Source: Octopus bimaculoides (taxonomy: Eukaryota). From it: a stretch of 64,000 nucleotides of DNA. The notes under the pieces are model-generated. The model had not been told where the DNA came from. It did no database searches and saw only the letters and a program-made list of their open reading frames with translations. The position numbers were made by a program, and so were the translations under genes. Below are positions 1 through 64,000 of the stretch, piece by piece (position 1 is the first letter of the stretch; each line of letters starts with the position of its first letter). The stretch lies in NCBI RefSeq assembly GCF_001194135.2, contig NC_068981.1:10539373-10603372 (forward strand), written 5' to 3'.

Positions 1-16
1 AATTAGTTTTCTTAGT

Positions 17-364
17 GACCGATGACAGTACCCGTTGAGTGGCTCTTATGCCAGTGGCACATAAAAAGCACCATCCGAACGTGGTCAATGCCAGTACCCA
101 CTGACTGGCCCCCATGCCAGTGGCACGTAAAAAGCGCTATCCGAACATGATCGATGCCAGGCCTGCTTGACTGGTTCCTGTGCCGGTGGCACATAAAAAG
201 CACCCACTACACTCTCGGAGTGGTTGGCGTTAGGAAGGGCATCCAGCTGTAGAAACATTGCCAGATCAGACTGGAGCCTGGTGCAGCCACTGGCTCTCCA
301 GACCACAGTCAAACCGTCCAACCCATGCCGGCATGGAAAGCGGACGTTAAATGATGATGCTGAT
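17..364 (+). mobile_element. 5'-truncated RTE-LINE 3' end (family A)
   Basis: Tandem ~58-nt GCCAGT..ACTGGC / GTGCC..GGCAC units, then ggttggcgttaggaagggcatccagctgtagaaa...catggaaagcggacgttaaatgatgat tail shared by more than 25 copies in the window. Confidence 0.8.
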
Positions 365-1069
365 CAGACTACAACGTGATTGCTTCTCCTGGTCAATAAA
401 TACTAAGCATTACATTACGAATTAAAAGCAGCTCTAGTAATGTAAACATTATCACTTACACACGCATAGTTTACATGCTTTGTTTACACATCCATTTGCA
501 ACAGGATAGTATCCAGGGAAAGCTCCCTACATGACGTCTTAAAGAACACCAAGTGTCCCTGACCAGGTGAGACAACTTGCCCCAAAGTGATCAAGAATGG
601 TAGATACCAATACTTCACCATTATTACAGCTTATCAATACCGTGTTCTCGGATCACCCCAAAACAAAATGAATTGCTGGCCTCGGATTTATATGCAAATA
701 TTATAGGTATACTGATTTGCTGTAGGCTAAGAATTTCTGAAACACCTGCCTCATTACAAGGTTCTTTTTTAAAAAATATAACTGGTTGGAAGAACACAAA
801 CAAGAATGGAGTAACAAATTAGTAAAACCAATCTAAAGGTGGTTCAATAGTCAGTAACTTCAGCTGATCTTACAAAATCATATGTTCAAGTGAAAATACT
901 GACTTTCTTTAATTTTTAGTACACTGATATATAAAAGAAAAAGCTTTATAATTTTAGTAAAACACGAAAGATTTTAGCAGTTTTGACAAGAGAGTGATGC
1001 AAAGAATAAATAGTAAATTACTCAGTAGTAATAGATGGGGAATGTTTGTACAGACTATTTTATACATAC

Positions 1070-1279
1070 CAATAAGGAATCCAGCCCGATCTCCACTTGG
1101 CATGATGGTGTCATGGCGTTGACAGGCGTATGTAATTGATTCTAACTGAAGGGCTGATAACTGGCCAGTGTCTATAGTTGAGTCAGGAAGATGAACTTTG
1201 TACCGCACATTTGGAGGTTCCACACTGGATAAAGAACTTGATTCGACCACAGCATCGGGGTGTTTTTCACCAATACGTA
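1070..1279 (-). CDS. SBNO1: Strawberry notch exon: start of the helicase-like (DExD/AAA_34) domain
   Basis: Translates (L)[69 protein letters not shown](G), closely matching remembered SBNO1 [20 protein letters not shown]...[31 protein letters not shown]. Acceptor cttgtAG at 1281-1280, donor G|GTATGT at 1069. Phase 1 at both ends. Confidence 0.97.
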
Positions 1280-1434
1280 CTACAAGAATAAATAATCGAG
1301 TGAAATGGCTAGTGGAATTACGTGTTGATATTCTTGGAAATATAATTACACATTTCAAGAGGAAAAAACAAATTATTACAAACACAAGAGACAATTACTT
1401 TGAAATGAATAAATAACAAAATAAGGATACATAC

Positions 1435-1600
1435 ATTTGGTTGGCATATATTCAGAATATGTTTCAGCTTGACCAAGTTCCTCAATCTCTTCTTCAACTT
1501 CTTCTTCTTCTGGTATGTTGTTATGATGATGATGGTGGTGATGGTGATGGTGGTGATGATGATAATGAGGTGTGCGAAGTGGCATATTGATCCCAGGAGC
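1435..1600 (-). CDS. SBNO1: Strawberry notch exon with His13 tract and acidic EEE..ELGQAETYSEYMPTK motif
   Basis: APGINMPLRTPHY(H)13NNIPEEEEVEEEIEELGQAETYSEYMPTK matches SBNO EEEEMGHAETYAEYMPIK. Acceptor tttgatAG, phase 0. Donor T|GTATGT, phase 1, joins TA of the next exon to give Leu. Intron is 155 nt. Confidence 0.95.
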
Positions 1601-1691
1601 CTATCAAATACATTTAAAAATGAAAAAACATAAGTATCATTATACTGCAATCACGAGACAAAAAAAGGTTGAGAATATGATTTAACTAAGG

Positions 1692-2019
1692 CAGGAGTTC
1701 TCAACCATTTTTTTATCTATGGACCCCTTTGATTACTATTTTATTCTAGTGGACCCCACCCCCCATAGCCATTCAATGTTTAAAAACTAGTTTTACAGAA
1801 ACTTCTTTCAAAATTCTCATTTTGTTTTTCATACATTAACTTGGATAGATTGAACTATGTAAAATGTTAGAGAAAGATACCTAGCTGTTTCTTGCAGTAC
1901 ATACAAATACAAACATCTAAAGCAAAATTTTTTCATGGGCCCTTCAAATACTATTGTAGATCCCCAAAAATCTTATATGGACCCTCAGTGGCCATATGGA
2001 CCGGGGTTGCGAACCACTG
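1692..2019. mobile_element. hAT (Charlie/Buster-like) MITE
   Basis: TIRs caggagttctcaacc / ggttgcgaaccactg. Degenerate 8-bp TSD aactaagg / atctaagc. Confidence 0.75.
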
Positions 2020-2512
2020 ATCTAAGCAGATGTTAAGAATACAATCTGAAAAACAAATCATGACTGCAAAGGGAGAATCACAATTTGTTTAATAAGTATC
2101 TAGAATTTGTTTGTCTCTTCAAAAGCCCTTTGACAGACCCTATCAATGGTTATGTATGGTTGGAAATGTACAATTAATATTTATTTCTGATCATAAATTC
2201 TAGAAAGAATATAGTCATCTGTTAAATTTGAGAGTATTTTGTAAATGCACACAAGTCAAATAATGTAACACTCCTAAATAGACATGTCCCCTAGATTTTC
2301 CCATAAACAATGGTTTTCAACATCTTTTATATCTCTCATCCTTAAAAATTCTAAATAACACAGGCCATGAGATCTGTTTTTACTTTTGTTATTCTAGATG
2401 GATTTCCAATCATGCCAAACACTGATCTTGCCCTCATTTTAAAAAAACACCCCAAAAAGTTTTTATTTTTGTGCTCAGTTGACCAACAAATTCCAGTAAA
2501 TTTCAGCTGTTA

Positions 2513-3018
2513 TCATCATCATAGTTTAACGTCCGCTTTCCATGCTAGCATGGGTTGGACGATTTGACTGAGGACTGGCAAACCAGATGGCTGCACCATG
2601 CTCCAATCTAATCTGGCAGAGTTTCTACAGCTAGATGCCCTTCCTAACGCCAACCACTCCGAGAGTGTAGTGGGTGCTCTTACGTGCCACCAGCACGAGG
2701 GCCAGTCTGGTGGTACAGACAACGGCCACGCTCAAATGATGTTTTTTACGTGCCACCTGCACAGGAGCCAGTCCAGCGGCACTGGCAACGACCTCGCTTG
2801 AATGTTTTTTTACGTGCCAGCAAAGCAACGCTGGTGACGATCACACTCAAATGGTGCTTTTTACATGCCACCAGCACGGAATCCAGACAGCTGCTCTGGC
2901 TGGCAATGATCACGCTCGAGTGGTGCTGTTAGCACTCCACTGGCACGGGTACCAGACATCGAATCTAGTTCGATTTCGATTTCAGTTGCCTCAACTGGTC
3001 TTCGCAAGCAGAGTTTAG
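2513..3018 (-). mobile_element. RTE-LINE 3' end, longer copy with about five subrepeat units
   Basis: Reverse complement of family A with (CAT)n at 2513. Extends 5' into aaactctgcttgcgaagacc..gaggcaactgaaatcgaaatcg, also seen at 43090-43220. Confidence 0.8.
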
Positions 3019-4981
3019 AGTTATCAATTTTCAAGAAAAGTTATCTAAATTTAGGGCTTCCAATGATAGCTGGGGGGGGGGGGGACGCATAAAGTTTTGG
3101 AGAGGGAGCTTGACTCATGGTATTTGCAGGGTCCTTGCGACCTGTGAGATTGATGTGATTCATGTTTGTGAACTGCAATTCGACAAATACTGGAGACATA
3201 GACAAGATGGGAACTCAAAGACTGGGATCTTCTATATGATCACACAACCTTTTAAAATAGCAGCCAAATCTCCTCTCAAATCACATTCTACTTTCTTGAA
3301 ATAGAAAGGACATGTTGGATAATGTAATCCTATATAATGCTATTTCTGGGAAAAAAAACTGGATATTAAGGTTAAGTGCTTTGATAACAAATAGGTCTGT
3401 TAAATTAGAGAAGACTTGGAGCTAAGACATAGAGGTATAAAAAAAAATGGGTTAAGATAGCAGAAATGCCAGAAATTATTGACAGAATATATAAAGGGAT
3501 CTATTCAAAACGTTAAAATATTTCCTCTCATTTCAATAGCCTGTCTATTATTGCCTCCACTGATTCCTGCCCACACCAACTTCCACAATTCCTAGATTAT
3601 AGCGTTATGTTACATTATTTACTTCAACCAATTGATAATGAATCAGATAAAGTGGTATCACTTTAACATTAATGACATCTCCAACTATACATAATGACAC
3701 ACAGCTTGTTAGGACACTTCTGAAACACTCAGAACAACCATATCCTAGTAATTTACAAATCTAAATAAAACTGGATTTCCATCAGTTTCAACAATTGGTA
3801 TTTGGTTATTCGAATAGCACAACCACTCACACTCCTTGAATTAGCTTGTAACTGACCCTCAGTTGAGCAGGTATCTTGTAAAGTACTTGACCTCCCTAGT
3901 GCTGGTGCCACAGAAAAAAAAAAAAAATAGCAGACAACACACTCTGTAAAATGGTTGTTAGAAAGAGAAATGGCATCAATCAATAGAAACCATGTCAAAG
4001 CAGACATTGGTGCTTGGCACAGTCCTCTAGATTGTCAAACCATCCAACGCATGCCAGAATGGAAAACAGACATTAAATGGTGATGGCAATCATTCCATAA
4101 ACACTGATACCCTCGTGATTCTCAGGTAGAATCAGCATGACTGTGGCAAGGTTTCTGCTGTTAACTCTTTTGCATTCTCATTCCACATGAAATACACATC
4201 TCATGCTTCAACTGACTAATTTTGTTCATTAACTGATATATTAATTTGATGTCTGAAACACAGAAATGAGGAACGGTCTTACAGAAAATTATGATAGATG
4301 GTTTTACTATTGACAGTTTTATAAAAGAAACAGAGGGAATTTCAGGTAGGTTAGTATCAAAAGAGTTAAATTACAGGTACAATCTGACAAACTTTCAGTT
4401 TCTCTCTGTCCAATTTCATTGATAAGACTTGGCCTGATCCAAGAATATGCAAATCTATTAGATCTAATAAATAAATCTAACATTCAGTTAAATGGACAAG
4501 ATAGGCTCATCAAACCTATATCATCATGAAGTAACACACAGTGAATTTTAAACATTGTCATTTTGTTAATTTCATATAAATTTATCAAAATTTTCACATG
4601 GGACGGGCAGTTTAATAGGAGCTGCATCAGACCCCATTGTCTGGTTTGGCAAGGTTTCTACAGCGGGATGCCCTTCCTAACACCAACCAATTTATTACAC
4701 GGTATACTGGGTACGTTTTACATAATACCAGCACCAGTACTTTTTATGTGACACCAGAACCAGTAAAATCATCAAGAAACTGACCAAGAGGGAGCATAGT
4801 ATTGAGGGAGGTGGCTTTGTGCCAGTTGAGAAGTTGAAGTGTAATATGGGAATAGAGATAAGTGTCTTGCTATTATAGAGGAAATACTTGACTGCTCCAG
4901 TTGGAAATCAACAGTTTTAGAGCCATAAGCAAGCACTGTGTGGTAAATAATCAGATTATGAGTAACCATTCTCATATTAAC

Positions 4982-5413
4982 CCATCATCATCCATCATTT
5001 TGAATCCAGGTTTTGTCCCTGTTAACAGGGGTGGCTGGATCTACCTCAATACCATTGCAAACGCCCTCACACCATCTCGCCCAGTTTTGGGCATCCTCCC
5101 TTCTCAAGCCAACCCTCCTAATCTCCTCCTCCATCTGTCCCCTCCACATTTTCCTCGGTCTACCTTGCTTTCGCTGTCCTTTTACCTGAAACTCTAGCAC
5201 CTTCCTCAGAACATGCTCCTCATCCCTCCTTAACACATGCCCATACCACTGCACTTCATTCGCCATTGCCAACTGTTCCACTGATTCCTCCAACCCCAGC
5301 ATCCCCATCGAGTCCTCAGTCCTCCGCTTATCAAACAGCCTGATGCCACACATTTCTCTCTCAGTCCTTCTCAAAATTGCCATTTCTCTCTCTCTCTCTC
5401 TTTCAAACACCAT
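4982..5413 (-). pseudogene. RTE-clade LINE ORF2 C-terminal remnant with short tail (second RTE family)
   Basis: LQWYGHVLRRDEEHVLRKVLEFQVKGQRKQGRPRKMW..E..RVGL.REDAQN.ARW-type motif typical of the RTE ORF2 end, with a gatgatg tail. A second copy of the 3' end is at about 28861-28940. Confidence 0.85.
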
Positions 5414-5711
5414 GTCTCACTCCCATATAACTCCTATAGACCCTTCCTATCGTCTTCAATAAATAACCATTTTGAACACAGGCACAAGACCAGAAACTTA
5501 GAGGGAAGGGAAACTGTACGTTATATCAACCTCAGTATCTGGCTGTACATTATTTTTGTTGATGACAAAAGGACAAAAGGCAGACTTGACAGTGGGAAGA
5601 GTTAAAGTCAAAATGTAAAAGGGCCAGAGCAAACGCCACAAGACACACTAACAATCTTGTCAGTCCATCAGCAGTCAATAAACAAGGTTGATAAAATATA
5701 AATAAATTAAA

Positions 5712-5936
5712 TTAACCCTTTAGTGTTTAAATTACTCTGCCAAATGTTAAGCTTATTCATTCATATTGTTTTGAATTAATCACGTATTATCTCATAGCTT
5801 TGAGATTTTGATGATATTGTCTATTTTTAGAATGGCATTGTAGGGTAGGTGTGAGAGGTTAGATCAGGCCAGTCTGAACTTAAAACAGGAGGTATATCTG
5901 GGCTGGATATAACCAGTTTAAATGCTAAAGAGTTAA
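5712..5936. mobile_element. TTAA/piggyBac-type MITE (family F)
   Basis: TTAA-CCCTTTAG ... CTAAAGAG-TTAA termini. Related copies at 14755-15261, 17979-18291, about 49151-49358 and 62086-62617. Confidence 0.75.
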
Positions 5937-7069
5937 GGAAAAATGGAAAAAAAATTACATAATTGCAGTTATATTAATTCCATTTATCATTATCACTTTG
6001 TAGCTAAATATATGAAGCTATATGTTTGCTTGATTTATAAGAAATGGCAGCTAAACCTCCTCAAATTACAACTGTCTCAAAAAGGGAAGACATCTGCATT
6101 TAAGATAATATAGCCCAGGGTACATTAGACCTTAAATAACAATAGGGACAGACTTGGTTTCGTTACATACCAGATGCCTACATAGTAGTTTTGTGTAGAT
6201 GTGTGTGTGTCTGTGTGTGCAACTCAAGTTTCAAGCTATTGCGATCTTTAGGCAAAGATCAAGTCACAAGACAAGCTCTTAGCTTCAGTTTCAATAAAAA
6301 ACAAACAATATCCTCTACAAGTATTGAGCACTCTTCCCTGTTTGTTCAACCTTTATACATATAAATAAACATGCTATGTTATATATGTTATCTAATTAAT
6401 AATATATATATATATATATATATACACATACATACATTAGATGTACAAGATATTGTATCTTCCATTTCCTATACTAATAGAAAACATATTCCTTTCCAGA
6501 AGTAACTGAAGTGTGATATTGGATCAGTAACCTGCCAGGCATTCAAACTTTATCCAAGGCCTGTGCTCAGCTCAAATTGCTTGATTTTAGCTTACTTATA
6601 AAACAGCTGACACCTTTTTTGTTTAAGTGGTTAATCCAGCTGCATAAATAATGCTATACATAGCAGTACTAACTATAAAAACATATGCAAATAGATATGC
6701 ACAACCATTTTACCCAAATAGCACGAAGAAAAAAAAAAAATCCCCCTATCCAAAGCTTATAATATCAAAGCATTTCCAACAGCATGCCCTTGCAAAAATA
6801 AACTAAGTTCCCAACAGATGATGTAAAACAATTCAGATGGTTACAAATGATTTCAATGAAGCAATAAGATCCATTTTAGTTTGAAATTATGATAATCAAA
6901 TCAACACCAGTATGGTCTTGGTATAAAATGAGACTTCACCTGTGACAGAATTTGAACAGAAAATGATGATACAGTAAACAGGATGCCCGGAGAAACCCCA
7001 TTTAACCTTTGTAGGATGTATGCCATCTCCATCACTTCAGTTTAGTTTTTCTTACTATCTGTGCCTACT

Positions 7070-7460
7070 CCACACCTCTTCGGACAAATTGAATACAATT
7101 TTTTAATTACTTATTTGATGGGTCTCAGGAAATGGGTTGTGTTCATAGCCTTCACAGAGATTGAAGTGGTCAATATTTCTCTTGAACAGCTAAGTGATAT
7201 TTGCAGGAAAAATATGTGCAGGTCAGGAATTCCAGAGAGGCAAAATTCAGTGGAAGAAGGATTGGAGGTAATTATTAATGCTAGTCTATGGTTAGACAAA
7301 ATATCGGTGACAAGAAGAAGTGAAGGGGGCCAGTCAGATGTGCCTGAATGGAAGTAGCACAAGATCAGCTAGCCCCAAAGAGCACCAGCTACTCTAGTAA
7401 CAGTCAGAATAAAGCAGAGAAAGAGAGAGGAATGCGTCTATAGAGCAGACATGTTGGTGA
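7070..7460 (+). pseudogene. Degenerate CR1/L2-like LINE RT fragment
   Basis: GLEVIINASLWLDKISVTRR weakly resembles CR1/L2 DLGVIISSDLKWDKHIS. The frame is broken. Confidence 0.35.
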
Positions 7461-8188
7461 GTAACTTGATCCCAATAAGTTGTGTGGCCTCTCTCAAGAT
7501 GCAGTTTTGAATGTCCATGTGTACAGCAACAATACTATCACAGATGTGGGAGCAGCATTCCATGGAGGATCTCATCTAAACTTTGTAGAGGGTTAGTAGT
7601 TGGGGAAAAAATATTCTAACCCTGAAGAGCAAGACCAATTATGGTGCAGTCTTAATTACACTAAGGATGTGGGTTCACCAGTAAACAACTCCAGTAGTGA
7701 AACCTAGCATTTACTATAGTACCCTTGAGGGTTCTCACTGCATGCTGTTCATGTTTAGGGGTGGTGGTGGTGGTGTGTGTAATTATTAATTTAATATATA
7801 ATTATTTTAAGAGAGAAAGTCTAAACAAGACTTATCTCCCCCATACTGAATCAATGTTCAAGCATTACGGAGCTATCGAAAAGACTCCATAAATACATGT
7901 GATTGAAAGCGGGATAGTGAGAGGATATTTAAAAAGACTCCACATTAATTGCGAATTAGCTAATTTCAAGATGAAAGTCTTAAATAGATTTTCTTCTATC
8001 TTCAGTGCAATACATGCAAAAAATATACAAATTAGTGTTTATACACACTCATAACAAAGCGAGTTTGCACATCTATACACAAACACTTGCAAGTATAGAT
8101 TCGAAAAAGCCCTATTAAAATCCTCAGACAACGACCACATGTATTTATATCAAAAAAGGATTGCAGATAATGTGGGTTCTTGAAGAGG

Positions 8189-8385
8189 AAGCTTATAAGC
8201 CATCACCATGCATTGACTAAGGTAAATAGTTTAATATTGGGGTAGATAAGCCCTCAACGGAAAAAAGTAGGGTTTGCCATGTCCCAAGTGTACGGCAAAC
8301 CCTACATTTTTCTATCGAGGGGGCTTGTATGCTCCAATATTAGACTATTTACCTTAGTCAATGGACGGTGATTGCTTATAAGCTT
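8189..8385. mobile_element. Almost fully palindromic MITE (~197 bp)
   Basis: Arms aagcttataagc..cattgactaaggtaaatagt..gtagggtttgcc and ggcaaaccctac..actatttaccttagtcaatg..gcttataagctt around a ~9-nt loop. Confidence 0.85.
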
Positions 8386-8407
8386 TAAGCTTATAAAATA
8401 TTATAAT

Positions 8408-8438
<31 letters not shown>

Positions 8439-8480
8439 NNNNNNNNNNNNNNNNNNNNNNNNNNNNNNNNNNNNNNNNNN

Positions 8481-8658
8481 TCTACAGCTGGATGCCCTTC
8501 CTACAGCTGGATGTTGGCGTTAGGAAGGGCATCCAGCTGTAGAAACTCTGCCAAATTAGACTGGAGCCTGGTGTTGCCATCCGGTTTCACCAGTCCTCAG
8601 TCAAATCGTCCAACCCATGCTAGCATGGAAAGCGGACGTTAAACGATGATGATGATGA

Positions 8659-8662
<4 letters not shown>
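8481..8662 (+). mobile_element. Young RTE 3' end with a 5' inverted duplication
   Basis: Nearly identical to 16409-16559 (diagnostic gttgccatccggtttcacc). Starts with an inverted copy of its own core. Abuts an N-gap. Confidence 0.75.
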
Positions 8663-8695
<33 letters not shown>

Positions 8696-8821
8696 TTTAC
8701 CTGCCAACTCAAGCCTAATATGGATCCTTAGCTCCAGCTGAGGCTCAGCTGGAGCTGTGAACTTGGAACCTAATGGATGACCAATTATAGCACTTCCTCA
8801 GCATACCTATTTGTTTAGATC

Positions 8822-9118
8822 ACCAAGCCTCACGGAGACAAAGTGACTGAGTTCCTTTCGAGTGTTGGGCCTCACAGAGGCAATGACCGAGACCTTTGGC
8901 ATTATATTGTGCTTGAGAAGTCCCATCAAGCTAGTGGCACGTAAAAGCACCCATTACATTCTTGGAGTGGTTGGCATTAGGAAAGGCATCCAGCTGCAGA
9001 AAACTACGCCAAATCAGACTGGAGTCTAGTGCAGCCTTCCAACTTACCAGCTCCAGTCAAACCGTCCAACCCATACCAGCATGGACAACGGACGGTAAAT
9101 GATGATTATGATTATGGT
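8822..9118 (+). mobile_element. RTE 3' end including ORF2 C-terminal-like segment
   Basis: gggcctcacagaggcaatgaccgagacctttggc..gtgcttgagaag (GLTEAMT.RDLW...VLEK-like) followed by the family-A tail. Confidence 0.75.
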
Positions 9119-9255
9119 GACTGTATCTTTATGCAGTTGAAGGAAGCAATATTGGTACATTACCGTTGAAGAATGATTTTGAGGTCTCTGTTCATAACAT
9201 TGGGGCAGGTTTTGGTGTGAAGTAATCTAGGTTGATTGTAGGCATGGGAGGGTCC

Positions 9256-9763
9256 AGATGGACTATATGTAATCTGAACCTTTCCCCCCTTATTTTATTT
9301 TTTTTATTTTTACGGAATTCCACGTTTTAGGCTATGGAGATTCCGATTCTGAAAAAAAAAATTTCAAAANNNNNNNNNNNNNNNNNNNNNNNNNNNNNNN
9401 NNNNNNNNNNNNNNNNNNNNNNNNNNNNNNNNNNNNNNNNNNNNNNNNNNNNNNNNNNNNNNNNNNNNNNNNNNNNNNNNNNNNNNNNNNNNNNNNNNNN
9501 NNNNNNNNNNNNNNNNNNNNNNNNNNNNNNNNNNNNNNNNNNNNNNNNNNNNNNNNNNNNNNNNNNNNNNNNNNNNNNNNNNNNNNNNNNNNNNNNNNNN
9601 NNNNNNNNNNNNNNNNNNNNNNNNNNNNNNNNNNNNNNNNNNNNNNNNNNNNNNNNNNNNNNNNNNNNCAGAATCAGAATCTCCATAGCCTAAAATGTGG
9701 GATTCCGTAAAAATAAATAAATAAATAAGGGGGGGAAAGGTTCAGATTACATATAGTCCGTCT
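9256..9763. mobile_element. Long-TIR (about 100 bp) MITE/foldback element spanning an N-gap
   Basis: Left arm agatggactatatgtaatctgaacctttccccc..gctatggagattccgattctg is the reverse complement of the right arm 9669-9763. Confidence 0.75.
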
Positions 9764-10128
9764 CCGCCCACCAATGAAGTTAACAGAAAGTAGATGATTA
9801 CTGATGTAGAAGAGAAAAAGTATGGGGAATGGAATTGAAATTTGAAGCACACCATTGTAGATAGAATGTGTTTCAGAAAGTATTTCATTAGTGCATACCA
9901 TAACGGTGAGATCCAATTAAAAAGCCTAACATCACAATACTAATAGACTGCATCTAATTACAAACTGAAAGTGAGAATGATTTATATGGCAAATATTTTA
10001 ACAGAGGTGTGAGTTTCAGAATCGAATGTTCTTGGAGAGAGCCAGATAATAAGCATATTAAATATTCCATTTTTAGTAGTCTCCATTAGCAATAACTTCA
10101 ATAATAAATTAAAATGTAACCAAACCAG

Positions 10129-10737
10129 GTACAGGAGTAGCTGTGTGGTAAGCAGCCTGCTTACCAACCACATGGTTCCAGGTTCAGTCCCACTGTGTGG
10201 TACCCTGGGCAAGTGTCTTCTACTAATAGCCTCGGGCCGACCAAAGACTTGTGAGTGGATTTGATAAACGGAAACTAAAAGAAGCCCATCATGTGTATAC
10301 ATATATATTATCGTCATTCTTTAACGTCCGTTTTCCATGCTGGCATGAGTTGGACGGTTTGAGTGGGGACTGGCAAGCCAGGAGGCTGCACCAGGCCCCA
10401 ATCTGATCTGGCAATGTTTCTACAGCTGGATGCCCTTCCTAACGCCAATCACTCCAAGAGTGTAGTGGGTGCTTTTTATGTGCCCACTACACTCTCAGAG
10501 TGGTTTGCGTTAGGAAGGGCATCCAGCTATAGAAACATTTTGCCCCCCATCATCGCTTGACAACCGATGCTGGTGTTTACATCCCTGTAACTTAGCAGTT
10601 CAGCAAAAGGGGCGGATAGAATAAGTACAAGGCTTTAAAAGAATAAGTCCTAGGGTAGATTTGTTCGACCAAAGGCGGTGCTCCAGCATGGCCACAGTCG
10701 AATGACTGAAAGAAATAAAAGAATAAACCACAAAAAA
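10129..10737 (+). mobile_element. tRNA-derived SINE (family B) interrupted by an RTE insertion at 10309-10540
   Basis: Box A-like gctgtgtggta and box B ggttcagtccc head. The SINE tail resumes at 10541 (ccccatcatcgcttgacaaccgatgc). The insertion sits in the central (TA/TG) microsatellite. Confidence 0.8.
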
Positions 10738-10929
10738 AAAATAACAATAATAATCATAAATTGATGGTAGACAAATGAAATCTAGATTGACAAATACTAA
10801 GGGTTGATACAAATGAGAAATTATGCAGAACCTTCCAACTCTTTACACAATAAGTAAGAAACATAGGTAAAGATAATTAAATAAAATGAGGAGAGTGAAG
10901 AAACTAATTGGAAAGCTTAATGAACTTAC

Positions 10930-11553
10930 TGTGTATGAATTAATGTTCTTCAACTTGATATCTTCTTGTGACCAAATCCGAGACAAGTCTTTACTAGTAA
11001 CAGATGGGCGTATACCAGCCCCGTTTGTTAAGTTAGCATTCATAACATTGTTCATCTGGTTTGGTTTTGTCATGTTAGCCATTTGTGTTTTATTGACAGT
11101 AGTAGTCTGAGGACTAGGAGCTGTCACTGTTGTTTGAGACACATTCTTCACAACGTTTGAAGCGCTCGGCTTAATTTTGTTTGATGTTATTGTGTTCACT
11201 TTGACATTGCTGCCCGTCAGCCCAAGCTGACTGAGAATTTGTAATGGTTTCCCGGAGTTAACCTCAGTGAGCAATGGACTGTTGCGCCCAGTGCTACTTG
11301 TTGTAGTGATGTAGATCTTCTGTCCAGCAAATGAATTTGGTAAACCACTTTGTGAACCAACATTTTTAGGAGTTAGTGAGATTATTTTGCTACCAGTCTG
11401 ACTGATTGCAGTATTCTGAATGTAAGAATTATTAGCTCCAGTGATTTGCAATACTTGGCTATTCCCACCAGACGACTTAACAACACGAATAACCTGAGAA
11501 TTAGAGTTTGTAAGGCTGTGATTGGTTGGCTGTAAAACTACACGTGGTCTTAT
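10930..11553 (-). CDS. SBNO1: Strawberry notch large Ser/Thr/Asn/Gln-rich low-complexity exon (208 aa)
   Basis: 624-nt open frame IRPRVVLQPT...SKDLSRIWSQEDIKLKNINSYT. Acceptor ttatttcAG, donor ACA|GTAAGT, phase 0-0. The end resembles SBNO1 ARMWINDMKMRSFS, which precedes the acidic motif. Confidence 0.9.
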
Positions 11554-12584
11554 CTGAAATAAATAAAACAAAATAATGTGTTATGTCTTTTGAATAGTGG
11601 AAAAGCATCACTCAATGGTGAAATTTCTTAGCAAGTCAAGAGAAATTAAGAGAACAAGGTTTCAATCAATCAATAATTGTATTCATTTTTAAAATATTTC
11701 ATTCATAATTGTATTTTGTTGTCTAATGATTAGATAATGCATTAAATATTTTATTCACTCTCAGACTTATCTTTGCATTTTTTTAAATTCTAAATGACCA
11801 GAAAGTTTCTTTTGAACTTGTCATCCCCTGTAATCTGTTTTATATTTATTTATTGTTTAGCATCAATGTGTGTGTGTGTGTGTGAGTGACAGAGAAAGAG
11901 AGGAAGACACACACACACACACACACACACATTATAATTCAACATCTGCTTTCCATGCTAGCATGGGTCAGACAGGTTGTCATGTCAATTTTTATTCCCC
12001 ATCACTGTCCTCCTAGACAGGTTAGATAGAAAGCCATGTTTCATTCATATGTCTCATTTTGGTTTTATCCTTACATATACACACATGCAATGTGTGCATA
12101 ATGCAAGGATGCTAAACATCTAAAATTATAATCCTAACTCCAGACTATTTTTGGAATCGTAATATGTTAGATAGCATGGAAAACAGACATTAAACAATGA
12201 TGAGGAGGATTTCTCAAAGAAAAAAAAGGAGAATGAGAATTCAGAAAACAATTACAAGAAAAAGTATTTCAATTGTCAGTATTAATATATTTGAAAAGTA
12301 ATACAAGACATTCATCTTTTGAACAAGTTTGCCAACAACAGTGTTTTTCTAAAGATCATTTTTGCACCATTTTTGGATATTGTGATATTGTATGCTGAAA
12401 GCTGAAACAATTATGGAAGATTCATTTTTGCCATCAAAAAACACTGAAATATGATTTAATTTTCACTTTTATATTAATTTCTATCACTACTGACACGACC
12501 TAGGTAGCAATCATTATCATTTTTAACATCTGCTTTTCCATACTTGCATGAATCAGATGAAGTTGATTGGAGGCAGATTTTCTA

Positions 12585-12862
12585 TGGCCAGTGCCCCTGG
12601 ACTGGCCCTTGTGTGGGTGGCACATAAAATACACCATTTTGAGCGAGGCCGTTGCCAGTACCGCCTGACTGGCCTTCGTACCAGTGGCACGTAAAAGCAC
12701 CCACTACACTATTGGAGTGGTTGGTGTTAGGAAGGGCATCCAGCTGTAGAAACTCTGCCAAATCAGATTGGAGCCTGGTGTAGCCATCTGGTTTCACCAG
12801 TCCTCAGTCAAATCGTCCAACCCATGCTAGCATGGAAAGTGGACGTTAAACGATGATGATGA
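12585..12862 (+). mobile_element. Young RTE 3' end (family A)
   Basis: Two subrepeat units plus a near-consensus tail ending aaacgatgatgat. Confidence 0.8.
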
Positions 12863-13306
12863 GATGCCCATCCTGGTGCTAATCCTCACCTGTTTCCAAG
12901 CAAGGTGATATTTCTCCTATAGCCAGAGATGTTCTCTAAGAACATTGGAAATGAAAGACATTGCTTGTATGACTGTGAAGCTAATCTACAACTATCACAC
13001 AATGCCAAAACAAGGACAGACACACACATAGGCTTCTTCCAATTTCCATTTACCAAATCCACTCAGATGGCTTTCATTGGGTCAGGGCTAGTGTAGAAGA
13101 CACCTGCCCAAGATACCACACAGAGGGACTGAACCTAGACACCTCAAAAAAATAACTGGAAATGGAATTTAAAAGATTCTATGTTTTTTAGATGGCTAAA
13201 ATGGCTCTACTTCTACATAACTGCTTCACTTTATACACAATAGTCTCTACTAAAACAAAATCGAAAAGAGAAGGAAAAAATACAGTAAAATCCAAACAAT
13301 ACTTAC

Positions 13307-13426
13307 TTGATTGGATGCTATAATTTTTGGTTGAGGTATCGTCACTGGCGCTTGTGTCGTGACTGATGAATAGATATTACTCTGACTTCCATCAATGTAA
13401 CCATTTACAGCAGTTGCAACAGGTTG
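13307..13426 (-). CDS. SBNO1: Strawberry notch N-terminal exon (40 aa)
   Basis: QPVATAVNGYIDGSQSNIYSSVTTQAPVTIPQPKIIASNQ. Acceptor tattttacAG, donor CAA|GTAAGT, 120 nt, phase 0-0, compatible with both neighbours. Not in the ORF track. Confidence 0.85.
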
Positions 13427-13568
13427 CTGTAAAATACAGAAATGGCATTTCAGATTAAGATATCTAAAATATGGCAGAAGTGGTAGGATTCTAAATATGA
13501 TGGGGAATAAAAAATATTATTATAAAATCATACTAGTTCAATATATGGCTTTCATTTTTTTATTTGTT

Positions 13569-13875
13569 CGATGCCAGTGCCGCCTGACTGGCACCATTCA
13601 AGTGTGGTCATTGCCAGTGCCGCCTGACTGGCACATAAAAAGCACCATTCGAGTGTGGTCATTGCCAGTGCTGCCAGACTGGCTCCCGTGCCGGTGACAC
13701 GTTAAAAAGCACCCACCACACTCTCGGAGTGGTTGGCATTAGAAAGGGCATCCAGCTGTAGAAACCTTGCCAGATTAGCTTGGAACCTGGCACAGCCTCC
13801 TGGCCTGCCAGCCCTCAGTCAAACGGTCCAATTCATGCCACTATGGAAAGCGGACATTAAACGATGATGATGATT
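13569..13875 (+). mobile_element. RTE 3' end with three subrepeat units
   Basis: Repeated gccagtgccgcctgactggcac..cattc(g/a)agtgtggtcatt units, then the family-A tail. Confidence 0.8.
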
Positions 13876-14644
13876 CATTGGACTGGGACCATGCTGGAGC
13901 ATTGCCATGAAGGGTTTAATCAAACAAAATGACCCCAGGACATCATTTCTATTTTAAGTCTGGTACTTATTCTACCAGTCTCTTTTACTGCAGTGCTAAG
14001 TTATGGGATTAAACACACACACAAGATTCCTCAGTTTCCATCAATGAAACTCATTCACAAACCACTTATCTGGTTGCAGTCAAGTAAGCTTCTTAACCAC
14101 ACAGCCATGTCTGCCAAAAACTTATCGATATGTATTTCCTGACATGTTCTTCATAGAGATATAGCTTTACAGACTATTTCCTCGTTTTAGATGTGCCATT
14201 GATAGTATTCTGATAAGTACAATTACCAGTTGTCTTCAGGTGAAATGAAGGTCAGAGTTCTCCGATTAACTCAGGACATAGGTTTGGCATTGTTTAAAAA
14301 GTTCACTTGAAAACGTGATTTCAGGTTCAATCCAACAAGGCCAGACAAGATTTCCCAGAAGACACTTCTTGTATGAATGACACTTCTTGTACAACTGCAA
14401 AACCAGTTTACAACTATTGCACAATGTCAAGGCAAGTGCATACACACAAACAATGGGCTTTCAGTTTCCATCTACTAAATCGATTCACATGGCTTTGATT
14501 GAGCCAGGGCTACAGTAAGACACTTGCCAAAGGTGCCATGCAGTGGGACTGAACTCAAAATCACAGGGTTGAGAAGTGAAATTCTTAATCCCACAATCAT
14601 GTGCGCACACACACATGAATATATAATCTTTCTTCTATGAAGAC

Positions 14645-15372
14645 CAGTGGTTCTCAACCATGGTCCATATGGCCCTTGGAGGTCTATACAAGATTTTGTT
14701 AAAATTTATGTGCAATATACAAAATAACCTTATTTTTTATGCAATTCCTAATATTTAACCATTTAGCATTTAAACTGGCCATATCCAGCCTCTCCCACCT
14801 ACACTACAAAGTCACTCTGAAAATATGTGATCACATCTTCAAAATCTTGAAGCTACAAGATGATACGTGATTAATTTTTTTAAATGTAGATAATCATCAT
14901 CATTTAACGTCCGTTGTCCATGCTGGCATGGGTTGGACAGTTTGACTGGGCAAGCATATTTGCAGGCTGCAACAGACTCCAGTCTGATATGGCATCATTT
15001 TCTACAGCTGGATGCCCTTCCTAATGCCAACCACTCAGAGTATAATAGGTGCTTTTACGTGCCACTGGAACAGGTGCCAATTGCACGACACCCGGGTTTC
15101 GTTTACATGCCACCGACACTGGTGCCAATTTGTGTGACACCGGTATTTGCCACGACTGCAATTTTGCTCGGCTTGATGGGTCTTCCCAAGCATGACATAA
15201 TGCAAAGGTCTCAGTCATTGCCTTACATTTGATCAATTAATCTGAATGCTAAAAGGGTTGATTATAAAAATATAATAGGATTTTCTTTTATACATCGAAT
15301 GATTATGAGGGTCCATCTGAGTAAGATAGGATCCAAGGGGGTCCATAAGTTAAAAATGGTTGAGGACCACTG
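14645..15372. mobile_element. Nested hAT MITE > TTAA MITE (14755-15261) > RTE 3' end (14894-15222, minus)
   Basis: TIRs cagtggttctcaacc / ggttgaggaccactg, TSD atgaagac / atgtagat. The inner family-F termini and the (CAT)n-tailed RTE were read directly. Confidence 0.75.
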
Positions 15373-15710
15373 ATGTAGATGAAATACGTGCATCATTATT
15401 ACACTGCAATGCAAGAACACACTGTAATAACAACCAGTATGAAAATTCTTAAAACAAGTACCATTATCATGTATAAGATTGGACTTAGAAAAACAATATC
15501 AAATCATAGAACAGATGCTTACAACAACGCAAAACAATTCATCTCCATAAGTTTAAGTTCAATACAGAGTATAGTATTAACTCTTTCCCATACGTGCGAG
15601 TTTACCAATTATTAAACTCAGCAGAACGTGCACATAATTGTCTTTCTCGGGCTGACTACCTGATAGCAATATCACATAACTTTGTGATAGAGTCTATAGA
15701 CTTTGGATAT

Positions 15711-16130
15711 CATCATCATTATCATCATCGTTTAATATCCATTTTCCATGCTGGCATGGGTTGGACAGTTTAGCTGAGGTCTGGAGAGCCAGCGGCTGCA
15801 CCAGGCTCCAATCTGATCTGGTAGCATTTCTACAGCTGCATGCCCTTCCAAATGCCAACCACTTCGAGAGTGTAGCGAGTGCTTTTTATGTGCCACCAGC
15901 ACAGGAGCCAGTCAGACGGGCCTGGCATCGATCACATTCAGATAGTGCTATTTACGTGTCACCAGCATGGGAGCCAGTCAGGGGTACTGGCTTCAACCAG
16001 GTTTGGATGGTGCCTTTTACATGCCACCAGCACAGAGGCCAGTCAGGCAGTCCTTGCATCGATCACATTCGGATAGTGCTTTTTACATGTCACCGGCACC
16101 GGAACCAGTTCGGGGGTACTGGAATTGGCC
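15711..16130 (-). mobile_element. RTE 3' end with variant subrepeats
   Basis: (CAT)n at 15711, family-A core, then ~58-nt units ending gatcacattc(a/g)gatagtgct. Confidence 0.75.
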
Positions 16131-16408
16131 ATTAACCAATATTAAAAAAGAAACTAAAAAGAAAACATTCCAAAAGAAATTGAATTAAAAAACTCATAAT
16201 TGTAGAACTGGAAGTAGAGTTAAAATAAAAGTACGTAAATATTGGGATGAAAACCATTTTGGTTAGGAAAAGTCAAAAACTGCCCACTGGAACTTGAACC
16301 CACTTCATCTACAAACAGGACAGACATTCTACCATTGGATTAAAGTAATCCTTTGAATGTATCTATTTTAGAAACTTTCTTCTTACTAGTGAGAACTGTA
16401 CATTATTT

Positions 16409-16559
16409 ATGTTGGCGTTAGGAAGGGCATCCAGCTGTAGAAACTCTGCCAAATTCAGATTGGAGCCTGGTGTTGCCATCCGGTTTCACCAGTCCTCAGT
16501 CAAATCGTCCAACCCATGCTAGCATGGAAAGCGGACGTTAAACGATGATGATGATGATA
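16409..16559 (+). mobile_element. Young short RTE 3' end
   Basis: Near-identical to 8511-8662. (GAT)n tail. Confidence 0.8.
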
Positions 16560-16827
16560 ATTTGGAAACTTTGAAAGATTATGAAATAATCTGTTTTTAA
16601 TGGTGGGACAAGTAGATAAAGCTTTAAATAATAGCAAGTAAATATTAAGTTGAAAATCCCCTTTGGACAGGAATAGTCAAAGGCCGGTTGTGGGACTTGA
16701 ACCCACAACTTCTGTAAAGGTGACAGATGATTTACCATTGAACCAAAGTAATCCTTAGGTAATAAAGTAATGCTTTTAGCAGAACAAACCTTATAGAAAT
16801 ACACTTAACACACACATTCATACTTAC

Positions 16828-16950
16828 AGTAACAGGCTGTACATCAACAAGGTTGTCATTCAGAGTAAACAAGTCATCAGATTCATCAAAAGCAGTAAGA
16901 TCTCCAATTCCAGATTCATCCAAAGCAGCAGACAAAAGGTCTTTTGTAAC
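16828..16950 (-). CDS. SBNO1: Strawberry notch exon with the conserved N-terminal DLLxAALxESG motif
   Basis: VTKDLLSAALDESGIGDLTAFDESDDLFTLNDNLVDVQPVT versus human [24 protein letters not shown]. Acceptor tatttaacAG, donor ACT|GTAAGT, 123 nt, phase 0-0. It contains no Met, so an upstream ATG exon is required. Confidence 0.92.
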
Positions 16951-17140
16951 CTGTTAAATAGAAGTTGTTTAAACTATTAATTACAACAAGCAAAATCATA
17001 CTATAACAATAATAAGGTACAGTTTATTAAAGCTAAGAAACAATTGAGGTTGGCAAAATTACAAAAAAACTACTGCATTTGATTGTATAAAAGACACAGC
17101 CCAATTCCAGCAGTGCATACACAAACAAGTTTTTAGTGCA

Positions 17141-17369
17141 TTAACCCTTTCGTTACTCTATTTATTTTGAGATGCTCTGTGTTTCTTTCAATTATTTTAA
17201 ATATAACAAAGAATTTAGTAAAATAACTTAGTTATCATTGAGCTAGTGTTAGGAATATAAACTGTGACTAAGGTTTGGTGGAAGATTTTAATTCAGAACT
17301 TTGGAAAGCAAGACATTTGTGCTACAGAGCTACAACCGGTTTCAGTCGGGTTGGTAACGAAAGTGTTAA
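17141..17369. mobile_element. TTAA/piggyBac-type MITE (family G)
   Basis: TTAA-CCCTTTCGTTAC ... GTAACGAAAGTG-TTAA. Opposite-orientation copies at 50414-50631 and 56580-57557. Confidence 0.8.
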
Positions 17370-17449
17370 AGCTTACAGGATGCCCAACTTCACATATAGG
17401 ACCTGGGGTGAGGTTTTTAAGGCATTTTTCTTTGATTGCATGTCTTATA

Positions 17450-17971
17450 TGAGAGCTGATCAAAAAGTATCATAGGTAAATTACGGAGTGAAGCCACCTG
17501 GTACAGACCTTAAACTCTGTTGTGCGTGCACACTAAGTTATGACATTCCTGCTCACTTCTGTTGTTTATAGCAGTGCTTGGGAGTAAAGTGTATGGGGTG
17601 TGGTCGTCTAACCACATCACAGAGGAGGTTCCATTAGTGATCATGACAGAAAATGTGTTTGTATGTGTGTGTGAGTGCATGCATAGAAAGAGATACAGCT
17701 TGAAGGTTATTATGGTCAAGGATCTTTCCAAAAATCAAATCCCACTTGAAAGGAACAAGATTAAAACATCAGGGAAATCCAAGCAAATGCAATGAGGCAG
17801 CTTCTTGCTATCCCAAAAAAGGAGTTCCGGGAATGCTTCAATCAATGTTGAATAAAGTGTGTGTCTTCAGAAAGGGACTGCTTTGAAGGAGATTAAATGC
17901 TGAATTGATGGTGTGTTGTAGTTTTTTTTTTTTTTCTAGCACCAGTCCCAATACTTTTTGATCAGATCTTA
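17450..17971 (+). mobile_element. Internally deleted mariner (Tc1/mariner) element
   Basis: TIRs tgagagctgatcaaaaagtat / atactttttgatcagatctta with TA on both sides. About 17728-17895 decodes, with frameshifts, to FPKIKSHLKGTR..EIQANAMRQLLAIPKKEFRECFNQ..KCV..EGDCFEGD*, the mariner transposase C-terminus. Confidence 0.8.
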
Positions 17972-18454
17972 TATGCCATTAACCCTTTAGCATTCGGATT
18001 TCTCTGTCAAATTTAAGGTTTATCTATTCACATTACTTTGAATCAATCATGCATTATCTCAGAGCTTCAGGATTTCAATGATGCAGGTACAGCCTTCTTG
18101 GCTTGCCAGTCCTCAGTCAAACCATCCAACCCATACCAGCATGGAAAGCAGACGTTAAACGACAACAATGATGACTTTATTTCTAGAAAGACACTATAAG
18201 CTAGATATGAAAACTGCATCTATCCAGTATGAACATCTAACAAGTATACTGTATTGGCTGAACACGGCTGGTTTAAATGCTAAAGGGTTAAACATAGTAA
18301 TTAATGCAAAAAAGCCCCAGTTACAACAAAGGTCCTAATCCATCTGACGAGACCCATGAACGAAATAAGAAAGTGAAAAATAAATCTAATTTTGATATGA
18401 ATCAACATCATTTTTTCCACAGCCTAAACGATACAGCATATTCTCTGGCCATAC

Positions 18455-18705
18455 TTTCTTTTTGTTTTTATTTCAGGCAATTTGACTGCAGCCATGCTGG
18501 GGAACCACTTTGAATTTTTAATCAAATGAACCGACCCCACTACTTTTTTTTTTATTTTAAGCCTGTTACTTATTCTATCAGTCACTTTTGCCAAACCACT
18601 AAGTCACAGAGGTGTAAACAAACCAACACCAGTTGTCAAGTGACAGCAGGGGACAATCACAAAGACACACACACACATATATATAGATATAGATGTATGT
18701 GCATG

Positions 18706-18759
<54 letters not shown>

Positions 18760-18915
18760 ATGGGCTTCTTTCAGTTTCCATCTACCCAATCCACTCACAA
18801 GGCATTGGTTGGCCCAAGGTTACAGTAGAAGACACTCAACCAAGGTACCATGCTGTGGGACTGAAACATGAACAGTGTGGTTGGGAAACAAACTGCTTAC
18901 CACACAGCTTACATA
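18455..18915 (-). mobile_element. SINE family B
   Basis: Reverse complement of the family-B head, body and tail, with a long (TA)n(CA)n centre. Confidence 0.75.
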
Positions 18916-19251
18916 CAATTCTTGCTATTTTCCAGTGTTTACTCCTCTTGTAAGCACCTTTCAACATGAGTTCACATTTTTTCACCCAGCCTCTATCATC
19001 CATTCATATTACATGGATATCAATATTCTCCTTTCACCAAAATCATTATCTAATATTCATGTTCCATACTGACATCTGATGCTCAGCTGTTTTATAAACT
19101 TTCATTTAGACCCCTTTAACAACCTGTACTCAACTCCTGGCTCTCATACACAAGCCACAACTAATATCTCATAGTGAACCAACGAAAGAGCCTAAGCATA
19201 CGTGCTCAACCTGCTAGAAATAGCAGTCAAATTTCACTCAAATCTCACCTA

Positions 19252-19406
19252 AAGAGTGGCTGTGTGGTAGGAAGTCTGCTTCCCAACCACATGGTTCCGG
19301 GTTCAGTCCCACTGCATGCCACCTCGGGCAAGTGTCTTCTACTATAGCATCGGGCCAACCAAAGCCTTGTGAGTGGATGTGGTAGATAGAAACTGAAAGA
19401 AGCCGA

Positions 19407-19437
<31 letters not shown>

Positions 19438-19655
19438 ATCAGACCCACCACAATCGCTTGACAACCGATGTTAGTGTGTTTATGTCCCTATAACTTAGTG
19501 GTTCATCAAAAAGAGACCAATAGAATAAGTATTAGGTTTACAAAGAATAAGTCCTGGGATCACTTTGTGCGACTAAAGGCAGTGCTCCAGCATGGCCACG
19601 GTCTGATGACTGAAACTAGTCAAAGGGGGAGAAAGGACAAAAAACCATCTTAAAA
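19252..19655 (+). mobile_element. SINE family B
   Basis: gtggctgtgtggtagg..ggttcagtccc head, (GT)n centre, ccagcatggccac..gactgaaac tail. Confidence 0.8.
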
Positions 19656-19686
19656 CTAAAAGAATACATGAGATGTGGTTATAGGT

Positions 19687-19930
19687 CTGTGGTTCTCAGG
19701 ATCCACCTGGCTCTTGCGGATGCATATAAGATTTTGTCATTAAAATTTACCTGCAATACATTGGTTATACTTCCACAATAGACAAAATATTTTAACAATT
19801 CTTTTATACAATTCTGAATAATATTTCATTATAAAAATATTTTTTAAACATTGAATGGCTACGAGAGTCTGTCCAAGTAAAATAGCAAAACCAAGGGACC
19901 CACAGGGGAAAAAATAATTGAGAAGCACTG
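19687..19930. mobile_element. hAT MITE, same family as 1692 and 14645
   Basis: ctgtggttctca / ttgagaagcactg termini, with similar internal sequence. Confidence 0.6.
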
Positions 19931-22892
19931 CATAGGAATATAGAATCTGAAAATAAGACTATATAGCCATGGCTAGATTGTCTTGTCTGAACAAAAAGAT
20001 CGAAAGGTATTCAAACAGTGAACATAACATTTTTTTTCTTTTTTAAGGCAGAACGACCTAATGAATCCTTCCACTTTCCTGAGGGAAATTTGATGGTTAT
20101 TTCTAGGAGATTGACTGACAGCACAGCCTTAGTATATAGTAAACACTAAATAAGTCTGTTAGCTCGGTGAGTGTACTAATGCAGAAAACAAAACAGCAAT
20201 AAGATACTTTTAACGTTAGTTGTGTAACTGTGACTGACCTTGATTTTGATACAACTGAATAAGTTCTGGCGCTTGTAGCACAAAGAAAAGTATGTTTGAG
20301 TGTGTATGTGTGTGTTTCAATGAAGGTTAACAAAGACTGTACTAGCTTAATATTTAGAGAGAAGGTGGAGTGAACTTTGTAACATCACAGCTTCTTTCCT
20401 TATTGGTAGTTCGTCAGAGGGGGAAGCTGAAATGCATAACCTACTGCATTCTTTACAGTATTATATTATTCTTGTTTAGTTTTCATCAAGCAGACCAGCA
20501 ATCGAAGGTACTTCAGTGTCGACCATTCAGTCTTTTTGCATACCTATCAGAACTACAATCATCATCATCGTTTAACAAACGCTTTCCATGCTGGCATCGG
20601 TTGGACAGTTTGACTGAGGATGGGCAAGCCAGTAGGCTACACCAGGCTCTAATCTGATCTGACAAGGTTTCTATGGCTGGATGCCCTTCCTAACGCCAAT
20701 CACTCAGTGTAGTGGGTGCTTTTTATGTGCCACAGGCACAGGAGCCAATCAAGGGGTACTGGTATTGACCATGTTTGGATGGGGCTTTTACATGCCACCA
20801 GCACGGAAGCCAGCCAGGGGGCACTGGCATCAACAACATTCAATGCATTTACTAAGATGGCTCGATTGCGAGGAGGGGGGGGGGTAAATGGGGGTAAAGC
20901 TCAGATTCTCAAGCAGTTATATACATAACTAATGAACTCTAACTTCAAGTATAAATGTAAAACAATCGAGTATTGTATTTAGAAATTTCTCATTGATTCA
21001 GTGGAGATACTTTCCTTTCCACTTATTTTAATGTCCACTTTTCCATGTTTGCATGGGTCATATGGAATTTACTGAGAAATTTTCTGCAACTGGATGCCCT
21101 TCCTGTCACTAATCCTCACCTGTTTCCAAGTACAATAACATTTCCCTATGACTGGAAATGTTTTCATAGAAAGAAATGAGAAAGCTTGTATGAGGTGACA
21201 TTCGTTTGCACAAGCCAAATGAAATTGTAGTTGTTGCCAATGCTGATGTCACATAACTGGCACCCGTGCCAGTAGTATCTAAATAGCACCTTTTGAGCAT
21301 TGAGCCTCACTGAGGCAATGTAGCCAATGCTGGCGTCACATAATTGGCATCCACGTCGGTGGCACCTAAAAGCACCCATTACACTCTCGCAGAGGTTAGC
21401 GTTAAGAAGGGTATTCAGCCATAGAAACCATGTCAAATCAGACTGGAGTCTGGTGCAGCCTACCAGCTTACCAACCCTAGTCAAACCATCCAACCCATGC
21501 CAGCATGGACAACAGACATTAAATGATGATGATGTGATGTTAAGATACACATGTTAAACCAGGAGTTGTATGGTGGTAGTCAGCTTCTTGAAAAAACTTC
21601 ATTTGATTTCAACATGGGATGAGGTGTGTAACTTACAACGTTAATAAACTCATTTTATATACTGTCCATCTTTACTAGCTCCATACATGCTCACAGCTTA
21701 CTAAGTTCCTAAATTTGGATCACTGGCTCGTACATCCCCTGAGCAGCTGATTTCTACTACAGAACATACTTTCTTTTCTTTCCCCAAATCATTGTCAAAT
21801 CTGGAAATTTTAGTTGCGAGTCCCGTGCCGGTAGCACATAAAAAGCACCATCTGATTGTAGTTGATGCCAGCTCCTCTGACCCCTGTGCCAGTGGCATGT
21901 AAAAAGCACCCACTGCACTCTCAGAGTTGTTGACGTTAGGAAGGACATCCAGCTGTAGAAACACTGCCTGATCAAATTGGGACCTGGTGCAGCCTGCTGG
22001 CTTCCCAGACCCCAGTCAAACCATCCAACCCATGCCAGCATGGAAAACGGACTTTAAACGATGATGATGATACACACACACTGTATACATAAACAATTGC
22101 ATGTTTATGTTCATTGTAGAAGCTCAGATAGAGGAACATTCGGAAAGTTTTACCAATTTTCACTGAACCACTGATCAACTGGATTTGGAAAATTAGAATC
22201 AATTAGCTGTGTTCTTTCTTGTAAAATCACAATGTGGCTAGGCTTTTGTACAAATCTATTGCAACACAAACGAGTGCATCTGTGATATAATCAGTACAAA
22301 TGAGAATCTATAGCCTGGATGCTAGCACTCCAAGTTCTGCACTTTTCCACAACTTTAGATGAGACTTTTACATTCTTTAGGCAGCTGACCTCTACAATAG
22401 TGCATGACATGTGTGCACATGTACTTATGCATCTATGTGTGCATGTGTATGTGTAATGTATATAACATTCTGGTTTCCACGTGATAAAGTAAATCACAAT
22501 AGCTGAGCCACTATGAGACAATCAAGAATTTTGAGCTTTTAGAATGTTAAGTGACATCCAACCTTTATTTGAAACAGTTGTTGGTTTCCCTTGTTTAACC
22601 GTAGGTCAGTGCTGACTGAACAGACCTGTGACATCCCAATCCTGCCCATTTGTTAGAGAGTCTAGTCAATGAGTCCTTTCTTTATGATGCTAGGATATGA
22701 TCAGACTTGACTGCAATTTCTAGCAAGTTAAGAACTATGTAGAAGCTCCCTCGTTGGTTTATTTGAAGCCATGGTTTTGCATGTGCACTAGTAAAATAAG
22801 TTTAAAGCCAAAACCCTCCATGGCCAAAAGTTGGCATATATTTATATTTGTGAAAAGTAGCTTCTAATAATTACTGTATTTTCCCTTTTATC

Positions 22893-23290
22893 TTTTATTT
22901 ATTTGTCATTCGACTATGGCCATGCTAGAGCACCACCTCGAAGAATTCTTAGTCAAATGAATACCGACCCCCAGTACATTTTTTTTTTAAGCCAGGCTCT
23001 CATTCTGTTGATCTCTTTTGCTGAACTGTTAGGTTATGGGGATGTAAACACACCAACACCAATTGTCAAGTAGTTGGGGGGGGGGGGCAGAGTCAAAAAG
23101 ACACACACACGCATATTTATACATACAACAGGCTTCTTTCAATTTCTGTCTACCAAATCCACTCACAAGGCTTTGGTCAGCCCAAGGCTATAGTAAAAGG
23201 CACTTGCCCAAGATACCACACAGTGGGACAGAACCCAGAAACGTATGATTGGGAAGCGAGCTTCTTACCACACAGCCACACCTACACTCA
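22893..23290 (-). mobile_element. SINE family B
   Basis: Reverse complement of the family-B consensus. Confidence 0.75.
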
Positions 23291-23430
23291 TATAAGCTGT
23301 ACTATTTTATACTTGATTTTAACTGGAAAAACTGGGGTGTGACCTATACACAGAGCAAACAAACTACAAGGGAGGAAAAAACTTGGTACCAAGATTCAAC
23401 ACTAAATTACAACTGCAACTTATACACAAA

Positions 23431-23595
23431 TAGGTGCAGGAGTGGCTGTGTGGTAAGTAGCTTGCTTACCAACCACATGGTTCTGGGTTCATTCCCACTG
23501 CGTGGCACCTTGAGCAAGTGTCTTCTACTATAGCCTCAGGCCGACCAGTGCCTTGTGAGTAGATTTGGTAGATGGAAAACTGAAAGAAGCCTATC

Positions 23596-23688
<93 letters not shown>

Positions 23689-23888
23689 CGCGTCTGTCCT
23701 CCCAACATTGCTTGACAACCGATGGTGGTGTGTTTACATCCCCGTAACTTAGCGGTTCAGCAAAAGAGACCGATAGAATAAGTACTAGGCTCCCAAAGAA
23801 TAAGCCCTGGGATCGATTTGCTCGACTAAAGGCAGTGCTCCAGCATGGCCACAGTCAAATGACTGAAACAAGTAAAAGAGTAAGTAAA
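23431..23888 (+). mobile_element. SINE family B with an expanded (GT)n(CG)n centre (23599-23692)
   Basis: Full head to tail, ending aagtaaaagagtaag. Confidence 0.85.
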
Positions 23889-25100
23889 TATAGTATTTGT
23901 GAAATCCAAGTTTGATAAAAGGATCAAAGTTAGAATTACTCTGGCTTTTATTGCAGCACTATTTCTGTAATCAGTTCAGGGAAAGAAAAAAGAAAGAATT
24001 TGAAAAGATTCTGGTGTTGGTTAGGTGGGGAGTTTCCTGTAGTACAATGTAAACAAATAGTTCCTTTCTGTAGTTATACAAATACAACTAATATCAGTAA
24101 ATTATCTTAAATATAGCTTTGTGTATGGGTCGTGATCAGCTCCAATATCATATACAAGATCACATCATTAAATTGAAGGTTTATTGACATAAGCTTATCA
24201 CTTCAACTACAGAGCAAGTTCAGTTTAACTTGAAACAAAAAGGCAGCTAACTGACATTGAGAGAAATAGCAAGAACAGAAGGATAAAAGTACAACTGAAA
24301 AGGTCAGACAATGCCATGATACACTTCAAGTGATGAATTGGAAATATCACAGCTGAAAAAAATAAATAAATAAATAAAAAAGGCCTTCAAAGGAACAACT
24401 TTAAGAAAGAAAATTTTCTTTCGGCCCGAGGCTATAGTAGAAGACACTTGCCCGAGGTGCCACACAGTGGGACTGAACCCAGAACCATGTGGTTGGTAGG
24501 GAGAAATAATAATAATAATTAATTCCTAATTCAATTCTCTTACATGATATTTTTTTTATTCTTTTATTTGCTTGTCATTTGACTGCGGCCATGCTGGAGT
24601 ACCGCCTTTAGTCAAACAAATCGACCCCAGGACTTTTTGTAAGCCTAGTATTTATTTTATCAGTCTCTTTTGCTGAACCACTGAGTTATGAGTATGTAAA
24701 CACACCAACATCGGTTGACAAAGACACACACACACGATGGGCTTCCTTCAGTTTCTGTCTACCAAATCCACACACAAGGCTTTGGTCGGCCCAAGGCTAG
24801 AGTAGAAGACGCTTGCCCAAGGTGCCACGCAGTGGGACTGAACCCGGAATCATGAGGTTGGTAACCAAGCTACTTACCACACAGCCGCCCCTGCACCTAT
24901 TGGACTGTGGCCATACTGGGATACCACCTTGAAAGATTTAGTGAAACAAACTGACCTTAGTATGTTTTTCTGTTTTTTTTTAAACCTGGTACTTATTCTA
25001 TAGCAGAACCACTAAGTTATCTGGATGTGAACAAACTAACACCAGCTGTCAAGCTGTGGTGGGAGACAACAAAGATACACACACACACTGAATGCAGTTT

Positions 25101-25332
25101 CTTATTTCTTTATTGCCCACAAGGGGCTAAACATAGAGGGGACAAACAAGGACAGACAAAGGGATTAAGTCGATTACATAGACCCAGTGCGTAACTGGTA
25201 CTTAATTTATCGACCCCAAAAGGATGAAATGCAAAGTCAACGGAGGCGGAATTTGAACTCAGAACATAGTGGCAGACGAAATACTGCTAAGCATTTCGCC
25301 CTGCGTGCTAACGTTTCTGCCAGCTCACCGCC
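25101..25332 (-). mobile_element. tRNA-derived SINE family C
   Basis: Reverse complement ggcggtgagctggcagaaacgttagcacgc..gagttcaaattccgcc..gggtcgataaattaagtaccagtt... Copies at 44849-45072 (-), 50125-50343 (+) and 54625-54812 (+). Confidence 0.8.
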
Positions 25333-26661
25333 ACTGAATGCAGTTTCTGCCTACCAAATTTACTCACAAAGTATTGTTAAGCCAAGGATTTAGCAGAAGA
25401 CACTTGTCCAAGGTGCCATGCAGTGGGACTGAACTTGAAACTATGTAGCAGCAAAGCCAGCTTTTTAACCACACAGCCATGCCTGCACTTATGTGTATTA
25501 TACTTGAATGCACTATCAATGCATTTTTCATGGACAAGCATCAAGATATAGCTGCATCTGTCCAATTAAGTTTCATAGTGTTTTCAACATGTACAGCAAA
25601 TAGTTGAGGATCACAGATCCCTGTTGAAAAACTAAAGTATACAGAACAGCAGTAATATATATTTTTTGGTAAAAACAATCATTTATTGCTGCCTTCATCA
25701 TCANNNNNNNNNNNNNNNNNNNNNNNNNNNNNNNNNNNNNNNNNNNNNNNNNNNNNNNNNNNNNNNNNNNNNNNNNNNNNNNNNNNNNNNNNNNNNNNNN
25801 NNNNNNNNNNNNNNNNNNNNNNNNNNNNNNNNNNNNNNNNNNNNNNNNNNNNNNNNNNNNNNNNNNNNNNNNNNNNNNNNNNNNNNNNNTACATAGTGTA
25901 CTGAGTGCTTTTTTATGTGGCACCAACACCCATCAGGGTCATCATGTGGACAATACTGGTGTTTTGTAACTAGCACCCGTGTCAGGGACACATAAGAAGC
26001 ACCTTTCAAGTGCTGGGTCTGATGGAGGCAATGACAAATGACCAAGACCTTTGGCAATATACTGTGCTTGAGAAGAAGACCCATCAAGCCAACTGAAATC
26101 ATAGTCATGGCAGATACTGGTGTCATGCAAATGGCACCTGTGCCAGCAGCACATAAAAGCACCCATTACACTCTCACAGTGGTTGGCATTAGGAAGGGCA
26201 TCCAGCCGTAGAAACTATACCAAATAAGGCTGGAGTCTGGTGAAGCCTTCCAACTTACCAGCCCTGGTCAAACCGTTCAGCCCATGCCAGCATGAACAAC
26301 AGATGTTAAGTGATGATGATGATGATGATGATGATGATCTCCATCTCCATTTTCAAAACATTTGATCATGATACTTTAACCTCAAGTTCTATTAGACTAC
26401 ACACTTTATACCACACAGAGAAATTAACTCGTGCCCGGAAAATCACTTTACATAAAGTAAATAAATTGAAATTTAATTCAAAATTTGCTTTAACACAGGA
26501 AATACACACAACTGGAAATTAGTAAGAATACACTCGTGTTTAGCTCATTCACTTTGACTATTAGAATGTATTAAGTATCATAAAAAATGCAGCTACACTT
26601 GAAAATATTGGGAGGTCAAGCACTGCAAATTTAGTTTATAATACAGATTTGGTTTTGAATA

Positions 26662-27300
26662 TAGCACCACTGATGCTATATTTCTGATGAGGCAACTGCA
26701 GGAGAAATATATAGCCAAAGATAAACCTCAGTACTTGGCTTTTGTTGACTTGGAGAAAGCCTTTGACAGAGTTCCCTGTACCCTTATCTGATGGTCAATG
26801 CGGAAACTAGGGATAGACAAGTGATTAGTGAAAGCTGTACAAGCCATGTACAGGGATGCTGCCAGTGAAGGTTAGCAATGAAGCATGTTCTTCGAACTTT
26901 GAGCCTCAAAGAGGCAATGACTGGTGACCAAGACCTTTGGCGATATACTATACTTGAGAAGACCCGTCAAGCCAAGTGAAATCATAGTCATGGCTGACAC
27001 TGGTGTCACATAATTAGCACATAAAAAGCACCTTTCGAGTGTTTTGCCCTGTGGTGGCAATGGCGAATGACCGAGACCATGGCATTATGTCATGCTTGAG
27101 AAGAAGACCCAACAAGCCAAGTAAAATCACAGTCGTGGCAGATACAGGCGTCATGCAAACAGCACCCATTACACTCTTGGAGTGGTTGGCATTAGGAAGG
27201 GCATCCAGTCATGGAAACCATGCCAAATCAGACTGGAGTCTGGTTCAGCCTTCCAGTTTACCAGCTCTGGTCAAACCATCCATTAAATGATGATAATGAT
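26662..27300 (+). mobile_element. Internally deleted RTE: RT fragment fused to ORF2 C-terminus, with a duplicated 3' module
   Basis: TTDAIFLMRQLQEKY..AFVDLEKAFDRVP-coding DNA jumps at about 26880 to the KH.LRTL.L.EAMT.DQDLWRYTILEKTRQAK* end, then subrepeat, second C-terminal-like module and tail. Confidence 0.7.
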
Positions 27301-27870
27301 ATATTGGATCAGGTGATGAAAGTTACAGAGAGAGTCATAGCCCAACTAATTAGGGAGGGAGTTAGATTGGATGCAGTTTGGTTTTGTGCCAGGGAGAAGC
27401 ACCACTGACACTATATTTCTGATGAGGCAGCTGCAGGAGAAATACAGAGCCAAAGATAAACCTCTGTACTTGGCCTTTGTTGACTTGGAGAAAGCCTTTG
27501 ACAGGGTCCCTCGATCCCTTATCAGATGGTCAATGCGGAAACTAGAGATAGACGAGTGGTTGCTGACAGCTGTACAAGCCATGTACAGGGATGCTACCAG
27601 TAAGGTGAGGGTTAGCAATGAGCACAGCAAAGAATTCAGGGTACAAGTAGGGGTTCACCAAGGATCAGCCCACATCTCCCTCCTGTTCATCATATTCCTG
27701 CAGGCAATAACATAGGAATTCAAGACAGTCTGCCCCTGGGAGCTCCTCTATGCTGATGACCTTGTTCTTATAGCTGAATCACTACCTGAACTAGAAAAGA
27801 AGTTCCAGGTATGGAAGCAAGATCTAGAATCTAAAGTTAACCTAGCAAAAACCGAAGTCTTAGTAAGTTA
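27301..27870 (+). pseudogene. RTE reverse-transcriptase fragment
   Basis: QFGFVPGRSTTDTIFLMRQLQEKYRAKDKPLYLAFVDLEKAFDRVP...GVHQGS...(stop)EFKTVCPWELLYADDLVLIAES. Contains the YADD motif, an in-frame stop and frameshifts. Confidence 0.92.
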
Positions 27871-28049
27871 GAAGCCTTTTTTCACTCTATAAATTTCTCA
27901 GTCATACACAGAGGCATTTGTTGTAGTAGTAGAAACTTTTGTACTTTCATTCAAAATTTGGATCTTGTGCTTGAAAAATAAAACTCGTAAGCCCGGTGTC
28001 TCAAAATGCAGGCCCTCATAAGTAATGTGTGGGTGTGTATAAGATAGAG

Positions 28050-28368
28050 AGTGAGCGAGTGAGCATCGGGCTCACAATCACGAGATAAGTTCAATTCCCT
28101 GACAGGGTTGTGTGTTGAGTTCTTGAGCAAGACATTTTATTTCATGTTTCTCCAGTTCACTCAGCTGTAGAAATGAGTGGCGATGTCACTGGTGCCAAGC
28201 TGTATCGGCCTTTGCCTTTCCTTTGGATAACATTGGTGGCGCAAAGAAGGGAAGCTGGTATGCATGAGCAACTGTTGGTCTTCCATAAACAACCTTGCCC
28301 AGACTCGTGCCTCAGAAGGGAACTTTCTAGGTGCAATCCTATGGTCATTCATAACTGAAGAAGGTCTT
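28050..28368 (+). mobile_element. CORE-like SINE
   Basis: Degenerate tRNA head, then ttgagcaagacattttatttcatgtttctccagttcactcagctgtagaaatgag (CORE-like) and a distinct LINE-like tail. Confidence 0.5.
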
Positions 28369-29410
28369 ATATATGCATACACACATAATAATGTTAAATG
28401 AAGTTAAATGTTACTATATTTCTGTTGAATGTTGCCATATTTCCTTTATTTTAAATTATGCTACGGATTGGAACATAAATCAACATGAAATTTTGATGGA
28501 AGACTTTAATTTAGATCCCTGTAAAACAGAGAAGTTTGAGTCACAGAACCAGGGAAGGTCAATCTTATATTAGATGGTTTGACTATTTCTCATATAATAC
28601 ACCAAACCTAACTCACAACTCATTACTCTTAAGTTCTACATCTCAGTAACTTCACTCATTGTGGCTCCTGTGCATCCCCTACACTAATACTGCTGTTGCA
28701 GACACACATCTCATCTTCCTGAACTGCCGACACCATGTTCTCAATGTGGGTGATGGTGCCCCCAAGTGGGTTCTGGGATTATTGAAGAGAGCATTAAGCT
28801 TTAGGGAGCAGTCAGATAACAGAATTAACATACTAAATTTCATCTGTAGCAGTAATTATATTCATCATCCAGTGTTTTAAATCCAGGTTTTGTTCTCGTT
28901 AATGGGGGTAGCCGGATCTACCTCAATGCCATAGCAACCAAGGTAGGAAGGTGCAGCCCACCCCAACCTTTCGGCAAGCTGGCTGGTGCCCATTCTCCTT
29001 TGCTATCATGAGGCTTTTTTGGAGCTAGATTTTCTACAGGGAGCATGCCCTTGCTTACCCCAACCTCAGTTTCTAGACATGAGTGGTCCCGAAACCAAGG
29101 CCTTTATCACGATTTTTAAGAAATGTGGTGGAAAACTAGCTCAGGAAGGCAGGGATGCTACTCACTGAGACCCCTTTTGGAGCCCCCTACCTAATATATT
29201 ATACATGATAAAACAAGTAATAGTTATTAAAATAAAATGAAATCTCATCAGACACAAGCAAGTCATCTACTTGCAATGTATGAAATAAATTTACAACTTT
29301 TGCCTTAGTTTTTATCATTTCAAAGTTAAAAGCTTGTAGAATCCATTTTTATAATAAAATTATCATCCATGTTAAGATAGTTTAGTCGCAATAACTCACA
29401 CGCCACTTAC

Positions 29411-29425
29411 GTGGGCGCTAGACAT
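29411..29425 (-). CDS. SBNO1: Candidate SBNO initiator codons MSSAH in a 39-nt exon (29449-29411)
   Basis: Minus strand ttctttttgtAG|TGCCCCCCATTTTAAGTAGTTGTT ATG TCT AGC GCC CAC|GTAAGT. Strong acceptor and donor, phase 0, in-frame TAA upstream of the ATG. Splicing gives MSSAH-VTKDLLSAAL. No homology support. Confidence 0.55.
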
Positions 29426-30375
29426 AACAACTACTTAAAATGGGGGGCACTACAAAAAGAAAGTTAACAATTGGTTTCTGCACTTGGTCAATATTTCAAT
29501 TTTTCCAAATACTCTTGACCTCTTTCTCATATCTAAAAACAAACATTAGCCAAACTATTAGTCTCTCCCCCTATCAAACTGTCTGATCATAACTTAACCA
29601 AGGCAACCCACTCGATACTGTTTTATTAGCTAGCCCTTACATACCAAAACCTCCAGTATATCAAGTCGGCCAACCAGTCTCAAAGTTATGCCATTTCTCT
29701 TTTGATTAGCTTTCACAGCAAAAGTGCTTCACCTCTGAAACAGCTAAGTAACTAAGATACACACCTCCCTAAGTTTGTCCCACCAGATTCCACATGCAGC
29801 TTGGAAACCTCAAAGTGGTTCAGTTGCAGCAGTACAGATAAAGAACACCGTCATCAACAGCTGAAGGGTATTCACTTACCTGTAAAAACAGTTTCAATGT
29901 TTTTTTCCCCCTCTCTCTCTATAACATTTGAAGTAGTTTTGGCTGTTATTTCTAACAAGTGTACAACCATAAAGAGGATCTCATTGACCACCTAGATATG
30001 AAATGAGCACCATTTTTGCTGGATCAGTTTCCAAACTACAGTTTCTGCTACAACATCTTAAAATACCCCCAACTACCCAGCATACGGCTTAGACACTAGC
30101 TTTCTCATTCAATCTACACAAACACAGAAAGCACATACACCACCTTAATAAATCCCAGCTCAAAACCTTCACCTCTCGCATCTCAAATGTAGAATAACAC
30201 CTTCAGATACTCCACCCTCCCTCTCAGCAACCATTCATACTTTCTCTGAAACCAGATTTTCTTTCCTACCACTATTCACCAATAGCCTCTTTCCATTGAC
30301 ATCTTTGGTGAAAGCAGCAATAGTGCTGCTTTTGACCTCAGAGAGGTCACTATATCGAGCATTCAAATCGCCTCT

Positions 30376-30754
30376 TTACTCTTTTACTTGTTTCAGTCAT
30401 TTGACTGTGGCCATGCTGGAGCACTGCCTTTAGTCGAGCAAATCGACCCCAGGACTTATTCTTTGTAAGCCTAGTACTTATTCTATTGGTCTCTTTTGCC
30501 GAACCGCTAAGTTACGGGGACGTAAACACACCAGCATCGGTTGTCAAGCGATGTTGGGGGGACAAACACAGACACCCAAACACATATATATAACGGGCTT
30601 TTTTCAGTTTCTGTCTACCAAATCCACTCACAAGGTTTTGGTCGGCCCGAGGCTATAGTAGAAGACACTTGCCCAAGGTGCCACGCAGTAAGACTGAACC
30701 CAGAATCATGTGGTTGGTAAGCAAGCTACTTACCACACAGCCACTCCTACGCCT
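30376..30754 (-). mobile_element. Young SINE family B
   Basis: Near-consensus, CpG-retaining copy. Confidence 0.85.
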
Positions 30755-31260
30755 GATAACTAATAACTTTTTCTTACCAGATTTTTGTTGAAATACACTG
30801 CCCTAGTTTCAATTAATCTTTTGAAAATAATCAAGTATTTAGAAAAAAATAACACTGTCAATAATTAAGCTGATAGTTGGAACATAAATTAACACAACCA
30901 TTTGATAAAAAAAAAATGTTTTAATTAAGATCACTTAAAAGCAAGAAGTTTATATCGTAGAACTAGGGGTTGTCTTTGGTGGGTTGGTATAAAAAGGGTC
31001 AAATCAGAAGTGTAGTTGGACCACACCATAAGAACAAGCCATGTTGAGGTTATTTTTATTCTTCTTAGTATTTTTCAGAGTTCAACTATGTCACCCATAC
31101 CCTTATGTAAATTCATGACATTCTTATTATCACTTCCAACTGTAATGATGTTGATAAAACTGAAAATCCCAAACATACCAAAACAAAAATGAATTTTTTA
31201 TAAGAAGAAAAAAATTAATATCTACCAATAAATGGTAACGGCATCAAAAAATTATAAAGA

Positions 31261-31628
31261 TAGGCGTAGGAGTGGCTGTGTGGTAAGTAGCTTGCTTACA
31301 AACCACATGGTTCCAGGTTCAGTCCCACTGCGTGGCACCTTGGGCAAGTGTCTTCTGCTATAGCCTCGGGCTGACCAAAGCTTGTTGAGTGGATTTGGTA
31401 GACGGAAACTGAAAGAAGCCTGTCGTATATATGTATGTGCGTATGTTTGTCCCCCAACATCGCTTGACAACCGATGCTGGCGTGTTTACGTCCCCATAAC
31501 TTAACGGTTTGGCAAAAGAGACCAATAAAATAAGTACTAGGCTTACAAAGAATAAGTCCTGGGGTCGATTTGCTCGACTAAAGGCAGTGTTCCAGCATGG
31601 CCACAGTCAAATGACTGAAAAGAGTAAA
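31261..31628 (+). mobile_element. Young SINE family B
   Basis: aggcgtaggagtggctgtgtggtaagtagc... near-consensus copy. Confidence 0.85.
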
Positions 31629-33670
31629 TGTCTTAAAAAAAAACTTGACTATATTGAAAAAACATTCACCCTTTTGTTACTATATTTCTGTTTCAATTAA
31701 TTTTGAAAATGAAAAATTTAGAGTTAAGGCTTGGAACATAAGATGGAATTTTGATGGAATTTTTTTAACTCAGATCAGTTTTAAACAGGAAGCTAATTTG
31801 CAGAACCAAGTTTGGTCTCAGACAGGTTGATAATCAAAAGGATTAAACTAATTATGATCAAAATGACTGACACAGCTACACTGAATAGTCAATCACCAAT
31901 ACATTTTAAAGATACTGGAAGGTACAACCCACAATAATAGGTCCAGAGGAGCAGCAGCTATCACATTGGAATAGAATTCCCCTTTAAAAACTCTGCTGTG
32001 ATCAGCACCAGAATCTACAGAAACAAACTGGACAGGGGAGAGAATGTAGGCCTGGGGCTGACCTAGTCAGAGCTATGGTATATTCAGATTTATAGATCTA
32101 TAGATCAAACTGAAGCATTCAGCTTACTACCAACATGCTTTAGGACTATTCAATCAAAGCTGACCTGAATGAAGTTAATGATGGTAATGGTAGTCAATAC
32201 TCCAATCAAACCAAAGAAACTGTGTTTCTATTGATTTTTTTTTCAGACTTCTGATACTATATTTGTGATGTAAAAAGACAACCGTGCCAGCTTCCCATGA
32301 AAAGCAACAATGCTGACATCATGTAAAGAACTGGCACCAATGAGATCACCAAGAAACTAACAAGACAAAACCCTTCAACTGAAAGGGGTATATGGTATTG
32401 AAGGAGATGGTTTTGTACTAAGTGAGGAGATCAAAATCTGAAAGGACAGACATGGATGACTTGCTGTGAAGAAGATGGTGTCAGAGGCATACCCTGATCT
32501 TCAGGGGTTGAGCCTCATGGAGGAGATGACAAAGGACCAAGATGGTCAGCAATTTGTTGAGGTCAAAAAAGACCCTACTATTTTCGCAAAAATGTAGGCC
32601 CTAAAAGCATATAATTTATGTCTATGCTCCTGCAATCAATCATCCATCTTGGACAAATATCTCCCTCACTCTAAAACTTTGAAATAATTTAAACCTACAT
32701 TTTAGCCCACTCTGCTGAGTGGTTGGTGTTAGGAAGGGCATCCAGCTGTAAAAATCCTATCAAAACAGTCACAGAAGTCTGGTGCAGGCTTCTACCTGGC
32801 CAGCTCTTGTGAAACCGTCCCACCCATGCTAGCATGGAAGGCGGACATTAAACGATGACGATGGCTTTTATGTAATAATTAAAAGAAATAAAATATTTTC
32901 TTTAAGATTATAGATTTGAATTATGAACTGATTTACCTGCATTTCTAGCATGTGGCAGGAATAAGATTTGAAAAATACAGAACAATTGTGATAAGCACTG
33001 AATACCATTCTTGCCCCTGTACCAACTGATAGGGAACAGAACTGTTTTCAGTCAAACAGTCTGAGATGTGGATAAAGAATGTAACACAACAGTTGTAGTG
33101 GGATTTGAACTCGTGATCAGGCATCTAAGCCATACAGTAATTCCAAGTTTGTAACATGACAGGAAAACTCTTAATTTCAAAGTAAAAACCCTAAAAGAAT
33201 GTTCGCAGAGTTCTGTAAACATTTCTAGAATGAAAAATAGTCCCTTCACCAAAAGAGAAATCTTTCTCTAAAGTTATTGAGTCAACATGTCAGAGATATT
33301 AGTTGAGAGCCTAACCCTTCCGTTACCATATTTCTGCTGAAATATACTGCTTTATGTCAATTTATTTTGAAAATAACAAATAATTTAGTCCAATTTTATT
33401 TATTTATTTATTACTATGAAGCTGGTGTTTGAAACAAAATTAAGAAATTTTGATGAGAACAAGATTGAGTCTAAGAATATAGGATAGTCTTAAGTGAATT
33501 TGTTATCAAAAGGGGTTATTGTCACAGGACATAATCAAGACAAACTGAAGTTCAATATTTTTAGTGAAAATGATTTTTTATCAGGAACAACTTTTTTTTT
33601 TTTGAGGATAACTTCAAAAGGATGAAAAACAGTCATTCAGAATAGGTTTTGTACACACATATATACACAC

Positions 33671-33941
33671 ACAATTGCAGTGTGGAAGTTGTTTGTAAGC
33701 CATTTATGAACACACAAAAACCGTTAGTTTCACTTCGACAAACTTGTGTCAACATATTTTCGTCGCTTTGAAACCATGACCAGCTCACTGACAAAACTTT
33801 GTGCTGCATCAGTTTTGCCAGTGAACAGGTCGTAGTTTCAAAGTCACGAAAATATTTCAACAAATTAAATTTAAGTGTTGAAGTGAAACTAATGGTTTGT
33901 GTTCTTAAATGGCTTACAAACATCTTCTACACTGCAATTGT
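33671..33941. mobile_element. Almost fully palindromic MITE (~271 bp)
   Basis: acaattgcagtgtggaagttgtttgtaagccattt.. pairs with ..aaatggcttacaaacatcttctacactgcaattgt. Pairing continues inward to a ~12-nt loop near 33800. Confidence 0.85.
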
Positions 33942-34188
33942 TTTTGCATCAGCACATGATCTCAGATCAAGTCACTTGCTGTGCAAGAACATCTCCGTAA
34001 TAAATATATATATATATAGTTTATATTCATTTAATAGAAGAAGCAAACAGAGATTGGGAAGTTAATAATTGTTTATTATTGACAACAAATTGGGCATCTT
34101 CAGTCAGCGAAAATGAATTCACAAACACACATATAGCATCCAAACAAACATCTTTCTTTACCTTCTTTCCACTGATGATATTATGCTC

Positions 34189-34640
34189 ATCATCATCATC
34201 ATTTAACGTCTGCTTTCCATGCTGGCATGGGTTGGACGATTTGACGGAGGACTGGTGAAACCAGATGGCTGCACCAGGCTCCAATCTGATCTGGCAGAGT
34301 TTCTACAGCTGGATGCCCTTCCTAACGCCAACCACTCCGAGAGTGTAGCCAGTGCTTTTACGCGCCACCAGCACGAGGGCCAGTCAAGTGTTACTGGCAA
34401 AGGCCACGCTCAAAATGGTGTTTTTCACATGCCACCTGCACAGGCGCCAGTCCGGCGGCACTGACAACAACCTCGCTCAAATGATTTTCTAACGTATCAC
34501 CGGCACAAGTGCCAGTAAGGTGACGTTGGTAACGATCACGCTCAAATGGTGCTATTTACATGCCACCAGACATCTGCTCTGGCAATGATCACGCTCGGAC
34601 GGTGCTGCTAGTGCTCCACTGGCACAGGTGCCAGTCATGT
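34189..34640 (-). mobile_element. RTE 3' end (family A)
   Basis: (CAT)n at 34189, core and subrepeat units. Confidence 0.8.
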
Positions 34641-36237
34641 CGTATAAATGTAAATTAATAGAAACGGCTGTAAGTGAAGATGACCAATTTGCTGTTAATA
34701 ATAAACAGTTAACTTCACAATCTCCATTTTCTTCTTTTAAATGAATATAAACTGTTTTTATATATAGCTATCTTAAGGAAATTCATTCCCCAAAATATTA
34801 AGTATTGAACCAGTAGGTCCTTGGATAAAACCATCCCTTTATGAGGTTAACACAACCTCTAATTAAATTTATATACAAACATATAGAGGGGGAGATAGAG
34901 ACTAACCCATGACAGCATGGAAAACAAACACATGATCGTGATATACGTGTGTTTGTTCGACTAGAAGAGTCTAGTCGAACAAACTGACTCCGGTACTTAT
35001 TTTTTAATCCTGATATTCATTGTATCAGACTCTTTTACCGAACTGCTAGGTTACGTAAACAAACCAACACTGGTTATCAAACGGTAGATGGAGGACAAAC
35101 ACACACACCCATATACATACCTACAAATACATACATACACATAAGCATATACACACACACAGGATGAGCTTCCAAAGTTTGCGCCTGCCAAGACATTGAT
35201 CAACCGGAAGCTGTAGTTGAAAACACGTCCTCAAGGTGAAGCACAGTGAGACTGAACTCGAAAACTACGTGGCTGCAAAGCAACCTTCGTAACCACACAG
35301 CCATGCCTGTGCCTATATAAACAATTTACATAAATGTTGCATATATATATATATAATTTGCCGAATTCCATTTTGATAATAAGCGATTGAAATACATTGT
35401 TCAACCACTGATCCAAAAGTAGCTTCGACGTCAACTTCCATTTTGAATCGTTAATACACATACTTCAACAGGTAGTTTTCGTTCTATAACCTAGCTACCT
35501 TGGTGATTGATCGGGTTAAGAAAGAAGTTCACTGTCCTGCTAAAGGTTGACACACCCAATAAGATAATATCATACCTATTAGTCGATATAGATATTGACA
35601 GTGGAAAGTAAACTTGAGTGACCCAACCATCAACTTGATCCTGTTTTTAGTTACACCAAACTACATTTTCCCTAAAAAGCTTAGATTCGGCGGCAAATAT
35701 TTCAACAAAGTAAAACCGGTTTCACCCCCATACCCGAACATAAAGCACGAAGAAGAAAGTAAACTAAAATTAGTATTTCATAAAAACAAAAGAAATTGCA
35801 AAATCAATGTCAGTTGATACACACAACACTGTGTCACTTTTATCTTCAACGATTGATAATCTTTTATTTACTTGGGTGAAAGAAAAATTTATGTTAAAAA
35901 CAAAAAGGATTCGATTGAAATAATAATATCAACGACCGGTGCTGGAGTGGCTGCGTGGTAAATTTGCATCCCAACCATTGCGTGGCACCTTGGGCAAGTG
36001 TCTTCTACTATAGCCTCAGGCTGACCAAAACCTTGCGAATGGATTTGGTAGGCGGAAAATGAAAGAAGCCCATCGTATGTCTATGTATGTGATGATTAAA
36101 AAAATTAGGCTACGTAGCTGAAAACTTATATGGCGCCAACGACTGAAAATAAACACCCGGATGCATCCTTAATAGTAAATGGTCAATGTCAAAAATATTT
36201 ATTAGAAGTAACTTTCAAAATCTTATTCGTCTTCAAC

Positions 36238-36283
<46 letters not shown>

Positions 36284-37136
36284 CAAACATCAATTCGAGC
36301 AAAAGCAGCCCCTAATGTGGTCGCTAGAAATAGCACACAAAGGTAAAGAATACGCACACCACCCGTTTTCGGCGTAATCCTAACCCTAAACACTGGTATT
36401 CTTTACCTTCGCCACACAAATCGCCCTCAAAATCATACTCACTGAAAATAAGATGGGGTAGTCACAAATGGAATGCTTCTAAATCATAAATCTACTCGTT
36501 TAGAGTTGACTTGGAGTTAAATAACATCAACAACCTCGATGCTTTGTTTAATAAACTTCGTCTTCCTCGTTATAAGCAACGCGAATGCATTAATTCTAAA
36601 AAAAAAAAAAAAACCGGGTGGGGTCGGGGGACATTTTCAGAAATGGCCAGAGCCTTTTAAAGAAAACTGAAATTTGAAATATTAACAATAACAATATTCG
36701 ATTGAATATTTCTAACCTCGAGAAGAAGCCCGCCAAAGAAATGTCATGTCGTAATGTTTATGCCTTTCTCAAGGACATCGCATATCTGGGTGAATCGAAG
36801 ACGCCCCAAGAACGGAAATAAATTCACGAAATCCATATAATGCAAAATATAAATATACCTTTTGCTCGTTTCGGTCATTAGGCTGCGCCCATGCTGGGGC
36901 ACCATCTTGAGGAATTTTGGTCGAACAAATCGATCCCAGTACTTTTTTTGGTACTACCACATTTTAAATGTACGCTGTGTGGACGTGTAATGACACCCTA
37001 ACCCTCAAACTAACCTTCCCCCTTCACATCGTTACGTAGATGCATTTTTAAGTAGTGCCCTTTTTTTTAGGCCTGATAGTTATTCTATCGGTCACTTTGC
37101 CGAACGACTAAGTTACGTGGTAGCAATCAGACAAGA

Positions 37137-37171
<35 letters not shown>

Positions 37172-38829
37172 ACCCAGAACCATGTGGTTGGGAAGCAAAT
37201 TTATCACACAATTAAAATATTAAATAAGTCAATTGGAAAAGAATGCACCAAATAATGTCTTTCTCAGAAAGGAGGCTTCCTACATTATTCTTATGAGAGA
37301 AAAATGATCCTGCCTGTCAAGTGAAACTCTTTCACCCTGGGCGCGAACGTGGTTCACAGGGACTGTACATAGATAATGGTAGTTACACCCAAGTCTATCA
37401 AGAAGACCCAACCAGGTCGCTATACTTGCTAAAAATAACAAATGGAGGGAGCAGGGATACGGAATGGGCATAATTAGATAATGATTTAATAGACAGCCCA
37501 TGAAACCGAATGGTCACGGCTGGAATGCCTCAGATAATTGCCTGTTCGATCACGGTTGACTAAAAGTTAGACAAAAGTAGCTCATCCGATAATGTTAATA
37601 AACAATAAGCAATGTATATTAGCGACAGAGACAGTATTACCTCTCAATAAACAAAGAGTGAATTATAAACTAAATACTTTCATTATTATACATATCTTAG
37701 TGAATAAAAAAGCGAAAAGATACGAATTAGGGGCATTGCAAAAAAGTTATCACCAAAGTTGTTAATGATGCCAATGGCAATAATTACAAAAACAAAGTAT
37801 TTAATCTAGATAAGTCAAGAACTGTTAATGTTTAATGGCAAAAGTGAAAATATTATTCTTATTTTAGAGACGACAAAGCGGTGTGAAGGTAGTTAAAAAT
37901 AGTATATTTAAACAAACAAAAAAGAACACGTGCTCGGCAGCCTCTTTTCAAAATATAACAGTCAAGGAGGATATTATAATACGTTTCATTTAGTCTGTAA
38001 CCAACTATCTGAATTGAAATTAAATTAATAAAGTATCTTATTTACAAATTTAGTTTTTTTTATTTGTTCTAAACCACAACTTCTCTTCAAGAACAGATGA
38101 GAATACAAGGTAAAGCATTCAGTCGACCTGACCACCAAAATGCAACAAACACCTGAAAAAAAAATGCTTGATAAGAAACAAGGGCAGTAATGGACGTTAG
38201 AAGTGGTTGAGTGCCGGACAAAATCAAAACACCTTGCAGTTGGTTCGGAGTTCAAATACTGATCGATTAGATTGACAGTAGGCCTATATTAGCAATCATT
38301 GTATAGATAGTACCTTGTCAAGTTTTAGCCCAAACACTAGAAGACGGACAAATTGCCATATTAAAAAAAGACATGACTTTTTAGAAACAACAACCAAATT
38401 CCCTCAAATCATACAATACTGCCTTAAAAGGAAACGGACACATTGGACAAATAAGTGTAATCATAAAAGATACAATGCCGATACAAAAATACAAGTTGGT
38501 CAGCTCCTGATCATAGAACTATCTGATCTACGATGAAATAATATCAGTGATCCTTAATTAATAAGATATAATATTGCTGCTTTTACTGTTTTACTTCCTA
38601 CTTTTGATGAAGATTCGTGACAAGTGAATAGAGTGAAACAGAGAAATGAATTTAAAATAAAAAGACTAGGAACTAATTAAACATTAACCGCGTTAATAAG
38701 TCATCCTGAAAAAAAAAGAGGACAAGAAAAAAAAAAACTTCTCTAAAGAAATAGAGAAGACTGTTGATCGCAGTTTTCTGTGGGACCAGGATATTTCAAA
38801 GAGCTTGATGTAAGAGGCAGGGCGAAGGA

Positions 38830-38863
<34 letters not shown>

Positions 38864-39700
38864 GTGTGTGTGTGTGTGCTTCAATGTACAACACAAGCGA
38901 TGAAGAAGAAAAAAAACAATCTTCAGTTTTTCATAGAAAGATACAACAATAATAATCCTAGACTATTGTTAGCAGAAAAAGATACTGTGATTTCCCATCA
39001 TTACAAAAAATATTGACAAACAAACTGAAGAAAGAACCGACAAATCATTTAAAAATATATATATATATATATAATATATACACATATATATATACATCTA
39101 TATATACATACATCTATATATATATATATATNNNNNNNNNNNNNNNNNNNNNNNNNNNNNNNNNNNNNNNNNNNNNNNNNNNNNNNNNNNNNNNNNNNNN
39201 NNNNNNNNNNNNNNNNNNNNNNNNNNNNNNNAATATATTTGATGATTATGTGTGTATATGTTTGTGTGTGCGTGTATATGTTTGATTGTGTGTGCGTATA
39301 TATGTTTGATTGTGTATATATATTTGATTGTGTATAAGTGAGTGTATGTATGTATATAAATATATATATAATCATATATAATCGTTCTAACAGCATGTGA
39401 TCTAGGTTTCATTTTTTTCTTTCTCTATCTCAGAAAACATTATTTAATGTTATCTTCTGTCCAACATATGTTACCTATTTTTGCCCCTTTTTTCGTTTTA
39501 GACATAAAAAAGTGGCTTTAAATTTATTTTTGATGAAATTTAAGTCACTTTATGATTCTTGGGGGAAACGTTTTTTAATGTACTTTATATTATCAAACCG
39601 TGATCAGAAATAATATCCCCGACTTTTTAAGCCACAATTTAACTAATTTTACTGACCTTTATATTTTAAATTTTTATGTAGCTAACACCTGGACTTGTCC

Positions 39701-39713
39701 TTTCCCGCCATCT
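39701..39713. promoter_or_regulatory. Overlapping E2F-like (TTTCCCGC) and YY1-like (CCGCCATCT) motif
   Basis: TTTCCCGCCATCT seen directly. The minus strand reads gagATGGCGGGAAAGGACAAGTCCAG|gtgttag, resembling a first-exon end. Short motif, could be chance. Confidence 0.35.
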
Positions 39714-39756
39714 CAAACATTTGTGTGTATGTATTAATACGTACGCGTGTGTGTCC

Positions 39757-39791
<35 letters not shown>

Positions 39792-40634
39792 NNNNNNNNN
39801 NNNNNNNNNNNNNNNNNNNNNNNNNNNNNNNNNNNNNNNNNNNNNNNNNNNNNNNNNNNNNNNNNNNNNNNNNNNNNNNNNNNNNNNNNNNNNNNNNNNN
39901 NNNNNNNNNNNNNNNNNNNNNNNNNNNNNNNNNNNNNNNNNNNNNNNNNNNNNNNNNNNNNNNNNNNNNNNNNNNNNNNNNNNNNNNNNNNNNNNNNNNN
40001 NNNNNNNNNNNNNNNNNNNNNNNNNNNNNNNNNNNNNNNNNNNNNNNNNNNNNNNNNNNNNNNNNNNNNNNNNNNNNNNNNNNNNNNNNNNNNNNNNNNN
40101 NNNNNNNNNNNNNNNNNNNNNNNNNNNNNNNNNNNNNNNNNNNNNNNNNNNNNNNNNNNNNNNNNNNNNNNNNNNNNNNNNNNNNNNNNNNNNNNNNNNN
40201 NNNNNNNNNNNNNNNNNNNNNNNNNNNNNNNNNNNNNNNNNNNNNNNNNNNNNNNNNNNNNNNNNNNNNNNNNNNNNNNNNNNNNNNNNNNNNNNNNNNN
40301 NNNNNNNNNNNNNNNNNNNNNNNNNNNNNNNNNNNNNNNNNNNNNNNNNNNNNNNNNNNNNNNNNNNNNNNNNNNNNNNNNNNNNNNNNNNNNNNNNNNN
40401 NNNNNNNNNNNNNNNNNNNNNNNNNNNNNNNNNNNNNNNNNNNNNNNNNNNNNNNNNNNNNNNNNNNNNNNNNNNNNNNNNNNNNNNNNNNNNNNNNNNN
40501 NNNNNNNNNNNNNNNNNNNNNNNNNNNNNNNNNNNNNNNNNNNNNNNNNNNNNNNNNNNNNNNNNNNNNNNNNNNNNNNNNNNNNNNNNNNNNNNNNNNN
40601 NNNNNNNNNNNNNNNNNNNNNNNNNNNNNNNNNN
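39792..40634. other. Assembly gap in the centre of the intergenic/promoter region
   Basis: 843 N, preceded by a (TA)n tract. Other gaps: 8439-8480, 9370-9668, 25704-25889, 39132-39231, 42575-42920, 45932-45941, 47687-47696, about 54397-54584, 55612-55837, 56912-57319, 59511-60325. Confidence 0.99.
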
Positions 40635-40737
40635 TGGCAGCAAGTTGTTGCATACATTGTTAGTTATATGTTTGTATATATCTCTCTACCGTGTATGTAT
40701 AATGTGTAATATATATGTATCCGTAGTATGGTGTATG

Positions 40738-40776
<39 letters not shown>

Positions 40777-42920
40777 CGTATGCTGTAAAACTGTTGATTA
40801 CGAATCGAGCTTCAAGTATTTTTAGAGTTTTAGCTATTTTACCATTTAAAAAAGTTGACCGTTATTGTCTTTGTTGTAAGTTGCACAACGGACTGATTTG
40901 TTGTTTGACGTCTTTTCAGAACCAAATGTTACTAAATATACAGTTTATATTTATGATGATTAATTAATTTTGTGTATTTTATGACTAATTGGACCCTAAT
41001 GGATCCCTAATTTAGTTATGTAGCCTGTTTTGTTAATATGAAAAACAGTTTTTGAAGATAGATTTTATTTTACTTTATTAGAGGTGAAATATTCGAATAT
41101 TTCAGTAAGAATTTTTCATTTTCCTTCTCTCTTTCTCTCTCTCTGTATATATATATGATATGTATATTATAGTGGGGTAGGCCGGTTTATGGGATTTCTC
41201 GGATTTGTGTATTTCTACAAACGATATATATATATTTATAATTGGAGGTATGTGGAAATTTTGGGTAGTCATTATTTTTTCTCGTGACGTTACGTTTACC
41301 TATTACTAAAAATAATTGTGACTAGGCAAAAATAAATGTGCAAGAGGTGGGAAATGGTGATTGTTCGAGTCAATTTAGAACGTATGCTTGTTGGGCTAAT
41401 AATTTCATCGAGCTAATTGGAAACCTATTAAAATGATACTTGAATATTGCTGCTAGTTTAATAAACTCCAAGAACTGAAATATTAAAAAAATTTTAATTC
41501 TCTGGGGTCGAATTCGAAATAGGGATAGAAATATCGGTATCACCATTACTTCGCTAATCAATCGATTTGGACGAGTTTGTAACTTGGGTATTTCGATTCT
41601 CTGTTTTTTTGTTTTTTTACTTTCTTTATTATGATGATTAATAATATATTGATTTCTTCTGTGACTCACAATAAACAAACAAAGTTAGCCTTAGATTTAT
41701 CTCCGTGCACGACGCTTGACAGTTTATATCTACCCAGGGTGGATGGATGAAAGGCGAAGTCGATTTTCTTTTCTATGCGATTCTAGACCACAATGAAACT
41801 TTAAAATATTAAGCATTTTATTACATAAGCCCGATGGCGTTCTTACCATTTCTAACCGTTTCTTATATCTGAGAATCTTTCTTCAGAGCTAAGACATTTT
41901 GACAACCCCCCCCCCAAAAAAAAAACTACATCTAAGTGATCCAAAGTAGAAGTCGAAATTTGGTTAATGGAATTTTTCCTTTTTTTTTCTCTGGTTATAA
42001 ACTAAGTCAACCCTTCTATGACTATCATAACAAAACTGAGTTTGTGTTCTTTTACATTGGCACAAAGCCACAAATTAAAGGTTTGAAGGGTGAAGTGAAA
42101 TATCTTATAGGGCATCATGTGAAACCTCGTTTTCACGTTTCTGTCTTGTATTACAGTTGTTACAAGGGAGTATTTGTAATTTGATGTTGAACAATAATCT
42201 CAAAAGTTCAATCCTAATTCCTAAAATACTTTTTTCCGATTTTCTCACCAGTGAGTATGTACTTCGGCAAAATAACCGTATATACTTGTGTACACACACA
42301 CACACACACACACACACATATTCAAGGAAAATTCACGCCTCACTTACAGGCGTGTACAGTGTTGTTTCAAATTAGCCATTTAACCATGTAACTAACGTTG
42401 ACTGCACGAAATATTTATGCATGAGGAAGTGATCTGGCTTTAAAATAGTTGTGTGTATATATATATATATATACACACGCGACTGTCAAATTCCTTTCAT
42501 GGGGTATTAGTTAACTTTTAGGCCATGGTAGAAGACACTGTCTCACTTGGAAACTCGTGGTTGTGAAGTGAATTNNNNNNNNNNNNNNNNNNNNNNNNNN
42601 NNNNNNNNNNNNNNNNNNNNNNNNNNNNNNNNNNNNNNNNNNNNNNNNNNNNNNNNNNNNNNNNNNNNNNNNNNNNNNNNNNNNNNNNNNNNNNNNNNNN
42701 NNNNNNNNNNNNNNNNNNNNNNNNNNNNNNNNNNNNNNNNNNNNNNNNNNNNNNNNNNNNNNNNNNNNNNNNNNNNNNNNNNNNNNNNNNNNNNNNNNNN
42801 NNNNNNNNNNNNNNNNNNNNNNNNNNNNNNNNNNNNNNNNNNNNNNNNNNNNNNNNNNNNNNNNNNNNNNNNNNNNNNNNNNNNNNNNNNNNNNNNNNNN
42901 NNNNNNNNNNNNNNNNNNNN

Positions 42921-43270
42921 AGGCGGTACTGGCAACGATCTCTTTTCACTTCCCACAGGCACAAGTGCCAGGAAGGCGACGTTGGTAACGATCACGCTCA
43001 AATGGTGCTATTTACATGCCACCGGCACAGAAGCCAGACAGCTGGTGCTCTGGCAACGATCACGCTCGGACGATGCTCTTAGTGCTCCACTGGAACAGGT
43101 TCGCAAGCCGAGTTTAGTGTTCAATGAAAGAGACATTGGCATGGGTGCCAGTCTACGAATTTAGTTCGATTTCGATTTCACTTGCCTCAACAGGTTTTCG
43201 CAAGCGAAGTTTGGTGTCCAATGAAGGGATGTTGCGTGTAAGTGGGCTGGCTACATCCCTGGCAGAGGCC
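42921..43270 (-). mobile_element. RTE 3'-UTR subrepeat segment
   Basis: Family-A subrepeats plus two aaactcggcttgcgaa..-type modules. Confidence 0.7.
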
Positions 43271-43954
43271 TTGGATTATAAAGGAATAAAGCTATTGCAA
43301 TGCATTTAGTCTGATATTTTACTGGTCATGCCATTTAAATTGACATGCATTTGCCTCTGTAATATTTTCTAACATTGTAAATTTTGTGTCACCATCATGC
43401 CAGCAGTGTTTTGTTTCCAGTCTTCCATGAAAATATGTCTGGTCTTGGGGAAATATCACCTTAGGAAACTGTTGAGGGTTGGTCATAGGAAGGTCATCCT
43501 GCCCCAGAAAATCCACCACAGCAAATTCTGTCCAACCAATGCAAGCATGGAAAAGTAGAAATTAAAATGATAATGAATCTAGGCATGCAACCAGAAATTT
43601 GACTAGAAGCTTAGTCAATTAAACAACTCTCATATTTTATTTAATCAACCTTGAAGGGATGAAAGGTAAAGTTGACTGAGACAGAATTTGAACTTGGATT
43701 CTGAACAACTAAAAAAGAAATACTGCAAGGCATTTTAACTGTTTTGAGTCTGTTGATCCACTAACCTAACATACAATCAGTTTTATATCCACATGACTTG
43801 GTGAACTACCAATTGTTTCCGTTTCACTGGAACAAGCGTATAGATATATCTAATAGATCATACTAAACATCAATGTTATCTTTTACTTGTTTCAACCATT
43901 AAGCTGTGTCCATGCTGGAGCACCACCTGGAATTTGTGATGCGTTTCATATTTT

Positions 43955-44287
43955 TTACCGTTACCAACGTCGCCTTCCTAGCACGTGAAAAGACATTCGA
44001 GCGAGTTCGTTGCCAGTACCGCTGGACTGGCCCTTGTGCAGGTGGCACATAAAATACACCATTTCGAACGTAGGCGTTGCCAGTACCTCCTGACTGGCCT
44101 TCGTACCGGTGGCACTTAAAAGCACCCACTACACTCTCGGAGTGGTTGGTGTTAGGAAGGACATCCAGCAGTAGAAACTCTGCCAGGTTAGATTGGAGCT
44201 TGGTGCAGCCATCTGGTTCGCTAGTCCTCAGTCAAATCATCCAACCCATGCTAGCATGGAAAGTGGACGTTAAACGATGATGATGAG
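43955..44287 (+). mobile_element. RTE 3' end (family A)
   Basis: Three subrepeat units and a tail ending aaacgatgatgatg. Confidence 0.8.
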
Positions 44288-46810
44288 ATATATAAACATA
44301 TGTGTGGGGTAGGGTGCACAGACCCAGCTGTGTTATGGCAACCTTTGAATCTCATCATTTCGGTTTACAGTCTAATTGTACAGCACCAAGTCTTTCATAT
44401 CAGTGTTCTGTGTATATACATAAGTGTTGGCATCTCACAAATTCACTTGAAACTGTGACATGTTTGCATTTAACAACAATATTATGATTGATCGCTCTCC
44501 ACCTTCAAAAGGCTTGTACATTAACTCTCTTGAAAAACTAGTGAAAGTTAGTGACCGCAAGAAGCATTCAGCTAGCATTAAAATATTTCCTCAAATATGC
44601 CCTAACCAATTCATGTTACCGTTGCAAAACCCTTTAAACTAGTGTGTCTGTGTGTACATACATACAAGAGTTAAGGAATGGAGTTGATCAGATCCGGGCC
44701 ACATACGTTTCATAATGAGCAAAACCTCGGAAGTGGTAAATATCCAAGCGAGCTGTATACCACAGGCTACTTGAGGTACTTGTAAACACATGGAAGACTC
44801 GATCAGAATATGTGTTAATATATGTGTTCGCACATATATATATATATATTTATTTCTTTATTACCCACAGGGGGCTAAACATAGAGGGGACAAGCAAGGA
44901 CAGACAAAGTAATTAAGTCGATTACATCAACCCCAGTGCATAACTGGTACTTATTTAATCGACCCTGAAAGGATGAAAGAGGCAAAGTCGATCTCGGCAG
45001 AGTTTGAACTCAGATACATAACGGCAGACGAAATACCGCCCGGCGTGCTAACGTTTCTGCCAGCTCACTGCCCTTGCATACACATATATTAACACACCAA
45101 TGTTTAAAAATAGCTTCCTAGCTTGTTGTTTAATTCTTGCATTGGAGAAGCATTCAAGCCTTATATATATTTTTTTTTTAAGTATAATGTATCCTGGTCC
45201 TAGGACTAAATTTTCTAGTGTCTTCTTTTAAAGGCAGAAGCCTGTGGTTTTAGGGGCATTTAGTTGCTACTTCTAGCAGTCTGAGTGGGCATATAAAAAT
45301 TTCCTTATTACTGTTACATAAAAAAAAATTTGTAAATTCAGATGGCTTTCTACACTTTTTTTTTTTTTTTAGTTTGGTGAAATAATGGGGTAAAGTTTTA
45401 TAGATTTGATGTGGTTTCTGCCGTTCTTCTTTTAGTAAGATTCCTTGGAATTTAGAGCTATTGTAATTTTATAGAGAGTAATACATCTTGGTTCTATGGA
45501 ATGTGATTTTTAAATAGCCTATGAGTAAGAGACAGTCAGAGTAGAAGGAAGTGCCAACGGCATGGATTTGTTTACGGTGGACTTGCCAGGAAGTGACCCA
45601 CACACTGGGTTCCATGTTCTTCAACTGTGCCACACATAGAATGAGACATGCAGGATCCAGTTATGAAGCTGCAACAGACTGTCATTGATTTGGTTATAGT
45701 TTTTGAGTGGTGCCTTCCGTAGCATGTCCATCATGCACAGCTTGCTTGTTTCCTATTAGGATCTTTGGGAGATGGTCACACTTAATCTGGCTCCTTGACC
45801 TTGTCGCCAAGTGTGTCTCTACCAAAAGCTTAGAACTCCTGATGGCATTGCTCTCAGTGTCATTGGTCCATGCAATCTCCTCTGGTAAATTTTGGTACTT
45901 TTACCTGCAAAAAAAATCTGAGTTTTTTTTTNNNNNNNNNNGTGAAAGTATCAAATAATACCGCCCCTCTGTCACATCAAAGAGCAGCCATCAGAGGGGA
46001 CCCTATGAACCCTATTGTTTTTATGTGCAATTCCAGAAATTTCCTTGCAGTGGCTTAGACAGAACTCTGAGAGTCCAGTAGTTGCGTTTATTTAATATGA
46101 CTTCAACTTTGAGATGCGTTGGATTTCTGTGTTTTTTATTAAGCTGGTCAGACAGTGATTGTGACTTTTGTAGACTACCAAACTGGTGCAGAGGTTTCTA
46201 CTGCATGGATTGAGACTTGAAATCTACAACCCAATTTTTAGATATTTGTCCTTTTGTTTATGTTGCGTTAATGGAGGGAGAAAGAGATATGTCATTGTTC
46301 TCACAATCATTGTTATGGCTATAGGAAACAACCTAATTATGTCATAATAATAGCTTTTTTACAGCACTTCCTTTATTCAAACAATGACCACTTCAGTGCT
46401 GTAGTTGTGTTAAATTCCTCAGAGCTGTACCATCTTTACTCCATTTTTAGTATTTTCAACCAAAGGGAAAAGTATTTTTAAGTAATCTAAGGACTTCTAA
46501 GTATGATTTTAGTGGATCATCATCAACATTGTCGTTTAACGTCCGCTTTTCATGCTAGCATGGGTTGGACGATTTGACAGAGGACTGGTGTACCAGGTGG
46601 CTACACCAGGCTCCAATCTGATTTGGCAGAGTTTTTACAGCTGGATGCCCTTCCTAACGCTAACCACTCCGAGAGTGTAGTGGGTGCTTTTACGTGCCAC
46701 CGGCATAAAGGCCAGTCAGGCGGTACTGGCAACGGCCACGCTAAGAATTTTATCATTTTGTTCAATAGTACTCATTTCTCTAATTCTTTCATATATTGTT
46801 GACTTGGCCT

Positions 46811-46846
<36 letters not shown>

Positions 46847-47451
46847 CCTTCTGGCATTGGTTTGGATGAAGCATTATTTGGAGTAGAATTTTAGTTTGAT
46901 GTTCATCCTGTCACCAACCCTTACTTGTATTCACAACAGTGACCGGCTGTAATGTCAAGCAAGCTGGCAGAATCATTAGCACGCTGGGAAAAATGCTGTT
47001 AAGCATTTTGTCCATCTTTGTAATCAGAGGTCAATTTTGCCTTTTCTTTTTTCAGTGGGGGTCAATATAATCGACTCTCCCCCCCCTCCTCTGAAACTGC
47101 TGGCCTTGTGCCAAAATTTGGAACCAATATCACTACCATTTTGCTCAAAGACAAGCATATAAATTCACACACACACAAAAGAGGTGTCTTGCAGTTCCTA
47201 TCCACCAAATCCCTTCATATGGAATTGTTTGGACCAGAGCTATAATAGATAACTCTTAACCAAAATGCTACACAGTGGGATTGAACCCTAAGACTACATG
47301 ATTGCCAGGCAAACTTCTTAACCACAAACCCATGTAAAATGTATTTTATAATTGTCTTTTTTTTTTTTTTTTGTAGCAGTTAATTCCTTATTCAAGCATC
47401 AAGAAATTGTTCTTCAGATTGATTTTTTTTCTTCTTTCTTTTTACTTTTAG

Positions 47452-47771
47452 GTCGTAATATTGAGAACGGTGAGTGCCAGCCAAATCAAGAGCATACTCC
47501 TCCAAGTGTCCTTTTGACCCCAGATTCTTCACCCACTAGTAGTATTGCCTCGTACGAGAAACCTGATCTGTACACCGTTGATCCTGGGAACCCCACAAAC
47601 ACAGAAAATGGCAATACCTGCAATCCATTGCTATTGCTCAAGTCACCTTCAGACAAGCCTTCCAGGAAAAAAAAAGGCCGTACAAANNNNNNNNNNAAAG
47701 CGCCGAGTTGTTTCAACACATCGAAATTCATTGTCACCGAAGCAAAAGCCAAAAACATCAACCCGGCAAAA
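47452..47771 (+). CDS. KMT5A: KMT5A N-terminal exon (TP/SP-rich, Lys/Arg-rich), interrupted by a 10-N assembly spacer
   Basis: Acceptor ttacttttAG. Reads RNIENGECQPNQEHTPPSVLLTPDSSP...SRKKKGRT before the Ns and KRRVVSTHRNSLSPKQKPKTSTRQ(K) after them in a different frame. Donor AA|GTAAGT is phase 2 in the post-gap frame, matching the next exon. Confidence 0.8.
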
Positions 47772-47786
47772 GTAAGTGTTTTTTTG

Positions 47787-48055
47787 GTTGTTTGTTGTTG
47801 TTTCAGCCATTGGATTGCGACCATGCTGGAGTACCACCTTGAAGTGTTTCTAATTGAACAGATTGACCCGAGTATTTATTTTTGCTTAAGTCTGGTATCT
47901 GTTTGCCTCTTTTTGCCTAACTAATTTATGGAAATGTAAACAAACCAACATTCGTTTAGAAGACACTTGTCCAAGGTGCTGTGCTGTGAGACTGAACCCA
48001 GAACCATGTGGTCGCAGAGTAAGCTTCTTAACCACGCAGTCATTCCTGCGCCTGT
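47787..48055 (-). mobile_element. SINE family B with internal deletion, about 15 nt after the KMT5A exon donor
   Basis: gtttcagccattggattgcgaccatgctggag.. tail and ..agaagacacttgtccaaggtg..gactgaaccc.. head. Confidence 0.7.
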
Positions 48056-49745
48056 CTGTGTTGCACATATTCTGTCTGCTTTTTGATACTTCAAGGGAAA
48101 ATCTTAAAATGAACTTTTCTTTTCTCTCCTCTGCACATTTGTAATTATCCAATTATGTTACAGGCTTCTGTGTGCTTGCCCTGCAAGAAACAGCAGCCAG
48201 ACCTCCATGGGGATCACATACCTCACCACCACTGTCTCAAAAAGTGAAGGGTACATTCATCATCATCATTTAACATCCGTTGTCCATGCTGGCATGGGTT
48301 GGACAGTTTGACTGGGCTGGCACACTGGAAGGCTGCACCTGACTCCAGTCTGATTTGGCATGATTTTCTACAGCTGGATGCCCTTCATAATACCAGCTAC
48401 TCCAAGAGTAATGGGTTCTTTTATGTGACTCCGGGCTGCATTTATGTGCCACTGGCACAGGTGCCAATTTTTGTAACACCAATATCTTCCATGACTGCAA
48501 TTTTGCTCATCTTGATGGGTCTTCTCCTCGAGCACAACATAATGCCAAAGGCCTTGGTCATTGCCTTCATGAGGCCCAACACTCGAAAAGAACTCCTCCA
48601 CCTCGCTTCCATGAGGCCTAAGGTAGTCCTAGGTAGTCTTAAAAAGGCAGGATGGTCAAGACTAGCATGTCTGGATTGAGCCTGGCCTGGAAGCTAAACT
48701 AAAGCCAGTTGTTATTTAAAGGTTGTGTAAGAAGCACCTGTGCTGGTGCCACATATACAGCACTCAGTCCACTCTGCAAAGTGGTTGATTTAGGAAGGGC
48801 ATCCAGCCATAGAAACCATGTCAAAATAGACTGATGGAGCTCTCCTACTGGCCAGCTCTGGTCAAACTGTCCAACCCCTGCCAACATGGAAAATGAATGT
48901 TAAATGACAGAGATGATGTGTATATCAGCTGGTGCTTTGCTGTACTCTAGAAGACCCATCTTTGACAGCAGAAGTGTGAAGAGGGTTGGCCTGCAAGAGT
49001 CTTGTGCCAGTGCTACTTTAAAAGCACCCAGCACTCGCTGTAAAGTGGTTGGCGTTACGAACGGCATCCAACCATAGAAACCTAGCCTAGTTCTCCAACT
49101 TGCCAGTTCTGATCAACCCATCCAACCCATGCCAGCATAGAAAATGGATGTTAATCCTTTAGCATTCAGATTACTTTGTCAAATGTAATAGCTATTGATT
49201 CACATTTTATAAAATCAGTCCTGTATTCTCATAGCTTCAAGGTTTATTTTTAGAATCATGTTGCAGGGTAGGTGTCAGAGGTTAGATTTGGCCGGCCTGG
49301 ATATAAAACAGGTAGAATATTTGGGTCAGGTATGGCTGTTTTAGATGCTAAAAGGTTTGAAGAATGATGGTGGTGGTGTGGCTGTTTGCCAGACATTGTT
49401 CTTTATGAATTAACAATGTATTTATTCAGTGACAATAAAGATAACCACAATATAAGCTAGAGCTGTTTTCGTTTAGTTTCAAATTAACCCTGACCAAGCA
49501 GGGTGGCAATCAAAACCGTCCATCCACACCTATCTCCTATAATCAATATACCCAAAGCTATAGTAGATAATCTAATCCTTTGTATTGTCTTCCGTTTTTC
49601 TAAAATGTAAAGGTAAGTGTGGCTTGAAGGGATTTGGGCTGCTATTTCTAGCAATCAAATGATCATACTGAGTCAAACCTAATATTGTAAGGTGTTGCTT
49701 AGTTAGGTTGATTACCACATGATATATATTATCAATATATATATA

Positions 49746-50122
49746 AGGCGGTGAGTGGAGGTGCAATGGCCCAGTGGTTAAGGCAGCGGACTCGCAGTTT
49801 CGATTCCCACACCGGGCGTTGTGAGTGTTTATTGAGTGAAAACACCTAAAGCTCCACGAGGCTTCGGCAGGAGATGGTGGCGAACCCTGCTGTACTCTTC
49901 CACCACAACTTTCTCTCACTCTTACTTCCTGTTTCTGTTGTGCCTGTAATTCAAAGGGTCAGCCTTGTCACACTGTGTCACGCTGAATATCCCCGAGAAC
50001 TACGTTAAGGGTACACGTGTCTGTGGAGTGCTCAGCCACTTGCACGTTAATTTCACGAGCAGGTTGTTCCGTTGATCGGATCAACTGGAATCCTCGATGT
50101 CATAAGCGACGGAGTGCCAACA
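49746..50122 (+). mobile_element. CpG-rich tRNA-derived SINE (family D, single copy here)
   Basis: ggtgcaatggcccagtggttaaggcagcggactcgc..gtttcgattccc head (boxes A/B), followed by a body not shared with families B or C. Confidence 0.7.
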
Positions 50123-50751
50123 ATAAGGCGGTGAGCTGGCAGAATCATTATCATGCCAGGCGAAATGCTTAGCGGTATTTCGTCTGCCACTATGTTCTGA
50201 GGTCGACTTTGCCTTTCATCCTTTCATGGTCGATTAAGTAAGTACCAGTTATGCACTGGGGTCGATATAATTGACTTAATCCATTTGTCTGTCCTTGTTT
50301 GCCCCCTCTGTGTGTAGCCCCTTGTGGGCAGTAGAGAAATAAGGATATATATTAACAATTTCTGTAGTAACACTGCATTATTTTTATATTGATTTATTTC
50401 AGTCTGGATCACATTAACCCTTTTGTTACCAAACCAGTTCTGGCTCCAAGTAGAGATGTCTTGTTTACATGGGTTTTGAATTAAAATCTTCCACCAAACC
50501 TTAATCACAATTTATGTTCCTAACACTAGCTGAATGATAACTAAGTTATTTTACTAAATTCTTTGTTATATTTAAAGTAATTGAAAGAAACACAGAGCGT
50601 CTCAAAATAAATACAGTAACGAAAGGGTTAATAATGAAAGTAGATTCAACAGATTGCCATGTAGTGGCTGTTCTTTTTAATTTGCCATCTTCAGCAGCTG
50701 ATTTATTGAGTTGGTAAGATCCTTTTCATCTGAAGCTTTGTGTAAGTGGAG

Positions 50752-50970
50752 GCATGTGGCTTAGGGGTTGGGGTCCTGATTGTAAGATTGTGGTTTCAAT
50801 TCCTGCATCAGCTGATGCGTTGTGCTCTTGAAGAAAACACTAAGTTTCATGTTGCTCCAGTCCACTCACCTAGCAAAAGTGAGTAACCCTGCAATGGATC
50901 AGCATCCCGTCCAGGGGTAATGTATATGCCACAGAAACTGGGGCATTGGCCCTATGAACCTGTATTACTT
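50752..50970 (+). mobile_element. Degenerate SINE with CORE-like and V-domain-like segments
   Basis: gttgtgctcttgaagaaaacactaagtttcatgttgctccagtccactc then aaccctgcaatggatcagcatcccgtccagggg, which resembles the remembered V-SINE domain ccctgcgatggactggcg.cc.gtccaggg. Confidence 0.45.
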
Positions 50971-51492
50971 GAAAAGGAGCTCTGTGTAAGTTGGCTTGTG
51001 TGACTAGATCCTCCTCAAAAATAGCAATTCCTGCCTGGTTAAGTCATCATCATCATCATAATTTAGCATCTGCTTTTCCATGTTTGCATGGGTTGGACAG
51101 TTTATTGAGGCTGATTTTCTACAGCTGGATGCCCTTCCTGTTGCCAGCTCTGGCTTTCCAAGCAAGGTAATATTTCCTTGCAGCCAGATGTGTTTTTCAT
51201 AGACTAAAACAAACATTGCCTGTTTGATGTTCATTTACAACCATCACATGATGTCAAGACCAGTGTAGACACACACACACACACACGTAAACTGGCTTCT
51301 TTCAGTTTCCATTGACCAAATCCAAATCTACTCGCAAAGCTGAGGCTATGGTAAAAGACACTTGCCTAGGGTACTATGCAGTGGGACTGAACCCTGTACC
51401 ACAAGGTTAGGAAGCAGCCAACTTAACCACATAGCCACTCCTGCACCTATATGCATTCCTACGTATACATGCACTTACACACGCACAAATCA

Positions 51493-51544
<52 letters not shown>

Positions 51545-52555
51545 TTCTGTTACTCCCTGCATCACTGTCTGTTTTATTTCAATTTCCTCTCACATTGATA
51601 ACATTGTTCCTCCCATCATACTTTCGCTTCTCTCACCATTTCAACCACAGCTCAGTTCCTGTCATCATCACTTCTGTTTCCCCTCTTCGGATTGTGGAGT
51701 GCCTCTTCAGCTTTGCAAGATAAGGTAGACTTCACTAATGTTAGTGGTAAATATAAAATACATCCAGTACATTCTGGGCTGTAGTTGGTGCTAGGATGGG
51801 TATCCAGCTGTGGAGACTAAGCCAAAAACTGTGGAATCTGACTGACTTGGTTCTTTGACCCTATTTAGGGAGCAATAATACTGAGTAAAAACTGATTTGG
51901 ATTGTAATACCCCTTCTGACCCATGCCAGCATAGAAAATAGACATAACATGGTGATGACATTCAGAGAGGACGAAGCCGTTACATAAATTCACTTGCACC
52001 TATAGATCATCATTATCATCATCATTTAATGTCCATTTTCCATGCTGTCATGGGTTGGACAGTTTGACAGGAGCTGACTAGGCGAAGGGCTGCACCTAGC
52101 TCCAGTCGTCTGTTTGGCGTGGTTTTGAAACACCAACCCACTGGTGATGACAAAGGGATTCTTTCTGTATACAAATGAACATCCACCATGGAGGATAGAA
52201 GCAGCCACAGTGGTGAGGCATACATGTAGAATGGATATGATATGATCCACATGTTGTGTTTGACCTATGTTTCCATGTGTACTTGGGGCAAAATGCTTAG
52301 CTATTTTTCATCTGTCTTTACATTCTGAGTTCAAATTCCACCAAGGTCGACTTTACCTTTCGTCCTTTCAGGATCAATAAAATAAGTACCGGTGGAACAT
52401 AGGGTTCAATGTAATCAACTTGCCTCTCCCTTGAAATTACTGGCCTTGTGCAGGAAATTAAAATCAAACACTGTAAGCTGCATATATATATATTATCTTA
52501 AAATACTGTATTTAGTGCTAAAATCTCAGATTAGTTACATGAAGTATAGACAGTT

Positions 52556-52985
52556 CATCATCGTTTAACGCCCACTTTCCATGCTAGCATGACTTGGGCG
52601 GTTTGACTGAGGACTGGCAAGCCAGTAGGCTGCACCAGGCTCTAATCTGATCTGGCAGAGTTTCTACAGCTGGATGCCCTTCCTAACGCCAACCACTCCA
52701 AGAGTGTAGTGAGTGCTTTTTACGTGCCACCGGCATGTGGGCCAGTCCGGCGGTACTGGCAACGGCCACACTCAAATGGTGTTCTTTACATGCCACATGC
52801 ATGGGAGTCAGTCCAATGTTTTGTTCACATGCCACTGGCACAAGTGTCAGTAAAGCAAAGCTGGAAACGATTGCGCTCAAGTGTTTTTTTTTATGTGCCA
52901 CCGGCACGGAAGCGAGACCGCTGCTCTGGCAGTGATCCCGCTCGGATGGTGCTGTTAGCACTTCACTGGCATGGGTGCCAGTCAT
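52556..52985 (-). mobile_element. RTE 3' end (family A)
   Basis: tcatcatcgtttaacg tail, core and subrepeat units. Confidence 0.8.
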
Positions 52986-53432
52986 CAAATGTAGTATATA
53001 TTTTATCAACACCAAAAAGATGAAAGGTAATGTCGACCTCAACAGAATTTGAACTTAGAACATGAAGACAAACAAAATGCTTCTAAGCATGCTAACAGTT
53101 CTGCCAGCTCACTGCCTTAATTAATGTAAGAAATATAAACCATCTTCTTAATTAGGTCAACTTTGGTTATTAGTGAACCCAGATGCTGTTCGCTTGAAGT
53201 TTTTTTTTTTTCTTTTTTTTCATAGTACCTTTGAAGTAATCCTCAAAATACTCTGTGCACTTGACTAAACTATTTTTACCGATCTATTCAACATTGACTC
53301 ATTACAGCCGGTCGATGTTGCTCGTTTCTTTTATAATTGCAGAATGAAAAGTGTCATCTTTTAACACAATGACTTGAAAAACCGTTTCTACTTCTGTGAT
53401 ATTTGTAAATGACATTTTGTTTTGTCATACAG

Positions 53433-53529
53433 GAAGAATGATAATAATAATAATCTTCAGGGACAAACTTCTGTCACAGATTATTTTCCCGTCAGAAGAA
53501 GCAACAGACAGACAAAGAAATTTTTGGAG
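53433..53529 (+). CDS. KMT5A: KMT5A exon containing the PIP degron
   Basis: KNDNNNNLQGQTSVTDYFPVRRSNRQTKKFLE versus human QNRKLTDFYPVRRSSRKSKAELQ. Acceptor gtcatacAG (phase 2), donor GAG|GTGAGC (phase 0). Confidence 0.95.
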
Positions 53530-53621
53530 GTGAGCTTTAAAACTTTTAAAATTTCTTTCTTTTATCTATTATTTGTTTCAATCATTAGATTGCACCACCT
53601 TGAAGAATTTTTAAGCAAATT

Positions 53622-54290
53622 GTAGGTGTAGGCACAGGTGTGGTTGTGTGGTAAGAAGCTCACTTTCCAACCACATGGTTCCAGGTTCAATCCTTCTGTG
53701 TGACACCTTGGGCAAATGTCTTCTACTATAGCCTTGGGCAGACCAAAGCCATGTGAGTGGATTTGGTAGACGGAAACTGAAAGAAGCCTGTCGTATATTT
53801 GTATGTATGTATGTATATATATGTGTAGGTTTATGTGTCTGTTTGTTCCCGTAACTTAATGGTTTGGCAATAGAGACCGATGGAATACATACTAGGCTTA
53901 CAAAGAATAAGTCCTGGGGGTCGATTTGTTTGACTAAAGGTAGTGCTCCAGCATGGCTGCAGTCAAATGACTGAAACACACAAAAGAATAAAAGAATGAA
54001 TGTAGTTATTTTTGCTTTTAAGCTTAGAATTTATTCGATCACTCTCTTTTGCCAGACTGCTAAGTTACAGGGAGCGTAAACTCCATCAACAGCAGTTGTC
54101 AAGTGGTGCTTGGAGACAAACACACACAATAGGCTTCTTTCAGTTACTGTCTATCAAATCCATTCACAAGGTTTTGGCCAGTTTGAGGCAATAGTGGAAG
54201 ACACTTGCCTAAGGTGCCGTGCAGTGGGACTGAGTCTGGAATTATGTGTTTGGCAAATAAGCTTCTTACCTCACAGCCAAGCCTGCACCT
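53622..54290. mobile_element. Tail-to-tail inverted pair of family-B SINEs (53622-53997 +, about 54020-54290 -)
   Basis: Both copies read against the family-B consensus. The second lacks the extreme 3' tail. Confidence 0.75.
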
Positions 54291-54311
54291 TTTGTGAGAG
54301 AGTGAGTGAGT

Positions 54312-54352
<41 letters not shown>

Positions 54353-54584
54353 GTGTGTGTGTGTATAGGCAAACTGCAATCTTTGTGGCTTTCTAANNNN
54401 NNNNNNNNNNNNNNNNNNNNNNNNNNNNNNNNNNNNNNNNNNNNNNNNNNNNNNNNNNNNNNNNNNNNNNNNNNNNNNNNNNNNNNNNNNNNNNNNNNNN
54501 NNNNNNNNNNNNNNNNNNNNNNNNNNNNNNNNNNNNNNNNNNNNNNNNNNNNNNNNNNNNNNNNNNNNNNNNNNNNNNNNNNNN

Positions 54585-54615
<31 letters not shown>

Positions 54616-54814
54616 TAATAATAATGGCGGTGAGCTGGTAGAAATGCTTAGCGGAGTGGTATTTTGTCTGTCTTTACGTTCTGAGGTCAACTTTGCCTTT
54701 CATCCCTTCAGGGTCGATAAATTAAGTACCAGTTGCATACTGGGATCGATCTAATTGACTGGCCCCCTTCCCATACATTTCGGGCCTTGTGCCTAGAGTA
54801 GAAAAGTATATAAT

Positions 54815-55583
54815 GGTCGTTGCCAGCGTCGCCTTACTGGCACGTGCCAGTGACATGTGAAAAACAACATTCGAGAGTGGTTGTTGCCAGTGCCGCCGGA
54901 CTGGCTCCCATGCAGGTAGCACCTAAAAAACACGTTTTGAGTGTGGTTATTGCCAGATCTGCCTGACTGGCCCTCGTGCCAGTTGCATGTAAAAGCACCC
55001 ACTACAGTGTCGGAGTGGTTGGTATTAGGAAGGGCATCCAGCTGTAGAAACTTTGCCAGATCAGATTGAGCCTGGTGCAGCCTTCTGGCTCACCAGTCAA
55101 ATCATCCAACCCGTGCCAGCATGGAAAGCGGATATTAAATGACGATGATGATGATACATATATAAAAAATTTTAAAAACATTTGCACTGAAATCATATAT
55201 GTATATATATATATATGTATGTATGTGTATACATGTATCAGTTTGGCTGCTTGTTTCTCTGGAGACTGTCAGAATAATGTAGATGTCTCTGATGAGACTT
55301 TAATAAGGTTCAAAAATCAATTAAATATATATATATATGTTCAATTCCTGGCATGGGAACACTTACTTACTACACTCTCGGACAGTACCGCCTGACTGGC
55401 CTTCTTGCCGGTGGCACGTAAAAGCACCCACTACACTCTCTGAGTGGTTGGCATTAGGAAGGCATCCACCTGTAGAAACTCTGCCAAATCAGATTGGATC
55501 CTGGTGCAGCTATCTGGTTTCACCAGTCCTCAGTCAAATCGTCCAACCCATGCTAGCAGGGAAAGCGGACGTTAAACAATGAT
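54815..55583 (+). mobile_element. Two tandem RTE 3' ends (54815-55155 and about 55380-55583)
   Basis: Each has subrepeats, core and tail. Confidence 0.8.
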
Positions 55584-55857
55584 TTTATATATATATATAT
55601 ATATATATATANNNNNNNNNNNNNNNNNNNNNNNNNNNNNNNNNNNNNNNNNNNNNNNNNNNNNNNNNNNNNNNNNNNNNNNNNNNNNNNNNNNNNNNNN
55701 NNNNNNNNNNNNNNNNNNNNNNNNNNNNNNNNNNNNNNNNNNNNNNNNNNNNNNNNNNNNNNNNNNNNNNNNNNNNNNNNNNNNNNNNNNNNNNNNNNNN
55801 NNNNNNNNNNNNNNNNNNNNNNNNNNNNNNNNNNNNNAAAGCGGACGTTAAACAATG

Positions 55858-55898
<41 letters not shown>

Positions 55899-56579
55899 CC
55901 GGAGTAAGCACATATATGCAAAACAAGGTGGAAAAAATAATACTCAAATACCAGAGGTAGAGTAATATGCTTTATTGAGAAGCAGCAGAAATATCACAAA
56001 AACTGTTACTCAGAGTTTCACATTCCCATTCAGCTGCTTTTCAATAAAGTGTCATCTAATCTGTTGTGTGTATCTTTCTAAAGTTGCAAGATAGTTTGCT
56101 GATTATAGGCCTACCATCCTTTCAAGGTCCACCAGTCATAGTCTACTTACACAGCAAACCATGGCCTACATCTAACGCGGAAACTGTGTAAAGCTTAAGC
56201 TGATTTGACAGGCTTCTACATTCTATTGTTCTATTTCATGCCAATTCTTTAAATCGATTCTGTTGACCAAGTGAACCCACAGTTGTTTTCCCATACTTCC
56301 ATTTGCAACAGAAATCTCATGACTTGGCAGCATTCATCCAGTTTAGTGAACCTTTATATCGGTGTTTACTATTTTTATCATTAAATATTATTAGGATTGT
56401 ATAAAATGAATGAAAATATTTTGTGTATTTTAGAAGTATATCCAATTGCAGATAAATTTTAGCAACGAGATCTGATATGGACCCCAGGTGAGAAAAGCTG
56501 CCTTATATGACAAATTTGTCAGCTTGAAATAGCAGTCAAATCTGCTTCAGACCACATCATACATTCTATAAAGAGAATA

Positions 56580-57557
56580 TTAACTCTTTCGTTACCAACC
56601 CGGCTTTGGCTCTGAGTAGAAATGTCTTGTTTTCATGAGTTTGGAATTAATATCTTCCACCAAACCTTAATCACAATTTATGTTCCTAACACTAGCTGAA
56701 TGATAACTAAGTTATTTTACTAAATTCTGATTGTTACCAGCGTCGCTTTACTGGCACTTACATCGGTGGCACGTGAAAAAACATTTGACCGAGGTCGTTG
56801 CCAGTGCCGCTGGACTGGCTCCTGTGCAGGTGGCACATAAAAAACACCATTTTGAGCGTGGCCGTTGCCAGTACCACCTGACTGGCCCTCGTGCCAGTAG
56901 CACATAAAAGCNNNNNNNNNNNNNNNNNNNNNNNNNNNNNNNNNNNNNNNNNNNNNNNNNNNNNNNNNNNNNNNNNNNNNNNNNNNNNNNNNNNNNNNNN
57001 NNNNNNNNNNNNNNNNNNNNNNNNNNNNNNNNNNNNNNNNNNNNNNNNNNNNNNNNNNNNNNNNNNNNNNNNNNNNNNNNNNNNNNNNNNNNNNNNNNNN
57101 NNNNNNNNNNNNNNNNNNNNNNNNNNNNNNNNNNNNNNNNNNNNNNNNNNNNNNNNNNNNNNNNNNNNNNNNNNNNNNNNNNNNNNNNNNNNNNNNNNNN
57201 NNNNNNNNNNNNNNNNNNNNNNNNNNNNNNNNNNNNNNNNNNNNNNNNNNNNNNNNNNNNNNNNNNNNNNNNNNNNNNNNNNNNNNNNNNNNNNNNNNNN
57301 NNNNNNNNNNNNNNNNNNNGGCAACGATCTCGCTCGAAAATCCTACAACAACCCCACACAAGAGCCAGTTCAGGGGCACCGGCAACGATCTCGCTCGAAG
57401 AAATTTCATGTGTCACCCGCACAAGAGCCAGTCCAGGGGCACTGGCAACGATCTCACTCGAAAATCCTCATGGCGGATGCTAAACGGTGATGATGATTTA
57501 AAGTAATTGAAAGAAACACAGAGCATCTCAGAATACATAGAGTAACGAAAGGGTTAA
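56580..57557. mobile_element. TTAA MITE family G split by an RTE-subrepeat insertion (56729-57496)
   Basis: Compared with the intact copy at 50414-50631 (..ctaaattctttgttatatttaaag..), the insertion replaces ttgttata between ctaaattct and tttaaag. Confidence 0.75.
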
Positions 57558-57958
57558 ATGCTCATAACAAAACAGGCTGTTCACAGCTAGAACAATTCCG
57601 GGCACAGGTCTGCTCTATCAAGATTAACATGAGGCTAAACACTCATTCACCAGTTTTGTTTTTCCTCTCTTCAATTTCCAGTTTCTTATCTTTTGTGTGT
57701 AAATTACACAATCTTCCACACTGCTTCTTTCTACTACTAAATTCTCTCGGAAAGAATTGACCAACCCAAGACTAAATAAGACATTTACCCAAGATGTCAT
57801 GCTTTGACACTAAACCCAAAATCAAACGGTTACAAAGTACAAGCATGCCTGCGCTTGAAATAATATAACGGCTTCGGTTAACTAAACAATAGTGTTGGAA
57901 CCTAAAGGCAATTAGAAATAGTGTCAGTATTTACCTCGGTGTGTATTGTATTTTACAG

Positions 57959-58018
57959 TGGAAAAGATATCAAGATATTGAATCTGCTGTTCTCAACAGG
58001 ACAGAGGATGGTCTAAAG
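57959..58018 (+). CDS. KMT5A: KMT5A 60-nt pre-SET (n-SET) exon
   Basis: ttttacAG|WKRYQDIESAVLNRTEDGLK|GTAAAT. 20 codons aligning without gaps to human SEERKRIDELIESGKEEGMK. Phase 0-0. Not in the ORF track. Confidence 0.92.
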
Positions 58019-58635
58019 GTAAATTGCTTTTGTTTCTAAATTTAGAATTATTTTGTCTCGACTGTTCTCTAATTTAAAGTGTTGTGATGACCATTTAACT
58101 TTTGTAATACTAACCCACCCGGGACTACCCCTAGATCTGTGATACAAACTGTTTTTATGTGTTCTGAATCAAAACCTTCTTGCAAATATTATCATGCAGA
58201 TGAAGGTTGGCAAATAGAAAGGTATCCATCTGTAGAAAACTGCATTATCGAATTCCATCTGACTGATGCAAGCATGGAAAGTGGATATTGAAATGATAAT
58301 GTGTGTTTGTATTTCTTTGTCTTAACATCACACACTGATTGTAAACAAGTGTCACAATCATTCAGACTGTCATGCATTTTTCGTCTTCCACGAGAATGCC
58401 TGCCTTCATGCTATATTACCTTATTTGGAAAAAGATGAGTGTTGGTGAACAAAAGAGTATCCAGCCTTAGAAAATTTTCCTCGACAGATTTCACCCGACT
58501 CATACAAACATGGAGAAATGGACATTAAAACAAGGATGCCTACAACCAATGCAATTTCAAAAATTAAAATTTGACTTGTAGTGTCTTCCTGGTTATTAAT
58601 TTGTATACATAACTGTTTTCTCTTTTCTGCTTTAG

Positions 58636-58826
58636 GTGGTTGATTTCAATGGTAAAGGGCGAGGTGTGGTAGCCACCAGATCGTTCAAGAAAGGAGAATT
58701 TGTTGTAGAATATGCTGGAGATCTTATAAGTTATCCAGCAGCCAAAGATCGAGAACGTGTTTATGCTTCGGACTCTGGTTTTGGCTGCTATATGTACTAT
58801 TTTGTCTACAATAGCAAAAATTATTG
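58636..58826 (+). CDS. KMT5A: KMT5A SET-domain exon (N-terminal half of SET)
   Basis: VVDFNGKGRGVVATRSFKKGEFVVEYAGDLISYPAAKDRERVYASDSGFGCYMYYFVYNSKNY(C), with PR-Set7/SETD8 signatures GKGRGV, VVEYxGDL and GCYMYYF. Acceptor gctttAG, donor TG|GTAAGT (phase 2), 191 nt. Confidence 0.97.
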
Positions 58827-59344
58827 GTAAGTCTGTTTAATATTTCTTTTGGTAGTTTCTTGCCAGTTTTTAATCAATAACTTTAATAGTTACCAATTCA
58901 TCGTCATTGTTTAATGTCTGCCTTCCATGCTAGCATGGGTGGGACGGTTTCACAAGCGCTGGCCAGGTAGAAGCCTGCACCAGATTTCTGTTTTGGCAGG
59001 ATTTTTTTATATCTGGATGCCCATCCTAACACCAGCCACTCAGCAGAATGAACTTAGTGCTTGTTACGTGGCACAAGCACAGGCAAGGTTTTTACAGCTG
59101 GATGCCAACCACTTTACAGTGTGGACTGAGTGCTTTTAAGTGGCACCTGCACTGACAGGGTCACCAAGTAACTTGCAACACAAAAAAAAGAAAAGGCTGC
59201 ATAAAAAATGAGTCAACACCAGATTATTTACTCTGGAAATTAACTAGGGTATTTTCACTGAGACAGTTATTTAAAAGGAAAAAGCTAATTAAAATAAACT
59301 TTCTGTATTTTAAAGTTACATTCTATATACTTGGTCTATCAAAA

Positions 59345-59510
59345 CTAACTATATCTATCTATCTATCTAACCAACTGTCTAACTATCTATCTGTCTAACT
59401 ATCTATCTGTCTAACTATCTATCTGTCTAACTATCTATCTGTCTAACTATCTATCTGTCTAACTATCTGTCTGTCTAACTATCTGTCTGTCTGACTATCT
59501 GTCTGTCTGA
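59345..59510. repeat. Compound tetranucleotide microsatellite with 16-bp higher-order unit (CTAA CTAT CTAT CTGT)n
   Basis: Read directly. Runs into an 815-N gap. Confidence 0.9.
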
Positions 59511-60413
59511 NNNNNNNNNNNNNNNNNNNNNNNNNNNNNNNNNNNNNNNNNNNNNNNNNNNNNNNNNNNNNNNNNNNNNNNNNNNNNNNNNNNNNNNNNN
59601 NNNNNNNNNNNNNNNNNNNNNNNNNNNNNNNNNNNNNNNNNNNNNNNNNNNNNNNNNNNNNNNNNNNNNNNNNNNNNNNNNNNNNNNNNNNNNNNNNNNN
59701 NNNNNNNNNNNNNNNNNNNNNNNNNNNNNNNNNNNNNNNNNNNNNNNNNNNNNNNNNNNNNNNNNNNNNNNNNNNNNNNNNNNNNNNNNNNNNNNNNNNN
59801 NNNNNNNNNNNNNNNNNNNNNNNNNNNNNNNNNNNNNNNNNNNNNNNNNNNNNNNNNNNNNNNNNNNNNNNNNNNNNNNNNNNNNNNNNNNNNNNNNNNN
59901 NNNNNNNNNNNNNNNNNNNNNNNNNNNNNNNNNNNNNNNNNNNNNNNNNNNNNNNNNNNNNNNNNNNNNNNNNNNNNNNNNNNNNNNNNNNNNNNNNNNN
60001 NNNNNNNNNNNNNNNNNNNNNNNNNNNNNNNNNNNNNNNNNNNNNNNNNNNNNNNNNNNNNNNNNNNNNNNNNNNNNNNNNNNNNNNNNNNNNNNNNNNN
60101 NNNNNNNNNNNNNNNNNNNNNNNNNNNNNNNNNNNNNNNNNNNNNNNNNNNNNNNNNNNNNNNNNNNNNNNNNNNNNNNNNNNNNNNNNNNNNNNNNNNN
60201 NNNNNNNNNNNNNNNNNNNNNNNNNNNNNNNNNNNNNNNNNNNNNNNNNNNNNNNNNNNNNNNNNNNNNNNNNNNNNNNNNNNNNNNNNNNNNNNNNNNN
60301 NNNNNNNNNNNNNNNNNNNNNNNNNCTTTTTCTAAATACCTGTTTACATAAACTTCTGAACCTGAATCAGCACATTGAATGTGTGTGTGTGTATGTATGT
60401 ATGTATGTATATG

Positions 60414-60444
<31 letters not shown>

Positions 60445-62110
60445 TTATATGTATATATGATGACGTTATTTCCACATATCATCATCAATCTGTCTGGGAT
60501 AATGATTATATTTATTGTTAATTGTGTGTCGGTATTCTGTGTTGTTTCCTCATACCTAAAAGGTTTGTAATGTCTACTAACATCAAATCAACCGCATGAG
60601 ACTTTTGGCTATAAGGAAGTCATGCAGGTTTTTACCAACAAACAACTGTTACAAGACATACAGACCAAGCACACTAACACAAGTGAGTATTGAGACCTTA
60701 GCATTTTTACACAGAAGTGTACAGACTAATGTACACACACACACATATATACATATGTGCATATATGTATATGTTTATGTACATATATGTATACGTGTGT
60801 GCATATATGTATACATATATGTGCATATATGTATGTATATATGTGTATATATGTATGTGTGCATATATATATATATGTATACATATACACACATTCTTGT
60901 TTACTTACTCCACAGATTTTGCCTTTTCATTGAGTATGTAGTTGTCCCTGGTGAGGGAGAAGAAGTTTTATCACTCAACACATTCAAAACTGCACTCATA
61001 TCTTATGGTAAAGTAAAAACGTCAGTGTACGTCTTACTCAGTGACACATTGTCTTTACTTCCGCATCAACTCCCAAGTATTATTATTATTTATTTACAAA
61101 TTCCGTTCATTTTAATCTGTTCAGCAAGTTTGTTTTACAAGAAACTAACCTTTAGTGTTTTTTTTAATGACGGAAAACATTTTATAATTTATTAAATATT
61201 ATATGTGTAATATTATGGGGCTGCTAAGATTGAAATTATGCAGCTCTGGAATTTTAAAATGGTATTCTTTTAATGTATTATAAACATATATTTTCATAAA
61301 CATTTTATCAAATATTATGGTAAATAGCATAATTACTAGTTATTTCTAACCTATATAATTACTAGTTATATTAGTAACATTATTAGTTGTTCATCTTTCT
61401 TTTTCTTTATTTTCTCATAACCTCCAGCATGGTCAGTGAACTATTATTTTCAGTACATTTGGACATAAGGTGGTGGGCTTTCTGATGTGTTATTAAAATT
61501 TTTAATGTTTGAATGATGATAAATTTTACATGCGAAGGACAATTGATTATGCACTTGGTACTTTTAATTTAAGAAGCAATTAGGTTTGTAAGAATATTAT
61601 TATTATTATTATTATTATTGCCCTGAGAATGTTTGTTTGTTTCCTAATACTAGTGAACTTAGAGATTTATAAAGCTCAGATCAGTGTTCAACTAATTTGA
61701 TAAGATGTCTGTGCTCTCTGCTACTTGGTCCCTGGCTGACTCTATTCCAGCTGAACGGTTGCTGACTATTTAACTGTTTCTTAAAATTTATGTCCTTCCT
61801 AATACACTGAATCAGATTTTAGCTGACAGGTCGCTTTTACCTGGTGATGATGTGATAAAAATCTTTCATCATCGGGTCTGGTGGCCTTCAATCCTCTGGT
61901 GTTGGAGCAAGTTGTTATAATCTCTTTTAAGTTGGTCATTTGCAATGTATGGGTCATAGCGCCAACCTTCTTTATTTTACTTCTGTTGCCATGTCGTTGA
62001 CTGCCCTCCATTACAGAACCTGTCAGGTACAGATTACAATGGTGAATTGTTCAGAGGTTGTTAAAGATATCGTTTCTTAACTTGGTTAATCCTTTAGCAA
62101 ATAAACCAGC

Positions 62111-62301
62111 TCTTTACTCTTTTACTTATTTCAGTCATTTGACTGCGGCCATGCTGGAGCACCGCCTTTCCTTTAGTCGAGAGAATCGACCCCGGGATTT
62201 ATTCTTTGTGAGCCTAGTACTTATTCTATCGGTCTCTTTTTGCCGAACCGCTAAGTTACGAGGACGTAAACACACCAGCATCGGTTGTCAAGCGATGTTG
62301 G

Positions 62302-62338
<37 letters not shown>

Positions 62339-62503
62339 CATATATACGACGGGCTTCTTTCAGTTTCCATCTACCAAATCCACTCACAAGGATTTGGTCA
62401 GCCCAAGGCTATAGTAGAAGACACTTGCCCAAGGTGCCATGCAGTGGGACTGAACCCGGAACCATGTGGTTGGTAGGCAAGTTACTTACTACACAGCCAC
62501 TCT
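62111..62503 (-). mobile_element. Young SINE family B inserted in a TTAA MITE (62086-62617)
   Basis: Near-consensus SINE flanked by ttaatcctttagca on the left and ..ttacatttgacagattaatccgaacgctaaagagtt on the right. Confidence 0.8.
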
Positions 62504-63719
62504 AAACATAAACAGTCACGTCACTGAAATCTTAAAGCCACAAGATAATGCATGATTAATTCAACACATTACATTTGACAGATTAATCCGAACGCTAAAG
62601 AGTTCAACATAGACCTTAATGTTTAAACATTTTCTTTCCTACTGAGTGTCTTCGAAAAATATATTGGTAGCTACCTTCCTTTCCAAAGACAATAGTGGCC
62701 CCACAATGCCATCTCGATGTCTCTCTGTGCATCTTTGATGGTGTGTCTCTGGAGTCACCCTCACATGGCAAACTCTGTCACACCAACTTCATCCTCACCA
62801 TTTAGCATCCACTTTGTATTCTCACATGGGTGAGATGGAGGTTTTCTATTCCCAGATGCTTTTCCTGTCACAGGCCTTCCACCTATTTCCAAGCAACGTA
62901 ATATTTTTCCATAGCACGACATGATTTTCTCTGAAAGCTCAAAACGATCAACCCCACTTGTATGACAGTGATCCTCATTTACAACCATGCATATGTATGA
63001 TAGCTGAGTCTGCCACTTTCTTCCATTCTATACTTCTCCATTTCTACTCCCAAATACATCCCAGCTGTTTACATTGACCTTGAATGCAGTAGATCAAATC
63101 ATGATTTGTTTGAAGCTAATTGATAAAGTTCTTGTGCGTCACATATTAATTAAAACTGAGCCAAATTAAATGCATTTAGCTATTGGCTGTTGTTCAAAAA
63201 TATTCTATGTTATATGGTTCCCACATATGATAATTTACATAGTTTCATTATGCCTCAACATTGTAAATAAATTCAATAATTTATGTTCATAGTCAGCAGA
63301 ATATATTCAACAAACAGACCTCATGTCCCCAAACTGTTCTGCTTGGGAGGTATATTTATCTCTAGAAAAATGTGTTTTGACTTTGCACGAGTGACTGGAA
63401 CTATTGCATCTACTACTTCAGTAGTATTATTATTGTTATTATCTGTATTTATTTCATCAATTAGATTTATCTTCTATTTGAGAAATAGCTGCTCTTAGTG
63501 GTAAGAAACTATCAAAGGGGTTTCTACGACAGGTCTTCAGAGGAGAAAGCTCTTGGTGACTGTTTCGGCCCTTAACTTCTAAAAAGTAGAGTATTTTGTT
63601 TGATCGTATTTACAATACCTGTATTTTATTGGGTTGATAAAACTTGTTCTTTAAATTCTATTTTCATTTCTTCCTCTTTCTCTCATTCCTACTATGTTTT
63701 GAATATTAATGATAATACT

Positions 63720-64000
63720 AAAGTGTGTTTGTGTGTATATATATATATATAGGTGTATATATATATAGGTGTATATATATATACGTGTGTGTGTTTATAG
63801 GTATACATGTGTGTGTACATATATATATATATGTGAATACATGTGTGTGTGTGTATATATATATATGTATACATAGATGTGTGTATATATATATATATAT
63901 AGGTATAATGTATACATACCCATGATATACATGTGTGTAGATGTATATATATATATATATATATGTATGCATATGTGTGTATATATATATATATATGTAT
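63720..64000. repeat. (TA)n/(TG)n degenerate microsatellite; similar tracts at 39050-39380, 40730-40772 and 60730-60890
   Basis: Read directly. Confidence 0.9.

What the first reader, a model, noticed from the sequence alone, without database searches (positions are those of the whole stretch)
1070..58826. Strawberry notch and KMT5A/PR-Set7 are head-to-head, as in the human genome: candidate ancient microsyntenic pair
Seen in sequence: SBNO exons lie on the minus strand (16950 down to 1070), KMT5A exons on the plus strand (47452 up to 58826), and no other protein-coding gene is recognisable between them. Recalled knowledge: human SBNO1 (minus) and KMT5A/SETD8 (plus) are adjacent and divergent on 12q24.31, whereas Drosophila sno and PR-Set7 are on different chromosomes. 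Inference: if this is a cephalopod, the linkage and orientation would predate the protostome-deuterostome split and have survived in a lineage known for extensive genome rearrangement. That points to a shared cis-regulatory constraint coupling a helicase-like transcriptional co-regulator to the H4K20me1 writer. I do not know whether this pair is already catalogued.
Basis: partly seen in the sequence, partly recalled or inferred. Interest (0 to 1): 0.82.

Follow-up and report, generated by a model that had tools for sequence, protein, structure and literature searches.

The report
SBNO and KMT5A divergent neighbours
The window really does hold the front parts of a Strawberry-notch gene and a KMT5A/PR-Set7 gene pointing away from each other with no other recognisable gene between them, as in human; this is most likely one more inherited ancient gene-neighbour pair of a kind already known in hundreds, and the claimed regulatory coupling is not shown.

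Summary
Observation confirmed, to the base. SBNO exons lie on the minus strand (16950-16828, 11553-10930, 1600-1435, 1279-1070). KMT5A exons lie on the plus strand (47452-47771, 53433-53529, 57959-58018, 58636-58826). All have canonical splice sites and compatible phases. Both genes are truncated: SBNO runs off the left edge, and KMT5A lacks the C-terminal half of its SET domain. Each also lacks its start-codon exon, which must lie inside the 30.5 kb "intergenic" stretch.

That stretch holds SINE-like repeats, LINE reverse-transcriptase remnants and five assembly gaps, but no other Pfam-recognisable gene. A repeat-poor block at 35.2-42.6 kb keeps its CpGs (o/e 0.93 against 0.33-0.46 beside it) and is the likely site of both promoters.

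Human adjacency (CDK2AP1, SBNO1, KMT5A, RILPL2) is documented. One unidentified compact-genome animal also links the genes, but in tandem and with DDX52 between them. Several other compact genomes show no SBNO within 10 kb of KMT5A.

Ancient linkage is therefore likely (about 0.85). A strict shared cis-regulatory constraint is unproven and partly contradicted. Cephalopod origin could not be verified. I could not establish whether the pair is already catalogued, because the supplement of Irimia et al. 2012 is not held. Interest is modest.

The parts
1070..1279 (-). SBNO exon S5: (L)[18 protein letters not shown]...DRAGFLIG, the start of the AAA_34 domain. It ends G|gt, and the gene continues beyond the left edge of the window.
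   Evidence: PF13872 5.2e-21. The acceptor tag|TAC joins T+TA = Leu from exon S4.
1435..1600 (-). SBNO exon S4: APGINMPLRTPHY(H)13NNIPEEEEVEEEIEELGQAETYSEYMPTK.
   Evidence: Acceptor gatag|GCT in phase 0; donor AAAT|gtatgt in phase 1.
10930..11553 (-). SBNO exon S3: 208 codons of low-complexity, poorly conserved N-terminal region.
   Evidence: Acceptor tttcag|ATA and donor ACA|gtaagt, phase 0 to 0.
16828..16950 (-). SBNO exon S2: VTKDLLSAALDESGIGDL..., the conserved N-terminal motif. It is not the first exon.
   Evidence: Acceptor aacag|GTT with an in-frame TAA directly upstream; donor ACT|gtaagt. L007 SBNO starts MSVTSRPGGTGTMGGDILSQALLQTGL.
26642..27868 (+). Remnants of LINE reverse transcriptase: dead transposon copies, not a host gene.
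   Evidence: RVT_1 7.7e-12; three segments match.
35201..42574 (.). CpG-retaining, repeat-poor block. It is the candidate unmethylated promoter and intergenic region for both genes. It contains gaps 39132-39231 and 39792-40634 and abuts gap 42575-42920.
   Evidence: CpG o/e is 0.93 and repeats 11% here, against o/e 0.33 (16951-35200) and 0.46 (42921-47451) with repeats 27-33%. The reading as methylation footprints relies on PMC9476566 and is an inference.
25704..25889 (.). Assembly gap between the two genes. It is one of five; the others are 39132-39231, 39792-40634, 42575-42920 and 45932-45941.
   Evidence: Continuity is untestable. Flanks of most gaps are (TA)n/(TG)n or SINE sequence.
47452..47771 (+). 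KMT5A exon A: a Ser/Pro-rich then basic N-terminal region with a 10-N gap inside it (47687-47696). It is not the first exon.
   Evidence: Acceptor ttttag|GT and donor AAA|gtaagt. The post-gap frame KRRVVSTHRNSLSPKQKPKTSTRQ ends AA| and joins G of exon B. The alternative frame needs a weak acceptor at 53461.
53433..53529 (+). KMT5A exon B: KNDNNNNLQGQTSVTDYFPVRRSNRQTKKFLE, which includes a PIP-degron-like motif Q-T-S-V-T-D-Y-F-x-x-R-R.
57959..58018 (+). KMT5A exon C: WKRYQDIESAVLNRTEDGLK.
   Evidence: It aligns to human ERKRIDELIESGKEEGMK. Phase 0 to 0.
58636..58826 (+). KMT5A exon D: the N-terminal half of the SET domain, VVDFNGKGRGVVATRSF...CYMYYFVYNSKNY. It ends TG|gt, a split Cys codon.
   Evidence: The same exon end is seen in about 100 animal fragments that read through to '...YW'.

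Best explanation
What it is. The window carries the 5' portions of two genuine single-copy chromatin-regulator genes. One is a Strawberry-notch (SBNO) helicase-like gene on the minus strand. The other is the H4K20 monomethyltransferase gene KMT5A/PR-Set7 on the plus strand. They are transcribed away from each other.

Origin. Their adjacency is most likely homologous to the human SBNO1-KMT5A adjacency, inherited from at least the protostome-deuterostome ancestor. I put this at about 0.85. It makes the pair an ordinary member of the class of conserved ancestral microsyntenic pairs.

How it most likely works (inferred, about 0.45).
- The missing first exons and both promoters sit in or at the edges of one unmethylated, repeat-poor block of at most 7.4 kb (35.2-42.6 kb).
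- The CpG-depleted DNA on either side is methylated gene body, that is, the long first introns of the two broadly expressed genes.
- A rearrangement that separates the genes would have to break inside a few kilobases dense with promoter and regulatory sequence of both genes.
- This small, costly target slows separation without requiring obligatory co-regulation.
- Where rearrangement is fast the pair is inverted, interrupted or lost: the L007 organism, several compact genomes, and flies.

Shown: gene identities, exon structure, orientation, absence of another recognisable gene, human adjacency, and linkage in a third lineage.

Inferred: homology of the adjacency, promoter location, methylation reading, and any selective constraint.

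The confidence of 0.5 is for the whole statement including the mechanism.
For: - Gene identities and exon models.
- No other Pfam-recognisable gene in 16780-47242. No structured RNA gene apart from one marginal tRNA-like hit.
- Human order CDK2AP1-SBNO1-KMT5A-RILPL2: PMC11867633. Shared LD/eQTL block: PMC9960278.
- Third lineage, L007: KMT5A 9818-10457, DDX52 orthologue 10959-13081 and SBNO from 14024, all on the plus strand. Its proteins are 54-64% identical to both window and human in the compared exons.
- My estimate of chance: two given genes within one intervening gene is about 4/N, roughly 2e-4. About 17 distinct loci were examined.
- CpG o/e is 0.93 and repeats are few in 35.2-42.6 kb, against 0.33-0.46 in the flanks. 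Octopus methylation is on gene bodies of broadly expressed genes and absent from promoters (PMC9476566).
- Irimia et al. 2012 report 595 non-paralogous pairs conserved across metazoans, mostly 5'-5'. Human intergenic distances average 29 kb for 5'-5' pairs with conserved orientation (PMC3514665).
Against: - The orientation is not conserved in L007, where DDX52 lies between the genes.
- No SBNO exon lies within the available flanks (up to 10 kb) of KMT5A in other compact loci: L006, L011/L012 (neighbours Oxidored-like and Kelch/BTB), L016 and L017-L019. None of 80 metagenome loci has both genes.
- The start-codon exons and transcription starts were not found, so the shared promoter block is conjecture.
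- The methylation reading assumes a cephalopod- or mollusc-type methylome for an unidentified species.
- Five gaps lie between the genes.
- Co-expression, chromatin contacts and non-coding conservation could not be tested.
- The pair was not found in the catalogues I could read. Those are incomplete, or list blocks of three or more genes.
Confidence: 0.5

Rival explanations
1. The adjacency is ancestral but selectively neutral. It is simply one of the ancestral neighbour pairs that have not yet been hit by a breakpoint in these two lineages. There is no shared regulation.
For: - L007 shows local inversion and insertion of DDX52 without apparent loss of either gene.
- The pair is absent within 10 kb in several compact genomes.
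- Fast-evolving lineages lose most such pairs: flies keep 46 and nematodes 12 of 595 (PMC3514665).
- Nothing in the window demonstrates a shared element.
Against: - Adjacency and 5'-5' orientation are retained in a genome that looks like a coleoid cephalopod. That group is reported to be heavily rearranged (PMC9023564, abstract).
- 5'-5' pairs are the class enriched for co-expression and conserved orientation.
- Linkage survives in L007 even after local rearrangement.
Confidence: 0.35
2. The two genes became neighbours independently in vertebrates and in this lineage, by convergence or chance.
For: My rough estimate: if about 8,000 orthologous neighbour pairs are compared between two genomes, about one coincidental shared adjacency is expected genome-wide.
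Against: - Real conserved pairs number in the hundreds (595), so a shared adjacency is far more likely inherited.
- The orientation matches as well.
- An independent third lineage (L007) has the genes within 4 kb of each other.
Confidence: 0.07
3. The adjacency is an assembly artefact: a scaffold misjoin across one of the five gaps between the genes.
For: - Gaps lie at 25704-25889, 39132-39231, 39792-40634, 42575-42920 and 45932-45941.
- Continuity across them cannot be checked from the sequence.
- The first exons of both genes are unaccounted for.
Against: - A random misjoin reproducing the human neighbour and orientation is very improbable.
- Gap flanks are (TA)n/(TG)n microsatellites or SINE copies, typical of local unsequenced repeats.
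- Gaps inside the two genes are spanned by exons in correct order and phase, so scaffolding is locally sound.
Confidence: 0.04

Closest known systems
Conserved ancestral microsyntenic pairs (CAMPs) of Irimia et al. 2012 (PMC3514665)
   Same: Two unrelated genes are closely linked in distant animal lineages. They are 5'-5' oriented in the window and in human. The intergenic distance is in the tens of kilobases or less, and L007 has at most one intervening gene.
   Different: Irimia's criterion is linkage in at least 4 of 11 major lineages. Here only three lineages are documented, and one of them is unidentified. The orientation is not conserved in L007. I could not see whether the pair is in their list, because the supplement is not held.
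Classical bidirectional-promoter pairs such as HSPD1-HSPE1
   Same: The arrangement is head-to-head and conserved between distant animals. A single CpG-retaining block lies between the two transcription units.
   Different: Such pairs have start sites less than 1 kb apart and proven shared promoters. Here the start sites are unknown. The first recognisable exons are 30.5 kb apart, the candidate block is up to 7.4 kb, and the human genes are about 19 kb apart with a lncRNA and a miRNA between them (distance from memory; order from PMC11867633).
Genomic regulatory blocks (a developmental regulator plus a bystander gene carrying its enhancers)
   Same: Both involve long introns and a conserved neighbour relation. 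SBNO has developmental signalling roles in flies.
   Different: No conserved non-coding elements were or could be identified. Both genes are broadly expressed chromatin factors rather than a tissue-specific regulator with a bystander.

Membership tests
KMT5A / PR-Set7 / SETD8 (H4K20 monomethyltransferase) | SET domain whose closest relatives are KMT5A and not other SET families | tested here: met
   All top PDB matches are KMT5A/SETD8 (2.5e-23; 1e-29 for the spliced model). The next family scores 3.7e-9. Pfam SET 3.1e-6.
KMT5A / PR-Set7 / SETD8 (H4K20 monomethyltransferase) | PIP-degron-type motif (h-T-D-[FY]-[FY]-x-x-[KR][KR]) upstream of the SET domain, at the same spacing as in human | tested here: met
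   QTSVTDYFPVRRSNR in exon B aligns to human KLTDFYPVRRSSR. There are 28 residues between RRSxRxxK and GKGRG in both. The functional meaning of the motif comes from my knowledge of the family.
KMT5A / PR-Set7 / SETD8 (H4K20 monomethyltransferase) | Catalytic C-terminal half of the SET domain (NHS motif, ELxYDYG, post-SET) | not testable with these tools
   No such exon lies on the plus strand after 58826. It is either in gap 59511-60325 or beyond position 64000.
Strawberry notch (SBNO) helicase-like proteins | N-terminal P-loop domain AAA_34 (PF13872) | tested here: met
   PF13872 5.2e-21 covers profile positions 1-65 of 306. All 39 database relatives of exon S5 carry PF13872. Only the first fifth of the domain is in the window.
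Strawberry notch (SBNO) helicase-like proteins | Walker A loop (GDGAGVGKGR) and the C-terminal Helicase_C_4 domain | not testable with these tools
   These exons lie beyond the left edge of the window. They are present downstream of the equivalent exon in L005, L007 and L015.
Conserved ancestral microsyntenic pair (Irimia et al. 2012) | [quoted passage not shown] | tested here: met
   Window: no recognisable gene between them. Human: no protein-coding gene between them. L007: one gene, DDX52.
Conserved ancestral microsyntenic pair (Irimia et al. 2012) | Linkage present in at least four of eleven major metazoan lineages | tested here: inconclusive
   Three lineages are documented: vertebrate, the window's species, and the unidentified L007 animal. 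Other loci give only 10 kb or less of flank.
Bidirectional-promoter gene pair | Transcription start sites less than about 1 kb apart on opposite strands | tested here: inconclusive
   The first exons were not identified. The candidate promoter block of 7.4 kb contains two gaps.
Co-regulated CAMP | Co-expression above matched neighbouring pairs, and conserved orientation in all lineages that keep the pair | tested here: not met
   The orientation differs in L007, where the genes are co-directional. Co-expression is not testable here.

The most novel reading that the evidence does not exclude
SBNO and KMT5A form a deeply conserved, functionally coupled divergent unit. On this reading one shared unmethylated control region drives both a Notch/EGFR-pathway helicase-like co-regulator and the H4K20me1 writer. 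The unit has been kept head-to-head since before the protostome-deuterostome split, even through the coleoid genome reshuffling, because their expression must be co-ordinated.
Probability: 0.2. Interest if true: 0.5.

Novelty: new member of a known kind. Interest (0 to 1): 0.3.

Why it matters
If the linkage proves widespread, it adds one well-defined 5'-5' pair of chromatin regulators to the roughly 600 known ancient microsyntenic pairs. It would offer a compact case, with a candidate control block of at most about 7 kb, for testing whether such pairs persist through shared promoters or merely through small breakpoint targets. It does not open a new kind of biology. Hundreds of comparable pairs are described, and the pair is demonstrably breakable. 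Practically, the exon models and gap notes are useful for annotating this draft assembly.

Tried and rejected
1. Reference proteins. The protein database returned only exon-sized fragments called on anonymous contigs and no full-length animal proteins. I therefore used human SBNO1 and KMT5A sequences written from memory, only as tblastn probes. I confirmed identities independently with Pfam and PDB.

2. Cross-species adjacency. One metagenome scan gave 80 loci, of which only about 10 exceed 8 kb.
- Only L007 holds both genes.
- L004, L005, L009, L010 and L015 are uninformative, because introns are long relative to the 10 kb flank.
- L013 is a chimeric contig of bacterial and animal sequence.

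3. Catalogues, no hit in any.
- Irimia 2012 main text has no mention, and its supplement is not held.
- Davila-Lopez 2010 supplements have no hit.
- Schmidbaur 2022 supplements have no hit.
- Robert 2022 supplements have no hit, but the relevant file was cut when stored, and I believe it lists multi-gene blocks rather than pairs.
- Simakov 2013, Belcaid 2019 and the 2026 coleoid 3D-genome paper have no supplements held.
- Albertin 2015 and Zimmermann 2019 are not held.
- No paper co-mentions strawberry notch and PR-Set7.

4. Finding the start-codon exons by ATG, open frame, donor and phase gave nothing convincing. ATG|GTAAGA at 41849-41847 (-) would give MVTKDLL..., but about one such match is expected by chance.

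5. Identifying the species of the window and of L007. Accession searches in the literature found nothing, and the cluster look-up gave no names.

I replaced it with 139 stop-free segments packed into an alignment.

8. I could not document the human strand orientation from the literature. It rests on memory.

Full report
**The sequence.** The window is 64 kb of eukaryotic DNA at 38% G+C. It has 12 runs of N, and about 28% of it lies in short interspersed repeat families that recur up to about 30 times within the window itself. It looks like a draft assembly of a SINE-rich invertebrate genome. The closest database relatives of its two conserved exons are anonymous contigs at 90-94% amino-acid identity. 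I could not establish the species, so 'cephalopod' remains a plausible assumption.

**SBNO.** Four exons lie on the minus strand.
- S5, 1279-1070, encodes (L)[18 protein letters not shown]...DRAGFLIG. All 39 relatives found carry PF13872, with E down to 3.5e-33.
- Reading the DNA gives canonical splice sites and compatible phases for S2 16950-16828, S3 11553-10930 (624 nt, low complexity), S4 1600-1435 (with a run of 13 His) and S5.
- The spliced 374 residues hit AAA_34 at 5.2e-21, positions 1-65 of 306.
- S2 begins at an acceptor with an in-frame TAA directly upstream. The start codon is therefore in an unidentified exon further upstream, at coordinates above 16950.
- After S5 the gene runs off the left edge.
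- Gaps 8439-8480 and 9370-9668 fall in the S3-S4 intron. S3 ends and S4 begins in phase 0, and the joined sequence parallels the human N-terminal region, so no exon need be hidden there.

**KMT5A.** Four exons lie on the plus strand.
- D, 58636-58826, is the first half of the SET domain. Its solved-structure matches are all KMT5A/SETD8 (2.5e-23), far ahead of other SET families at 3.7e-9.
- D ends TG|gt, splitting a Cys codon. About 100 animal fragments end at the same place.
- B, 53433-53529, carries QTSVTDYFPVRRSNR, a PIP-degron-type motif.
- C, 57959-58018, was found by a motif search.
- The post-gap part of A joined to B, C and D aligns to residues 163-282 of human KMT5A isoform 2 with a single 3-residue gap, E 1e-29.
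- The three gaps 54397-54584, 55612-55837 and 56912-57319 all lie in the B-C intron and hide no exon.
- A, 47452-47771, starts at an acceptor and has no Met, so at least one 5' exon lies upstream.
- The 10-N gap at 47687-47696 is inside exon A. As written, the upstream frame stays open through the gap to a phase-0 donor that fits only a weak acceptor at 53461. The other post-gap frame (KRRVVSTHRNSLSPKQKPKTSTRQ, ending AA|) fits the strong acceptor at 53433. I prefer the second model, which implies that the true gap length is not 10, but this is not settled.
- The exons for the C-terminal SET half are not in the window.

**Between the genes.** The 30.5 kb from 16951 to 47451 is not strictly intergenic, because it must contain the first exon or exons of both genes.
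- I found no other gene. 139 non-repeat stop-free segments of at least 48 aa gave only reverse-transcriptase remnants and one borderline hit.
- Rfam gave one marginal tRNA-like hit, and ARAGORN found no tRNA.
- Five gaps, about 1.5 kb by estimate, lie here, and continuity across them cannot be tested.
- The flanks of most gaps are microsatellites or SINE copies, as expected for local unsequenced repeats.
- A block at 35.2-42.6 kb stands out. Its CpG o/e is 0.93 and repeats cover 11%. The left flank has o/e 0.33 and the right 0.46, with 27-33% repeats.
- In octopus, methylation marks the bodies of broadly expressed genes and spares promoters (PMC9476566).
- If that applies here, the depleted flanks are first introns and the block holds both promoters. 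The divergent starts would then be a few kilobases apart rather than 30. This is an inference; a rule-based search for the start exons found nothing convincing.

**Other genomes.**
- *Human.* A gene list in chromosomal order for 12q24.31 reads CDK2AP1, SBNO1, MIR8072, SBNO1-AS1, KMT5A, RILPL2 (PMC11867633). The genes also share an LD/eQTL block (PMC9960278). The minus/plus orientation and the roughly 19 kb spacing are from my memory.
- *Anonymous animal contigs.* I could examine at most 10 kb on each side of 12 look-ups and 80 metagenome loci.
- *L007.* This 205-kb ENA contig from a compact genome has KMT5A (9818-10457), a DDX52 orthologue (10959-13081; PDB 3dkp, 6.3e-67) and SBNO (from 14024), all on one strand.
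  - Its proteins are 54-64% identical to both window and human in the compared exons, so it represents a third deep lineage.
  - Chance proximity of two specified genes is of the order of 2e-4 per genome (my estimate).
- *Negative loci.* Compact loci L006, L011/L012, L016 and L017-L019 show no SBNO exon within the available flanks. L011/L012 has other identifiable neighbours. None of the 80 metagenome loci has both genes. The remaining loci are uninformative.

**Interpretation.** Ancestral linkage is likely, for these reasons.
- The same neighbour and the same orientation are seen in two distant lineages.
- A third lineage keeps the genes linked.
- Hundreds of true conserved pairs are known (595; most 5'-5'; PMC3514665), against about one coincidence expected genome-wide.

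The further claim of a shared cis-regulatory constraint is not demonstrated. The arrangement has been inverted and interrupted in L007 and lost within 10 kb elsewhere, and nothing about expression or chromatin could be tested. My preferred mechanism is a small, functionally dense divergent promoter block that is costly to break and so slows separation without making it impossible. Neutral survival is nearly as likely.

**Novelty.** This is a new (or possibly already listed) member of a known kind. I found it in no accessible catalogue, but the one pairwise catalogue that matters, the supplement of Irimia et al. 2012, is not held. Interest is modest.

Noticed in passing
window 1520-1580 (-), within SBNO exon S4: The predicted SBNO N-terminal region contains an uninterrupted run of 13 histidines (HYHHHHHHHHHHHHHNN), encoded by mixed CAT/CAC codons. 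It sits just before the acidic stretch and the AETYSEYMP motif.
   Followed up: no
window 16688-16747 (-): The only Rfam match at gathering threshold is a marginal tRNA-like hit (29.4 bits against a threshold of 29). ARAGORN calls no tRNA. It lies in the SBNO S2-S3 intron near a SINE copy, so it may be a tRNA-derived SINE head.
   Followed up: partly
window 9243-9351 and 9669-9776: Gap 9370-9668 is flanked by 70-nt inverted-repeat arms (84% complementary). This may be a foldback element or a palindromic assembly artefact centred on the gap.
   Followed up: partly
window 55560-55611 and 55838-55890: The same sequence (AAAGCGGACGTTAAACAATGATTTTATATATA...) occurs on both sides of gap 55612-55837. 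This looks like a duplicated gap edge at a (TA)n microsatellite.
   Followed up: no
window 41847-41849 (-): ATG|GTAAGA in a good Kozak context (AGAAATGG) lies inside the CpG-retaining block. Spliced to exon S2 it would give MVTKDLLSAAL..., compared with human MVEPGQDLLLAAL (the human sequence from memory). About one such match is expected by chance in 30 kb.
   Followed up: partly
window 26642-26788 (+) and 27350-27712 (+): Two neighbouring fragments of the same LINE reverse transcriptase carry near-identical peptides (...TTDxIFLMRQLQEKYxAKDKPxYLAFVDLEKAFDRVP...). This suggests a local duplication or nested insertion.
   Followed up: no
L007 10959-13081 (+): In the unidentified compact-genome animal a DDX52 (ROK1-type) DEAD-box helicase gene sits between KMT5A and SBNO. 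All three are on one strand within about 9 kb.
   Followed up: yes
L004 2876-7116: A 4.2-kb satellite of 69-bp units (about 61 copies by length, 92-95% matches) fills an intron of KMT5A in another anonymous animal. It is open in several frames and was called as 'genes'.
   Followed up: partly
L013 1-8573 versus 10001-10664: One ENA/NCBI contig joins typical bacterial genes (molybdopterin oxidoreductase, sigma-70, PDZ protease) to animal KMT5A exons. It is probably a chimeric metagenome assembly.
   Followed up: no
L001, L002, L003: Three long contigs of one sample (1.27 Mb, 566 kb, 185 kb) each carry an identical KMT5A exon with similar flanks. They may be haplotypes or recent segmental duplicates in that organism.
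   Followed up: no
window 59330-59510: A long (ATCT)n/(GTCT)n microsatellite abuts the 815-N gap downstream of KMT5A exon D. The missing last exons may lie in or beyond that gap.
   Followed up: no
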